A DNA stretch of 64,000 bases, taken from Oculina patagonica. Its lineage: Eukaryota. The DNA is taken from positions 44,702,001 through 44,766,000 of the forward strand of contig NC_135759.1 of assembly GCF_052425735.1 (NCBI RefSeq), read 5' to 3'. A program made the position numbers and the translations under genes. Shown one piece after another: positions 1 through 64,000 of the stretch; positions within the stretch are counted from its first letter, which is position 1; the number at the start of each line of letters is the position of its first letter. The notes under the pieces were generated by a model, which saw only the letters and a program-made list of their open reading frames with translations, was not told the DNA's origin and ran no database searches.

Positions 1-13000: not shown

Positions 13001-14486
13001 TTAATTCCAGTTCGACTCGATCGACCCGAAATTCTGAATGTAACATCAATTTTGTTTATGCTTTTTTGGTAATATACTTCTTCAAACTTCTTCTCTTGCA
13101 TCAGAAATCAGCTTTCGTGCAGGATCAGCAATAGATTTGCGAATTCAGTATAGCAATTCTTACGACTCAAAATTCAATCGAGGACCCTCTCGCTAAGCAG
13201 GCTTACCGTACCCAAATTCGCAAGTAGCCAATCAGAAGCGCGATCTACTGTCCTGATATCCTACGATATTAGGTCACTGACCTGATATGCCACGATATCA
13301 CGGTCACTTTGAAATAAAGTAGTGTTACCGTACGATGAATTGAAAAGAAGTTTTACCAATAAAAAAGAACCTCGTAATTTAAATTTAGCTGGTGTTTAGC
13401 GGTCGTAAAAGGAGAAAACCTTTCCCGCCAAAATGAAACTTGAGCGCGCTCGCCAATTGCGCGATGTTTGCCAACGAGTACTAAGACATTCAGACTGAAA
13501 CAATGGAGTCAGAATTTCCACTTTTTTCGCTTAATTTGGATATTGAAAATTTAGAGAATGAAACTCCAAACAAACGAGTGGAAAAAAGGCAGAAGAGGAA
13601 TCAATTATTTCATAAATAATATAAATAAGACTCCTGTATAGAAAATGTGAATTTGTTAAAAGCATTTTAATGTTAGTTTAAAGTTTTTTGAAGATGTTCA
13701 GTTGAACTGAACTCACACGCAATGTTGAAGATCACGCGATCAATGGAGTTCTTGTAATGAACTTTAGTTACCATAACAACGACAGTACCAAGACCGAACT
13801 GCTGATTCTCCTTATCTAAAATAATCTGTGGTTGATTTTAAGTAATGTCCGTGGCAGGAGAAAGGAGGAAAGCGGGGGCCGGCCGACGACAGCCCAACGG
13901 AGCGGGCCCACACCACCACCGCGGACCCGGCAGGAGGCCGGCCAGCGACCACGCGAGCCGCGGCGCGCGCCGTCGCGCACCCAGCCGGCGGCCCCACGGC
14001 CACCCGGGGGACGGCCCCGATCGAGCCGGGGGGGGGGGTGGGGGGGGGGGGGGGGGGCCCGGGCGGGACGCCGGGGCGGGCGTCACCGTACGAACAAGGA
14101 CGCGGGGGGCGGGGGGGGTGGCGGGAGGGACGGGGGCGTTTTTTTTGGGCGATTTTTGACACGGTCATTTTATAGACACCGGGGCGCCTAGTACGCGGAC
14201 CATAAAAAGCTGCTATGTTATCGCCACCGTTTAGTTTGCAATGTGGTAACATTTGAAGGTTAGTTAGATTTGTGTATCTCTTCTACTGGGAGACTTAGCT
14301 TTATTGTAACTATGGCGTGTGATAGTTCTCCACATGTTGATGTGTAAGAGTGTACAGAAAAATCAGTATTTACCTATTGTACAGCTGTTTCGGGAACAAA
14401 ACCCAGTACCTGATGACAGTTTCAGTACATAAAGGACGAAGGATTACCCGAATAAGTTCATTGTGTCCAAGATCTTGATAAATAAA

Positions 14487-14720
14487 CTGTAATATTTCGG
14501 TATAAGCTATACCATCAACTAAGAAAATTAACATACAAGCTAGATCTTAAATACTTTGGGTGAGGAGACGAAAACAATAAGTATCTCTGCTGGATTTCAG
14601 TCCATTGTTGAGGGAAGGTGCTAGGCGTTTGATGTAATATGCCTCTTTGTACAGAAGAAGATTCCAATAATTGTCACAATCTAATACTGTTGTATTATCA
14701 CGGACAACTTGGGTGAAATA
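14487..14720 (-). mobile_element. 3' fragment of a Penelope-like element (GIY-YIG C-terminus plus degenerate hammerhead)
   Basis: NTTVLDCDNYWNLLLYKEAYYIKRLAPSLNNG resembles the C-terminus of a PLE endonuclease; GGTATA gct TATACC-GAAA-TATT lies downstream. Confidence 0.6.
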
Positions 14721-14742
14721 TTCTTTGTCATAACACAAATTA

Positions 14743-15252
14743 CGAATGAAAAGTAAATGATCACACGTTCGCAAGTGAAGAATGAAAAGTAAATGATCAC
14801 ACGTTCGCAAGTGAAGATGAAGTATTGAACATGACACGAGCATGGGACAAAGAAAAAATCTGAATCGAACCCATGGACTCCCAGATACCGGTTGGGCGCT
14901 CTAACCAACTGAGCTACGATAGACTCGTTGTGAGCTGGGCCATTTACTAGGTTGATAAGTGACACGCGTCCTGCATACTGCTAGGATCAGCAATGTCGAA
15001 ATCATCAAGTTTGTAGTAAACTGATAAAGATGGTCAATTTTAAGCTCGGTAATAAAATAATAATGAGGATGAAGTATTCAACATGACACGAGCATGGGAC
15101 AAAGAAAAAATCTGAGTCCCCGACGGGAATCGAACCCATGGCCTCCCAGATACCGGTTGGGCGCTCTAACCAACTGAGCTACGAGAGACTCGTTGTGAGC
15201 TGGGCCATTTACTAGGTTGATAGGTGACACGCGCCCTGCTTACTGCTAGGAT
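14743..15252 (-). mobile_element. Two tandem tRNA-derived SINE-like repeats
   Basis: Copies at about 14816-14989 and 15068-15252. Minus strand GTAGCTCAGTTGGTTAGAGCG (A box) .. GGTTCGATTC (B box); imperfect cloverleaf; about 36-bp tandem tail at 14743-14815. Confidence 0.7.
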
Positions 15253-15412
15253 CGCAAGTGTTTGCGCTCTCTTTGTCGGAGATAGCGTTTTCATGTGTTC
15301 GGACGAAAAAAGCTCTTTCGAAAGGAGTTGTTTCAGGAACAGTTGTACTACAGAGGCGTAAATGCTAACGAGACAATGTCGAAAGGTATTATAAGTAGCA
15401 GTAGCAGCAGCT

Positions 15413-15439
15413 GTCGTCGTCATCGTCCTTTCGTCGACG

Positions 15440-15470
<31 letters not shown>

Positions 15471-15488
15471 GGTGGTGGTGGTGGTGGT
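15413..15488. repeat. (GTC)n/(GTG)n compound microsatellite
   Basis: Seen directly. Confidence 0.9.
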
Positions 15489-17474
15489 AATTCTCATCAG
15501 GCCTCGACTACGTTTGGCCGCGCTTGAATGATAGTCGATGAAAGTTCAACTTTTATCTGGAAAATGTGCGGAAATTATATAGGTTTTGGTTTATAGGGTT
15601 CTTTTAGGTTACGGTTTGAGAATCTAAACAAGTGTATAAGTAAAGTGTTATCTACGAACAATCAATATTGTAATCAGACTGACTGTTTAGCAGCTAAGTC
15701 GACCCAAATCGAGTCCCATGAAAAGCCCAGAGCCCCTGCCTTCAAGCCGACTTGCCGCAGTCCACCAATTCTGATTTTACTTTAAATTTAGCCAATGATG
15801 TCATAAGATGTATTTTTACGGGTTCTGTTCATATACCACAACATTGAATAATGCCGATATTTTTTTAATCATAACTGTTTCATTTTAAATTGCACGAACA
15901 CTGTGCCCACGTTTAGTAACCCCCTACAGGCTAATCTTATAATCCTAAGTATTATTTTTTTGTAATGTTGCTAAATTGGGTATATGTATAAAACAAATTG
16001 CAAAGCATTGCACATCATAGTAAATGAAATGATCATTGGTAACAAACATCTTGTTTTCAGTTAAAATCGTAACAAATATCTGAAAAGACTAGTATAGAGC
16101 CTTGAAATGACATATATATTTCTAAGGTTTTTATTGTTTATCTGTCAAGCTTGGTCTAAATAGAGACATTTAGCTTCAGGTTCTCGGCTATAAACGTCAA
16201 ACCACAAACGTCTAGGAATCACGTGACCAGGCCCCGAGGTCACGTTTGAGGTTTTCAACGCACGTTTTCGACGGCAAGAGGTAGCTGTTTCACGTTGGTG
16301 ATTTCCGTCGAGGTTTCTGCTCTTTTATTTTTAGTTAGCTCACGTATTGACACTATACATATCAGAAGTAGTTATTTGTCTTGACACAGAGAAAAAGTTC
16401 AAGTAGAAAGAGTGGATATTGAGCATTTTGTCTTCTTTTGAAAAACAAGCACTTTTATATGTCGCAAATCCAATATGGCGGCGGAAAACTCGCAAGTAAA
16501 TTCTCGGAATCTCACCGTATATTTCTCAGAAAACATCCAGTGGAACGGACGAATGTTTTGAAGGCGAACCAGTCAAATTTCAAGAAGGATGTAAGCGTTA
16601 AGGTAAACTTCTTCTTTCACAGATACCGACAAAACAGAGCATTTTTTGAGAGAAGTGTATTTATCATGAAAGAAAAAGTAAATTTTGATTTTGCCGTGAA
16701 TCTTGTCGAGCAGTTTGTGTGCTTTTCTTCCTGTCGCCTTCGACAACCGTCAATAAAGAAAGCGGTGTAAGACCGGATCACTGGTAATTTTGAATTTTAG
16801 AATTTGACAAGCCATCTTTCCATTTTAGTAAACTTCTTTTCTACGCGAATTTGCTCGAGGTTGAAGACGTCTAGCTAAACCGGTAGAGTTCATGATACCT
16901 CAAACGCCAAACGACTAACCTTAAACTGCCGTTTGCGGTTTGCCGTTTAGGTGAAAAACCTGTAGCTAAATATATATTTTGTTAAACTTCTAGCAGCTTT
17001 GTTAGTCTTGTTAAACAGCTCAGAAAAACAAGTTTGAGTTTATTTTCTATATTGAACTTTTAAAATCATCTTTAGTTTACATGTGTTGACCTAGAAAAGC
17101 CATTAGCGCCCCCTTATATCCTAGCACTTAACAGAACTTGTTTTGTTGCATGATGAATAATGTCTCAAGACACCTAAGTAACTTTATTTTAGCTTTGTTA
17201 TCAGTTAATTGATTGGCTTCTGCGTTCCTTCATTGCTTCGATACATGCCACTCAGCTTCTGAAACATCATATACAAAATATATCAAAAACAACTAGTATG
17301 TATTCCCATAATCTAAACCTGCAGATTAAGATAGGAAGAAAAAAAAGGAAAACAGCTATCAAACACTAGGGAAAACTATTCAAAAGGCCGCACAGGGCCG
17401 TAACTAGCAAGAGGCAAGACGAGGCACTTGCCTCGTCTTGATTTTTGTCCCAAAATTAAAATCAAAAATTGATA

Positions 17475-17691
17475 CACTTGAACCCTCAGTAACTCGAACT
17501 CCCGCTAACTCGAACCTTTTTGATCCCCGATAACTCGAACCCTCAGTAACTCGAACTCCCGCTAACTCGAACCTTTTTCGATTCCCCTTCAGGTCGTTTT
17601 CTTACTAATTTTACCCTCAGTAACTCGAACTCCCGATATCTCGAACCTTTTTCGATTTCCCTTGAAGGTTCGAGTTATCGGGATTCAACTG
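17475..17691. mobile_element. Tc1/mariner(pogo)-type MITE
   Basis: TA|CACTTGAACCC..GGGATTCAACTG|TA, with internal TAACTCGAAC repeats. Confidence 0.7.
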
Positions 17692-17944
17692 TAAATGGTC
17701 GAGTTAACAGCAAAATTGTTGATAACTTTAGGAACAGTACAACTTTCTAGTTACAAAGTGGACTTATATAGCGTACAATGTGTTATACTACGTTACATAA
17801 CAAATGCGAATGGGCCTAGCAAAAATTGGCGACGTGGTATCGCCAATGCACTCAGCATATTCCTTTAACCCATGCTCCGTTTGAGCCATTACAAATTATG
17901 GGGATTAAATAACCTCAGTAAATAGATGGAGTACACAACTTACC

Positions 17945-18075
17945 TTAAACGCAAAGTTTACATGACTTTGGACAGTATGTGGCCGAGAAGTCAGGATGGA
18001 ACCAGCAAAAGTCCTCGGTAGCTCTCTTTTGACACATACGTGCGTGGACAGGGTCATCAACGCATGAAGCTGAAG
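17945..18075 (-). CDS. Exon: C-terminal ShK domain, copy 1
   Basis: SASCVDDPVHARMCQKRATEDFCWFHPDFSATYCPKSCKLCV*; homologous exons in copies 2 and 3. Confidence 0.85.
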
Positions 18076-21000
18076 CTGAACAAAAGAAAATGAAGAGATA
18101 ATGTGCTTATATTTAACTCGATATCACGAAATACACGTGCATTTAAAAATATTTACTATATAAAAATACAGTCGAAGCTCTCGTAAGCGGACACCCTCGG
18201 GACGCGAAAAAAGTGTCCGTAACTGGAGCTGGACGCTTACGAGAATGGTACTCGTAAGCGGCTACTAGAGGTGTTGGGGATAGATGGCCGCTTACGGGAG
18301 CTTTCCCAGCTAACAGTAACCAGACGGACGACAAAACAACCACTGAAATGTAGTCCTGTAATTACTGTAAAATCATTGTCACAAACGGCGATGTGAATTT
18401 GATTGATAATAACAAGATACGGAGGTTGTTAGTAGGATTTTCTTTCGGGTGTCCGCCTACGGGAGCTTAAAAACAAAGAAAAAGTCTAAGTCGCGGCCGC
18501 TTACGGGAATGTCCGCTTACGAGAATGTTAAAATACAGAGTTTGTATGGGAGTTAATACGGGGTTTCAGACAAGGTGGTCGTAAGTAGAGCTGTCCGCTT
18601 ACGAGAGTGTCCGGTAAGAGAGCTTCGGCTGTATGTAAAAAATTAATTACAAAACATTTACGATATTCATGTGTTGTCATTTGTGTCTAAAATAGTACTT
18701 TTCTCGATACTGTTATATCGTTGTCGTTACCCTGAAGTTGTAAATACGTTTATAAAGGTGAAGCTGTCTAGACTACCTAAGACTGTGCGTTCAACTTTAA
18801 CACGAAAAGACGTTCTCGATTAAAAAAAAAATATTTTGGCAGCAAACTTGGATGTTCATTTTGAGCTTGAATTGCGCCGGTGCTGCTGTATGGATGCGAT
18901 GCGTGGGGGTCAGAACTCCCACCGTTTACTGAGCGCCATGTGATAATAGTACATTTACAGGTTCTTTTGATATTCGCAGCCTGTAAAATGTTTCCTCTTT
19001 TGCACGCCCAGGAAACAATTCCGTTTACGTGTTTTGGGGGCCTTAAAGCCACGAAAATGTATCGTATGGATACTCAAACGTCCCATCAACTAAAACATAG
19101 CAGCTGTACGAGAAGCAGAAAACCAGAGAAAATAGGAAATACTTACGCGATAAAACTGTAGGTTTCGGTGGCGCTGTAAACATAATTGAAAAAAAGATTA
19201 TTAGAGAAAGATACGTCATATATAAAGTACTGCAACCGATAATAACAGTCTCTTTTGTACGCCCAGGAAACAATTTTGAAAAGCGTTTACGTGTTTTGGA
19301 GGGCTTTGTTTTAGTTGAGGGGGGTCCTTGACTCTTTTGCATTTCATCCTTTGGCCTTGTTTTTCTTAGCCTTAGCCTTAGCCATAAATTGTAATAAATT
19401 TTAAGCCAAGAAAACGTATCGTGTGGATACTTAAACGTCCCACCAACTGAAATATAGCACCTTTACAAGAAGCAGAAAACAAGAGAAAATAGGAAATACA
19501 TACTTGGTTGTTGTGGCGCTCCAGGTTTTGGCGGAGCTGTAAACACGAACGAAAAAAGATGATTACATAAAGAACGATCATGTATAAAGTACAGCAACCG
19601 AATATAACAGTGTTTACCCAGGGTCAGACTTCACCGCTCTTCCGTTATAATCGTCTTTGTCCCACTATTAACTTACTATTCCGCACTGCAGTGAATATTC
19701 AATATTAAATAAGATACAACAGTGGTATATCTTGCCGTCATATTCTTTTTGTTACTCAAATCTCCAAACCAAAAAAAAAAAAACATTACTCTCTGTATCA
19801 ACAGTGTCACTGCATGTCTGTACATGTGAGTACGAAAAAAATATTGATGTGTCAATTTACGAAGCTTGTTTCCGTAAAATACTAAGGGCGCTTTCCATTA
19901 GTCAGGACTGGCCATACAGTTTCTTTTGTTCTCAAACAAGCTTGATTTTCTCGAAATCTAGACTGACACTTGGTGTTTATTTTTTGATATGTTAAAGTTT
20001 AGTAGATTGACTAACTGTTGACGAAATTTTAGAAAAATCTGTAAGAGCGTTTTCAAGTAAATCAAGAATGAAATTTTCAATAAAACACCGTTTTACTATA
20101 AAATAGGCGCTTTACAATTGTTTCGTATTATTTGAACACAGTTACTCTCACTGAAATACAAATACTTACACCATCAAAGACCATTAACTAAAAGTGAAAG
20201 ACATTTTGCTTTAATTTGTTAAAATATATCGACTGCCGCTTGTAGGAAACTATAAGAAAATACCAAAAACTTCATTCTTGATTTACTCTAAAACGCTCTT
20301 GCAGATTTTCCTAAAATTTTGTGTATAGGTAGTCAATCTACAATACTTGAACATATAAAAAAATGAATACCAAGAGTCAATCTAGATTTGGAGAAAATCA
20401 AGCTTGTTTGAGAACAAAAGAAAACGTCAGTGGTTGCTATGGTAACCTTTGTGACAAAGTGACGGGTAAAAAATTAAAATTTGGTCTTATATGATCATTA
20501 TGGTGTATTTTGGCAAAAAATGAAGATTGGCTTCCTAGATTATTTCAATTTTCAAAACAACCCCCCTTCGGCTAAAAAAACTACATCGAGCCTCCTTAAG
20601 CCATCTTTATTATTATTAGAACGTCAAGTTCATAAATACTTATCAGGCTGCAACTGATACTTACTACAGTCATTTTGGCTTAGGTAGTCAAGTATTCCCT
20701 GCAAGTGCTCTTGGATGTTCTTAGCATCCACAACATCCTCGTCACGGTCTGTCATCAACCTTAATCTACGTTTATTCTCTCCAGTGCCAATACCAACAGC
20801 CAGCACACGAACACCTGCGTCTCGTAAGGGCTTGGAGGTTTGCTTCAAGCCCCTGGCTCCGCTTGACTGGACACCGTCAGTTAGTATTATATCAATCTTA
20901 TACACACCCTGTCTGGCCGCTGGTAAGACTTGATTAACTGCAACTTTTAGGGCCTTGTCGATTCGTGTTCTGCCGCCCATTCTCGGTAGTTGCTGCACAG

Positions 21001-23608
21001 CATCTTGAAATTTGTCCACCGTCTCGTATTGTCCAAACTGAGCTACCTGTGAGGCTGAGGGGCCGAAAAGAACCATTGCTGCTCGATTTTTACCTGGTGC
21101 TTTATCCAAAGTCGTCACTAATTTCTTGACTACTTCCTTTGCATCGTTGAATTCTGATTCAACACTGCCTGAAGAGTCCACGATAAATACCACATCCGTT
21201 GGACACGCACGAGTAACTGAAAAGTATGAAAGTTATAAGAACTTAAAATCAGTTTAACGCTTGTCAGGAGTCTTTAGTTTTAAATTCGGGAATTGGGTAA
21301 TATTTATTTACTACTAGAATAAAGCTAAGTGCTTCATTGGGAAACATAGTAACAATAAGGAATAGAATATTAAGAATTGAACTTGAATAGAATAAATTTG
21401 TAGAGCGCTCAACTCGGAGAGGAGCAGTGATAATAATAAATCAAAAGTAGGAAGATTTCAATTTATCGTTTTTTGCGACAACACTGTTTCGTGTGATCAA
21501 AGGATGACCACACTCATCAGGCAATATCAACGAATGACCGTTAGAATACATAAACTGGCAATAAAAGGCTAACTTAAGGTTGCTATGCGATATAAAAACA
21601 GTTGCTATGATATATAAAAACTATAGGGTTATAAAAAAACAGAAATTGCGTATACTAAAGATTGCGTTACTTAATCACAAACATTAAGAATTATATATAT
21701 CATGTAAAATTATAGTAACTTTAGTAACTTAAGTAAAAAAAAATTGGCATTTTTTTCAAGTTTATCATTTGTAATCCGTCTTAATCTTCGTCAGTCGAAA
21801 CCAACCTAATTTATTTTCGGGTTTTGTTATTCCTTTGGTGTTTTTCTATGTAGAAAACTGTTATTTCGAGGTTTCCTTCAATTTATCTAATCAGAAAAAA
21901 AAATGATTTGAAATACCGTGACATTTCCCCGCATTAAACTTGTTTAGTGTTGGAAACGTTCAAAACAAATTTTCATGACTTAATATGTGACACCAAACAA
22001 ACAATTCAAAGCGAAATTGTTCTTTCAGTGTGTGACCTTTTAGCATTGTACACTACTCACGATCTATATTAATCGAAATGGGACTTATCTTCACTAGTTT
22101 CAATCTTTTTCTTGTTTGTCCATCAGCCTACTTTTGCTGTGTTGCATCGACTATTTTCACAATCGAGGCTAAGACTTTTCTGGCATTTTCCCAATCGAAA
22201 CTAAGATTATAGGACAAATTGGACTGCAAAAAAGGAATTTGTAGCCGCCCTTACCCTGTCCTGGTCCAGGACCTTCTCTACCGAACCCTATACGCTAGTT
22301 GTTCTAGCTTCCCAGGGGAAAGCAAAGAAACAGTAACTTGAAAGAAAATCGACTTACTAGGGCATTTCTGTGCATTGCACGAAATAGTCTTTACAGCAGG
22401 TCCCCATCTGTTACAATTTCTTCCACCGTTAGATGGCGGGGGATTGGTGCAGGTTCTTTTTACTGTTTGTATCCCAACTCCACACGTCGCACTGCACTCA
22501 GACGCAGGAGACCAATCAGTGTACTTTCCGTCTATAGGAGCTAAGAAAGAAAGAAGAAAAAAATCAATTCATAGTCAACAACATCGTTTGAAATCACATC
22601 CACAGAATTGTCCATGCCCCTTTCCACGAAACTGTACATAATAGCGTTGCCCTAGCGTCTAAAGTAAGTGAACAATAACTTAGATTAGTAGAAACTCAGC
22701 TGTGTTCTTTTGGAAATCTGATTGGTTCTTCCACTGTTTTCTATTTTAACAATAGAGTGTTTCTGTCGAGGAACTATCGGCTGATTCCGCGGATTTGATG
22801 TTCTTAAAACAAATAGTAGCCCGAGAAGCGAAGCTTCGAGGATTGCATTTTAGAACATCTCAGGGAACAGACGATGTTCCTCCATTGTTCACACTAAATT
22901 TTCCCCGCGCACATAACGAGATCGTGAATTATTTTTACTTTTCAGAATAAAAAACTCAATTGAGAGCCGAAATTTAACAAACGAAACAAAACCAGACAAG
23001 AAACCCACGAAATGCAGTGAATTTGGTTGGTGTTTTTTGTCTGCAGGCACGCTTGTTTACAAAAAAAAGTCACGGGCGGGCACTATCGATCCGGGCATTT
23101 TTCTCGGGAGGGCACTATGGGCTGTTAGCATAACCACACTGACCTACTATTGGTAATCGCGCAATCTGATTGGCTACACAGGTGCCTACTATCGATCCGT
23201 AGAAGGCTCTCGGAGCGCGCGCGTAGTCTTCGCGAATTTTATCAATCAAAACCTTCAATAAATCAATCTAGCGATATCGAGTTTAATGATCGGTCAGTGG
23301 GTATGCAACAAAGAGGCCGCTCTCGGTTCTACCGGCTTTGATAGTGGCTCGGGGCCGCCCCCGCCAACTATCAGCCGGTAGAAACCTCGAGCTGCCGTCT
23401 AATTGTTAAATAGTGCCCTCCGGCGGAGGGCACTATCGCGTCACGTGTTCAATTTAAACCAATCAGAATCGGAGAAAATTTAGTGGTGAACTATAATCGC
23501 CGATAGAAAACAGTCGCGCGCGCGAGTAGCTTTTTAAGTGGTAAATTTTCTTAATTTTTATCTTCAAAGTGCACAATATTGTAGGTTTTGGACTACAATC
23601 CTTTAGAT

Positions 23609-23644
<36 letters not shown>

Positions 23645-26600
23645 TTGCTCATAGAAAACTCGGGCTCGTAGTCTAACTGTTAAATAGTATTGACTTACTT
23701 GGGCATCTCCCTACATTGCACGAAATAGTCTTTTCAGCAGGTCCCCATCTGGTGCAATTTCTTCCACCATTAGATGGCGGGGGATTGGTGCAGGTCCTTC
23801 TTAATGTCTGGATTCCAATTCCACACGTCACACTGCACTCAGACGCCGGAGACCAATTAGTGTATTTTCCGTCTACAGGAGCTATGAAAAAGAACGAGAA
23901 CACTTCAGTTATATTGTAACATAGCCGCATGCTTACTGCTGTGGAATGGAGCTTAAAAGCCCATTCGCTAGGCATCTTATAGATTTTACGAAGACACTAA
24001 AAAACAATCAGTGTAATGTTCCTTCCTTTTAAATTCGATCAGTGTTCGCGTTATATCTATTCATCTATCTATATATATATTTGTTTGCTTGTTAGTTTGT
24101 TACATGAATTCTTTAATTTCAACCCTGTACCATTATAATATTTCTATCAAGATTTTCTTTTACAATCCAAACTTACCACAGACGAACTCTTTAAAATCTT
24201 CATAAAGCCTGTTCGACAGGACTGTAAAATTGCTATAAAGAACAACTTTTCCTTTTTTACCAGCTGTCTGTTTCATTTTGTCCTCGCTCTGCGCCGCGCC
24301 TGGGCCAATTCCAATAACCTTGATAGTGACATTTTTAGCCTGCGTTAAATAAATGGTACAGCATTTTAGAAAGCATTTGATAATGAGGGTTGCGCAAAGC
24401 ATTTTCTTCAGATGGAGCAGGGCATCTTGAAGGAATAATAATTAGCTTTCATAACACACATCAGTCCTAAATGCTGCCGTTTGCCGTTTGGCGTTCGTAC
24501 GCGGAAATAAGAATTTGGAATTTTTTCTTTATTTTTATGAGGGATTACTTTGACAATTCCATAAAAAGGAAACAAAATGAAAGGCAAGCTCGTTTGTCGT
24601 TTGCCTTATAACGTCATGCTTAATCTCTCTCATATTGATCACAATTACCTCGGGGTAAGTTTTAAGGGTAAAATTTGCAATATGTAGAAGGCTTTCTTCC
24701 CGGGGGGAGGACTCCTCGTCGTCTCGCTTAGGGGTGTAAATTTCGGGTTTTTGGTCCCATTCAGGGTGTTGCGGGCAAATCGCCAATAATTTTAGCCTTG
24801 AAGATCTCGTTTAGGGCTGCACACGAAGAAATGTACGAATATAAATTCTATTTTTTCGTATTTTGGTATCTTTTAGGGCACACAAAAAGCTCCAGCCAAA
24901 ACCAGATTAGTCTCTTCAAGGGGTGCTTTTCAAAATTTCCGACGAGCATCCCTTCCCCTTTTCAAATGGAAGTCTTCCAGGGGCTCAATAAAGAGGGTCT
25001 CAATGGGGTTAACCGTTAGCCGTAAAAAGGCCAAAACTTTAGCCGTTAGGCGTAAAAATTGGAAAATTTTAACCGCTAGCCGTTAAATGTGTCAACCGTA
25101 AAAATCGGCCAGTAATAACAAATAAACAAGACTAGATCACTTCATCGTACCAGAATGGTCCTTAGACCTAAAAAATGTTTTTCAATAATGGAAATTAATT
25201 TTTAACTTCTGTTAACCGTTATGGAAATAAATTAACCGTTAGCCGTAAAAAAATCCATTATTTTAACCGTTAACCGTAAAAGCCATTACCCCCATTGACA
25301 CCCTCAATAAAGGGTGTTTCACAATTAACAAAATCATGTAAAATTAAGTAGAAGTACCTCCAAATCTTTTGTCAATTTCGCAAACGGAATTTGCGGTTCA
25401 TTATCCCAATCCGCAATATACGGTATTCCATCGGTAAAGATAAGCATAACATTAATGGCATTTGGTCTGTCTCCACCTTCCTCGTCAAACAACTTTGTCA
25501 ACGCCAGATTCTCAGCCATATCTGTTCGAGTTCCCTCTTTTTCTGGAACAACTTTTAATGCGTCAGCCACGCTTCTCTTCAGGTTCGTTGCATTGTGGTA
25601 ATTCGTGTTTGAAAAGTTGTGGTGGACTGTTGCACGATCACCAAAAGTGACAAGACCAAAGTGATTACCAGCTGTAGACACACCAAGTTTGTCCACCAAC
25701 GCATTGACGATATCTACCAGGTGATGGCGGTCAGCTTCCTTCATACTTTGAGATATATCACCCAGAATGGCGATATCCATGATTTGATGACAGTCATCTA
25801 AATTGAATAAGAAATCACCATTGTCTGATTCGTTGGGCGCTATTATAAGAAATATTTCCTGTACTGGCCTTTTTGACAAAAAATGCCACTGAGCAAGTTT
25901 TATCAAGCATCGGATTAGTTCGTCCACTGTGAGTTAGAGAGCTGCCTCAAAACAAGATATATTCTCTTACACATGAAAAACTTTTTCTTTTTCTTTTCTT
26001 TATGTCATATAGAGGCGGTTTTAGTGTACAGTCTCAATTAATGGAACTGTGATAGCTGGCAAAAGGTTAAGCTAGCTTTTATAATTAATTGCGACGATTA
26101 TTTTGATCTCTGACGGTAAACCCAGGTCGGCAAAGGTTTGCTTTCAGCTAATAGCAAAGCAAAACTAATGGTTTTGACTTTTCATATTTGTGTATCAAAC
26201 CCCTCTCGCCGACAAAAAAAGATAAAAGAAAAATTATTTTTGACCGCAAAGTTGGACAAATACCCACATTTCACGTATTGCATGCGGTGCATGTAAAGCA
26301 GAAATCATTACCTTCATCCGATGATGCCAAGTCTCTCCGCGGTAGACCTGAAATGAATAACAGCGTGTCAATGGGGCATTATCGTAGCAATCAGTTAACA
26401 GCAAAAGCAAGCAAAGTTTAATCATCAGAACATCTGAAGGATTGCGCGTAAACACGACATCAAGTCAAAATACATGTACAAGGCAGATTTTTTTGAAAAA
26501 ATATCCACTGTTGAACTTGTAAACGGATTTTCATTTTCACTGTTTTTCCACCTTTTGCTCCTACGTTCCGGCCCGTATCCGCTTAATAAATAATTTCCTT

Positions 26601-26825
26601 TCATAAAGTTGGCAGAACATACACTACTGCCATTTATACGTTGACAATGACAAAATATTGTGTACTTATTATCCAACATTAAGTAAGCCAGTCATCGCTC
26701 TCTCAAAACTTCATTGAACTTATCATTATCAAAACAGAAAAAAAAACCGGCAATACAAACTTACCATAACTATCGCATATTAAGAGAAAAACGAGGAAAA
26801 GGAACGAACAAGTAAAGTTTCCCAT
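17945..26825 (-). CDS. Secreted VWA-TSP1-TSP1-VWA-ShK protein, copy 1 (about 590 aa, 9 coding exons)
   Basis: Exons 26825-26765 (signal), 25797-25358 and 24339-24177 (VWA1, MIDAS DISQS/T/TDG), 23881-23699 and 22540-22358 (TSP1), 21216-20665 (VWA2, DSSGS/T/TDG), 19536-19504 and 19173-19147 (Pro-rich), 18075-17945 (ShK plus stop). All GT-AG; phases are compatible; 1773 nt in total. Confidence 0.85.
18169..18631. mobile_element. Tc1/mariner(pogo)-type MITE in an intron
   Basis: TA|CAGTCGAAGCTCTC..GAGAGCTTCGGCTG|TA; absent from the homologous intron of copies 2 and 3. Confidence 0.8.
19147..19173 (-). CDS. Exon: 27-nt Pro-rich micro-exon, copy 1
   Basis: TTTACAG|CG CCA CCG AAA CCT ACA GTT TTA TCG C|GTAAGT. 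Confidence 0.7.
19504..19536 (-). CDS. Exon: 33-nt Pro-rich micro-exon, copy 1
   Basis: TTTACAG|CT CCG CCA AAA CCT GGA GCG CCA CAA CAA CCA A|GTATGT. Confidence 0.7.
19915..20595. mobile_element. Truncated DNA transposon (Kolobok-like end) with a long internal hairpin
   Basis: About 19921-20070 is inverted at about 20270-20422; ends GAGCCTCC|TTAA; not in copies 2 and 3. Confidence 0.5.
20665..21216 (-). CDS. Exon: VWA domain 2, copy 1
   Basis: CPTDVVFIVDSSGSV..GGRTRID..IILTDG..VLAVGIG. Confidence 0.92.
21379..21682 (-). mobile_element. 304-bp hammerhead-bearing insertion (retrozyme / solo PLE pLTR-like)
   Basis: ATTAAGAATT duplicated at 21369-21378 and 21683-21692; a single ATTAAGAATT at the empty site in copy 2 (about 45986). 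Confidence 0.7.
21466..21533 (-). ncRNA. Type I hammerhead ribozyme
   Basis: TCGTT gata TTGC-CTGATGA-GTGTGGTC atccttt GATCACAC-GAAA-CA gtgt TG-TC^GCAA aa AACGA: full core, 8-bp stem II, 3-bp stem III, bulged stem I, GUC site. Confidence 0.85.
22358..22540 (-). CDS. Exon: TSP1 repeat b, copy 1
   Basis: PIDGKYTDWSPASECSATCGVGIQTVKRTCTNPPPSNGGRNC..CNAQKCP. Confidence 0.88.
22681..23675. mobile_element. Nested non-autonomous insertion(s), Crypton-like, between the TSP1 exons
   Basis: Absent in copy 2, where the intron is only 155 nt; ends TAGATTAG..CTCGTAGTCTA; internal hairpins. Confidence 0.6.
23699..23881 (-). CDS. Exon: TSP1 repeat a, copy 1
   Basis: PVDGKYTNWSPASECSVTCGIGIQTLRRTCTNPPPSNGGRNC..CNVGRCP. 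Confidence 0.9.
24177..24339 (-). CDS. Exon: C-terminal part of VWA domain 1, copy 1
   Basis: CAG|AKNVTIKVIGIG..FKEFVC G|GTAAG. Confidence 0.85.
24993..25305. mobile_element. MITE with 6-bp TSD
   Basis: TIR GAGGGTCTCAATGGGG/CCCCATTGACACCCTC; AATAAA duplicated; empty site in copy 2. Confidence 0.8.
25358..25797 (-). CDS. Exon: VWA domain 1, copy 1
   Basis: DCHQIMDIAILGDISQSM..EGTRTD..MLIFTDG. Confidence 0.9.
26765..26825 (-). CDS. Exon: signal peptide, copy 1
   Basis: MGNFTCSFLFLVFLLICDSY G|GTAAG; conserved at 60708-60768. Confidence 0.8.
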
Positions 26826-27473
26826 CTCAGTTAAACGTCTACACCCTCCTTTCAAGTAGAAACTGTAAAATAAGTGTAACATCATGAGAAATGTTTCAGT
26901 TCCAAATGTCAAATTAGCCCAAAGGGACCAAAGGGGGTCATCTTGACAATTTGGCGCAGTTCGCGGCTAATTCAAACATAAAAAAAAAAAACAATTCAGC
27001 CATCTCCGAAACATTTTACACTTGATGACTGTTCCTGACGGAGAAAGTCTCTCGGGAAAGTAAGTAATATCCCGTTGACGGGCCCCAGTTACGAATCCGG
27101 CCCGATGATGTGAGAGAGGCGACTCGTCGACGAGCGGCGGAATTCCCAACAGTGGCGTGACGTTGAATCCCCTCGAGGGGTCAGAAATGCCTGATCCCAC
27201 AGAAAATGCGAAGCAAAGAGAAGGGATAAAGTACGATAGTGCAAGGATGCAACTTGTGTCGCATGGTCGGAATTATCCCCGTCAACCGGGCGAAATCCAT
27301 ATGAACAGACGTCAAAACTGTCCGGTAACCGAGACAGCCGTTAACCGGGCTCAGTGAAGAGGCCCTAAGTTGAAGTAAGGCAAGGCAGGCAAGCAAGCCT
27401 GCGATGTACAGTTTTTCTAGCAGCCACAAATTAACCAAAACAGGCCACGAGTGAAATGGAAGTCCATGCTTAA

Positions 27474-27973
27474 GGGCCTCTTCACATGAGCCGGGTTTAC
27501 GGGCTGTCTCGGTTACCAGGACGGATTTTGACGTCTGTTCATATGAATTTTTGGACTGGTTGAAGGGGATAAAATTCAACAAACGAAACCAAAATAGCGA
27601 CACATAAAGTTGCATCTTTCGCGACTATCATAGCTTTATCGACCCTTGTAACTTTACTTTTAAAGTTAATTTGCATATTTCTGAAGTGGAAGTAGATACA
27701 AGGCAAAATTATGCCATTTTGACCACCCAGTTACGAAAGGGAAGCTATTTTCTCAAAAAAAAAGTTGCGTCACGGCGGCCGGGATGGAGTGTTCATATGG
27801 GAAAATTTTCTTCCCGGTTGCCGATATCTCGGTTGCAGAAACCGAGATATCGGTAACGGGGCTGGCCCGCCTTCTCATATGAACACATCAAAAATGTTAC
27901 AAAGAAAATTGGAGTGAGCCGAGATCTCGGTAACTGGGTCAGCCCGGTCAACCGAGACCATATGAAGAGGCCC
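27474..27973. mobile_element. PIF/Harbinger-type MITE
   Basis: TAA|GGGCCTCTTCACATG..CATATGAAGAGGCCC|TAA; a related right end lies at about 27290-27368. Confidence 0.75.
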
Positions 27974-29063
27974 TAAGTACATGCCACTCAGCGATTGACT
28001 GAATTGTACCGCGTAAAATCTTTTGAAAGCAGCTTTGGAATACATCATCCGGCGAGTAGTTTCACCAAACCGTGACGCCAAGAAAAATACCGACATTCTG
28101 CACCAAAATCATTCCATGCGCACAATACGCCAAGATCTCGTCAAGGTTTTAAAAACTCTATGCAAAGCGGCCAAGGCCTCTGAATTCTAAAATCTAAAAC
28201 TACATAAATTATAGTCCCACGCCGAAGATTTGATGGCACGAAAACAACCCTTGACCTCAATCAATCAATAAAATTTGTTCACCCTCGGACCTGACGTGGG
28301 CTGACTAGGTCCCTAGCAAGACATTGTAGCAAAATTGTTATTTGTTCTTCACAATTTACCCGTGTTGAAATAAAGAGTCAATCCCTGCCGTCGGGTCTTT
28401 TTCTTCTTAATTTTTTTTTTTTTTTTTTTTTTCAAACCTAAGTTATAGAATTAAAACGTTCGAAGTTAAGATTCTCGTCTCTATCAATCGACCCAACTGC
28501 CAAACGTTATTTTCTAATCCAATAAACTCGCTCGTCTTTTTGCCTTCACGTCAGGCAAAAAAGCCGCCCTCCATTTACCGCGCACTTGACCTAAAATGGT
28601 TCTTTTTTTTAGAGTGAGAGATACGATAATGTTATTATAAACCTCGTTTGTAGATACCCGTGGATTAACGTCGATTAATGGCCCCAAGCTCGAAAAAAAC
28701 TCGAACTCGATTAATAAGAGTTATTTATACAAGTGCTTATTTTATTATATTCTAATAGTTTGTTAAAGGAGAACAGAAGCCTTACTTCATGTTTTGAACG
28801 GAAGGCTCATTTTAATTTTTGATCAAAATTATGGGAAGTAAGTTTAAAGCGACTTTGAAGCTTCGAAGAATTTAACAACATGTTAGTGACGTTTTAGGCT
28901 TAAATTAAATGAACTGAAAGAGAACATCCAGAGTTGGCTTAGCCTGCGCTGCAGACGAACAAAACCCCTGCAACGCAGGCTAAAGTTAACTCGGCCTCTG
29001 TTCGAAAATAAGACGCTCTTGTAAGACAAAAGTGTATAGCAATTAAACTACAGTGCTACTTAC

Positions 29064-29179
29064 ATCAGCCGCAGTCAGCGCTTATAGTGTTTTCTCTAGT
29101 TATTCCAACGGTCCTTTGATGGTTAAGCTAGCCAGTGGACGATTCTCTGGTGGACGTTCATACGCGGTCAACTTATATA
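29064..29179 (-). promoter_or_regulatory. Candidate TATA box and non-coding first exon of copy 1
   Basis: TATATAA at 29179-29173; GTAAGT donor at 29063-29058; strong TTATTTTACAG acceptor at 26863, just upstream of the ATG. Confidence 0.35.
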
Positions 29180-31287
29180 GCTTTGCTAAACTCTGCTTGG
29201 ACACGTAAAATAATAAAAGGAACAATAACGTATTGTTCCACGTAAAAGGAACAATATATCACATTTCGCGGTTGGAAATAGATTCTTGTGGAAAGCATTA
29301 GTTGAGCCATTGCGCTCAAAATAAACCAGGAAATAGAGTAAGCTCTGCTGGGATATAACTTCTGCTCATAAACTGGCATATTCTGCCTGTCAGTATTGTT
29401 CGTAAAAAAATGCTCATGTGGAGATGGGCAGTGCAACTTAACAAGATAAAGTTACACACAAACGTTCCGATTGACAACAACAACACACGCTTTATTACCA
29501 AAAGAATAAATAAGATTTACAATTCAAACATAAATTATAAAAACAAAAATAGGTTAATTTACTCAGAATAACTAAAGAGCTAATCGAGCTGAGTTACAAT
29601 AAATAAACGTTAAAATGACCTAAGTGACAGTTAAGTTATTGCCACCGAATTCTTTCGTCTACAACGTAATGTCACATCTTTAAGCTCTAATAAGGGCCAC
29701 TAGTTTCTCAGTTTTTAACTGCAAAGTGTTTTTACCCTCGTTAAATAAAGTTATTATTATTATTATAAACAATACCTTGATAGACAAAAACATGCACTTT
29801 TTGCCCTGAACGCACAAAGTAACACAAAAACCGCAAGTTACATCCCTTAACAAGAAGACGAGCACCCAACCTCTTTCAGATAGACGTCCCCCCGGCCCCG
29901 GGGGTTCACAAGGTTTTCTACATTCCTGGCCTCCTACGTTTCCAAAAAGAATTCGTTTTATACACTTAAGGTCTAGAGGCATTTAATTCAATGTCAACTT
30001 CTGAGAAGGAGTTTCTCGGACTGATTTAGCTCTTTAAAACTAATCGGTTTTAAATCAATTCCAATTACAAAAATCCTATTTTAACCTCATCGTTGACGAC
30101 TTCGGTCTGTCGGTAGTTTCTCGGCATTTTGGCAGTCAAAGGTTTTTTTCATCCACCAAAACTGTTTAATAGCACCAGACACCCAGCGAAATTTTGTGGC
30201 CTGTTGAGATCATACTTTGGTACGTCCCGAGAACCCATCGGTCGAGAGATGTTTCTATCGATCAAGAATTTATCGTCAGTCATTTGATTATTCTGAACAC
30301 ATTTGAGAAATTTTCTTCGCTCGAGACAAAACAGTTCTAGAAGACAACCTTATTAAAATGCCCGAGAAACTTCTGCCCTGTTATCATAATTTACCCCCCT
30401 TGTTTTAGGGTCGGTAAATTAAAACCAGTATAATTTTAGCCACCTTATGAAAATGCCTAAGAGAGTCCTGCTCTGTGCAGTTAAGTTAGTCACGTCATTT
30501 TCAATCATTTGAGAAATCCTTAAAACAATTAATTTTAACAACCTCATTAAGATGCCTGAGAAACGCCTGATCTGTGTACTTAACTAAGTCACGTCGCTTT
30601 AAAATCGGTTATAAACCTGATGAAACTTTATCGTTCAAGAAACGTTTGGTTAGTAGATGGAGAAAGCTGTATCTAATCAGAACTTGTTTTCAGTCGAAAA
30701 TTGACAGCAATTAAAATATTTTTACTTGTCAAATGTCTGAGAAACTCATGCTCTGAAGTCATACTGATTAGCCTTCTGACCCTGAGTATATAATTATTGT
30801 ATTTTTTTTAGTATCTTGTTCCTTCTGGATTTATTACCACACACATATATAAAGTATGTTTGCGTTGCTTTGGCTGAGCTCTGTTTCAGTTAAATAATAA
30901 AACAAAACATTACGTTTGGGATCTTTTTGGCCACAAATGTGGCTGTTTGATATTAAGGATAGAAAGAACAAATTTGAAAACCTTAAAAGATCCATTCACC
31001 TGTTGTAAACATTGAGCAAAAGAGGAATGTACCCACGTGAGTTTCTTTTAATAGCTTCTTGAATAATAGATCCAATGTCCGGAACCCCGAACCTGAATAT
31101 GGCAAAGGATTTACATTGTTTTAATATCAATACCCTTTGTATGTAGCTTTTTAACGAAAGATTAGTGAGCAGAACACAGCAACACTATTATATTTCAGCT
31201 CCGGCGCCTTTTTGATACGAAAGCTTTTCTCCTGTTAAATCTGCGAGAATTAAAAAACAAGCTGTGCATGCCTATGAGAGATCGCAA

Positions 31288-31930
31288 TAATGTATGGTAG
31301 AGAGGCGAATGACTTGTGTGATTCGGGCGCCTCGACCATCTTGAAAAATGTTCCAACAAGATCAATGACATAATATCACTCGAGGCGCCCGAGTACACAA
31401 GTCATTCGCCTCAATACCATACATTAAAGGCGTAACAGAACCTCTGACCCGTGTTCTCAAAAAGCACGATATCACAGTAGTAAACAAACCACTGACCACC
31501 CTCCAACAACAGTTCCCGGCTCCAAAATTTCGACCTTCTTTGGAATCGCAGACAAACGTTGTCTATAAAATTCCTTGTGCTGAGTGTTCATGGTGTTACA
31601 TTGGTGAGACGGGCAGAGCCTTCAACACCAGGAAAAAAGAACACCTGAGAAATGTTAAAACCGCGGCAAAAGGTTCGAGAATCGCTAATCACGTCTGGTC
31701 CAATAATCACGCGATTGACTTTGATAATGCATCTGTCATTGATAAAGGCGGCTTTAGAACAAGAAAAACGTTGGAAGCGTGGCATTCGAAGCTCTCCCAA
31801 TGCGGATAACAATTCCTGTCCTCTACCTGGACAGTACAACATTCTTTTTCACAAATATTCTTAGTTATTAGCATATTTTACATTTTACCCGTCGAAGGCT
31901 GTAGTTCAAACAGCCGAAAGCTCGTATTTT
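31288..31930 (+). mobile_element. 5'-truncated Penelope/Poseidon-type PLE with an inverted 5' end
   Basis: PYIKGVTEPL..VVYKIPCAECSWCYIGETGR..EH GIY-YIG motif; 31288-31335 inverted at 31381-31427; degenerate hammerhead at about 31885-31926. Confidence 0.85.
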
Positions 31931-34371
31931 TAAAGTTTTTAAGCCAGAGATCGTTTTAAATTTTATAATATGTTGTATCCTGGCTGCGGTCCTTCAATAT
32001 TCTCAGATATGATATCTGTTCATGCAGTGGATTACACCAGTCCGCTTTTGCCTCCTTGTTCGAGATTTGCCTCCTTCGCTCTCGCAATTTCAATACATAC
32101 CTTGTAGTTCGTCTCCATTTCATTTCTTTTATGTCGCTCTTTCAATGCGTGTCAATCGGGGTATTATAAGTCTGAGAACAGTCTAGTCCCAGCGTCTTCT
32201 TTTATAAATGCGGTGCATATACATGATAGTTCCCATTTTAGCTATTTGGCGAGATTTTCGCCTAACAATTTGGACTTCCACTGAACTTGCCTCTATTTGA
32301 GCAAAACGGTCCACAACGAGAGGCTGTTATTATTTGATTTTAATTATTATAACAATAGGTTGATGTTCGCAGGCGTTAATTTTTGGTCCGACTCAGGGTC
32401 ATTTTAGCCCAAGCCGCAGGCGAGGGCCAAAATGTGCTCTGAGAAGGGCCAAAACATATTTACCCGCAAGACCAGAACTCTATTACTTTTATATTAATTT
32501 TAGAGTGCATGATTAAGTTAAGGAATTAAAAACAGTTAACGATATCTCGAACACTGCAGTTGTGTCGAGTCGGCGGCTATTACTGATTGAAAACCAGATC
32601 ACAAAGTTTACAAAACTCTGTAGGAAGCCTCAAAATTACTCAAAATAATCAATGCTTGAAAAGGAAATTGCAGAATTATATCGACAGTAAAGAAATAGTC
32701 GTCATTTAGAAGTGTTGTAAAGCTTAATAGTTGTTTTTAGAATTTAGTTGTTTTAATTCTCTGTCGGTTATTTGTCATTTTGTTGCTTCCTTTCAAGTCT
32801 TTTGTTGTAAGGTCCTGATTGCCCACTCCGATGTTTTGAGTTGTTTATCTTAGTTTATTAAGGGCCCTTATCGTTGAGCTGTAGTCTTTTTCAGTGGTAC
32901 GTCATGTTTGGGCTAGTTCCTCGAAGCTTTGGTTATTTTGTTATTCAAGTCCAAGGTTGTTCAAGGTCTACCTCACACTAAGAGTTTCTAAGTTTAGGTT
33001 GTGTTGGTTATCTTGTCAAGTGTTTGTATTTGAAGGTTCCGTTCCCACGGTAGAAGAACTTGAAATCATCTATCTTGATTTGGGACCTCCGTAAAGGTTC
33101 CTGTTTTGGTCTAGTTTTTGAGTGTCTTGATTTATCATTGGTCGTTTACTCTCTATTTAGTTGGTTTTTCATGTAGGTCTGTTTGTATTTGTTTTCTTAA
33201 GTCGGTCTTGGCGATGTCTCAAGTTTTCCAAGGTCACAGAGTTTTGAACCCAAACATGTCTACGTTTTAGCTATATTAGAAGTTCACTAGAATTAGAAGA
33301 GTTGTGCATAGAAGAGGTCGAACATTAAAGGACTGCAGTTAAGAAGACGGTCAAAGAGTCTCGATACCTCCCCCCTATTCAGCCAAGCAACACAGCTCCC
33401 GAGTTGTTCTACAGTTCTACAGAAGTGTTAAAATTAATTGTGATGTAAATAGAACCTGCGTGCTGGCATAATGCCTGAACTGAGCGAGTTTCCCCCAACG
33501 ACGAAATGTACAAACTTTATACATTCGCTTTTCCGCCTAGATTCCTCTTCGACTTGCTATATTTACTCTACATCTAGCTGAGAAGTTTCAGAAATTTGCT
33601 TCCCTGTTAAGTTTTTTAGTCATTTTCTCGTTATGAAGATTCAAAACAGTTTGTAGTTGAAAGCACCTCGAGTAATTAAGAAAACGGCGCGAACAGTTGA
33701 GTGGTTTTCAGTTATGATTGGCTTGCTTCGTTTTCTTTTTCTTTCCGAGTGTTTATGACGCCATAACTATTACAAAAATGCAATTTTCATAAAAACCGAT
33801 ACGTCACATGGAGCTTGCGGACGTTCTTTATCTATTGGCGCTGATAGTTACAAATCTTTAATTTACGCCGTTTGAGTTGTATGTTCTGGATTAGTGACTC
33901 GTCAAATATGCCCGTGACTTAAAACTCGTAAAGGACTCTTCAATGGAACAACCCTGTGCAAAAATTGTATCCGTATGAGGTCTGGTTTCCAGAATATGAC
34001 AGTTAGAAACCTTACTTAGCAACAAATTGGTAGTTGAGAGTCACCCCCTTAATAAGCCAAGTTCGATTGAAAAATTCTTACATGTTAGAGAAATAAGACA
34101 TAAGAGATTGTGAGAAATGAATAAATTGCTTTAGCAGCAACTTAATGTAAAGAATTTTAATATGTCGAAATTGGCCTATTTGAAGTGCACCGAATCGGGC
34201 ACGCACGAAGCTCAATTTGTTTCAGTGGGATAAAAACGCAGTGGGCGAGAAAACGCAGCCTCACTCCCATTTCCTAGGACGCGTATTTTACTTTCTCCCC
34301 CAGCCTCTCCCGAGTTCGAATCCAAAATGACGCTCGCCCTTAGCCGTCATTGAATATTTCCTACCTTTTTA

Positions 34372-34690
34372 GAGGGTCTCAATGGGGTTAACCGTTAGCC
34401 GTTAGGCGTAAAAAATGGAAAATTTTAACCGTTAGCCGTAAAATGTGTTAACCGTAAAAATCGGTCAGTGATTATTAATAACCCAAACTAGTTCACTTCA
34501 TCGTCCCAAAAATGGTCCAAAGACCTAAAATACGTTTTTCAATAATGGAAATTGATTTTTAACTATTAAAAACAATGAAAATTAACTTTTAACTTCTGTT
34601 AACCGTAATGGAAATAAATTAACCGTTAGCCGTAAAAAGGCCAAAATTTTAAACGGTAACCGTAAAAGCCCCCACCCCATTGAGACCCTC
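34372..34690. mobile_element. MITE with 6-bp TSD (same family as 24993-25305)
   Basis: Same TIRs; TTTTTA duplicated. Confidence 0.8.
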
Positions 34691-35099
34691 TTTTTAGGAT
34701 TCTTTTACCCACCGCAAAGATCACTGAGGTCTCAAAACAAACAGCGTAAGTGTTGAAAGCATGCTGTTTTTGCTGGCATTCCTCACATGGGCCTCTTGAA
34801 GCAAACGGTCACTTGGTACAAAATAACACCATATGCTATGCGCTGGGACATAAAAAACAAAGCGACTTTAACCAGTCATGCTTGACTTTCCTTTGTTTCG
34901 AATGTCCCAGACCGTAGCTTGCCCTTCAGCATGGCAGATTTTGTACCATGTGACAGTAAACCGCAAGGCGCCTATTGTTTCTCTCGCGTTTGACTAAGGG
35001 GCGTTACCCAGAATTGCCACTGTCAACGGCTCTTTAGCCTGTATCAGGCAGCTGTAGGCTATGTGGAAGATCAAATCAGCCAACGGTAAACCGGCGTGG

Positions 35100-35810
35100 C
35101 TACAATCCACAAACCCTCCAACAAGACCTAGAGAAATAAAACATCTATCTCAGTCCGACGCCCTCAGAAAGAACATCTTAACGAAAGAAAAGGTGAACAG
35201 GATTCCCTTGGTTCTCACGTACCACCCTCTTAACAACAAAATCAAGCGAATCCTGCTAGACAACTTCAAGGTAGTCACTGACGACCCTGCGACTACTCCC
35301 ATTTTCCCTCAGCCGCCGATGGACGCGTTTCGCCGGGATAGAAACTTGCGTTCAACGCTGGTACACACAGCCACCAAGCAAGCTACCAAACGCGCAGGGT
35401 CTTACCCTTGTGGAAACTCCCACTTTCGCACTTGTGACCACATCTCTAGTAATATCAACATTCAGGGCCCAAAAGATTCTATTAACATCCGGAGGCCGTT
35501 CACTTGTTCCTCCTCAGGACTTATCTACTGCATCTCCTGCCGTCGCTGATCTGCCATTTACATCGGCGAAACTGGGCGCACTCTAAGGGAACGTCTTCGC
35601 GAACATCTGCGAGGCATCACCAAGAGTGCGCCTGGCACCCCCGTCGCATAGCATTTCAGCTTTAACGGACACGGCTCAGCCGACGCACAGGTCCGCGGCG
35701 TCAAGCTCTGTGGCGGTAACGAGCAAAGAAAGAGACAAGAGATGCGTTTGATTTTCCAACTTGGGACCTGCCAACCGCGCGGCCTCAACTTAGATTTCCG
35801 TTTTTATTGA
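35100..35810 (+). mobile_element. Decayed Neptune-type PLE 3' fragment (Cys linker plus GIY-YIG)
   Basis: RIPLVLTYHP..RDRNLR..PCGNSHFRTCDH..FTCSSSGLIYCISCRR*..YIGETGR..EH, with stops. Confidence 0.8.
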
Positions 35811-35890
35811 GGTTCTCCCCCGCGTGCTAGAGTAAACCTTTACATGACTTAAAATATTCTCGTGGCGTATTTTTAACGGTCGTTTTATTA

Positions 35891-36573
35891 AGCCTGGTTT
35901 TCACTGGCGACGCAAGCACAAGCACAAACACAAGCGCAAGCATAGGCAGTTTGCTCAAAGTGGAAACGAACGTCGACATAACACAAGTACATTAGCATAA
36001 GAATACGATGTTTACTAGTTATAGAAGGCTCCGTTCTCCACTTCGTTCGCTTGGCAATTATTACGGCAGAAACCCCAGGCATCGAGTGTTGTTGTCTCCT
36101 GTACTCTTGTAACGAAGAAAGCGAAAGCGACTACAAAAAAAGGAGGACAACGAAACATTTGGGGTTATATATATTTTTAAAGAAAGCACTCATCTCCATT
36201 TCTTTCGCTACTCGATTCCGCGCTTTTGCCTTTTTGTTTTTTGTCTACATTCCTCCGAAAAATCTCGAAAAACATTTATCAAAATCAACCGCGGCCTCTG
36301 CGACTTTGTTCAAATACTGGAACGAGTGCTTCAATTGGCTAAACACGGCCAGACGTAAACAATTTTCTTGTGCTCACTCAGTATGCGATGTTTCGTTTTC
36401 ACACGAACGCAAGCACAAGCGCAAGCGCAAGAAAAGGAAAAATTTTGATCCTTGTGCTTGTGCTTGCGCTTGTGCTTATGCTTGTGTCGAAACCGTTTTC
36501 ACTATGACATAAGAGCTGTTATGCTTGCGCTTGTGCTTGCGCTTGTGCTTGCGTCGCTAGTGAATACCAGGCT
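35891..36573. mobile_element. PIF/Harbinger-type MITE with GCTTGT/GCTTGC hexamer arrays
   Basis: TTA|AGCCTGGTTTTCACTGGCGACGC..GCGTCGCTAGTGAATACCAGGCT|TTA. Confidence 0.8.
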
Positions 36574-37613
36574 TTAGTTGCGACCTTTGTAAAGAAACAT
36601 TAGTTCTTTGATATGAAATTCCGGCGGCATCCGATCACAAAACAAATGTTGACATTGCGGGAAAATTCCGCGGCCTCACAAAGCAAATGTTGACATAGCG
36701 GGAAAAATATTGACATGGCGGGAAAATTCGGCGGCCTCAGAAAGCAAACACGCATGGAATGCAGTTCTCCCCCTGTAGAATTATCTCGTGTCGTCATGAC
36801 AACGTCGTCATGACGACACGAAACAAAAAGTGTTTAAGTAAAGTATTATCTACGAACAATCAATTTTGTAATTAGACTGACTGTTTAGCAGCTAAGTCGA
36901 TCCAAATCGAGTCCCATGAAAAGCCCAGAGCCCTTGCCTTCAAGCCGACTTGCCGCAGTCCACCAATTTTGATTTTACTTTAAATTTAGCCAATGATGTC
37001 ATAAGATGTATTTTTACGGGTTCTGTTCACATACCACAACATTGAATAATGCCGATATTTTTTTAATCATAACTGTTTCATTTTATATTGCACGAACACT
37101 GTGCCCACTTTTAGTAACACCCTACAGGCTAATCTTGTAATCCTAAGTATTATTTTTGTGTAATGTTGCTAAATTGGGTACATGTATAAAACAAATTGCA
37201 GGGCATTGCACATCACAGTAAATGAAAATATCATGGGTAACAAACATTTTGTTTTCAGTTAAAATCGTAACAAATCTCGGAAAAGACTAGTATAGAGCCT
37301 TGAAATGACATATTTCTAAGGTTTTTATTTTTTATCTGTCAAGCTTGGTCTAAATAGAGACATTTAGCTTCAGGTTATCTGCTATAAACGTCAAACCACA
37401 AACGTCTAGGAATCACGTGCTCAGGCCCCGAGGTCACGTTTGAGGTTTTCAACGCACGTTTTCGACGGCAAGAGGTAGCTTTTCACGTTGGTGATTTCCC
37501 TCAAGGTTTCTGCTCTTTTATTTTTAAAGTAAATAGTTTGAACCCAGGAGTATCAGTAGTTCGTATAGTGTGATCGTCCGGGTGAGAGTAGTTCTGAGAA
37601 GAACTGTTGTTGG

Positions 37614-37658
37614 TGACTGACGTTTCGACAACCTGAGCGGAAGTCATCTTCAGAGTCA
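37614..37658 (-). ncRNA. Minimal hammerhead ribozyme of the host PLE
   Basis: TGACT-CTGAAGA-T-GAC..GTC-GAAA-CG-TC^AGTCA. Confidence 0.8.
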
Positions 37659-37872
37659 AGTGAAAAGTTGTTGTCAGTCGATGATGTTATAAGTCTGGTC
37701 CGTTGAAGCTGATTGGTCAGTTAAGCCGTGATGTTATTGGCTGTAAGACTCGTGTAAAGTTAGTCATCAGTAATCTTTGGATGTTGTCCTTCAGTAGCAT
37801 GTTCAATAAAAAAGTTAAAAGTTCAACTGAGGCCTTACACTACTGTGTTAAAAAGTTTTAAAAAGTTTTAAG

Positions 37873-37909
37873 ATCCAAGCTTTCGCCGATCTACGGCATC
37901 ATCAGGGAT
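37873..37909 (-). ncRNA. Minimal hammerhead ribozyme (3' pLTR)
   Basis: ATCC-CTGATGA-T-GCCG tagat CGGC-GAAA-GC-TT^GGAT. Confidence 0.8.
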
Positions 37910-38092
37910 AATAGGAAATATTCCGCGCGAGGCTTATATACAGATGTAAAATAAAACGTGAGAAAAGCGAAAGAATGTGGGCGGTAAATGTAAATGCTAA
38001 TTAATAAGATACAAATATGAATAAAAATGAAAATGTGGTCTAACGAGCGAGTGTCAAAGTACAAAGAGTCTCTAGATATGTTAAAATAAGTA

Positions 38093-40722
38093 TTAGAATA
38101 ACAAGTCCGCGAATTCACTGCACTCTTCTCGTGAGTTGAGGGCAGGTTTGTAGTTCCGTATGTAAAAAGCTTCAAACAGTCGTAGGTTTGCGGGGTCGTT
38201 TTCTAGTACAATGGTCTTGATTTCGATGCCTTTGTGGACTTTGTTTTGGCACTTTGAAATGTGTTTCTTCACGGAGGAATTGTCATTGTTCAGGTGTTCT
38301 CTTACTCGATCGTGGATAAAGCGTGTAGTGCTCCCGATGTAGTATTGGTTGCAATTGTTACACGGGAGTTGGTAAACAGCGTTGCGTAATATAATAAGCA
38401 CAATTTGGTGTCGGAGACAGGGCAGTTGGCCCTCGTGCATGTCCGTTCCGTGTTGTTCTGAGAGAGAGCTCGTCTAAGCGTGTATGACTTGTGCGCGACC
38501 CGTACTGGTATACCCTCTTTCCGGAAAATGTTAGTGATCTTGTAGTTGAGACGTTCGGAGACATATGGGATTTTCAAGTAAGACCATTCTGTGTTGGTAG
38601 GTCGAGGGTCTTTTTTATGCTTCTGAGAGTGTTTAGTTTTGTTTATAGTGCTTTCAGGATACCCGTTAAGACGGAGGACGTCGTCGAACATGTTTTGATG
38701 TTTTTTGGCGGTCGTTTTTGTGGAACATTTATCGTCGATACGTTTCCGCTCATTACGAATGAAGTTGATCTTTGATTTTTCCGGGATTGCTGATTGGTGA
38801 TGAACAAATAGTGGTTTCTTTGCTGTTTTTTTGTAGAATTCAAAAGAGCTTTTGCCGTCTTTGGAGATGGTGACATTGAAATCAAGTAGTGATAGAGATA
38901 AGCCATTGGGTGTTGTTTCTGGTTTCTCAATTTCAAATTTCAATTTAGGGTGCAGATTGTTCATTGCATAGTGGAATTGGTCTGCCATTTCCTCGCCAGT
39001 TGTCTGGAGATAAATGTCGTCAACATATCTCCGGTAGGGGCTTATAGATAAGTGCGAAGAGAGGGCGATGGTTTCCAGTCGGTCCATGAACAGGATGGCC
39101 AGAATGCCTGAGATGTTGGAACCCATAGGCAGACCTTCTTTTTGGCGGTAAACTTGACCATTGAAGGAGAAGTACATGTTTTCTAGCGTGACTGTGAGAA
39201 GGTCTGATATGTCTTGTTTGGTGAGGCGGAGTATTGGGGCGTGAATTCTGTCGGTGGCGTTGGTAATGGCTTCTTGTATGGGTATTGAAGTGTACAAGGA
39301 TACCACATCGAGGCTGCATGGATATGGTAGTGTTTTATTGGTGGTGAAATCGCCTACTTGGATGCACTTGATGAGCTCGAGGCTGTTTTCTAGATGCGCT
39401 GGAACGTCCTTCAGCCTTGGTTTAAGGGCGTTGGCGAGCAGCCACAAGAGGCGCTGTGTTGGTCCATTGGTGTTAGATACAATGGGTCGTATTTTAATGC
39501 CTGGACCAGTTTTGTGGGTTTTGATGAGGTGGTAGAACCTGGGGAGGTCAGTGTTTGTGGCGATGAAGCTCTTTCGGACAAAAGGGGGGAACTGGTTCTG
39601 TAGGCAGACGTTTTTCCAAGTAGAGTTTACTTTGTTCTCGACTGTTTTGGCCGACATTCGGGGTATCTTTTGATAGGTGTTGGAGTCGCTGAGGTGAGCT
39701 AGGGCTACTTGTGTGTACGTGTCTTGCTGTATTACGCAGAATTCTGTGCCTTTATCGCTGGGGAGGCAGATGTAGTTTTTCTCTTTGAGTTCTTTGATTA
39801 CTGTCTTGTCTGCGTGGCTGATGTTGGAGCACTTTCTTTGAGGTTGTAGTTCTTTGAGGATTACTTGGAGTTTGTGGTGGATCCTCTGAAGTTTTCCTTC
39901 AAGTTCGTCTGTAGATTCGGGTTTGTAGATGTGCCGGGACTGTGGGTAGGTGAGGAACTCTGAGGGTTGGAAGTTTGATTCTCGAAAGTGTTTCCATCGT
40001 ATTTGGTTGGCTAGTCGATAGAATGCTATATTGATGCCCGTGATCTTGTGCTCGTTTATGCCAGGGGAGAGGCTGAATTTGGGGCCTTTCGATAGGAGAT
40101 TGATTTCTTGGGTGTTGAGGTTGCCAGTGAGGTCGGTGACCAGATTGGGTTGGTTTGTGGTGACGTTGTCTGAGGAACTTGTGTTGTTAGTATCAGTGCT
40201 GTCCAAGTTGTTCTCAGGGTCGGTAGTTGTATTTGTTCGGTCGGGCATGTTATTTGGGCCGTTATTCTCCGAGATGTTGGCGCTGCTCAGATTCTTGAGG
40301 TTGTCTAGCATCGTTAGCAGTTTTCTTTTGTGTAGACTGCTAGCAGTGTTGTACGCGAGGTATCTTTGGGAGCGTATTTTAGATGCCACGTCAGGTGTGA
40401 AGTCCGATGTTATCCTTTCTTCGGCGTGTTGTTTAATGGCAATGATTCTCCGAAGTGCTCTCTTGCTTTCGTTTAGGACGAAACGTTTCGTTCTTTGTTT
40501 GGATTTCTCGGTGATGAATTCAATTCCAAAATCATACGGTAGTTTGAGGTTGGTGATTGTCTTTGGGAAGACGTTGAGAGTCGAGCATTGGCGAAGGAAG
40601 AAGAGCCTTTGTTTGTTGGCAGCCAAAGTCTCGCTGTTGCGGAATATTTTCTTAACGAGGACAAATTCGGCTTGGCCCAAGCCTAGTTTAAATAATCTTT
40701 GGATGTTGTCTTTCAGTAGCAT
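38093..40722 (-). pseudogene. PLE reverse transcriptase / GIY-YIG endonuclease ORF with one frameshift
   Basis: ORF 38302..40728 (first ATG at 40722; IRPIVS, SLDVVSLYTSIP, GLPMGS, RYVDD) overlaps ORF 38093..38440 (VYQLPCNNCNQYYIGSTTR..EH); frameshift at about 38386-38396. Confidence 0.88.
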
Positions 40723-40793
40723 GTTCAATAAAAAAGTTAAAAGTTCAACTGAGGCCTTACACTACTGTGTTAAAAAGTTTTAAAAAGTTTTAA

Positions 40794-40832
40794 TATCCAA
40801 GCTTTCGCCGATCTACGGCATCATCAGGGATA
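40794..40832 (-). ncRNA. Minimal hammerhead ribozyme (5' pLTR)
   Basis: TATCC-CTGATGA-T-GCCG tagat CGGC-GAAA-GC-TT^GGATA. Confidence 0.8.
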
Positions 40833-43018
40833 ATAGGAAATATTCCGCGCGAGGCTTATATACAGATGTAAAATAAAACGTGAGAAAAGCGAAAGAATGT
40901 GGGCGGTAAATGTAAATGCTAATGTAATGTTCGTTTAGGTGTTTGTGAAAGTCGTCGATTTCGTCTTTGTGTACGGCGGTAAAAGTATCGTCAACGTAGC
41001 GTAACCAGAGCGGTATCGTTTGTCGGCAAGTTGCAAGGGCGCGTTCCTCGATGTTTTGCATCACAATTTCTGCGACAACAACGGAAACCGGCGACCCCAT
41101 GGCTGTTCCGTGCAACTGCTTGTAGTGTTTTCCGTTGTACTGAAAGTAAGTCGATGTAAGGCAGAGGTTCAGTAAGTCCATAATGTCTTCAGTCGGTAGC
41201 GGTAATGTAACAGTAGATTGTTGAATAGCGGTCTCGGTGCACTGTAGAGCCAATTGAAGTGGAATACTGGTGAACAGTGATTTCACATCAAAAGACACAA
41301 GTTTGTAGTCGTCAGGTATCTGTACAGTCTTGATGGCGTCAATAAAGTTCTCAGTAGATTGTAGTTTACGTCTGGATTGGTCTGTAAGAGGTTGCAGTAT
41401 AGTCGTCAGGTATTTAGACAGTTGGTACGTAGGGGACCCACAGAACGAGATTATGGGTCGCATCGGTATACCCGGCTTGTGTAGTTTCGGTAGTCCGTAA
41501 AGTTTCGGTGGTTGCGGTACTGAGCACCGCAGTCGGTAGTAACGTTGATTGTTAAAAGCGTCGGTCTTTTTAAGCGCAAGTAGTTTTAAGTTATCTCACG
41601 TATTGACGCTATACATATCGGAAGTAGTTATTTGTCTTGACACAGAGAAAAATTCAACTAGAAAGAGTGCAGATTGAGCATTTTGTCTTCTTTTGAAAAA
41701 CAAGCACTTTTATATGTCGCAAATCCAATATGGCGGCGGAAAGCCAGCAAGTAAATTCTCGGAATCTCACCGTATATTTCTCAGAAAACATCCAGTGGAA
41801 CGGACAAATATTTTGAAGGCGAACCAGTCAAATTTCAAGAAGGATGTGAGCGTTAAGGTAAGCTTCTTCTTTCACAGATACCGACAAAACAGAGCATTTT
41901 TTGAGAAAATTGTATTTATCATGAAAGAAAAAGTAAATTTTGTTTTGCGGTGAATCTTGTCGAGCAGTTTGTGTGCTTTTCTTCCTGTCGCCTTCGACAA
42001 CCGTCGATAAAGAAAGCGGTGTTAGACCGGATCACTGGTAATTTTGAATTTTAGAATTTGACAAGCCATCTTTCCATTTTAGTAAACTTCTTTTCTACGC
42101 GAATTTGCTCGAGGTTGAAGACGTCTAGCTAAACCGGTAGAGTTCATGATACCTCAAACGCCAAACGACTAACCTTAAACTGCCGTTTGCGGTTTGCCGT
42201 TAAAGTGAAAAACCTGTAGCTAAATATATAATTTGTTAAACTTCTAGCAGCTTTGTTAGTCTTGTTAAACAGCTCAGAAAAACAAGTTTGAGTTTATTCA
42301 CTTTATTGACCTTTTTAAATCATCTTTAGTTTACATGTGTTTTACCTAGAACAGCCCTTAGCGCTCCTCATATCCTAGCACTTTACAGCACTTGTTACAT
42401 AATGAATAATGTCTTATAACACCTTGATTTACTTTATTTTAGCTTTGTTATCAATTAATTTATTGGCTTCCGCGTTACTTCATTGCTTCGATGCATCCCA
42501 CTCAGCTTCTGAAACAATACATACAAAATACATTAAAAACAACCAGTATGTATTCCCATAATCCAAACCTGCAGATTAAGATAGGAGAAAAAAGAAAAAC
42601 AGCTATTTAACACTAGGGAAAACTATTCAAAAGGCCGCTGGCGCAAGTCATGATCAATACTGATGGAAAGTTTTAATACCGCGACTTTTTGACTGCTGTA
42701 CTGCTAGTATTCATCAGGCGACGAGGTTTACGTGCCGATATTGGTGCATCCCATAATGTCTAAAACAATAGAAATCAAAATGGCCGTCGTTTCGGTAAAA
42801 AGGTCTATTTCTTTTTCAAGGACGTTTCATGTACATGTTTGTCTTACACCTTCTTGCTTGTTAGCAAACGTTTGTTGCTAGCTGAAGAATTGATGTGGCA
42901 AATATTGGCGAAGTGGTATCGCCAGTTCACTCAGCATATTCCTTTTACCCATGCTCCGTTTGAGCCATTACAAATTATGGGGATTAAATAAATAAATAGA
43001 TGAAGTACACAACTTACC

Positions 43019-43149
43019 TTAAACACAAAGTTTACATGACTTTGAACAGTGTATGGCCGAGAAGTCAGGATGGAACCAGCAAAAGTCCTTGGTAGCTCTG
43101 TTTTGACACATACGTGCGTAGACAGGGTCATCATCGCATGGTTTTAAAG
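43019..43149 (-). CDS. Exon: ShK domain, copy 2
   Basis: LKPCDDDPVYARMCQNRATKDFCWFHPDFSAIHCSKSCKLCV*. Confidence 0.8.
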
Positions 43150-46100
43150 CTAGCAAAAGAAAATGGAGAGATAATGTGTTTATATTTAACTCGATGTCAT
43201 GAAATTTGCGTGCATTTTAAAATATTTACGATATAAAAATATTTAACAAAATTAATTAAAAAATATTTTGGCAATCACGAAACGGAAAATACATACCTGG
43301 TAAAAATCCAGGTTCTGGTGGCGCTGTAAACACAAAAGAAAAAAAGATGATTACAGAAGGATAGATCATATGTAAAGTATAGCAACCGGGTCAGACTTCA
43401 CCGCCCTTTCGTTTCAATCGTCTTTGTCACTTACTATTCACTGCAATGAGTATTCAGTATTTAACGATTATTATTCCACGAGCGCGCGTTGAATATGAGA
43501 TGGTATCGATCTCATATCCAACAAGCGCGAGTGGAGTAATTATTTTATTAAAAACGCCCAAAGAATTGCAATATTTGAGCTCCCAAGCTGTTTTCGTTGA
43601 CGCGTATCGCCTACCATATTTGTGGTCAATGGTATATGAGCTCAGATACCATTGCCTGTTAACCAATTAAAACTGCACTGCATATCTGTACATGCGAGTA
43701 GGAAAAAAATATTGATGTGTCAATTTACGAAGCTTGTTTCCGTAAAATACTAAGGGCACTTTCCATTAGTCAGGACTGGAAGGCCAGACCGGTATATTCT
43801 AGAAGAAAATTCCGTTTTAGGTCAAATTTTTCCTGTCAAATCAGTCAGTGCATAAATATGATACACTGTTGTGGTGGATTTGTGGAAGAATCTCGTTTAA
43901 ACGGGACCATTTAGCATCCAAAAACACCAGACCGGTCGGCCAGTTCTGACTAATGGAAAGCTCTTGCAATTTGCAGATGGCCATTTATGAATAAATTTGT
44001 CTGGTGTTTGGAGGCAGTAATTGAAAGGTTGTTGCCCTAGAGCGCGGTACCCTGACCATAAAATTTATACATTTATACGTTTGTCTGCGGAGATAACATG
44101 GCGTCGCAAAGACCAGAATCCAAACTCTGAAGTCTTTGAGGTTAATTAAACTTGTGAACGTGATACAAGACTCAGAACTGGTTAATATCGCATTTTCCAT
44201 AGCTACTTTCCAAAGTTTAATATGAGTATTTATACCCTGCCATAGAAAATACAGCCAATCAGAATACAGGAAAACCGTTGTATATTCGACGGTATTCAAC
44301 CCAACCTTCCCATAGTGCGCTGCGACTGTATTCTCGACGAAATTTAGTAAGCGTATTTTCTATGGCATGGTATAAAATAGTTACACAACACTTTATCGTG
44401 GTATACTTAACAATTATCCTGCGAAATCGCGCGGAATATCGCCTGGTACTTAGCCGACGAGGCCGTAGGCCGAGTTGGCTAAAATCAGACGATATTCCGC
44501 AAGATTGAGCAGGATAATTGTTTTATTATTCAACAATTTGTCAACGAAACACATTTTGCAGATAGAAAAAGTTTACTTTTGCAGTGCGTTACAATACTTT
44601 GGACGAATTTTCGGAACCTACGTATATCGCAGGATATTTGTTATGTACGGATGACAGATAACGTTAAAATTTTTACCATATATGGGCAGCGCGCGCATTT
44701 GTTGAATAATAATATGGAATATCCCACTTGTCACTTGTATTTTCTTGGTATACACACGAGCCTAAAGGCTCGTGTGTATACCGAGAAAATACAAGTGACT
44801 CGTGGGATATTCCATAGTATACCACTCGAAAGCGTTGCAAAACTAGTATATATCGTTAATACAAGGCGTTTAAATTACTTTTATTAAACTGCCAATATAA
44901 TGCCATCTCTATTACAAGCGTCAAGTTTATAGCGGAGCTCCCAGCAGAGCAGAGCCCCATACCCATAGAAAATTAACAGACCTATGCTTTTGGTTTTTTA
45001 TGGTCATCTTGTCTAGCGGCATGGCTCGCGGGCCATACGCCAGAAATCGGTTTAAGGTTATGGTTAACGCCAGCTTACGTCTTTGATATTAGACATCCAT
45101 GTCGTGGTCAATTGACAGCGGTCAAAACAAGGGATCCGCTGACCAGTATCACATGACCATATCGCGCGCTCACATATAGAACTCATCGAGGTCGAATGTT
45201 TTTTAAATTTAATAATGGTTTACATTGGATCGCGGGCTCAAGTGCTATATTTTATTCTGTTATTGGTCAGTAAATTGGGAGCTCCGCTTTTAGGCTTGGC
45301 TAAATCTATTTAATAACTACTTACTGCAGTCATGTTGGCTTAAGTCGTCAAGTATCCCCTGCAAGCGCCCTTGGATGTTCTTAGCATCCACAACATCCTC
45401 GTCACGGTCTGTCATCAATCTTAGTCTACGTTTATCCATTCCAGTGCCAATACCAACAGCCAGCACACGAACACCTGCTTCTCGTAAGGGCTTGGAGGTT
45501 TGCTTCAAGCCCCTGGCTCCGCTTGACTGGACACCGTCAGTTAGTATTATATCAATCTTATACACACCCTGTCTGGCAGCTGGTAAGACTTGATCGACTG
45601 CAATTTTTAGGGCCTTGTCGATTCGTGTTCTGCCGCCCATTTTTGGTAGTTGCTGCACAGCATCCTGAAATTTGTCCACCGTCTCATATTGTCCAAATTG
45701 AGCTACCTGTGAGGCCGAGGAACCGAACAGAACCATTGCTGCTCGATTTTTACCTGGTGCTTTATCCAAAGTCATCACTAGTTTCTTGACTACTTCCTTT
45801 GCATCGTTGAATTCTGATTCAAGACTGCCTGAAGAGTCCACGATAAATGCCACATCCGTTGGACACGCAGCACTAGGAGGAACTGAAAAGTAAGGAGTCC
45901 TTAGTTTTAAATTCGGGAACTGGGTAATGCTTATTTACTCTAATAAAGCTTTATTGGGAAACATAGTTACAAAAAGGAATAGATCATTAAGAATTATAAA
46001 CTTAAGTCAAAAAATTGGCATTTTTTTGGGCATTTGTAATCCGTCTTAATCTTCGTCAGTCGAAACCATCCTAACTTATTTTTGGGTTTTTATTACTCCT

Positions 46101-48437
46101 TCGGTGTTTTTCCATGTTAGAGAAAACTGTTATTTTGACGTTTCCTTCAATTTATTACTAATCAGAAAAATGATTTGAAATACCGTGACATTGCTCCTTT
46201 AAGCAATAAATTTCTTTAGTGTTGGAAACGTTCAAAACAAATTTTCATGACCTACATGTAATACGTGACACCAAACAAGCAATTCAAAGCGAAATTGCTC
46301 TTTCGGTGAGTGACCTTTCAGCATTGCACATTACTCGCGATCTATATTGATCGAAAAGGGATTTATCTTCACTAGTTTCAATCTTTTTCTTGTTTGTCCA
46401 TCAGCATACTTTAACTGCGTTGCATCGACTATTTTCACAATCGAGGCTGAGATGTTTCTGGCATTTTCCCAATGGAATTGAGGTTGTAGTACAATTTGGA
46501 CTGCAAAATAGGAATTTGTAGCCGCCCCTACCCCTTCCTGGTCCAGTACCCTCTCTACCGAACCCTATACAGTATCGTTGCTCTAGCGTCCCAAGGAAAG
46601 AAAGGAAACAATAACTTGAAAGAGTATTACTTACTAGGGCATTTCTGCACATTGCACGAAGTAGTCTTTACAGCAGGTCCCCATCTGGTACAATTTCTTC
46701 CACCGTTAGATGGCGGGGGATTGGTGCAGGTTCTTTTTACTGTTTGTATCCCAACTCCACACGTTGCACTGCACTTAGACGCCGGAGACCAATTAGTGTA
46801 TTTTCCGTCTATAGGAGCTAAGAAAGATAAAAAAAAACAACTTAAAGTCAACAACATCGCTGGAAATCATATCGACAGAATTGTCCATGCCCCTTTCTAC
46901 GAAACTGTACACAATAGCGTTGCCCTAGCGTCTAAAGTAAGTAAACAATAACTTGAAATAGTCTTGACTTACTAGGGCATCTCCCTTCATTGCACGAAAT
47001 AGTCTTTACAGCAGGTCCCCATCTGATGCAATTTCTTCCACCGTTAGATGGCGGGGGATTGGTGCAGGTCCTTCTTAATGTCTGGATTCCAACTCCACAC
47101 GTCACACTGCACACAGACGCCGGAGACCAATCAGTGTATTTTCCGTCTACAGGAGCTAAGAAAAAGGAACGAGAACACGTCAGTTATATTGTAACATAGC
47201 CACACGTTTACTGCTGTGAAATGGAGCTTAAAAAGCCCATTCCCTTGTGTTCCTTCCTTTTAAATTCGATCAGTGTTCGCGTTGTGTTTATTCATCTATC
47301 TATCTATATACATTTGTTTGTTACATGAATTCTTCAATTTCAACCCCGCACCATCATAATATCAAGATTTTCTTTTATGTAACAGTCCAAACTTACCACA
47401 GACGAACTCTTTAAAATCTTCATAAAGCTTCTTCGACAGGACTGTAAAATTACTATAAAGAACTACTTTTCCTTTTTCACCAGCTGTCTGTTTCATTTTG
47501 TCCTCGCTCTTCGCTGCGCCTGGGCCAATTCCAATAACCTTGATTGTGACATCTTTAGCCTGCGTTAAATAAATGGTACAGCATTTTAGAAAGCATTTGA
47601 TAATGATGGTTGCGCAAAGCATTTTCTTCAGATGGAGCAGGGCATCTTGAAGGAATAATAATTAGCTCTCATGACACACATCAGTCCTAAATGCTGCCGT
47701 TTGCCGTTTGGCGTTCGTACGCGAAAATGAGTAGTTTTGTGTATGTCGTGAATTTGGAATTTATTTCTTTATTTTTATGAGGGATTACTTTGACAATTCC
47801 ATAAAAAGGAAACAAAATGAAAGGCAACCTCGTTTGTCGATTGCCGTATAACGTCATGCTTAATCTCTCTCATATTGATCACAATTACCTCGGGTTTAGT
47901 TTTAAGAGTAAAATTTGCAATATGTAGGAAGCGTTCTATCCGGGGGGCACTCCTCGTCGTCTTGCTTATAATTAGGGGTGTAACTTCCTAGGTCTCGTTT
48001 AGGGTTACACACGAAGAAATGTGCAAATATAAATTCTACTTTTCGTATTTTGGTATCTTTTAGGGGTCAAGAAAAGCTCCAGCCAAAGCCAGATTGGTCT
48101 CTTCTAGGGGTTCTTTTCAAAATTTCCGACGAGCATCCCTGCCCCTTTCAAGTGGAGGTTTCCCAGGGGCTCAATAAAGGGTGTTTCACAGAAGGTAAAA
48201 TCGTGTAAAATTAAATAGGAGTACCTCCAAATCCGCTGTCAATTTCGCAAATGGAATTTGTGGTTCCTTATCCCACCTCGCAATATACGGTATTCCATCA
48301 GTAAAGATTAGCATAACATTCCTGGCATTTGGTCTGTCTCCTCCTTCCCTGGTAAACAACTCGACTGTTGTTGTCTCCTGTACTCTTGTAACGAAGAAAG
48401 CGAAAGCGACTACAAAAAAAGGAGGACAACGAAACAT
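43019..48437 (-). CDS. 5'-truncated paralogue, copy 2: (partial VWA)-TSP1-TSP1-VWA-ShK; pseudogene or TE-rescued gene
   Basis: Exons about 48360-48225 (partial; open upstream to an ATG at 48437 in MITE sequence), 47559-47397, 47155-46973, 46817-46635, 45882-45325, 43323-43297, 43149-43019. No stops or frameshifts; native signal exon is missing. Confidence 0.7.
44228..44847. mobile_element. Nested Crypton-like non-autonomous insertions
   Basis: Absent at the homologous site of copy 3; internal IRs ATACCCTGCCATAGAAAATAC/GTATTTTCTATGGCATGGTAT; inner insert at about 44405-44712. Confidence 0.55.
45325..45882 (-). CDS. Exon: VWA domain 2, copy 2
   Basis: ORF 45317..45853; DSSGS MIDAS. Confidence 0.88.
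46635..46817 (-). CDS. Exon: TSP1 repeat b, copy 2
   Basis: WSPASKCSATCGVG..CNVQKCP. Confidence 0.85.
46973..47155 (-). CDS. Exon: TSP1 repeat a, copy 2
   Basis: WSPASVCSVTCGVG..CNEGRCP. Confidence 0.85.
47397..47559 (-). CDS. Exon: C-terminal part of VWA domain 1, copy 2
   Basis: AKDVTIKVIGIG..FKEFVC. Confidence 0.8.
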
Positions 48438-48840
48438 TTGGGGTTATATATATTTTTAAAGAAAGCACTCATCTCCATTTCTCTCTCTACTCGATTCCGC
48501 GCTTTTGCCTTTTTGTTTTTTGTCTACATTCCTCCGAAAAATCTCGAAAAACATTTATCAAAATCAACCGCGGCCACTGCAACTTTGTTCAAATACTGGA
48601 ACGAGTGCTTCAATTGGCTAAACACGGCCAGACGTAAACAATTTTCTTGTGCTCACTCAGTATGCGATGTTTCGTTTTCACACGAACGCAAGCACAAGCG
48701 CAAGCGCAAGAAAAGGAAAAATTTTGATCCTTGTGCTTGTGCTTGCGCTTGTGCTTATGCTTGTGTCGAAGCCGTTTTCACTATGACATAAGAGCTGTTA
48801 TGCTTGCGCTTGTGCTTGCGTCGCTAGTGAATACCAGGCT
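48361..48840. mobile_element. Left-truncated copy of the Harbinger-type MITE at 35891-36573
   Basis: Matches 36082-36573; left TIR removed at the junction with the VWA exon. Confidence 0.85.
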
Positions 48841-49792
48841 TTAGTTGCGACCTTTGTAAAGAAACATTAGTTCTTTGATATGAAATTCCGGCGGCATCCG
48901 ATCACAAAACAAATGTTGACATTGCGGGAAAATTCCGCGGCCTCACAAAGCAAATGTTGACATGGCGGGAAAAATATTGACATGGCGGGAAAATTCGGCG
49001 GCCTCAGAAAGCAAACACGCATGGAATGCAGTTCTCCCCCTGTAGAATTATCTCGTGTCGTCATGACAACGTCGTCATGACGACACGAGACAAAAAGTGT
49101 ATAAGTAAAGTATTATCTACGAACAATCAATTTTGTAATTAGACTGACTGTTTAGCAGCTAAGTCGATCCAAATCGAGTCCCATGAAAAGCCCAGAGCCC
49201 CTGCCTTCAAGCCGACTTGCCGCAGTCCACCAATTCTGATTTTACTTTAAATTTAGCCAATGATGTCATAAGATGTATTTTTACGGGTTCTGTTTATATA
49301 CCACAACATTGAATAATGCCGATATTTTTTTAATCATAACTGTTTCATTTTATATTGCACGAACACTGTGCCCACGTTTAGTAACCCCCTACAGGCTAAT
49401 CTTATAATCCTAAGTATTATTTTTGTGTAATGTTGCTAAATTGGGTATATGTATAAAACAAATTGCAGGGCATTGCACATCACAGTAAATGAAAATATCA
49501 TGGGTAACAAACATTTTGTTTTCAGTTAAAATCGTAACAAATCTCGGAAAAGACTAGTATAGAGCCTTAAAATAACATATTCCTAAGGTTTTTTTTTTAT
49601 CTGTCAAGCTTGGTCTAAATAGAGACATTTAGCTTCAGGTTATCTGCTATAAACGTCAAACCACAAACGTCTAGGAATCACGTGCTCAGGCCCCGAGGTC
49701 ACGTTTGAGGTTTTCAACGCACGTTTTCGACAGCAAGAGGTAGCTTTTCACGTTGGTGATTTCCCTCAAGGTTTCTGCTCTTTTATTTTTAA

Positions 49793-51584
49793 AGTAAATG
49801 GTTTGAACCCAGGAGTATCAGTAGTTCGTATAGTGTGATCGTCCGGGTGAGAGTAGTTCTGAGAAGAACTGTTGTTGGTGACTGACGTTTCGACAACCTG
49901 AGCGGAAGTCATCTTCAGAGTCAAGTGAAAAGTTGTTGTCAGTCGATGATGTTATAAGTCTGGTCCGTTGAAGCTGATTGGTCAGTTAAGCCGTGATGTT
50001 ATTGGCTGTAAGACTCGTGTAAAGTTAGTCATCAGTAATTGGTCAGTTTCGATCCGTCTATTGTTAGTCTAATTAAGTCGTTCTGTTCCGTCTATTGTTA
50101 GTCAAATTAAGTCGTTCTGTTGGCGGTTCGTTTGTCGCTTCTGTTTACGTCGTGAATAAGTCGTTTGTAAGGTGCCGGTAGTTGTTGACATCTGTTGATA
50201 GACGTCTATTCTAAGTTTGTGTACCAGCTTTCCAGAGTCAGTCGTTGAAAATAGTTAGTACCGTAGGTTAAGCATTCAGCAGAGTCCCAGTCGATTTTGT
50301 GTTTAGTAAGTCGGTGGTGTTCAGAAATGTGATTGTTGACATCACCATTTCCGGTCGCTCGTTTGTGTTCAGTCAGTCTCGTGGTCAAGTTTCTACCGGT
50401 CTCTCCGATGTAGGAGGCCTGGCAGTCGGAGCATTTGATCTTATAAATCGCTCCCTGTGTTTTGTTAGGTTCGTCCCTGTCTTTAACGTTGGTCAGTAAA
50501 TGTCGTAACGTTGTTATAGGTTTGTGAGCTACACGGATATTGTAGGGTTGTAGGATCCGCGCAATAGTCTCAGAAGTGCCCTTGATGTAGGGTAAAGTCG
50601 CTGTAGTAACAGATGTCAGATTTCTGTCAGTTTCAGTAGTTAATTCTGTGAGTGTTGCGTCTAATAAAGTCAGTATTGTAGTTGTTCTTGTGGAAAACGC
50701 GGTCAAGGTATTTGTTTTCGTCAGATAAACTGTCTGGTGTGTCACAAACTAGTTGCGCTCGTCTCGTCAAAGTCTTGATAGTCGTAGCTTTGTGGGAAGT
50801 CGGGTTGTAGGATGTTTCGTCCAGTAATCTGTCGGTATGCGTCGGTTTTCTGTACACTGTAGTTCGTATTTCGTTGTTTTCGCGGCTTACCAGACAGTCA
50901 AGAAAAGGAAGTTTTCCGTTTTCTTCGATCTCCCTGGTAAACTGAATGTCGGCGTTCTGTTCGTTTAGGTGTTTGTGAAAGTCGTCGATTTCGTCTTTGT
51001 GTACGGCGGTAAAAGTATCGTCAACGTAGCGTAACCAGAGCGGTATCGTTTGTCGGCTAGTTGCAAGGGCGCGTTCCTCGATGTTTTGCATCACAATTTC
51101 TGCGACAACAACGGAAACCGGCGACCCCATGGCTGTTCCGTGCAACTGCTTGTAGCGTTTTCCGTTGTACTGAAAGTAAGTCGATGTAAGGCAGAGGTTC
51201 AGTAAGTCCATAATGTCTTCAGTCGGTAGCGGTAATGTAACAGTAGATTGTTGAATAGCGGTCTCGGTGCACTGTAGAGCCAATTGAAGTGGAATACTGG
51301 TGAACAGTGATTTCACATCAAAAGACACAAGTTTGTAGTCGCCAGGTATCTGTACAGTCTTGATGGTGTCTGGATTGGTCTGTAAGAGGTTGCAGTATAG
51401 TCGTCAGGTATTTAGACAGTTGGTTCGTAGGGGACCCACAGAACGAGACTATGGGTCGCATCGGTATACCCGGCTTGTGTAGTTTCGGTAGTCCGTAAAG
51501 TTTCGGTGGTTGCGGTACTGAGCACCGCAGTCGGTAGTAACGTTGATTGTTAAAAGCGTCGGTCTTTTTAAGCGCAAGTAGTTT
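49793..51584 (-). mobile_element. 5'-truncated Penelope/Poseidon-type PLE (RT plus GIY-YIG, frameshifted)
   Basis: ORFs 50633..51328 (RYVDD) and 50206..50745 (AIYKIKCSDCQASYIGETGR..EH); same insertion site as 37527-41582. Confidence 0.92.
49879..49923 (-). ncRNA. Minimal hammerhead ribozyme of the PLE
   Basis: Identical to 37614-37658. Confidence 0.8.
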
Positions 51585-53016
51585 TTAGTTATCTCACGTA
51601 TTGACGCTATACATATCGGAAGTAGTTATTTGTCTTGACACAGAGAAAAATTCAACTAGAAAGAGTGCAGATTGAGCATTTTGTCTTCTTTTGAAAAACA
51701 AGCACTTTTATATGTCGCAAATCCAATATGGCGGCGGAAAGCCAGCAAGTAAATTCTCGGAATCTCACCGTATATTTCTCAGAAAACATCCAGTGGAACG
51801 GACGAATGTTTTGAAGGCGAACCAGTCAAATTTCAAGAAGGATGTGAGCGTTAAGGTAAGCTTCTTCTTTCCCAGATACCGACAAAACAGAGCATTTTTT
51901 GAGAAAATTGTATTTATCATGAAAGAAAAAGTAAATTTTGTTTTGCTGTGAATCTTGTCGAGCAGTTTGTGTGCTTTTCTTCCTGTCGCCTTCGACAACA
52001 GTCGATAAAGAAAGCGGTGTTAGACCGGATCACTGGTAATTTTGAATTTTAGAATTTGACAAGCCATCTTTCCATTTTAGTAAACTTCTTTTCTACGCGA
52101 ATTTGCTCGAGGTTGAAGACGTCTAGCTAAACCGGTAGAGTTCATGATACCTCAAACGCCAAACGACTAACCTTAAACTGCCGTTTGCGGTTTGCCGTTA
52201 AAGTGAAAAACCTGTAGCTAAATATATATTTTGTTAAACTTCTAGCAGCTTTGTTAGTCTTGTTAAACAGCTCAGAAAAACAAGTTTGAGTTTATTCACT
52301 TTATTGAACTTTTTAAATCATCTTTTAATAGTTTACATGTGTTTTACCTAGAACAGCCCTTAGCGCCCCTCATATCCTAGCACTTTACAGCACTTGTTAC
52401 ATAATGAATAATGTCTTATAACACCTTGATTTACTTTATTTTAGCTTTGTTATCAATTAATTTATTGGCTTCCGCGTTACTTCATTGCTTCGACGCATCC
52501 CACTCAGCTTCTGAAACAATACATACAAAATACATTAAAAACAACTAGTATGTATTCCCATAATCCAAACCTGCAGATTAAGATAGGAGAAAAAAGAAAA
52601 ACAGCTATTTAACACTAGGGAAAACTATTCAAAAGGCCGCTGGCGCAAGTCATGATCAATGCTGATGGAAAGTTTTAATACCGCGACGTTTTGACTGCTG
52701 TACTGCTAGTATTCATCAGGCGACGAGGTTTACGTGCCGATATTGGTGCATCCCATAATGTCTAAAACAATAGAAATCAAAATGGCCGTCGTTTCGGTAA
52801 AAAGGTCTATTTCTTTTTCAAGGACGTTTCATGTACATGTTTGTCTTACACCTTCTTGCTTGTTAGCAAACGTTTGTTGCTAGCTGAAGAATGGGTGTGG
52901 CAAATATTGGCGAAGTGGTATCGCCAGTTCACTCAGCATATTCCTTTTACCCATGCTCCGTTTGAGCCATTACAAATTATGGTGATTAAATAAATAGATG
53001 AAGTACACAACTTACC

Positions 53017-53147
53017 TTAAACGCAAAGTTTACATGACTTTGAACAGTATGTGGCCGAGAAGTCAGGATGGAACCAGCAAAAGTCCTTGGTAGCTCTCTT
53101 TTGACACATACGTGCGTAGACAGGGTCATCAACGCATGGTTTTAAAG
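53017..53147 (-). CDS. Exon: ShK domain, copy 3
   Basis: LKPCVDDPVYARMCQKRATKDFCWFHPDFSATYCSKSCKLCV*. Confidence 0.82.
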
Positions 53148-56100
53148 CTAGCAAAAGAAAATGGAGAGATAATATGTTTATATTTAACTCGATGTCATGA
53201 AATTTGCGTGCATTTTAAAATATTTACGATATAAAAATATTTAACAAAATTAATTAAAAAATATTTTGGCAATCACGAAACGGAAAATACATACCTGGTA
53301 AAAATACAGGTTCTGGTGGCGCTGTAAACACAAAAGAAAAAAAGATGAATACAGAAGGATAGATCATATGTAAAGTATAGCAACCGGGTGAGACTTCACC
53401 GCCCTTTCGTTTCAATCGTCTTTGTCACTTACTATTCACCGCAATGAATATTCAGTATTTAACAATTATTCCACGAGCGCGCGTTGAACATGAGATGGTA
53501 TCGATCTCATATCCAACAAGCGCGAGTGGAGTAATTGTTTTATTAAAAACGCCCAAAGAATTGCAATATTTGAGCTCCCAAGCTGTTTTCGTTGACGCGT
53601 ATCGCCTACCATATTTGTGGTCAATGGTATATGAGCTAAGATACCATTGCCTGTTAACCAATTAAAACTGCACTGCATATCTGTACATGCGAGTAGGAAA
53701 AAATATTGATGTGTCAATTTACGAAGCTTGTCAGCTTGTTTCCGTAAAATACTAAGGGCGCTTTCCATTAGTCAGAACTGGAAGGCCAGACCGGTATATT
53801 CGAGAAGAAAATTCCGTTTTAGGTCAAATTTTTCCTCTCAAATCAGTCAGTGCATAAATATGATACACTGTCGTGGTGGATTTGTGGAAGAATCTCGTTT
53901 AAAAGGGACCACTTAGCATTCAAAAACCACCGGCCGGCCAGTTCTGCCTAGTGGAAAGCTCTTGCAATTTGCAGATGGCCATTTACGAATAAACTTTTCT
54001 GGTGTTTGGAGGCAGTAATTGAAAGTTTGTTGCCCTATAGCGCGGTACCCTGACATAAAATTTATACATTTATACGTTTGCCTGCGGAGACAACATGGCG
54101 TCGCAAAGACCAGAATCCAAACTCTGAAGTTTTTGAGGTTAATTAAACTTGTGAACGTGATACTAGACTCAGAACTGGTTGATATCGCATTTTCCATAGT
54201 TACTTTCCAAAGTTTAATATGAGTATATAAACAGGAGGTCCTCACATCAGATAAGAGGATAAATAGAAATAAAACTTTTGTCGCGTCTTTTTTCTTTTTA
54301 CGCGGTCTGCAAGTTGGTGGTCTGGAGCCGAGTAAATTATTGGCGGTCAGCTTGAACGAGGACTGGAACCGAGAAATATTCGGAACCGCTCGTATCTCTT
54401 AGTTTATGACAAGGGATGAAACTGTAAATGACAGCCTTCAAATTTGACAAAAATTCGCAGCCAAATATCTGTCTAAATTTTACTATACTTACTCAGCAGA
54501 CAGGAGAAAGGTTAAACAAGACATCCATGAGCTTATTTTGCCCAATTGTTTCTAAGGTATACAATATTTTGGCGTCGTCTTTGATTTGGTTCCATTTTCC
54601 TACCAGTTGGGGGTCACGGAAGTAAGAATTTCGATTCATTGATTGACAGATTAATGGCGGAAGTAAATGATATTGTTTGTTCTGATTGGTGCTTTTCAAT
54701 TCCGGAAGTTTTTTCTTTTTGTTTAGGAATTAGAATGATCGACTGAATATTTAATTTAGTTCTCAGATGCGATTTGTAAAATATGCAAAGATTTAGTGCA
54801 CGTGTAGAACGGTGGTTGCTAATTGAACCTCTTGCTAGGCGTCGCTCATCGTTGCCGATGAAACACATCGGCCGCGGACAAGATTTAATTTTTTTTACCT
54901 ACCATTCTGTTATTTTGAATTTACTTGTCGAGGAAAACACCGCCATTTCTCAAACTCATCACCATTAAGCCAAATCGAGAATTGCAAATCAGAAGGTCAC
55001 AAAACAAAAGGCGTAATTAGCTGAACACTGCCTGCACATTCTATGCAAAACAACAACGTGAATGGATAAATTCAGGCTATACTTTTTACAGAACGTGTTA
55101 ATTTACAGAAATTTTTATTCAGATTTGAACACTGCTTTTAATATCCAACTACAGGGCGAAAAGCATGATTGACTAGTTTCTTTCAATTTTTTTAAACTTT
55201 ACGCTTCCTTCAACTCAAGGCCGCCGCCGAAGTTTTTAAGCAAACTATATGTAAGGATTTAAAGAACTTTAGAGTTTTGGGGTGGTATTGAGACTATACC
55301 TGACAACTCGGGAAGACATTAAGCCATTTTGCACGCATTGCTGTCTCTTCCGCAAGTTACATTTTTACTTCCGGTTGTAAGATGGTATTCCACTTCCGTG
55401 ACCCCCAACTGGCAGAAAGATCGAACCATGAAAGCTGAGAGTTTCACCCCTTGTCACTATATAGCACTCGTAGCTTGATCGGTTCGTCCCGAGAATTAAT
55501 ATTTACGAATGTTCCTCCCATCCCAGACCCCACACTTTTCTTGATTTCAGACCTCCAACCTGCTAGACCGAGTATTAAACATTCAAAATGGCCGATTTAC
55601 GTAAAAAACGCGACGATAACAAGTAAGAAGTATTTTTTTATTTATCCGGGTATTTATCCGGGCTCCCTGTGTATATATCGTTAATAGAAGGCGTCTTAAT
55701 TACTTTTAGTTAACTGTCAATATAAAGCCATCTCTATTACATGCGTCAAGTTTATAACTACTTACTGCAGTAATGTTGGCTTAGGTCGTCAAGTATCCCC
55801 TGCAAGTGCCCTTGGATGTTCTTAGCATCCACAACATCCTCGTCACGGTCTGTCATCAATCTTAGTCTACGTTCATCCTTTTTAGTGCCAATACCAACAG
55901 CTAGCACACGAACACCTGCGTCTCGTAAGGGCCTGGAGGTTGGCTTCAAGCCCCTGGCTCCGCTTGACTGGACACCGTCAGTTAGTATTATATCAATCTT
56001 ATACACACCCGGCCTGGCAGCCGGTAAGGCTTGATCGATTGCAATTTTTAGGGCCTTGTCGATTCGTGTTCTGCCGCCCATACTCGGTAGTTGCTGCACA

Positions 56101-59100
56101 GCATCCTGAAACTTGTCCACTGTCTCGTATTGTTCAAACTTAGCTACCTGTGAGGCTGTGGAGCTGAACAGAACCATGGCTGCTCGATTGTTACCTGGTG
56201 CTTTATCCAAGGTCATCACTAATTTCTTGACTACTTCCTTTGCATCGTTAAATTCTGATTCAACACTGCCTGAAGAGTCCACGATAAATACCACATCCGC
56301 TGGACACGCAGGAACTGAAAAGTAAGAAAGTTATAATAACTTATAATCAATTTAACGCTTTTTAGGAGTCCTTAGTTTTGAATTCGGGAACTGGGTTATA
56401 CTTATTTTCTATAATAAAGCTTTATTGGGAAACATAATAACAATAAGGAATAGAACATTAAGAATCATATTTATTATATAGCCGCGAGTGTTTTACTGGA
56501 AAATAGACCACTCGTAAAATTCATACGAAACTGCATCCGGGACTGTAGTGGTGTATTTTCCATATCCTCACTAGGGTGGATATCGATGACGTCATTTCCC
56601 GCCTTTGCACGGTTGTTTGTGCAAGGCTGCCAAACGCCGATTGGAAATGGTGAGCTATCGATTCTTCAAGTTTAATGATGCCAAAATAAAATGTTGTACT
56701 GAGGAGCAGGAAAATGCTAACACGAAGAAGAAAACTTCATATGACTTGAAATTATTTAAAAGAGCTTCTTGCTTGTGGAGAGTCAGACGAAATGAGGGAA
56801 AATCAAGAAATTCCAGCTGCCGAACTGCAAGACTTCGCGATCAGAAATCAGAAAAGCGGTGAGTTTTAGCAGAAACAGATTTCAAAACGGCGAATTATTT
56901 ATTGTCAGTGACATTGATGAAAGCTAATAAACAGACTGTTTTTACAATTACGTTATACATCTTCTGAAAGCTTCAGTTCGCGAAATTTTGCCTTTCAGTT
57001 TGGCAATTTGCCCAATTGTTATATTTAGCCGTGCTCGTGTTTATGTTCTAACTTTTACTTCATGCATGATTTTTGTCTAAATAAAAAAAAGAAAATTACA
57101 CGGAGGCTTGAAGATATGAATTTTATTTTCTCGTGGTAAAAGCAATATTTTGCGAATGAGCGCAGCGAATGAGTAAAATATTGCTTTTACCACTCGAAAA
57201 TAAAATCCATATCTTCGCGCCGCCGTGTAATATCCTCTATATATATAACGTAAAATTATAGTAACTTTAGTAACTTAAGTCGAAAAATTGGCAATTTTTT
57301 CAAGTTTATCATTTGTAATCCGTCTTAATCTTCGTCAGTCGAAACCATCCTAATTTATTTTTGGATGTCCTTTGGTGTTTTTCCATGTTAGAAAACTGTT
57401 ATTTTGAGGTTTAATTCAATTTTTAGCTAATCAGAAAAATGACTTGAAATACCATGATATTGCTCCTTTAAGCAATACATTTGTTTAGTATTGGAAACGT
57501 TCAAAACAAATTTTCGTGACTTGATACGTGACACCAAACAAACAATTCAACGCGAAATTGCTCTTTCAGTGAGTGACCTTTTAGCATTGTACACTACTCA
57601 CGATCTATATTAATAAATATTATATTATTATTATTATTAAATTATTATTATTATTATATTGATCGAAAATAGGATTTATCTTCACTAGGTTCAATCTTTT
57701 TCTTGTTTGTCCATCAGAATACTTTTACCGTGTTGCATCCACTATTTTCACAATCGAGGCTGAGATTTTTCACGCATTTTTCCAATGGAACTAAGATTGT
57801 AGTACAATTTGGACTGCAAAAAGGGATTTGCAGCCACCCCTGCGCCTTCCTGGTCCAGTACCCTCTCTACCGAACCCTATACAGTATCGTTGTTCTAGCG
57901 TCCCAGGGAAAGAAAGGAAACAATAACTTGAAAGAGTATCGACTTGCCAGGGCATTTCTGCACATTGCACGAGATAGTCTTTACAGCAGGTCCCCATCTG
58001 GTACAATTTCTTCCACCGTTAGATGGCGGGGGATTGGTGCAGGTTCTTTTCAGTGTTTGTATCCCAACTCCACACGTCGCACTGCACTCAGACGCCGGAG
58101 ACCAATTAGAGTAGTTTCCGTCTACAGGGGCTAAGAAAAGGAACGAGAACACGTCAGTTATATTGTAACATAGCGAGACGTTTACTGCTGTGGAATGGAG
58201 CTTAAAAAGCCCATTCGCTAGGCATCTTATAGATTTTAAGAAGACACTTAATTACAATCAGTTTAATGTTTCTTCCTTTTAAATTCTATCAGTGTTCGCG
58301 TTATAACTATTCATCTATCTATGCACCATCATAATATCAAGATTTTCTTATATGTAACAATCCCAACTTACCACAGACGAACTCTTTAAAATCTTCATAA
58401 AGCTTGTTCGACAGGACTGTAAAATTGCTATAAAGAACCACTTTTCCTTTTTTACCAGCTGTCTGTTTCATTTTGTCCATGTTGTTCGCTGCGTCTTGGC
58501 CAATTCCAATAACCTTGATAGTGACATCTTTAGCCTGCGTTAATAAATGGCAGCGCATTTTAGAACGTATATCATAATGAGGGTTGCGCAAAATACTTTC
58601 TTCGCGAAATTTAGAGAAAGCAGGGCATCTAAAAGAAAAATCATTAGCTTTCTTGAATTGACACACATCAGTCCTCGATGCTGCCGTTTTCCGTTGGACG
58701 TTCGTACGAGAAAATGAGTGGTTTTGTGTTTGTCGTGAATTTGAATTTTTTCTCTATTTTTTATGAGGGATTAATTTGAGAATTCCATGAAAATGAAACA
58801 AAATGAAAGGCAACCTCGTTTCTCGTTTGTCGTTTGCCATATTACGCCATGCTTAATCTCTCTCATATTGATCACAATTACCTCAGGGTTCGTTTAAAGG
58901 GTAAAACTTGCAATATGTAGGGGTGTAAATTTCAGATTTTTGGTCTCATTTAGGGTATTTCGGGCAATACAGCAAAAATTTTAGCCTTCAAAGTCTCGTT
59001 GTTCGAATAAATGTACGAATGTAAATTCCATTTTTCTTTATTTTGGTATCTTTTAGGGGACAAGAAAAGCTCCAGCCAAGCTCAGATTGCACTCTTCTTT

Positions 59101-60768
59101 TCATAGTTTTCAACGAGCATCCCTGCCCCTTTCAAATGGAAGTCTCCCAGGGGCTCAAAAAAGGGTGTTTCACAGAAGGTAAAATCAAGTAAACTTAAGT
59201 AGAAGTACCTCCAAATCTTTTGTCAATTTCGCAAACGGAATTTGTGGTTCCTTATCCCAACTAGCAATATACGGTATTCCATCAGTAAAGATTAGCATAA
59301 CATTCCTGGCATTTGGTCTGTCTCCTCCTTCCCTGGTAAACAAATCGTTCAACGCCAGATTCTCAGCCAAATCTGTTCGAGTTCCCTCTCTTTTTGGAAC
59401 AACTTTTAATGCATCAGCCACGCTACTCTTCACGTTCTTTGCATTGTGGTAATTCGTGTTTGAAAAGTTGTGGTGAACTGTTGCACTATCACCAAAAGTG
59501 ACAAGAGCAAAGTGATTGGCAGCTGCAGACACACCAAGTTTGTCCACCAACGCATTGACGATATCTACCAGCTGATGGCGGTCAGCTTCCTTCATACTTT
59601 GAGATATATCACCCAGAATGGCGATATCCATGATCTGATGACACTCATCTAAATTGAATAAGAAATCAACATTGTTCTGTATCTTTGCAGCATACGCGTA
59701 TACTTGTTGCGCGTACTCTTTAAATTAAAAATAAATGCGACAAAAAAAAACCGAATCACCAAGGAAAATATTATAAGAAATATGATAAGAAATATTTCCT
59801 GTACTGCCACTGAGCAACTTTTTATCAAGCAAGTTTTATCATGCAAGCTCACTAGTTCGTCCACTGTGAGTTAATTACACTGAAAAAAATGAGAGAGCTG
59901 CCTCAAAACAAGATATATTCTCTTACACATGAAACATACAAAAACTAATACAAAAACTTATCGTTTTCTTTTGTTTATGTCATATAGAGGCGATTTTAGT
60001 GTACAATTTCCGTTAATGGAACTGTGATAACTAGCAAAAGGTTGAGCTAGCTTATCTCTTTTTTAATTGCGACGATTATTTTGATCTTGGACGGTAACCC
60101 CTGGTCGGCAAAAGTTCACTTTCAGCTAATAGCAAAGCACAGCTAATGGTTTTGACTTATCATATTTGTGTTTTAACCCTTTTTGCCGACAAAAAAGATA
60201 ATGGAAAATTAATTTTGATCGGGAAGTTGGACAAATACCCACAATGCACGTATTAAATGCGGTTCATGTAAAGCAGAAATCATTACCTTCATCCGATGAT
60301 GCCAAGTCTCTCCGCGGTAGACCTGAAATGAATAACAGCGTGTCAATGGGGCATTAGCGTAGAATCAGTTAACAGCAAAAGCAAACAACGTTTTATCATC
60401 AGAACATCTGAAGGACTGTGCGTAAAACACCACATTAAGTCAAAATACATGTACATGCAAGGTAGATTCTTTTTAAAAAATATATTTTGTTGAACTGAAG
60501 AATGGATTTTCGTAATCTGTTTTCCATCTTTTGTTTCCACGTTCCGTATCCGCTAAATAAATCATTTGCTTTCATAAGGCTGACAGAACATACCACTGCC
60601 AGTTATACGTTGACAATGACATAATATTGTGTATTAAGTTAGCCAATTATCACTCTCTCAAAACGTCATCAAACTTATCATTATCAAAACAGAAAATACA
60701 AACTTACCATAACTATCGCATATTAAGAGAAAAACGAGGAAAAAGAACGAACCAGTGAAGTTTCCCAT
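53017..60768 (-). CDS. Secreted VWA-TSP1-VWA-ShK protein, copy 3 (about 517 aa, 7 coding exons)
   Basis: Exons 60768-60708, 59648-59209, 58534-58372, 58130-57948 (GC donor), 56314-55766, 53321-53295, 53147-53017; 1554 nt open. Confidence 0.82.
54228..55675. mobile_element. Non-autonomous insertion with internal inverted repeats (Crypton-like)
   Basis: Absent in copy 2; CCAGTTGGGGGTCACGGAAGT (about 54603) inverted at about 55392; TA-rich ends. Confidence 0.55.
55766..56314 (-). CDS. Exon: VWA domain 2, copy 3
   Basis: ORF 55758..56294; DSSGS MIDAS. Confidence 0.9.
56467..57243. mobile_element. Crypton-like non-autonomous insertion
   Basis: Absent in copies 1 and 2; terminal hairpin around GCGAATGAGCGCAGCGAATGAG; decayed 'EEQENANTKKKTSYDLKLFK' peptide. 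Confidence 0.55.
57948..58130 (-). CDS. Exon: single TSP1 repeat, copy 3
   Basis: PVDGNYSNWSPASECSATCGVG..CNVQKCP G|GCAAGT. Confidence 0.85.
58372..58534 (-). CDS. Exon: C-terminal part of VWA domain 1, copy 3
   Basis: AKDVTIKVIGIGQDAANNMDKMK..FKEFVC. Confidence 0.85.
59209..59648 (-). CDS. Exon: VWA domain 1, copy 3
   Basis: ORF 59185..59631; DISQS MIDAS. Confidence 0.9.
60708..60768 (-). CDS. Exon: signal peptide, copy 3
   Basis: MGNFTGSFFFLVFLLICDSY G|GTAAG. Confidence 0.8.
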
Positions 60769-61240
60769 CTCAGTTAGAACGTCTACACCTTCCTTTCAAG
60801 TACAAACTGTAAAATAAGTGTAACATCAAGAGAAATGTTTCAGTTCTAATTGCGCAATTAGCTTTAAAACTTGGCCATCTTAACAATTTGGTGCAGATCG
60901 CGGCTACATCAAACATCAAAAACCAATTCAGCCATCTCCGAACGACTTTTCCTGAGGGAAGTTTAATTTTCTCGAATCTCAGATATCTCAGAATCTCAAA
61001 TATTGAGATTCTCGGGAAACAAAATTAACTGGTTTCCGGAGGGATCCAGTCATTGTAAGTATTTTGTTGTATAGCACGACGATGACTTAGAAAAAAGGCG
61101 GTCGTCGGTCAACATTCGCGGGCAACATTGCATTAATACCCTATGACGTCATAGAGTTTGTAATGTTGCCCGCTCAGGCTTTGCGGGAAACAATTTTTAC
61201 TGTAAGATGCAATACAGCTCCAACCATTTGTGTTTGAATA

Positions 61241-61243
<3 letters not shown>

Positions 61244-61281
<38 letters not shown>

Positions 61282-61379
61282 TTAATTTTATTTCTCTATT
61301 TCTAAAATATTTACAATGGCTAAAAATACATTCTGACTTAAATTTGAGCATACATTATTATTATTATTATTATTATTAT
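61244..61379. repeat. Two (ATT)n microsatellites
   Basis: About 61244-61283 and 61354-61379. Confidence 0.85.
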
Positions 61380-64000
61380 AACTTGATGTGACTTTTTCTT
61401 CGGGCGTCCTGGGAAAAAAAGCGGTCAACAACAAACGCGAAAGATATGAAAACAAGGTAGATACGCCCGAAGACAAAATAAACGCTCCGCTGGAAGTAGA
61501 TGCACCGAACACAGATCGCTAAGGGAGGGAGGGCGGGGCGCGACATTTAAACTGTAGTCGTGGTGTTTTACCGTCGAAAGACCTAGAACTGTGGTGCACG
61601 TTGAAGGGAATGGTTAATATTGCATTGCTACACCAATGGGAGAGAGGCATTCAAATGACTTTGAATAGTCCCACGTCAAAGATTTAATGGCACGGAAACA
61701 ATCCTTGACCTCGATCGATCAATCAATCAATAAAATTTATTTACCCTTAGAGCTGACGTGGGCTGACTAGGACCCTAGCAAAACATATGTTTATATGATC
61801 ATCACAAAATGATCTGATGACATGTGAAATTAAAGCAGCTCAAATTCCCTGGTCGCGATCCATGGGTTTCCTCGCCAACTTTTCTCCCGCACTGCTTTGT
61901 AAACTTCCATCTACCTCCAAACTTCAAACTCAATCGATTTTGAATTACAATTTTTTTTGGTTTAAAAGCATTGTCAAGACTATACTGACAAAACATTAAA
62001 TCGGAATTTAAATTGATATTCTTGACAAGCTCTTTTGAATCCAGTCCAATTTTTGGCTTATGCGCATGCGCCAAAGTACACTTTTGTACATTTCTTCGTG
62101 AAATCCTCATTAAAATCTTCCTGCACTGTGGGCAAGTGATTTTTAAGCAAAGTTAAGGGAAATTCAGGATCGCAGCACCAAAAATTCACGGGGTTACGAG
62201 CCTTCAATCTTTCATAGGCGACCATTGAATACATAAACTTTTGTAGCTTTTTCTGCACCAACAAAGCGCTAAACATTTTTAAGCCGTATCTGAAGCTTTT
62301 TTGAGAAGCTCTTGAAAATTCACCGTTCTCACTTTCTGCATTGTAACATTTTTTGCATTATTTAAGCTTTCGAAAGTTCGACACACACGACCCAGGCAAT
62401 ATTAAAATCAAGGTGATCGCGGCGATGCTTTCTTAGTTGAGTTTCTCTTGTCTATTTAACAAAGTTTAGAAATATTTTCATAGTAGTCCCAGGCTTAACC
62501 CGTATCCAGTATTTATCTTTTCACGAAAAAAACTGTACCAATTAATCGTAGAAATAAAACGTTTGAAGTTTAGATCATTGTCTCTATCAATCGAACCAAC
62601 TGCCAAACTGTTTTTTAAAATCCAATAAACTCTCGAACTCCGTTTAAAAGAGGTTTTTATACAAATGCTTATTTTATAATTCTAAGGGACTGGTCAATAA
62701 GTATAGGGGGTGGGCCGGAGCAGAAAGGGGGTGGGTCATCAGTTTTTGAGCCCTCGAAAAGGGGTGGGTTATGTAATTTTGATCACACGTAGGGGGTGGG
62801 CCATCTTATTTATTAACTAACTTTAAACTTTTATAGTTCCAAGAAAAAAATTTCTCCATGTGAGCATTTTTTAATGAATTTCTAGCGGTTTCAGAAGTCC
62901 CAAATATAAAAATTTCCAGGGGGAGCATGCCTCCTGTCCCCCCTAGATGGCTTGTGATCATAACATCAGGTTTGCCTGTCTCTCTTCAACCTGCATAGAT
63001 TCACGCTGGGCTTTAAGCAGTCTAATACCAGTAAACTCAAACACTTTGCAAAATATGAATGATGGACAGTGGTTGTAGTTTCTGTTATCAATTTCTGTAT
63101 AAAAATTTGAACTCTTCAATAGTTGTTTATGGATTAACATTACATACTGTTTCAGTTTTCGCATATGTTTGTGTCTAAATTTTCCCTTGGACTTTACATA
63201 CAAATATGTAGAAAACTTACAAAAGACTAGCATAAGAAGTGATAAATTCATTCTTCTTTGCTGTGTTATGAAACGGGAAAGACGTACATGGGACAGCAGT
63301 GTCCATCATGGAGAATTAGGGTAGTATATGTAGGGAATTTCACTTAAAAAACTGATGTCAAATCAAAAACCTCCAGCTCCTGACAGATAATAAAGAAATG
63401 ATTGGTTCCTTGATTTTTTAGCAAAGGGGGTGGGTCATGTAATTTTTAACCTCCTATCAGGGGTGGGTCAGTCAGTTTTGAGCCAAAAGGAAGGGGTCGG
63501 TCACAAATTTTCGAGCCACCGCTTTTCCATTGCTTACACACACTGCAGTTAGAACTGTTTAATATCGACATACAAAAATTTCTAAGCATTCATTCCATCA
63601 TTAATGCGCAGTTCACATATATGTCTTTCATATGTTCACTATGTACAACAATACAATACAAATAAAAATGTGCGGGTTGTAGCCAGGCATGTTAAAAATT
63701 CGAATTAATAAGTTGACACTGGCTAAAAATATTGTTTTTGGACGTTTCGGCCATGCTTGCACAAGGATATCGTCGCAGAAAGGAATGGTTTACCCTGCTA
63801 GACGACTGACTGAATGTTGTTATTTACCCGGAGTTGACTTTGTAGCAAGCAGTTAGCAGATTAGCTGTTTACGAGTTCGTGACTATAATGTTTTACTGTG
63901 TTTTTGCGTAACTGAGGGATTTGGTGTAATGGGGACGACAGCCACTCGATTTGTTTAGTGATTACACTCTTACGAGGTCACTTGGCGCAAATCGCCCTCC

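Follow-up and report, generated by a model that had tools for sequence, protein, structure and literature searches.

The skeletal matrix of Acropora millepora contains the protein coadhesin, and nematocyst proteomes typically feature modules of extracellular matrix type together with ShKT domains. Oculina patagonica is a robust-clade stony coral. VWA proteins are reported to be the commonest class of adhesion protein in the skeletal proteomes of O. patagonica and S. pistillata (PMC9532382). Proteins containing ShK domains or TSP1 repeats (TSRs) occur in nematocysts, symbiont colonisation in Aiptasia is promoted by TSR proteins, and the combinations TSR+VWA and TSR+ShK have been listed as cnidarian novelties (Neubauer et al., 2017; PMC5446238).

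The 64,000-nucleotide stretch of O. patagonica DNA analyzed here (the window) carries on its minus strand a tandem array of lineage-specific genes that encode a secreted, multidomain protein of adhesion type, assembled from common extracellular modules. The array consists of three paralogues, copy 1 (26825-17944), copy 2 (48363-43018) and copy 3 (60768-53016); copy 2 is truncated at its 5' end, the other two are complete. The three paralogues described in an initial annotation of the letters are real and lie at the positions given there; the ATG of copy 3 is at 60768, and the ShK exon of copy 1 ends at 17944/17945. The encoded proteins (529-602 aa in the window models) are composed of a signal peptide, a short leader, a VWA domain, one or two TSP1 repeats, a second VWA domain, a Pro-rich hinge of 9-20 residues and a C-terminal ShKT domain. 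Our spliced model of copy 3 is identical to RefSeq XP_078360443.1 ("matrilin-1-like"), and that of copy 1 agrees with XP_078360439.1 except for one skipped TSR exon; the array genes are therefore already machine-annotated, yet uncharacterised. In databases the family bears only the automatic names matrilin-1-like, coadhesin-like, cartilage matrix protein-like and collagen alpha-like, in line with the earlier remark that the architecture was not recognised as that of a named protein, and a literature search for the VWA-TSR-VWA-ShKT architecture found no paper. Named relatives of the family were found in Pocillopora and Stylophora only.

Exon 1 of copy 3 (60708-60768, minus strand, as are all exons and retroelements listed below) contains the ATG and the signal peptide MGNFTGSFFFLVFLLICDSY, ends at a phase-1 donor (GTAAGT) and encodes the N-terminus of XP_078360443.1. 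In the gene model it is followed by a 36-nt exon of phase 1-1 (60287-60322; LPRRDLASSDE). The first VWA domain (VWA1) is divided between an exon of 440 nt (59209-59648; MIDAS DISQS, T, D; Pfam VWA E 1.2e-19) and one of 163 nt (58372-58534), the latter present in spliced contigs of the public runs X1 and X5; a contig of X5 extends 547 nt upstream of this second exon, which fits 440 + 36 + 61 + 10 nt. The sole TSP1 exon (57948-58130; 183 nt, phase 1-1, GC donor; Pfam TSP_1 37.2 bits) is joined in contigs at 58130/58372 and at 57948/56314. The exon of the second VWA domain (VWA2; 55766-56314; 549 nt; MIDAS DSSGS, T, D; Pfam VWA E 6.6e-30) shows contig joins at both ends, and the Pro-rich mini-exon (53295-53321; 27 nt, PPEPVFLP) is present in the RefSeq protein and lies between VWA2 and ShK in an X1 contig. 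In the ShKT exon (53016-53147) the stop codon TAA (53017-53019) sits 1 nt ahead of a conserved GTAAGT donor, which points to a non-coding last exon; the contigs end at 53016 and continue elsewhere, and a conserved block with approximate bounds 52240-52570 (candidate acceptors 52570 and ~52510) represents the putative terminal non-coding exon. Altogether, contigs without introns from three public runs (X1, X2 and X5) support exon boundaries of copy 3 at the predicted sites; the runs are presumed to be RNA, and their contigs deviate by 1-5% from the window, so that some may be alleles or close paralogues. A shorter Penelope-like retroelement copy (50039-51600) is located 3' of copy 3, within the unit 48361-54226.

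The gene model of copy 1 starts with the signal peptide exon (26765-26825) and a 36-nt exon 2 (26312-26347), followed by the two VWA1 exons (25358-25797, Pfam VWA E 4.9e-19; 24177-24339). Both of its TSP1 repeats were recognized by Pfam TSP_1: repeat a (23699-23881) carries the CSVTCG motif, and repeat b (22358-22540) is the one skipped in RefSeq isoform X4 (XP_078360439.1). Downstream of the VWA2 exon (20665-21216; Pfam VWA E 8.9e-29) there are two Pro-rich mini-exons, both in the RefSeq protein, one of 33 nt within a duplicated unit of ~200 bp (19504-19536) and one of 27 nt (19147-19173), and the gene ends with the ShKT exon and its stop (17944-18075).

Copy 2 represents a duplicate without its 5' part, in which the surviving exons are still open. 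Its VWA1 begins inside the first exon at 48363, without the D-x-S-x-S motif; the remaining 3' 139 nt of this exon (48363-48225) are fused at a CGAT microhomology to a flank (fusion 48225-48437), whose sequence contributes a hydrophobic leader and, in frame, an ATG at 48437. The second VWA1 exon (47397-47559), TSP1 repeats a (46973-47155, CSVTCG motif) and b (46635-46817), both recognized by Pfam TSP_1, a 558-nt VWA2 exon with intact MIDAS (45325-45882; Pfam VWA E 9.6e-28), a 27-nt Pro-rich mini-exon (43297-43323) and the ShKT exon with its stop (43018-43149) follow in the gene model. Penelope-like retroelement sequence with RT and GIY-YIG open reading frames (37771-41600) lies 3' of copy 2 within a recently duplicated unit (36082-44229).

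Both VWA regions are hit by Pfam PF00092 (E 1e-19 to 7e-30). VWA1 and VWA2 of copies 1 and 3, as well as VWA2 of copy 2, score 69.6-105 bits (cutoff 23.8), while the truncated VWA1 of copy 2 reaches only 17.9 bits. The MIDAS residues (D-x-S-x-S, T, D) are found in DISQS, GTRTD and FTDG of VWA1 and in DSSGS, GRTRID and LTDG of VWA2, so that Pfam and residue reading agree with the earlier description of two VWA domains with intact MIDAS and a truncated VWA1 in copy 2. The nearest solved structures are the N-terminal VWA of collagen VI alpha-3, which is the best sequence match of VWA2 (E 1.8e-34), and mussel PTMP1, best for the VWA pair (E 6.5e-20), along with the TSRs of thrombospondin-1, MIC2 and TRAP. 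The one or two TSP1 repeats noted at the outset were likewise recovered by Pfam, two in copy 1, two in copy 2 and one in copy 3, and every TSR exon passes the PF00090 gathering score (32.7-37.2 bits vs. 21.6). Each repeat has six cysteines and CSVTCG or CSATCG (C-x-x-S/T-C-x-x-G), the O-fucosylation consensus. The W-x-x-W tryptophan ladder (C-mannosylation motif) is absent in all of these repeats, which have a single W (NWSPAS/DWSPAS), and by its sequence the TSP1 repeat of the array is a reduced variant.

The Pro-rich linker comprises ~20 residues in copy 1 (two mini-exons, 33 + 27 nt) and 9 residues in copies 2 and 3 (one 27-nt mini-exon). The variable linker length seen initially is thereby borne out, but the term "stalk" overstates so short a segment. 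Outside the signal peptide the maximal 19-residue hydropathy is 1.09, so a transmembrane segment is absent, and Pfam detected no enzyme domain either, as had been anticipated. A whole-protein Pfam scan (E <= 10) returned the VWA and TSP1 families and an unrelated sub-threshold CDC37_C match. The cysteines of the mature protein all pair by domain (2 + 6 + 2 + 6), and the protein terminates one residue past the last ShKT cysteine.

ShK is the sole Pfam family matching the C-terminal piece and surfaces only when this piece is scanned alone; scores against PF01549 (gathering score 20.9) are 15.0 bits for Oculina, 13.5 for Stylophora and 21.2 for the Pocillopora relative. The six-cysteine spacing C-x8-C-x8-C-x10-C-x3-C-x2-C is present in all six loci examined, and the best PDB profile match is the ShK-like peptide 2MCR (BmK1; E 0.006). 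The domain was modelled by AlphaFold2 with a pLDDT of 90 (a predicted, not a solved, structure), and in a structure search of 48,161 chains all nine matches with Z >= 2 were ShKT folds: Acan1, BmK1, aurelin, the MMP23 domain, Nak1, ShKT-Ts1, AeTX-K, the CRISP C-terminus and OspTx2a (Z 4.7-2.4, rmsd 1.8-3.3 A, 34-38 of 42 residues). A ShKT fold of the C-terminal domain, postulated initially as a terminal ShK domain, is thus supported at the level of a model by cysteine spacing, profile match and ShKT-only structural matches. The Lys-Tyr pair of the channel-blocking relative BmK1 (2MCR) was not found in the loop between the third and fourth cysteines, where Asp-Phe is aligned, and the corresponding loop WFHPDFSATY of the array domain contains no Lys. 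Since Asp-Phe occupies this position, a pore-blocking action is not indicated by the sequence; of the earlier designation "toxin-type module" the fold stands, but not the channel-blocking pair. Another ShK-like cysteine pattern is located at 2153-2263 of the same window.

The coding exon boundaries are all phase 1, except for the phase-0 junction inside VWA1, so that each module represents a symmetric phase-1 cassette if the two VWA1 exons are counted as one; such cassettes with canonical splice sites were found in six loci. Therefore, unequal crossing-over, gene conversion, exon skipping and cross-copy splicing all stay in frame. Family proteins range over 1-3 VWA1 and 0-5 TSR modules, a variation explained by phase-1 cassettes in combination with skipped exons, multi-module transcripts and either unequal crossing-over or gene conversion. 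A gene ~480 kb away on C2 has three VWA1 and five TSR modules, the RefSeq protein XP_078368664.1 (915 aa) contains two VWA1-TSR-TSR blocks from a model that spans two genes, and a TSR-to-VWA1 join is present in one contig; the genome holds about six VWA2 exons. Pairwise dN/dS was 0.16-0.47 for VWA2, mostly 0.2-0.5 for the TSRs and 0.36-1.0 for VWA1, whereas the values above 1 for the ShK exon derive from just 8-13 substitutions. These ratios indicate purifying selection on VWA2 and the TSRs and a relaxed constraint on VWA1, which could reflect partial loss of function in some copies. The family called diversifying in the initial annotation does vary in module number, but shows no diversifying selection at the sequence level, pairwise dN/dS being below 1 in VWA2 and the TSRs.

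Taking the array gene as a whole, we consider it probable that its product functions as a secreted, multivalent, divalent-cation-dependent matrix or adhesion adaptor. The presence of a signal peptide and of no other hydrophobic segment agrees with the view, held from the beginning, of a secreted, non-enzymatic, non-membrane family with adhesion-type modules. Deduced from the domain families alone, the adhesion mechanism would rely on two MIDAS faces that recognize acidic residues in collagens and other ligands, as in collagen VI and the PTMP1 VWA, and on TSRs (CSVTCG/CSATCG) whose partners might be glycosaminoglycans or scavenger receptors of the CD36 type. For the ShKT domain, a role at the terminus in binding or capping, stabilised by its disulfides, is proposed instead of a block of Kv-channel pores, because Asp-Phe replaces the Lys-Tyr pair of BmK1.

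The ShKT fold and the occurrence of ShK and TSR proteins in nematocysts (PMC5446238), to which the cysteine pattern at 2153-2263 may be added, could also speak for a structural or venom-associated cnidocyst protein, whose ShKT tip acts on channels of prey or predators or in capsule assembly; we regard this as unlikely, as Asp-Phe is found where BmK1 has Lys-Tyr and as a protein 529-602 aa long that bears a pair of MIDAS VWA domains does not resemble a toxin. A place in the skeletal organic matrix, or in the adhesion of calicoblasts to the skeleton as a functional relative of coadhesin and other coral-skeleton VWA proteins, seems to us similarly doubtful. The prevalence of VWA proteins in the O. 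patagonica and S. pistillata skeletal proteomes, the automatic name coadhesin-like and the finding of named relatives in stony corals only would fit such a role, but a search by name and accession alone in the supplementary tables of PMC9532382 revealed neither Stylophora accessions of the family nor ShK-bearing VWA proteins. The adaptor reading would give way with still lower probability to a soluble molecule with a recognition or opsonin-like function towards symbionts or microbes, in which CSVTCG TSRs engage CD36/SRB-type receptors and variation provides a repertoire. In both copy 1 and copy 2, TSR a does carry CSVTCG, the role of TSRs in Aiptasia and the cnidarian TSR+VWA and TSR+ShK novelties (PMC5446238) are compatible with it, as are variable module numbers and multi-module transcripts; however, TSRs and VWA2 show no signal of positive selection (dN/dS 0.16-0.5), and with about six VWA2 exons genome-wide the copies are few.

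Equally improbable in our estimation is that phase-1 cassettes and tandem or dispersed copies form a combinatorial system, in which a secreted VWA/TSR recognition repertoire with varied valency and ShKT tips would arise through read-through, splicing between copies, skipped exons and the use of alternative acceptors; hints of it are the 915-aa two-gene RefSeq model, the TSR-to-VWA1 contig and an in-frame acceptor within the ShK exon, and, if true, the coral would use the repertoire for recognition of partners or microbes. A separate question concerns the reality of copy 2, which may have arisen in the assembly or may be a pseudogene. Because it is 98-99% identical, introns included, to the gene ~480 kb distant (C2:45.23-45.24 Mb), its sequence suggests a recent duplicate or, possibly, an artefact. 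That a haplotypic or collapsed copy of the distant gene was inserted into the array, leaving two genes in the window, has in our view a rather low probability: the match extends over the downstream retroelement, copy 2 starts abruptly within an exon and assembly gaps are present at the C2 locus, but the junction has the CGAT microhomology, the flank beyond it is a 97.9% duplicate of 36082-37774, as expected of a real tandem duplication, and the two loci lie in opposite orientation and differ by indels of ~600 bp. The concern raised initially that copies 2 and 3 are mis-assembled haplotypes does not hold for the two copies relative to each other, since their 5' two thirds show 84-93% identity and their TSR counts are unequal, the 3' ends being 97-98% alike in a mosaic pattern; for copy 2 the distant near-twin keeps this concern alive.

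Among the systems described so far, coadhesin and coadhesin-like proteins share with the adhesion-type array family a secreted nature, TSP1 and VWA modules and a restriction to cnidarians, and the Stylophora and Pocillopora relatives are automatically named coadhesin-like. However, coadhesin is not known to combine the VWA-TSR-VWA order with a ShKT domain at the C-terminus, and more distant "coadhesin-like" relatives from Oculina and Porites (42-53% identity) end in ...CSD/CSE without ShKT. Matrilin-1/cartilage matrix protein is likewise a secreted matrix protein with two MIDAS VWA domains, but Pfam gives neither an EGF domain between the VWAs nor a C-terminal coiled-coil/oligomerisation domain in the array proteins, which have TSRs and ShKT there instead; a matrilin identity was rejected, and the RefSeq name reflects VWA similarity only. 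PTMP1 of the mussel byssus is a secreted, adhesive two-VWA protein as well; compared with it and with collagen VI alpha-3, the array family adds TSR and ShKT modules, and the Gly-X-Y triple helix of collagen VI is absent from the 529-602 aa models. The VWA(MIDAS)-TSR tandem is shared with TRAP/MIC2, VWA1 and TSR aligning as a single stretch to TRAP (query 32-264, E 2e-7) and VWA2 to MIC2. An adhesin of this type was nevertheless dismissed, as the array protein lacks a transmembrane helix and cytoplasmic tail, has an extra VWA and a ShKT domain, and belongs to an animal, not a parasite. Finally, the terminal ShKT domains of MMP23 and of nematode astacins (the source of BmK1) and the free ShK-type toxins have the same six-cysteine spacing and predicted fold, but in the array family this domain is joined to adhesion modules, whereas it is fused to proteases in MMP23 and astacins and free in the toxins.

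The initial annotation described a tandem array of genes for secreted VWA-TSP1-VWA-ShK proteins, and this description was borne out by the gene models, the Pfam domains and the RefSeq identity of copy 3. All genes of the array lie on the minus strand of the window (C2:44702001-44766000 of the 529-Mb Oculina patagonica assembly). For copy 3, six-frame reading, comparison of the paralogues and inspection of splice sites led to a model of eight coding exons: the signal peptide exon (60768-60708), a 36-nt exon 2 (60322-60287), two exons encoding the first VWA domain, VWA1 (59648-59209 and 58534-58372), a single TSP1 repeat, TSR (58130-57948), the second VWA domain, VWA2 (56314-55766), a Pro-rich mini-exon of 27 nt (53321-53295) and the exon of the C-terminal ShK domain (53147-53016). 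In an exhaustive protein search, the VWA2 exon matched XP_078360443.1 of O. patagonica (529 aa, "matrilin-1-like isoform X1"), and the spliced copy 3 translation is identical to this protein. RefSeq thus already lists these genes as predictions, with a misleading name. An alternative N-terminus, in which the VWA1 exon was extended to 59717 and exon 2 was missing, was dropped, since the RefSeq protein, the 36-nt exon 2 and the 440-nt exon length in the contigs agree on the other model. Intron-less contigs from three public sequencing runs (X1, X2 and X5), whose RNA label is guessed, contain the joins 58372/58130, 57948/56314 and 55766/mini-exon/53147 and end at 53016; they differ from the window by 1-5%, so that some of them may derive from alleles or close paralogues.

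Copy 1 (26825-17944, minus strand, 602 aa) has the exons of copy 3, with TSR and mini-exon each present twice, and its TSR b is skipped in the RefSeq isoform X4 (XP_078360439.1, 541 aa). Copy 2 (48363-43018, minus strand, 460 aa) retains only the last 139 nt of the first VWA1 exon, and every exon after this truncated one is open. The GenBank model KAL9985800.1 (1463 aa, 43018-60768) combines copy 3, retroelement ORFs and copy 2 in one protein, a fusion that is an annotation artefact.

Several splicing features of copy 3 were also observed. The donor of its TSR exon (57946-57947) is GC (CCTG|GCAAGT), whereas all other copies have GT, and use of the GC was seen in the spliced contigs. In deeper X1 and X2 contigs the mini-exon (53295-53321) is spliced in frame to 53094/53093 within the ShK exon (acceptor GAGAG|CT), which would delete the first two ShK cysteines. 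The source of these contigs may be an unsampled paralogue or allele, given that they show 6 mismatches in 79 nt and that 45 of their letters, between VWA2 and the mini-exon, could not be placed; no convincing Pro-rich exon of 45 nt to account for these letters was found within the intron of copy 3. An X1 contig of 808 nt over 57948-59648 is circular in layout: it opens with the 3' end of the TSR exon, continues through a 440-nt stretch into the second VWA1 exon and closes with the 5' part of the same TSR exon. Such a contig could reflect back-splicing of RNA, a transcript with several modules or the collapse of a repeat in the assembly graph.

VWA and TSP_1 scored over threshold in Pfam, and both VWA domains retain the D-x-S-x-S, T and D of the metal site. 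The TSRs have six cysteines, the motif CSVTCG or CSATCG and one tryptophan only, and the Pro-rich linker spans about 20 aa in copy 1 and 9 aa in each of the other two copies. Copy 3 contains 17 cysteines: one belongs to the signal peptide, and the domains hold 2, 6, 2 and 6 in turn. No segment outside the signal peptide is strongly hydrophobic. Judged from the sequence, a secreted adhesion or recognition family is a reasonable reading.

The suggestion that these proteins are tipped with a toxin-type module holds for the fold. ShK was the sole Pfam family matching the C-terminal domain, with 15 bits for Oculina and 21.2 bits for a relative from Pocillopora damicornis, against a cutoff of 20.9. 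With a profile built from seven family members, the top PDB hit was 2MCR, a ShK-like peptide from Brugia malayi, with an E value of 0.006 and an end-to-end alignment. The AlphaFold2 model of the 42-residue domain reached a pLDDT of 90; Foldseek retrieved no match for it in the PDB, and exhaustive structural alignment with 48,161 PDB representatives gave 9 matches at Z >= 2, every one a ShKT fold (Z 4.7-2.4). For this predicted structure the scores are modest in absolute terms, as would be expected at 42 residues, and the weight lies in the exclusively ShKT list. The toxin-type blocker pair, however, is absent: Asp-Phe is aligned opposite the Lys-Tyr of 2MCR, and pore block of the ShK type would therefore not be expected from these residues.

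In the copies on C2, a TAA stop stands 1 nt ahead of a conserved GTAAGT donor (53016-53019 in copy 3, with matching positions in copies 1 and 2), and use of this donor in the contigs places an intron in the 3'-UTR. The two C4 paralogues have CGT CGA G at this position and no stop; their frame enters the next exon and gains a few residues only (RRES in the GenBank and RefSeq models). Further coding exons 3' of ShK, sought because of this missing stop, were not found, as the frame closes 3-9 codons into the next exon, making the ShKT domain terminal everywhere. A ShK-like six-cysteine pattern also occurs downstream of copy 1 (2153-2263, minus strand), as does the sole match to Rfam in the window at gathering thresholds, a tRNA (15119-15185, minus strand, 41.4 bits). 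Within a copy 1 intron, 21369-21692 matched neither hammerhead nor any other Rfam family at gathering score.

The family had also been proposed to be diversifying, which is accurate for its architecture, in the number of modules, but not for its residues. Pairwise Nei-Gojobori comparison of six loci gave dN/dS values of 0.16-0.47 for VWA2 (two near-identical pairs excepted), mostly 0.2-0.5 for the TSRs and 0.36-1.0 for VWA1. For the ShK exon, values above 1 among the C2 copies come from 8-13 substitutions only, and comparison with the C4 copies gave 0.37-0.72. Positive selection was not found by this method at the six loci, the changes in the ShK exon being too few to judge. The family is under constraint, and varies in module number rather than in the residues of the binding faces.

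All coding exon boundaries are in phase 1, except for a phase-0 junction within VWA1, so that whole modules are symmetric cassettes and both rearrangements and splices keep the frame. A multi-module gene that lies about 480 kb away, on the opposite strand, has the order SP-(VWA1-TSR)-(VWA1-TSR-TSR)-(VWA1-TSR-TSR)-VWA2-mini-ShK. C4 carries two more full copies, separated by 49 kb, and the RefSeq protein XP_078368664.1 (915 aa) joins 5' modules of one with 3' modules of the other. An extra mini-exon and ShK exon (C2:45216458-45217273, plus strand), the latter 85% identical to the copy 3 ShK exon, precede this multi-module gene by about 13.6 kb, beside a 500-N gap, and are probably the 3' end of one additional family member.

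It had been considered that copies 2 and 3 might be mis-assembled haplotypes. Self-comparison showed 97-98% identity between 36082-44229 and 48361-54226, two units made up alike of flank, a Penelope-like retroelement (RT and GIY-YIG ORFs), 3' flank, ShK exon and mini-exon; the upstream gene bodies (44229-48363 versus 54226-59347) are only 84-93% identical. Copy 1 shares the 3' flank and lacks the retroelement. This mosaic pattern of identity rules out that copies 2 and 3 are haplotypes of one another, and fits gene conversion together with unequal crossing-over that occurred repeatedly. Copy 2 and the last modules of the opposite-strand gene share 98-99% identity, in their introns as well, and copy 2 may as a whole still be an assembly artefact. 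At the copy 2 breakpoint the flank is joined to mid-exon at a CGAT microhomology. The flank fused to the truncated exon (48368-48437) contributes an in-frame ATG and FFVVAFAFFV, a hydrophobic stretch; a TATA-like run lies about 15 nt upstream, and this arrangement might drive a secreted truncated protein. This flank sequence also occurs unfused at about 36090-36160. The retroelements (RVT_1 and GIY-YIG) lie 3' of copy 2 (37771-41600) and copy 3 (50039-51600), the former with 2.7 kb of extra sequence flanked by direct repeats of 236 bp (37771-38005 and 40693-40928).

Our work provides a base-level description of an adhesion-type secreted family of stony corals that is mislabelled in public annotation. 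Its most instructive part is the mechanics of the exon cassettes, whose symmetric phases allow in-frame change of module number within a gene family. Should the proteins reside in the skeleton-forming, cnidocyst or symbiont-facing compartments, studies of coral adhesion or recognition would gain useful markers and candidates. VWA proteins are reported to be the most prevalent adhesion class in the skeletal proteome of O. patagonica and Stylophora pistillata (PMC9532382); accessions of the present family are absent from the tables of that paper.

Among named relatives, in searches restricted by query length and shared words, VWA2-linker-ShKT was found in P. damicornis, P. verrucosa and S. pistillata. 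Relatives from Stylophora include XP_022778417.1 and XP_022786692.1. In P. verrucosa, one relative lacks both a TSR exon and, within 10 kb, a tandem neighbour, and another gene carries two TSR exons. More distant "coadhesin-like" proteins of Oculina, Porites and Acropora have VWA1-TSR in common and end without ShKT, and the nearest solved structures are collagen VI alpha-3, mussel PTMP1, thrombospondin-1, MIC2 and TRAP. We found no published study of this VWA-TSR-VWA-ShKT architecture in the literature; combinations of TSR with VWA and of TSR with ShK have been described as cnidarian novelties, this architecture not being among them (Neubauer et al., 2017; PMC5446238). The array involves no new mechanism and represents ordinary cnidarian extracellular domain shuffling, and the family belongs to the cnidarian secreted VWA/TSR proteins, as a variant with a ShKT terminus of a kind already known.

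Follow-up and report, generated by a model that had tools for sequence, protein, structure and literature searches.

The insert and its host intron

We analyzed a window of 64,000 nucleotides of the Oculina patagonica genome, in which a TSP1/VWA gene lies on the minus strand, with a TSP1 exon at 22540-22358 and a VWA exon beginning at 21216 (Pfam VWA, E 1.4e-27). The intron between these two exons holds an insert of 304 bp (21379-21682), enclosed by the sequence ATTAAGAATT at 21369-21378 and again at 21683-21692. The corresponding intron of the paralogous gene copy carries ATTAAGAATT a single time (45986-45995) and represents the empty site. The sequence-only reading of this DNA had described a 304-bp insert with a 10-bp target-site duplication, present in the first gene copy (copy 1) only and oriented in the sense direction of a host intron. 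This insert is real and is found in copy 1 only, with a duplication of 8-10 bp, because the letters AA are common to the end of the element and to the target. Since the host gene is on the minus strand, the hammerhead motif of the insert does lie in an intron in sense orientation, with the 3' splice site 162 bp downstream. The locus presents the following features:

21217-22357, minus strand: host intron holding the insert, between the TSP1 and VWA exons (from the exon positions)
21683-21692: target-site duplication, upstream copy in the sense of the element; ATTAAGAATT on the plus strand, with one copy at the empty site
21369-21378: target-site duplication, downstream copy in the sense of the element; repeat of ATTAAGAATT
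45986-45995: empty target site in the paralogous gene copy; ATTAAGAATT once, in the intron without insert
21379-21682, minus strand: 5'-truncated (dead-on-arrival) Penelope-like element (PLE), probably of the Hydra clade; last four codons, 3' UTR and tail only
21667-21681, minus strand: what remains of the PLE ORF, namely its final four codons and the stop, TTT GTG ATT AAG TAA (FVIK and stop); the 708-aa ORF at L032:3802-5928 ends in NFVIK and stop
21379-21427, minus strand: PLE 'tail', which duplicates, with divergence, the 5' UTR and first codons of the element itself (from local alignment)

The parent family in the genome

We identified at least 46 genomic matches to the 304-bp unit, with 92-95% identity over the whole aligned length, often arranged as direct or inverted pairs with a spacing of 0.07-6 kb. 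At least 30 other copies directly follow the stop codon of a 708-aa ORF encoding a putative reverse transcriptase (RT) and GIY-YIG endonuclease. Nearly all copies have the same 3' end of this ORF before them, and after them comes either AAGAAGT(TA)n or a (TACA)n form of this ending. One head-to-tail junction leads into the 5' UTR and the ATG, and the unit length is 2435-2456 bp. These copies establish the insert as the 3' end of a PLE, broken at the stop codon. The family is young and low in copy number in O. patagonica.

The 708-aa ORF presents the motifs RWK (residue 39), DKT rather than DKG (121), YRDD (351), CNCRKKDQC (CxCX5C; 568) and YVG (602), followed near its C-terminus by CNLC (CxxC; 665) and CPH (CxH; 694); it has no CCHH motif. 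A GIY-YIG domain was matched at residues 594-657 with a weak score below the Pfam cut-off (E 0.0095), and no RT domain was detected by Pfam (RVT_1), PDB sequence or PDB profile searches. The AlphaFold model of the protein (pLDDT 73.7) matches only reverse transcriptases, TERTs included (E 8e-6 to 1e-3). Taken together, the motifs and the predicted fold suggest that the ORF encodes both an RT and a GIY-YIG domain. Its homologues number more than 2,900 proteins of about 700 aa, many of them on unit-length contigs of 2.3-2.6 kb, and the best named ones are O. patagonica proteins.

Hydra-clade PLEs are characterized by RWK, DKT instead of DKG, a CxCX5C linker, an endonuclease without CCHH, and CxxC and CxH near the C-terminus; they are under 3 kb, target (TA)n, and have a canonical hammerhead in each of their families (Craig et al. 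2021, PMC8557442). The parent family of the insert resembles them in its size of ~2.45 kb, its single ORF of ~700 aa with a putative RT followed by a C-terminal GIY-YIG domain without CCHH, its RWK, DKT and CxCX5C motifs, its insertion at (TA)n, its tandem and inverted partial copies (pseudo-LTRs, or pLTRs), its canonical-type hammerhead and its cnidarian host. Compared with this published description, the motifs point to a Hydra-clade PLE. The family differs in being without a name in the literature cited here, and the window contains its last 304 bp only, at a target that is AT-rich and lacks a long (TA)n tract. The sequence-only reading had also proposed that an almost intact PLE elsewhere in the window supplied the mobilising enzyme. 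This element gave only a weak profile match to the parent ORF (hhalign E 2.3e-4, probability 44%); its relationship to the parent family is remote, and it cannot be counted as the source of the enzyme.

The copies fall into two classes according to their 3' end. The second class ends at about sense position 252/253 and comprises many copies from which the tail is absent. We aligned the tail with the 5' end of the element and obtained a local alignment score of 49, against 16.5 +/- 3.5 for shuffled sequences (maximum 34). Two 3'-end classes and an optional extension resembling the element's own 5' end are also known from work on internal RT initiation in PLEs (Frangieh et al. 2024, PMC11167929), and such an extension is as expected if reverse transcription starts inside the next unit of a tandem transcript. 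The extension found here is longer (~58 bp versus 30-40 bp) and is diverged instead of identical.

The sequence-only reading had taken the insert for a separate non-coding unit, namely a non-autonomous non-LTR retrozyme: a protein-free hammerhead unit mobilised in trans by a PLE and possibly giving rise to a circular RNA of ~300 nt. Its more general claim of a retro-insertion linked to PLEs agrees with the colinearity of the insert with the 3' end of the PLE ORF. The unit also shares with metazoan non-LTR retrozymes a low GC-content and a type I hammerhead, and both its ~300 bp size and its duplication of 8-10 bp fit such elements, whose target-site duplications exceed 4 bp (Cervera & de la Pena 2020, PMC7229834). 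Moreover, retrozymes are thought to derive from PLE pLTRs, as has been reported (bioRxiv 10.64898/2026.07.22.740005). Unlike retrozymes, the unit lacks tandem repetition and does not form a family of its own, since elsewhere it continues into the ORF; this colinearity holds for almost all copies, and the insert itself retains the last ORF codons and the stop. The search for genomic copies proposed by the sequence-only reading recovered the dispersed copies but no head-to-tail arrays of ~300-bp units among the 46-52 genomic matches listed, which are lower bounds. The 5' break points of the other solo copies are scattered (sense positions 2, 20, 97, 102, 150 and 155), as expected under random truncation. 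Another solo copy, L029, has a 5' break point that nearly coincides with that of the window copy; this favors the retrozyme reading and could hint at a preferred short form. Finally, no back-joint of a circular unit was observed in two contig sets and a few raw reads of the RNA-like runs described below. We therefore conclude from the copies that continue into the ORF, their (TA)n ends and their tandem or inverted pairing that the window copy is a truncated tail, and we regard a retrozyme as highly improbable.

Structure and conservation of the hammerhead

As had been claimed, the minus strand of the insert carries a complete type I hammerhead, with loops closing helices II and III and helix I left open, in which CUGAUGA, GAAA (21490-21487), a 3-bp helix III with a GUGU loop and a cleavage site at 21477/21476 can all be read. 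Helix II was given as 8 bp and is in fact 9 bp long, including one G.U pair. The parts of the motif are the following:

21466-21533, minus strand: type I hammerhead motif, with helix I formed by 21533-21521 and 21476-21466
21514-21520, minus strand: hammerhead core CUGAUGA (C3-A9) (sequence reading and structural descriptor)
21491-21513, minus strand: helix II, 9 bp, with G10.1-C11.1 at its base and loop UCCUU (folding and family comparison)
21478-21490, minus strand: GAA (21490-21488), then helix III and loop 3, ACAGUGUUGU (21487-21478) (folding and copy comparison)
21476-21477, minus strand: predicted scissile bond, C17 (21477) / G1.1 (21476) (sequence reading and descriptor scan)

Across the 64 kb, a structural descriptor identified hammerheads at three places, each on the minus strand: the one in the insert and two minimal ones (40827 and 37905) that belong to the window's own PLE. 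The sequence-only reading had set the insert's motif apart from PLE hammerheads. It is itself a PLE hammerhead, of the putative Hydra-clade family; its helix III of 3-4 bp does distinguish it from the minimal form at 40827 and 37905.

We also considered whether AT-rich intron DNA could have matched the hammerhead consensus by chance. The Rfam search suggested by the sequence-only reading returned no hammerhead model at the gathering score, and nothing of use at permissive cut-offs, for the window, a 101-nt slice or a family copy; Hammerhead_1 was absent, and only Hammerhead_3 was aligned, with 12.2 bits of the 48.5 needed (101-nt search). This weak alignment was rejected, as it implies a different, mismatched topology. 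The Rfam miss reflects a helix II that is atypically long and a helix III that is atypically short for those models. In addition, the minimum-energy fold of the window motif is not the native one, which lies 3.1 kcal/mol above the minimum in constrained folding, and the folding z-score is only -1.24. Against a chance match, the descriptor found nothing in 100 Markov-simulated windows, the motif is conserved in 52 genomic copies versus 0 for the reversed control, and the same motif occurs with compensatory changes at the same position of homologous elements from other hosts. These three lines of evidence refute a chance match, to which we attach a negligible probability.

Eight homologous elements of other hosts, with proteins 52-86% identical, also carry the hammerhead in their 3' UTR. 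The first four pairs of helices I, II and III are paired in 10/10 sequences; two to four pair types occur at six of the twelve positions, and the others are invariant. The catalytic core is likewise invariant in 10/10 family members, with C or A at H17. This conservation and covariation identify the hammerhead as the family's own 3'-UTR (pLTR) ribozyme.

Helix III and its loop are self-complementary at 8-10 of 9-10 positions in every sequence. The fourth pair of helix III (15.4-16.4) covaries across hosts, although a monomer hairpin that included it would be left with a loop of only 1-2 nt; the evidence therefore points to cleavage as a dimer. In agreement, the minimum-energy fold of the family dimer is a double hammerhead (-61.7 versus 2 x -26.6 kcal/mol), and the helix III self-duplex is predicted at -12.1 kcal/mol for the family and -4.4 kcal/mol for the window copy, versus 0.0 for the hairpin alone. 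The earlier expectation that this hammerhead folds as a monomer is consequently doubtful: its helix III hairpin has no predicted stability, and helix III is palindromic across the clade and covaries at 15.4-16.4. Dimeric action and weak activity in vitro are described for metazoan PLE hammerheads (Cervera & de la Pena 2014, PMC4209133). The family resembles these dimeric hammerheads in its type I motif within a terminal repeat, its long helix II, its invariant G10.1-C11.1 and its palindromic helix III and loop 3; it differs in having a helix III of 3-4 bp, not the 1-bp 'minimal' form, and no extra base between positions 9 and 10.1.

Origin of the window copy and its possible activity in the host transcript

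The window copy has diverged from its family. Relative to a copy beside an intact ORF, it presents eight substitutions, four of them within the hammerhead, and an additional 1-nt deletion in helix I (the U at position 1.5). In pairwise comparisons of element copies, it is 96.7% identical to the others (counting substitutions only), which are 98.6% identical among themselves. Of the changes relative to the family, five lie within the motif; they include a CG-to-UG replacement at the center of the palindrome and a new mismatch in helix I. In the window copy, helix I comprises 4 bp and an A.A mismatch, followed by 1 bp, then a small internal loop and a further 4-5 bp. The U at 21483 is a derived CpG-to-TpG change and the window variant is rare, with CAGCG in 49 of the 52 motif copies in the genome and CAGTG in three. 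That half of the eight substitutions lie in the motif gives no sign of constraint on the window hammerhead, and there is no conservation at the paralogous site, given that the paralogue has no insert and the motif carries five changes relative to the family.

RNA evidence came from two contig runs that behave like transcriptomes, neither of them on record as RNA, together with one read from a small-RNA run and 19 reads from a polyA run. Contigs matching the neighboring exon exactly show that copy 1 is expressed. The unique parts of the intron have zero depth in the RNA-like runs; the 304-bp unit is covered only by contigs with the family's variants, and transcripts of the family are present. 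No pile-up of ends was seen at 21477/21476 in these data, which are mostly assembled contigs with very few raw reads, so that a short-lived intron lies beyond their reach. The sole spliced joint across the intron (21209 to 22359) carries five foreign letters, and therefore comes from an allele or another paralogue and is no proof of correct splicing of copy 1. Nothing shows an effect of the insert on the host gene.

These data bear on whether the hammerhead of a truncated PLE tail might be active in the host transcript, through monomer folding or pairing in trans, and reduce or truncate the expression of this gene copy. The catalytic core, G10.1-C11.1, A15.1-U16.1 and C17 are intact in the window copy, as are the three helices, so activity of this copy is conceivable; the motif also lies in sense within an intron close to the 3' splice site, and abundant family transcripts could pair in trans with the intron copy. 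A single-copy hammerhead of a coral retrozyme reportedly cleaves efficiently during transcription (kobs about 0.8 per min), and the same study gives the helix III of invertebrate type I hammerheads as only 2 bp long (PMC7229834), hence the short helix III alone is no proof of inactivity. Retrozyme and PLE-tail sequences are furthermore depleted in frog introns (bioRxiv 10.64898/2026.07.22.740005), which suggests that such insertions can be harmful. On the other side, the palindrome and the covariation of helix III across the clade are those of a dimer, the window copy has a weakened helix III and an extra helix I mismatch, its motif lacks any sign of constraint, the paralogue does without the insert, and copy 1 is expressed with no ends at the cleavage site. 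PLE hammerheads are also weak or protein-dependent in vitro (PMC4209133, PMC11167929): in the green anole, the hammerhead of the Poseidon-type PLE PAc depends on the protein of the element, and its site shows no RNA-seq ends (PMC11167929). We consider an active tail of this kind unlikely on these grounds. A further point counted against it is that, as Fong et al. reportedly found in 2009 (NSMB), only fast ribozymes in introns disturb splicing.

The sense-strand hammerhead in an intron of a protein-coding gene recalls the conserved intronic hammerheads of amniotes, which have been cited as acting in mRNA biogenesis (PMC7229834). The amniote hammerheads are conserved at orthologous sites, whereas the window's is a recent, decaying insertion that is absent from the paralogue and under no apparent selection.

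With high confidence, we interpret the insert as the heavily 5'-truncated tail of an autonomous, ~2.45-kb Hydra-clade PLE, with the element's own 3'-UTR hammerhead. Truncation at the 5' end, with one terminal repeat retained, is described for most PLE insertions (bioRxiv 10.64898/2026.07.22.740005). Target-primed reverse transcription would have used an AT-rich nick and begun close to the 3' end of the element RNA, and synthesis would have halted, or been joined to the target, on reaching the ORF stop codon, which would leave 304 bp between target duplications of 8-10 bp. The hammerhead of the clade would act as a double hammerhead, in which two copies, provided by a tandem pLTR-ORF-pLTR transcript or a dimeric RNP, pair via the palindromic helix III. 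The window copy stands alone, without a partner in cis, and has drifted neutrally; its hammerhead would most likely cut the host pre-mRNA poorly or not at all and be removed with the intron. There is a very small chance that this lone hammerhead in the intron has kept its activity, either as a monomer or through helix III pairing with abundant transcripts of the parent family. If true, expression of the TSP1/VWA paralogue would be coupled to retrotransposon activity through a 'double hammerhead' formed in trans by transposon RNA and host pre-mRNA.

A 5'-truncated PLE tail with the element's hammerhead is expected retrotransposon debris and carries little weight as a discovery, and Hydra-clade PLEs with hammerheads are already known from corals. 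For annotation, a lone 'canonical' hammerhead in O. patagonica should be checked for continuity with a PLE ORF before it is named a retrozyme. For the family, the optional 3' tail, which repeats the element's 5' end in diverged form, fits the internal-initiation model derived from the biochemistry of the anole PLE. Finally, the covariation of pair 15.4-16.4 across hosts constitutes direct comparative evidence of a Hydra-clade hammerhead selected for action as a dimer.

Insertion site and genomic copies

Two copies of ATTAAGAATT, at 21369-21378 and 21683-21692, enclose 304 bp. The third and sole other occurrence in the window (45986-45995) falls in the paralogous counterpart of the intron that holds the insert; there the flanks are alignable and the 304 bp are absent. 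The flanking repeat and the empty paralogous site show a real insert with a target-site duplication, both confined to copy 1, as a previous sequence-only reading had stated. The duplication is 8-10 bp long, the range arising because 'AA' is common to the element end and the target. The same reading had placed a hammerhead in the sense strand of a host intron, and this is borne out by the minus-strand gene and the exons on either side:

22540-22358, minus strand: TSP1 exon of the host gene, with a GTAAGT donor
from 21216, minus strand: VWA exon of the host gene, preceded by the acceptor ttttcag

The hammerhead motif is intronic and sense to the host gene, and the 3' splice site lies 162 bp downstream of it. 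Near gene copy 2, an ORF fragment of 231 aa (50633-51328, minus strand; RVT_1 match under the Pfam cut-off, E 2.6e-6) is probably another retroelement remnant.

Searching the O. patagonica genome with the insert yielded at least 46 matches of 92-95% identity, many of them paired, direct or inverted, 0.07-6 kb apart. We read the flanks of all copies after orienting them on the hammerhead strand. In almost all copies the sequence upstream is ...CCTTCTCAAGAAC|TTTGTGATTAAGTAA, where a long ORF ends (708 aa at 3802-5928 of L032, a family-copy locus on G000:C4 of this genome), and the window copy starts at the last four codons of that ORF (FVIK*). The 5' breaks of other solo copies fall at sense positions 2, 20, 97, 102, 150 and 155, a scatter expected from random 5' truncation. 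At two loci the 3' end runs into another copy's 5' UTR and ATG, forming head-to-tail tandems with a unit size of 2435-2456 bp. Family hammerheads also stand head-to-head, 40-115 bp apart, on three contigs (G000:C2:12581365-12581459, C6:31925169-31925274 and C8:19266826-19266997); these are inverted double insertions typical of Penelope-like elements (PLEs).

The insert had been interpreted as a retrozyme, a free-standing non-coding unit. Neither of the two defining features of a retrozyme was found: almost every copy follows the ORF end rather than belonging to an independent non-coding family, and there are no tandem arrays of the 304-bp unit among the matches listed. We therefore consider a retrozyme highly improbable.

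The parent element

The 708-aa ORF contains the following motifs, and CCHH is absent from it:

residue 39: RWK
residue 121: DKT
residue 351: YRDD
residue 568: CNCRKKDQC (CxCX5C)
residue 602: YVG
residue 665: CNLC
residue 694: CPH

RWK, DKT, CxCX5C and CxxC/CxH without CCHH characterize the 'Hydra' clade of C-terminal-EN PLEs (Craig et al. 2021, PMC8557442). Members of this clade are shorter than 3 kb, target (TA)n, carry canonical hammerheads in all families and are hosted mainly by cnidarians, a stony coral among them (PMC8557442). The parent family shares this motif set, the lack of CCHH, the unit size below 3 kb and the (TA)n ends. Pfam returned only a weak GIY-YIG match on the parent ORF (E 0.0095) and did not find RVT_1, a miss consistent with the reported divergence of RT motifs in this clade. 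The fold predicted by AlphaFold from 14 homologues (pLDDT 73.7) matched only reverse transcriptases in the PDB (E 8e-6 to 1e-3), including TERT of Tribolium, Candida, Tetrahymena, yeast and human. Homologues of the ORF number more than 2,900 proteins of ~700 aa; they come from bivalves, bryozoans and marine metagenomes, and many are encoded on contigs of 2.3-2.6 kb.

The family 3' end, ...CAAGTTCAAGAAGT, leads into (TA)n or (TACA)n; copies of a second class stop ~58 bp earlier, at ...TTATTAT(AT)n. This optional tail, of which the window holds 21379-21427, is a second, diverged version of the element's 5' UTR plus first codons (L032:3700-3835; score 49 against the 5' end, 16.5 +/- 3.5 for shuffles), in line with the internal-initiation model (Frangieh et al. 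2024, PMC11167929).

On these observations, the insert is very probably the dead-on-arrival, 5'-truncated tail of a Hydra-clade PLE. PLE hammerheads, coral Hydra-clade PLEs, 5'-truncated single-repeat insertions (bioRxiv 10.64898/2026.07.22.740005) and the PLE 'tail' are already published.

The window's own PLE had been put forward as an available mobilising enzyme. Its ORF (38302-40728, minus strand) presents just remote similarity to the parent ORF, and this PLE is not the source of the 304-bp copy. That element also includes the ORF 40813-41463 (minus strand); its ORFs are RVT_1-positive and are flanked by two identical minimal hammerheads (37877-37905 and 40799-40827, minus strand, 2922 bp apart), forming a partial tandem with pseudo-LTRs. 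Each minimal hammerhead reads CCCUGAUGA-U-GCCG...CGGC-GAAAGCUU, with one additional base behind A9 and the palindrome AGCU replacing helix III.

Hammerhead architecture across the family

The insert carries a complete hammerhead on the minus strand, as previously described, except that helix II comprises 9 bp rather than 8:

21520-21514, minus strand: core CUGAUGA
minus strand of the insert: helix II, 9 bp, loop UCCUU
21490-21487, minus strand: GAAA
21487-21478, minus strand: helix III and loop, ACAGUGUUGU (3-bp helix III, GUGU loop)
21477, minus strand: C17
minus strand: helix I, 4 bp, A.A mismatch, 1 bp, internal loop, 4-5 more pairs

A structural descriptor scan of the 64 kb gave three hammerheads, this one and the two of the window's own PLE, each on the minus strand, and gave none in 100 Markov simulations. 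A chance motif is excluded. Rfam, the search proposed earlier as a check, returned no usable hit for the motif at gathering or permissive thresholds.

We fetched homologous elements from other hosts (52-86% protein identity), and eight of them contain a 3'-UTR hammerhead. In a core-anchored alignment, positions 1-4 of helices I, II and III are paired in 10/10 sequences; 6/12 positions vary, with two to four pair types each, and the others are invariant. Some changes are fully compensatory, such as helix I GCAA/UUGC to UUAA/UUAA. Helix III and its loop vary among ACAGCGUUGU, ACAGUUCUGU, ACAGAGCUGU, ACAAAUUUGU, ACAGUACUGU, ACAACGUUGU and ACUUUAAGU, all self-complementary at 8-10 of their 9-10 positions. 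Covariation is present at pair 15.4-16.4 (GU, GC, AU, UA), although in a hairpin this pair would leave a loop of 1-2 nt, which is not formable. Selection for an intermolecular helix III is the simplest reading of the alignment, as in the 'double hammerhead' model put forward for hammerheads of metazoans and PLEs (PMC4209133). In agreement, ViennaRNA predicts a double-hammerhead fold for two family copies (-61.7 versus 2 x -26.6 kcal/mol) and no stability for the lone helix III hairpin. With this instability and the dimer-like covariation, the earlier expectation of folding as a monomer appears doubtful.

A poly(A)-signal-like hexamer immediately follows the cleavage site, within the 3' strand of helix I, in the family (L032:3657-3670) and in several homologues of other hosts (AAUAAA in L035, L036 and L040; AUUAAA in L039 and L045). 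The window copy lost it through a 1-nt deletion (GCAAUAAAACG to GCAAAAAACG). In an AU-rich helix I, this hexamer may be a coincidence.

Expression, host gene and probable decay of the window copy

RNA evidence came from two contig runs that are RNA-like by behaviour and carry no record as RNA: depth is zero in unique intron parts, contigs are confined to the exon, and one exon contig continues beyond the stretch in the manner of a spliced transcript. Exact-match contigs represent the VWA exon in these runs, and the contigs covering the 304-bp unit all carry family variants. The family is transcribed and the window copy not visibly so. Neither run presented end accumulation at 21477/21476 or a back-joint in the unit, which is compatible with a short-lived intron whether cleaved or not. 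A spliced joint (21209/22359) links the TSP1 and VWA exons with five foreign letters, GGAAC; copy 1 has CGAGTAAC (21210-21217, plus strand) and copy 2 a longer stretch. Since GGAAC is unlike both, the contig seems to derive from a third allele or another paralogue that is expressed. Two short stretches beside the VWA exon and the insert, 20400-20600 and 21740-21940, reach summed depths of 150 to >2,800 with many variant contigs; they look like transcribed repeats of high abundance and may be MITE-like. The window also contains a tRNA-Thr(GGU) gene or tRNA-like sequence (15114-15189, minus strand; Rfam 41.4 bits, ARAGORN).

Fong et al. 2009 reportedly found that only fast intronic ribozymes disturb splicing, which argues against a measurable effect of this hammerhead on the host gene. 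Such an effect is very unlikely: although the core is intact and a single-copy coral retrozyme hammerhead is reported to cleave fast (PMC7229834), the dimer architecture and the derived changes of the window copy count against it, as do in vitro data in which PLE hammerheads were weakly active or assisted by protein (PMC4209133; PMC11167929).

At up to one mismatch, the motif has at least 52 genomic occurrences and none in a reversed control. Loop 3 is CAGCG in 49 of the 52 listed and CAGTG in three, including the window copy; this CpG-to-TpG change weakens the self-duplex of helix III, which ViennaRNA puts at -4.4 kcal/mol against -12.1 for the family. Relative to the family, the window copy also has A for G at position 2.5 and a deleted U1.5, which together leave an A.A mismatch where the family has a G.U pair, as well as C for A in loop 2 and A for G in outer helix I. 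Four of its eight substitutions fall in the hammerhead. Counting substitutions only, it is 96.7% identical to the other copies, which are 98.6% identical among themselves, and the introns flanking the insert are 92% identical between gene copies 1 and 2. By these identities, the insertion is younger than the gene duplication and has drifted since. The window copy would thus hold a dimer-type hammerhead with no cis partner, probably in early decay.
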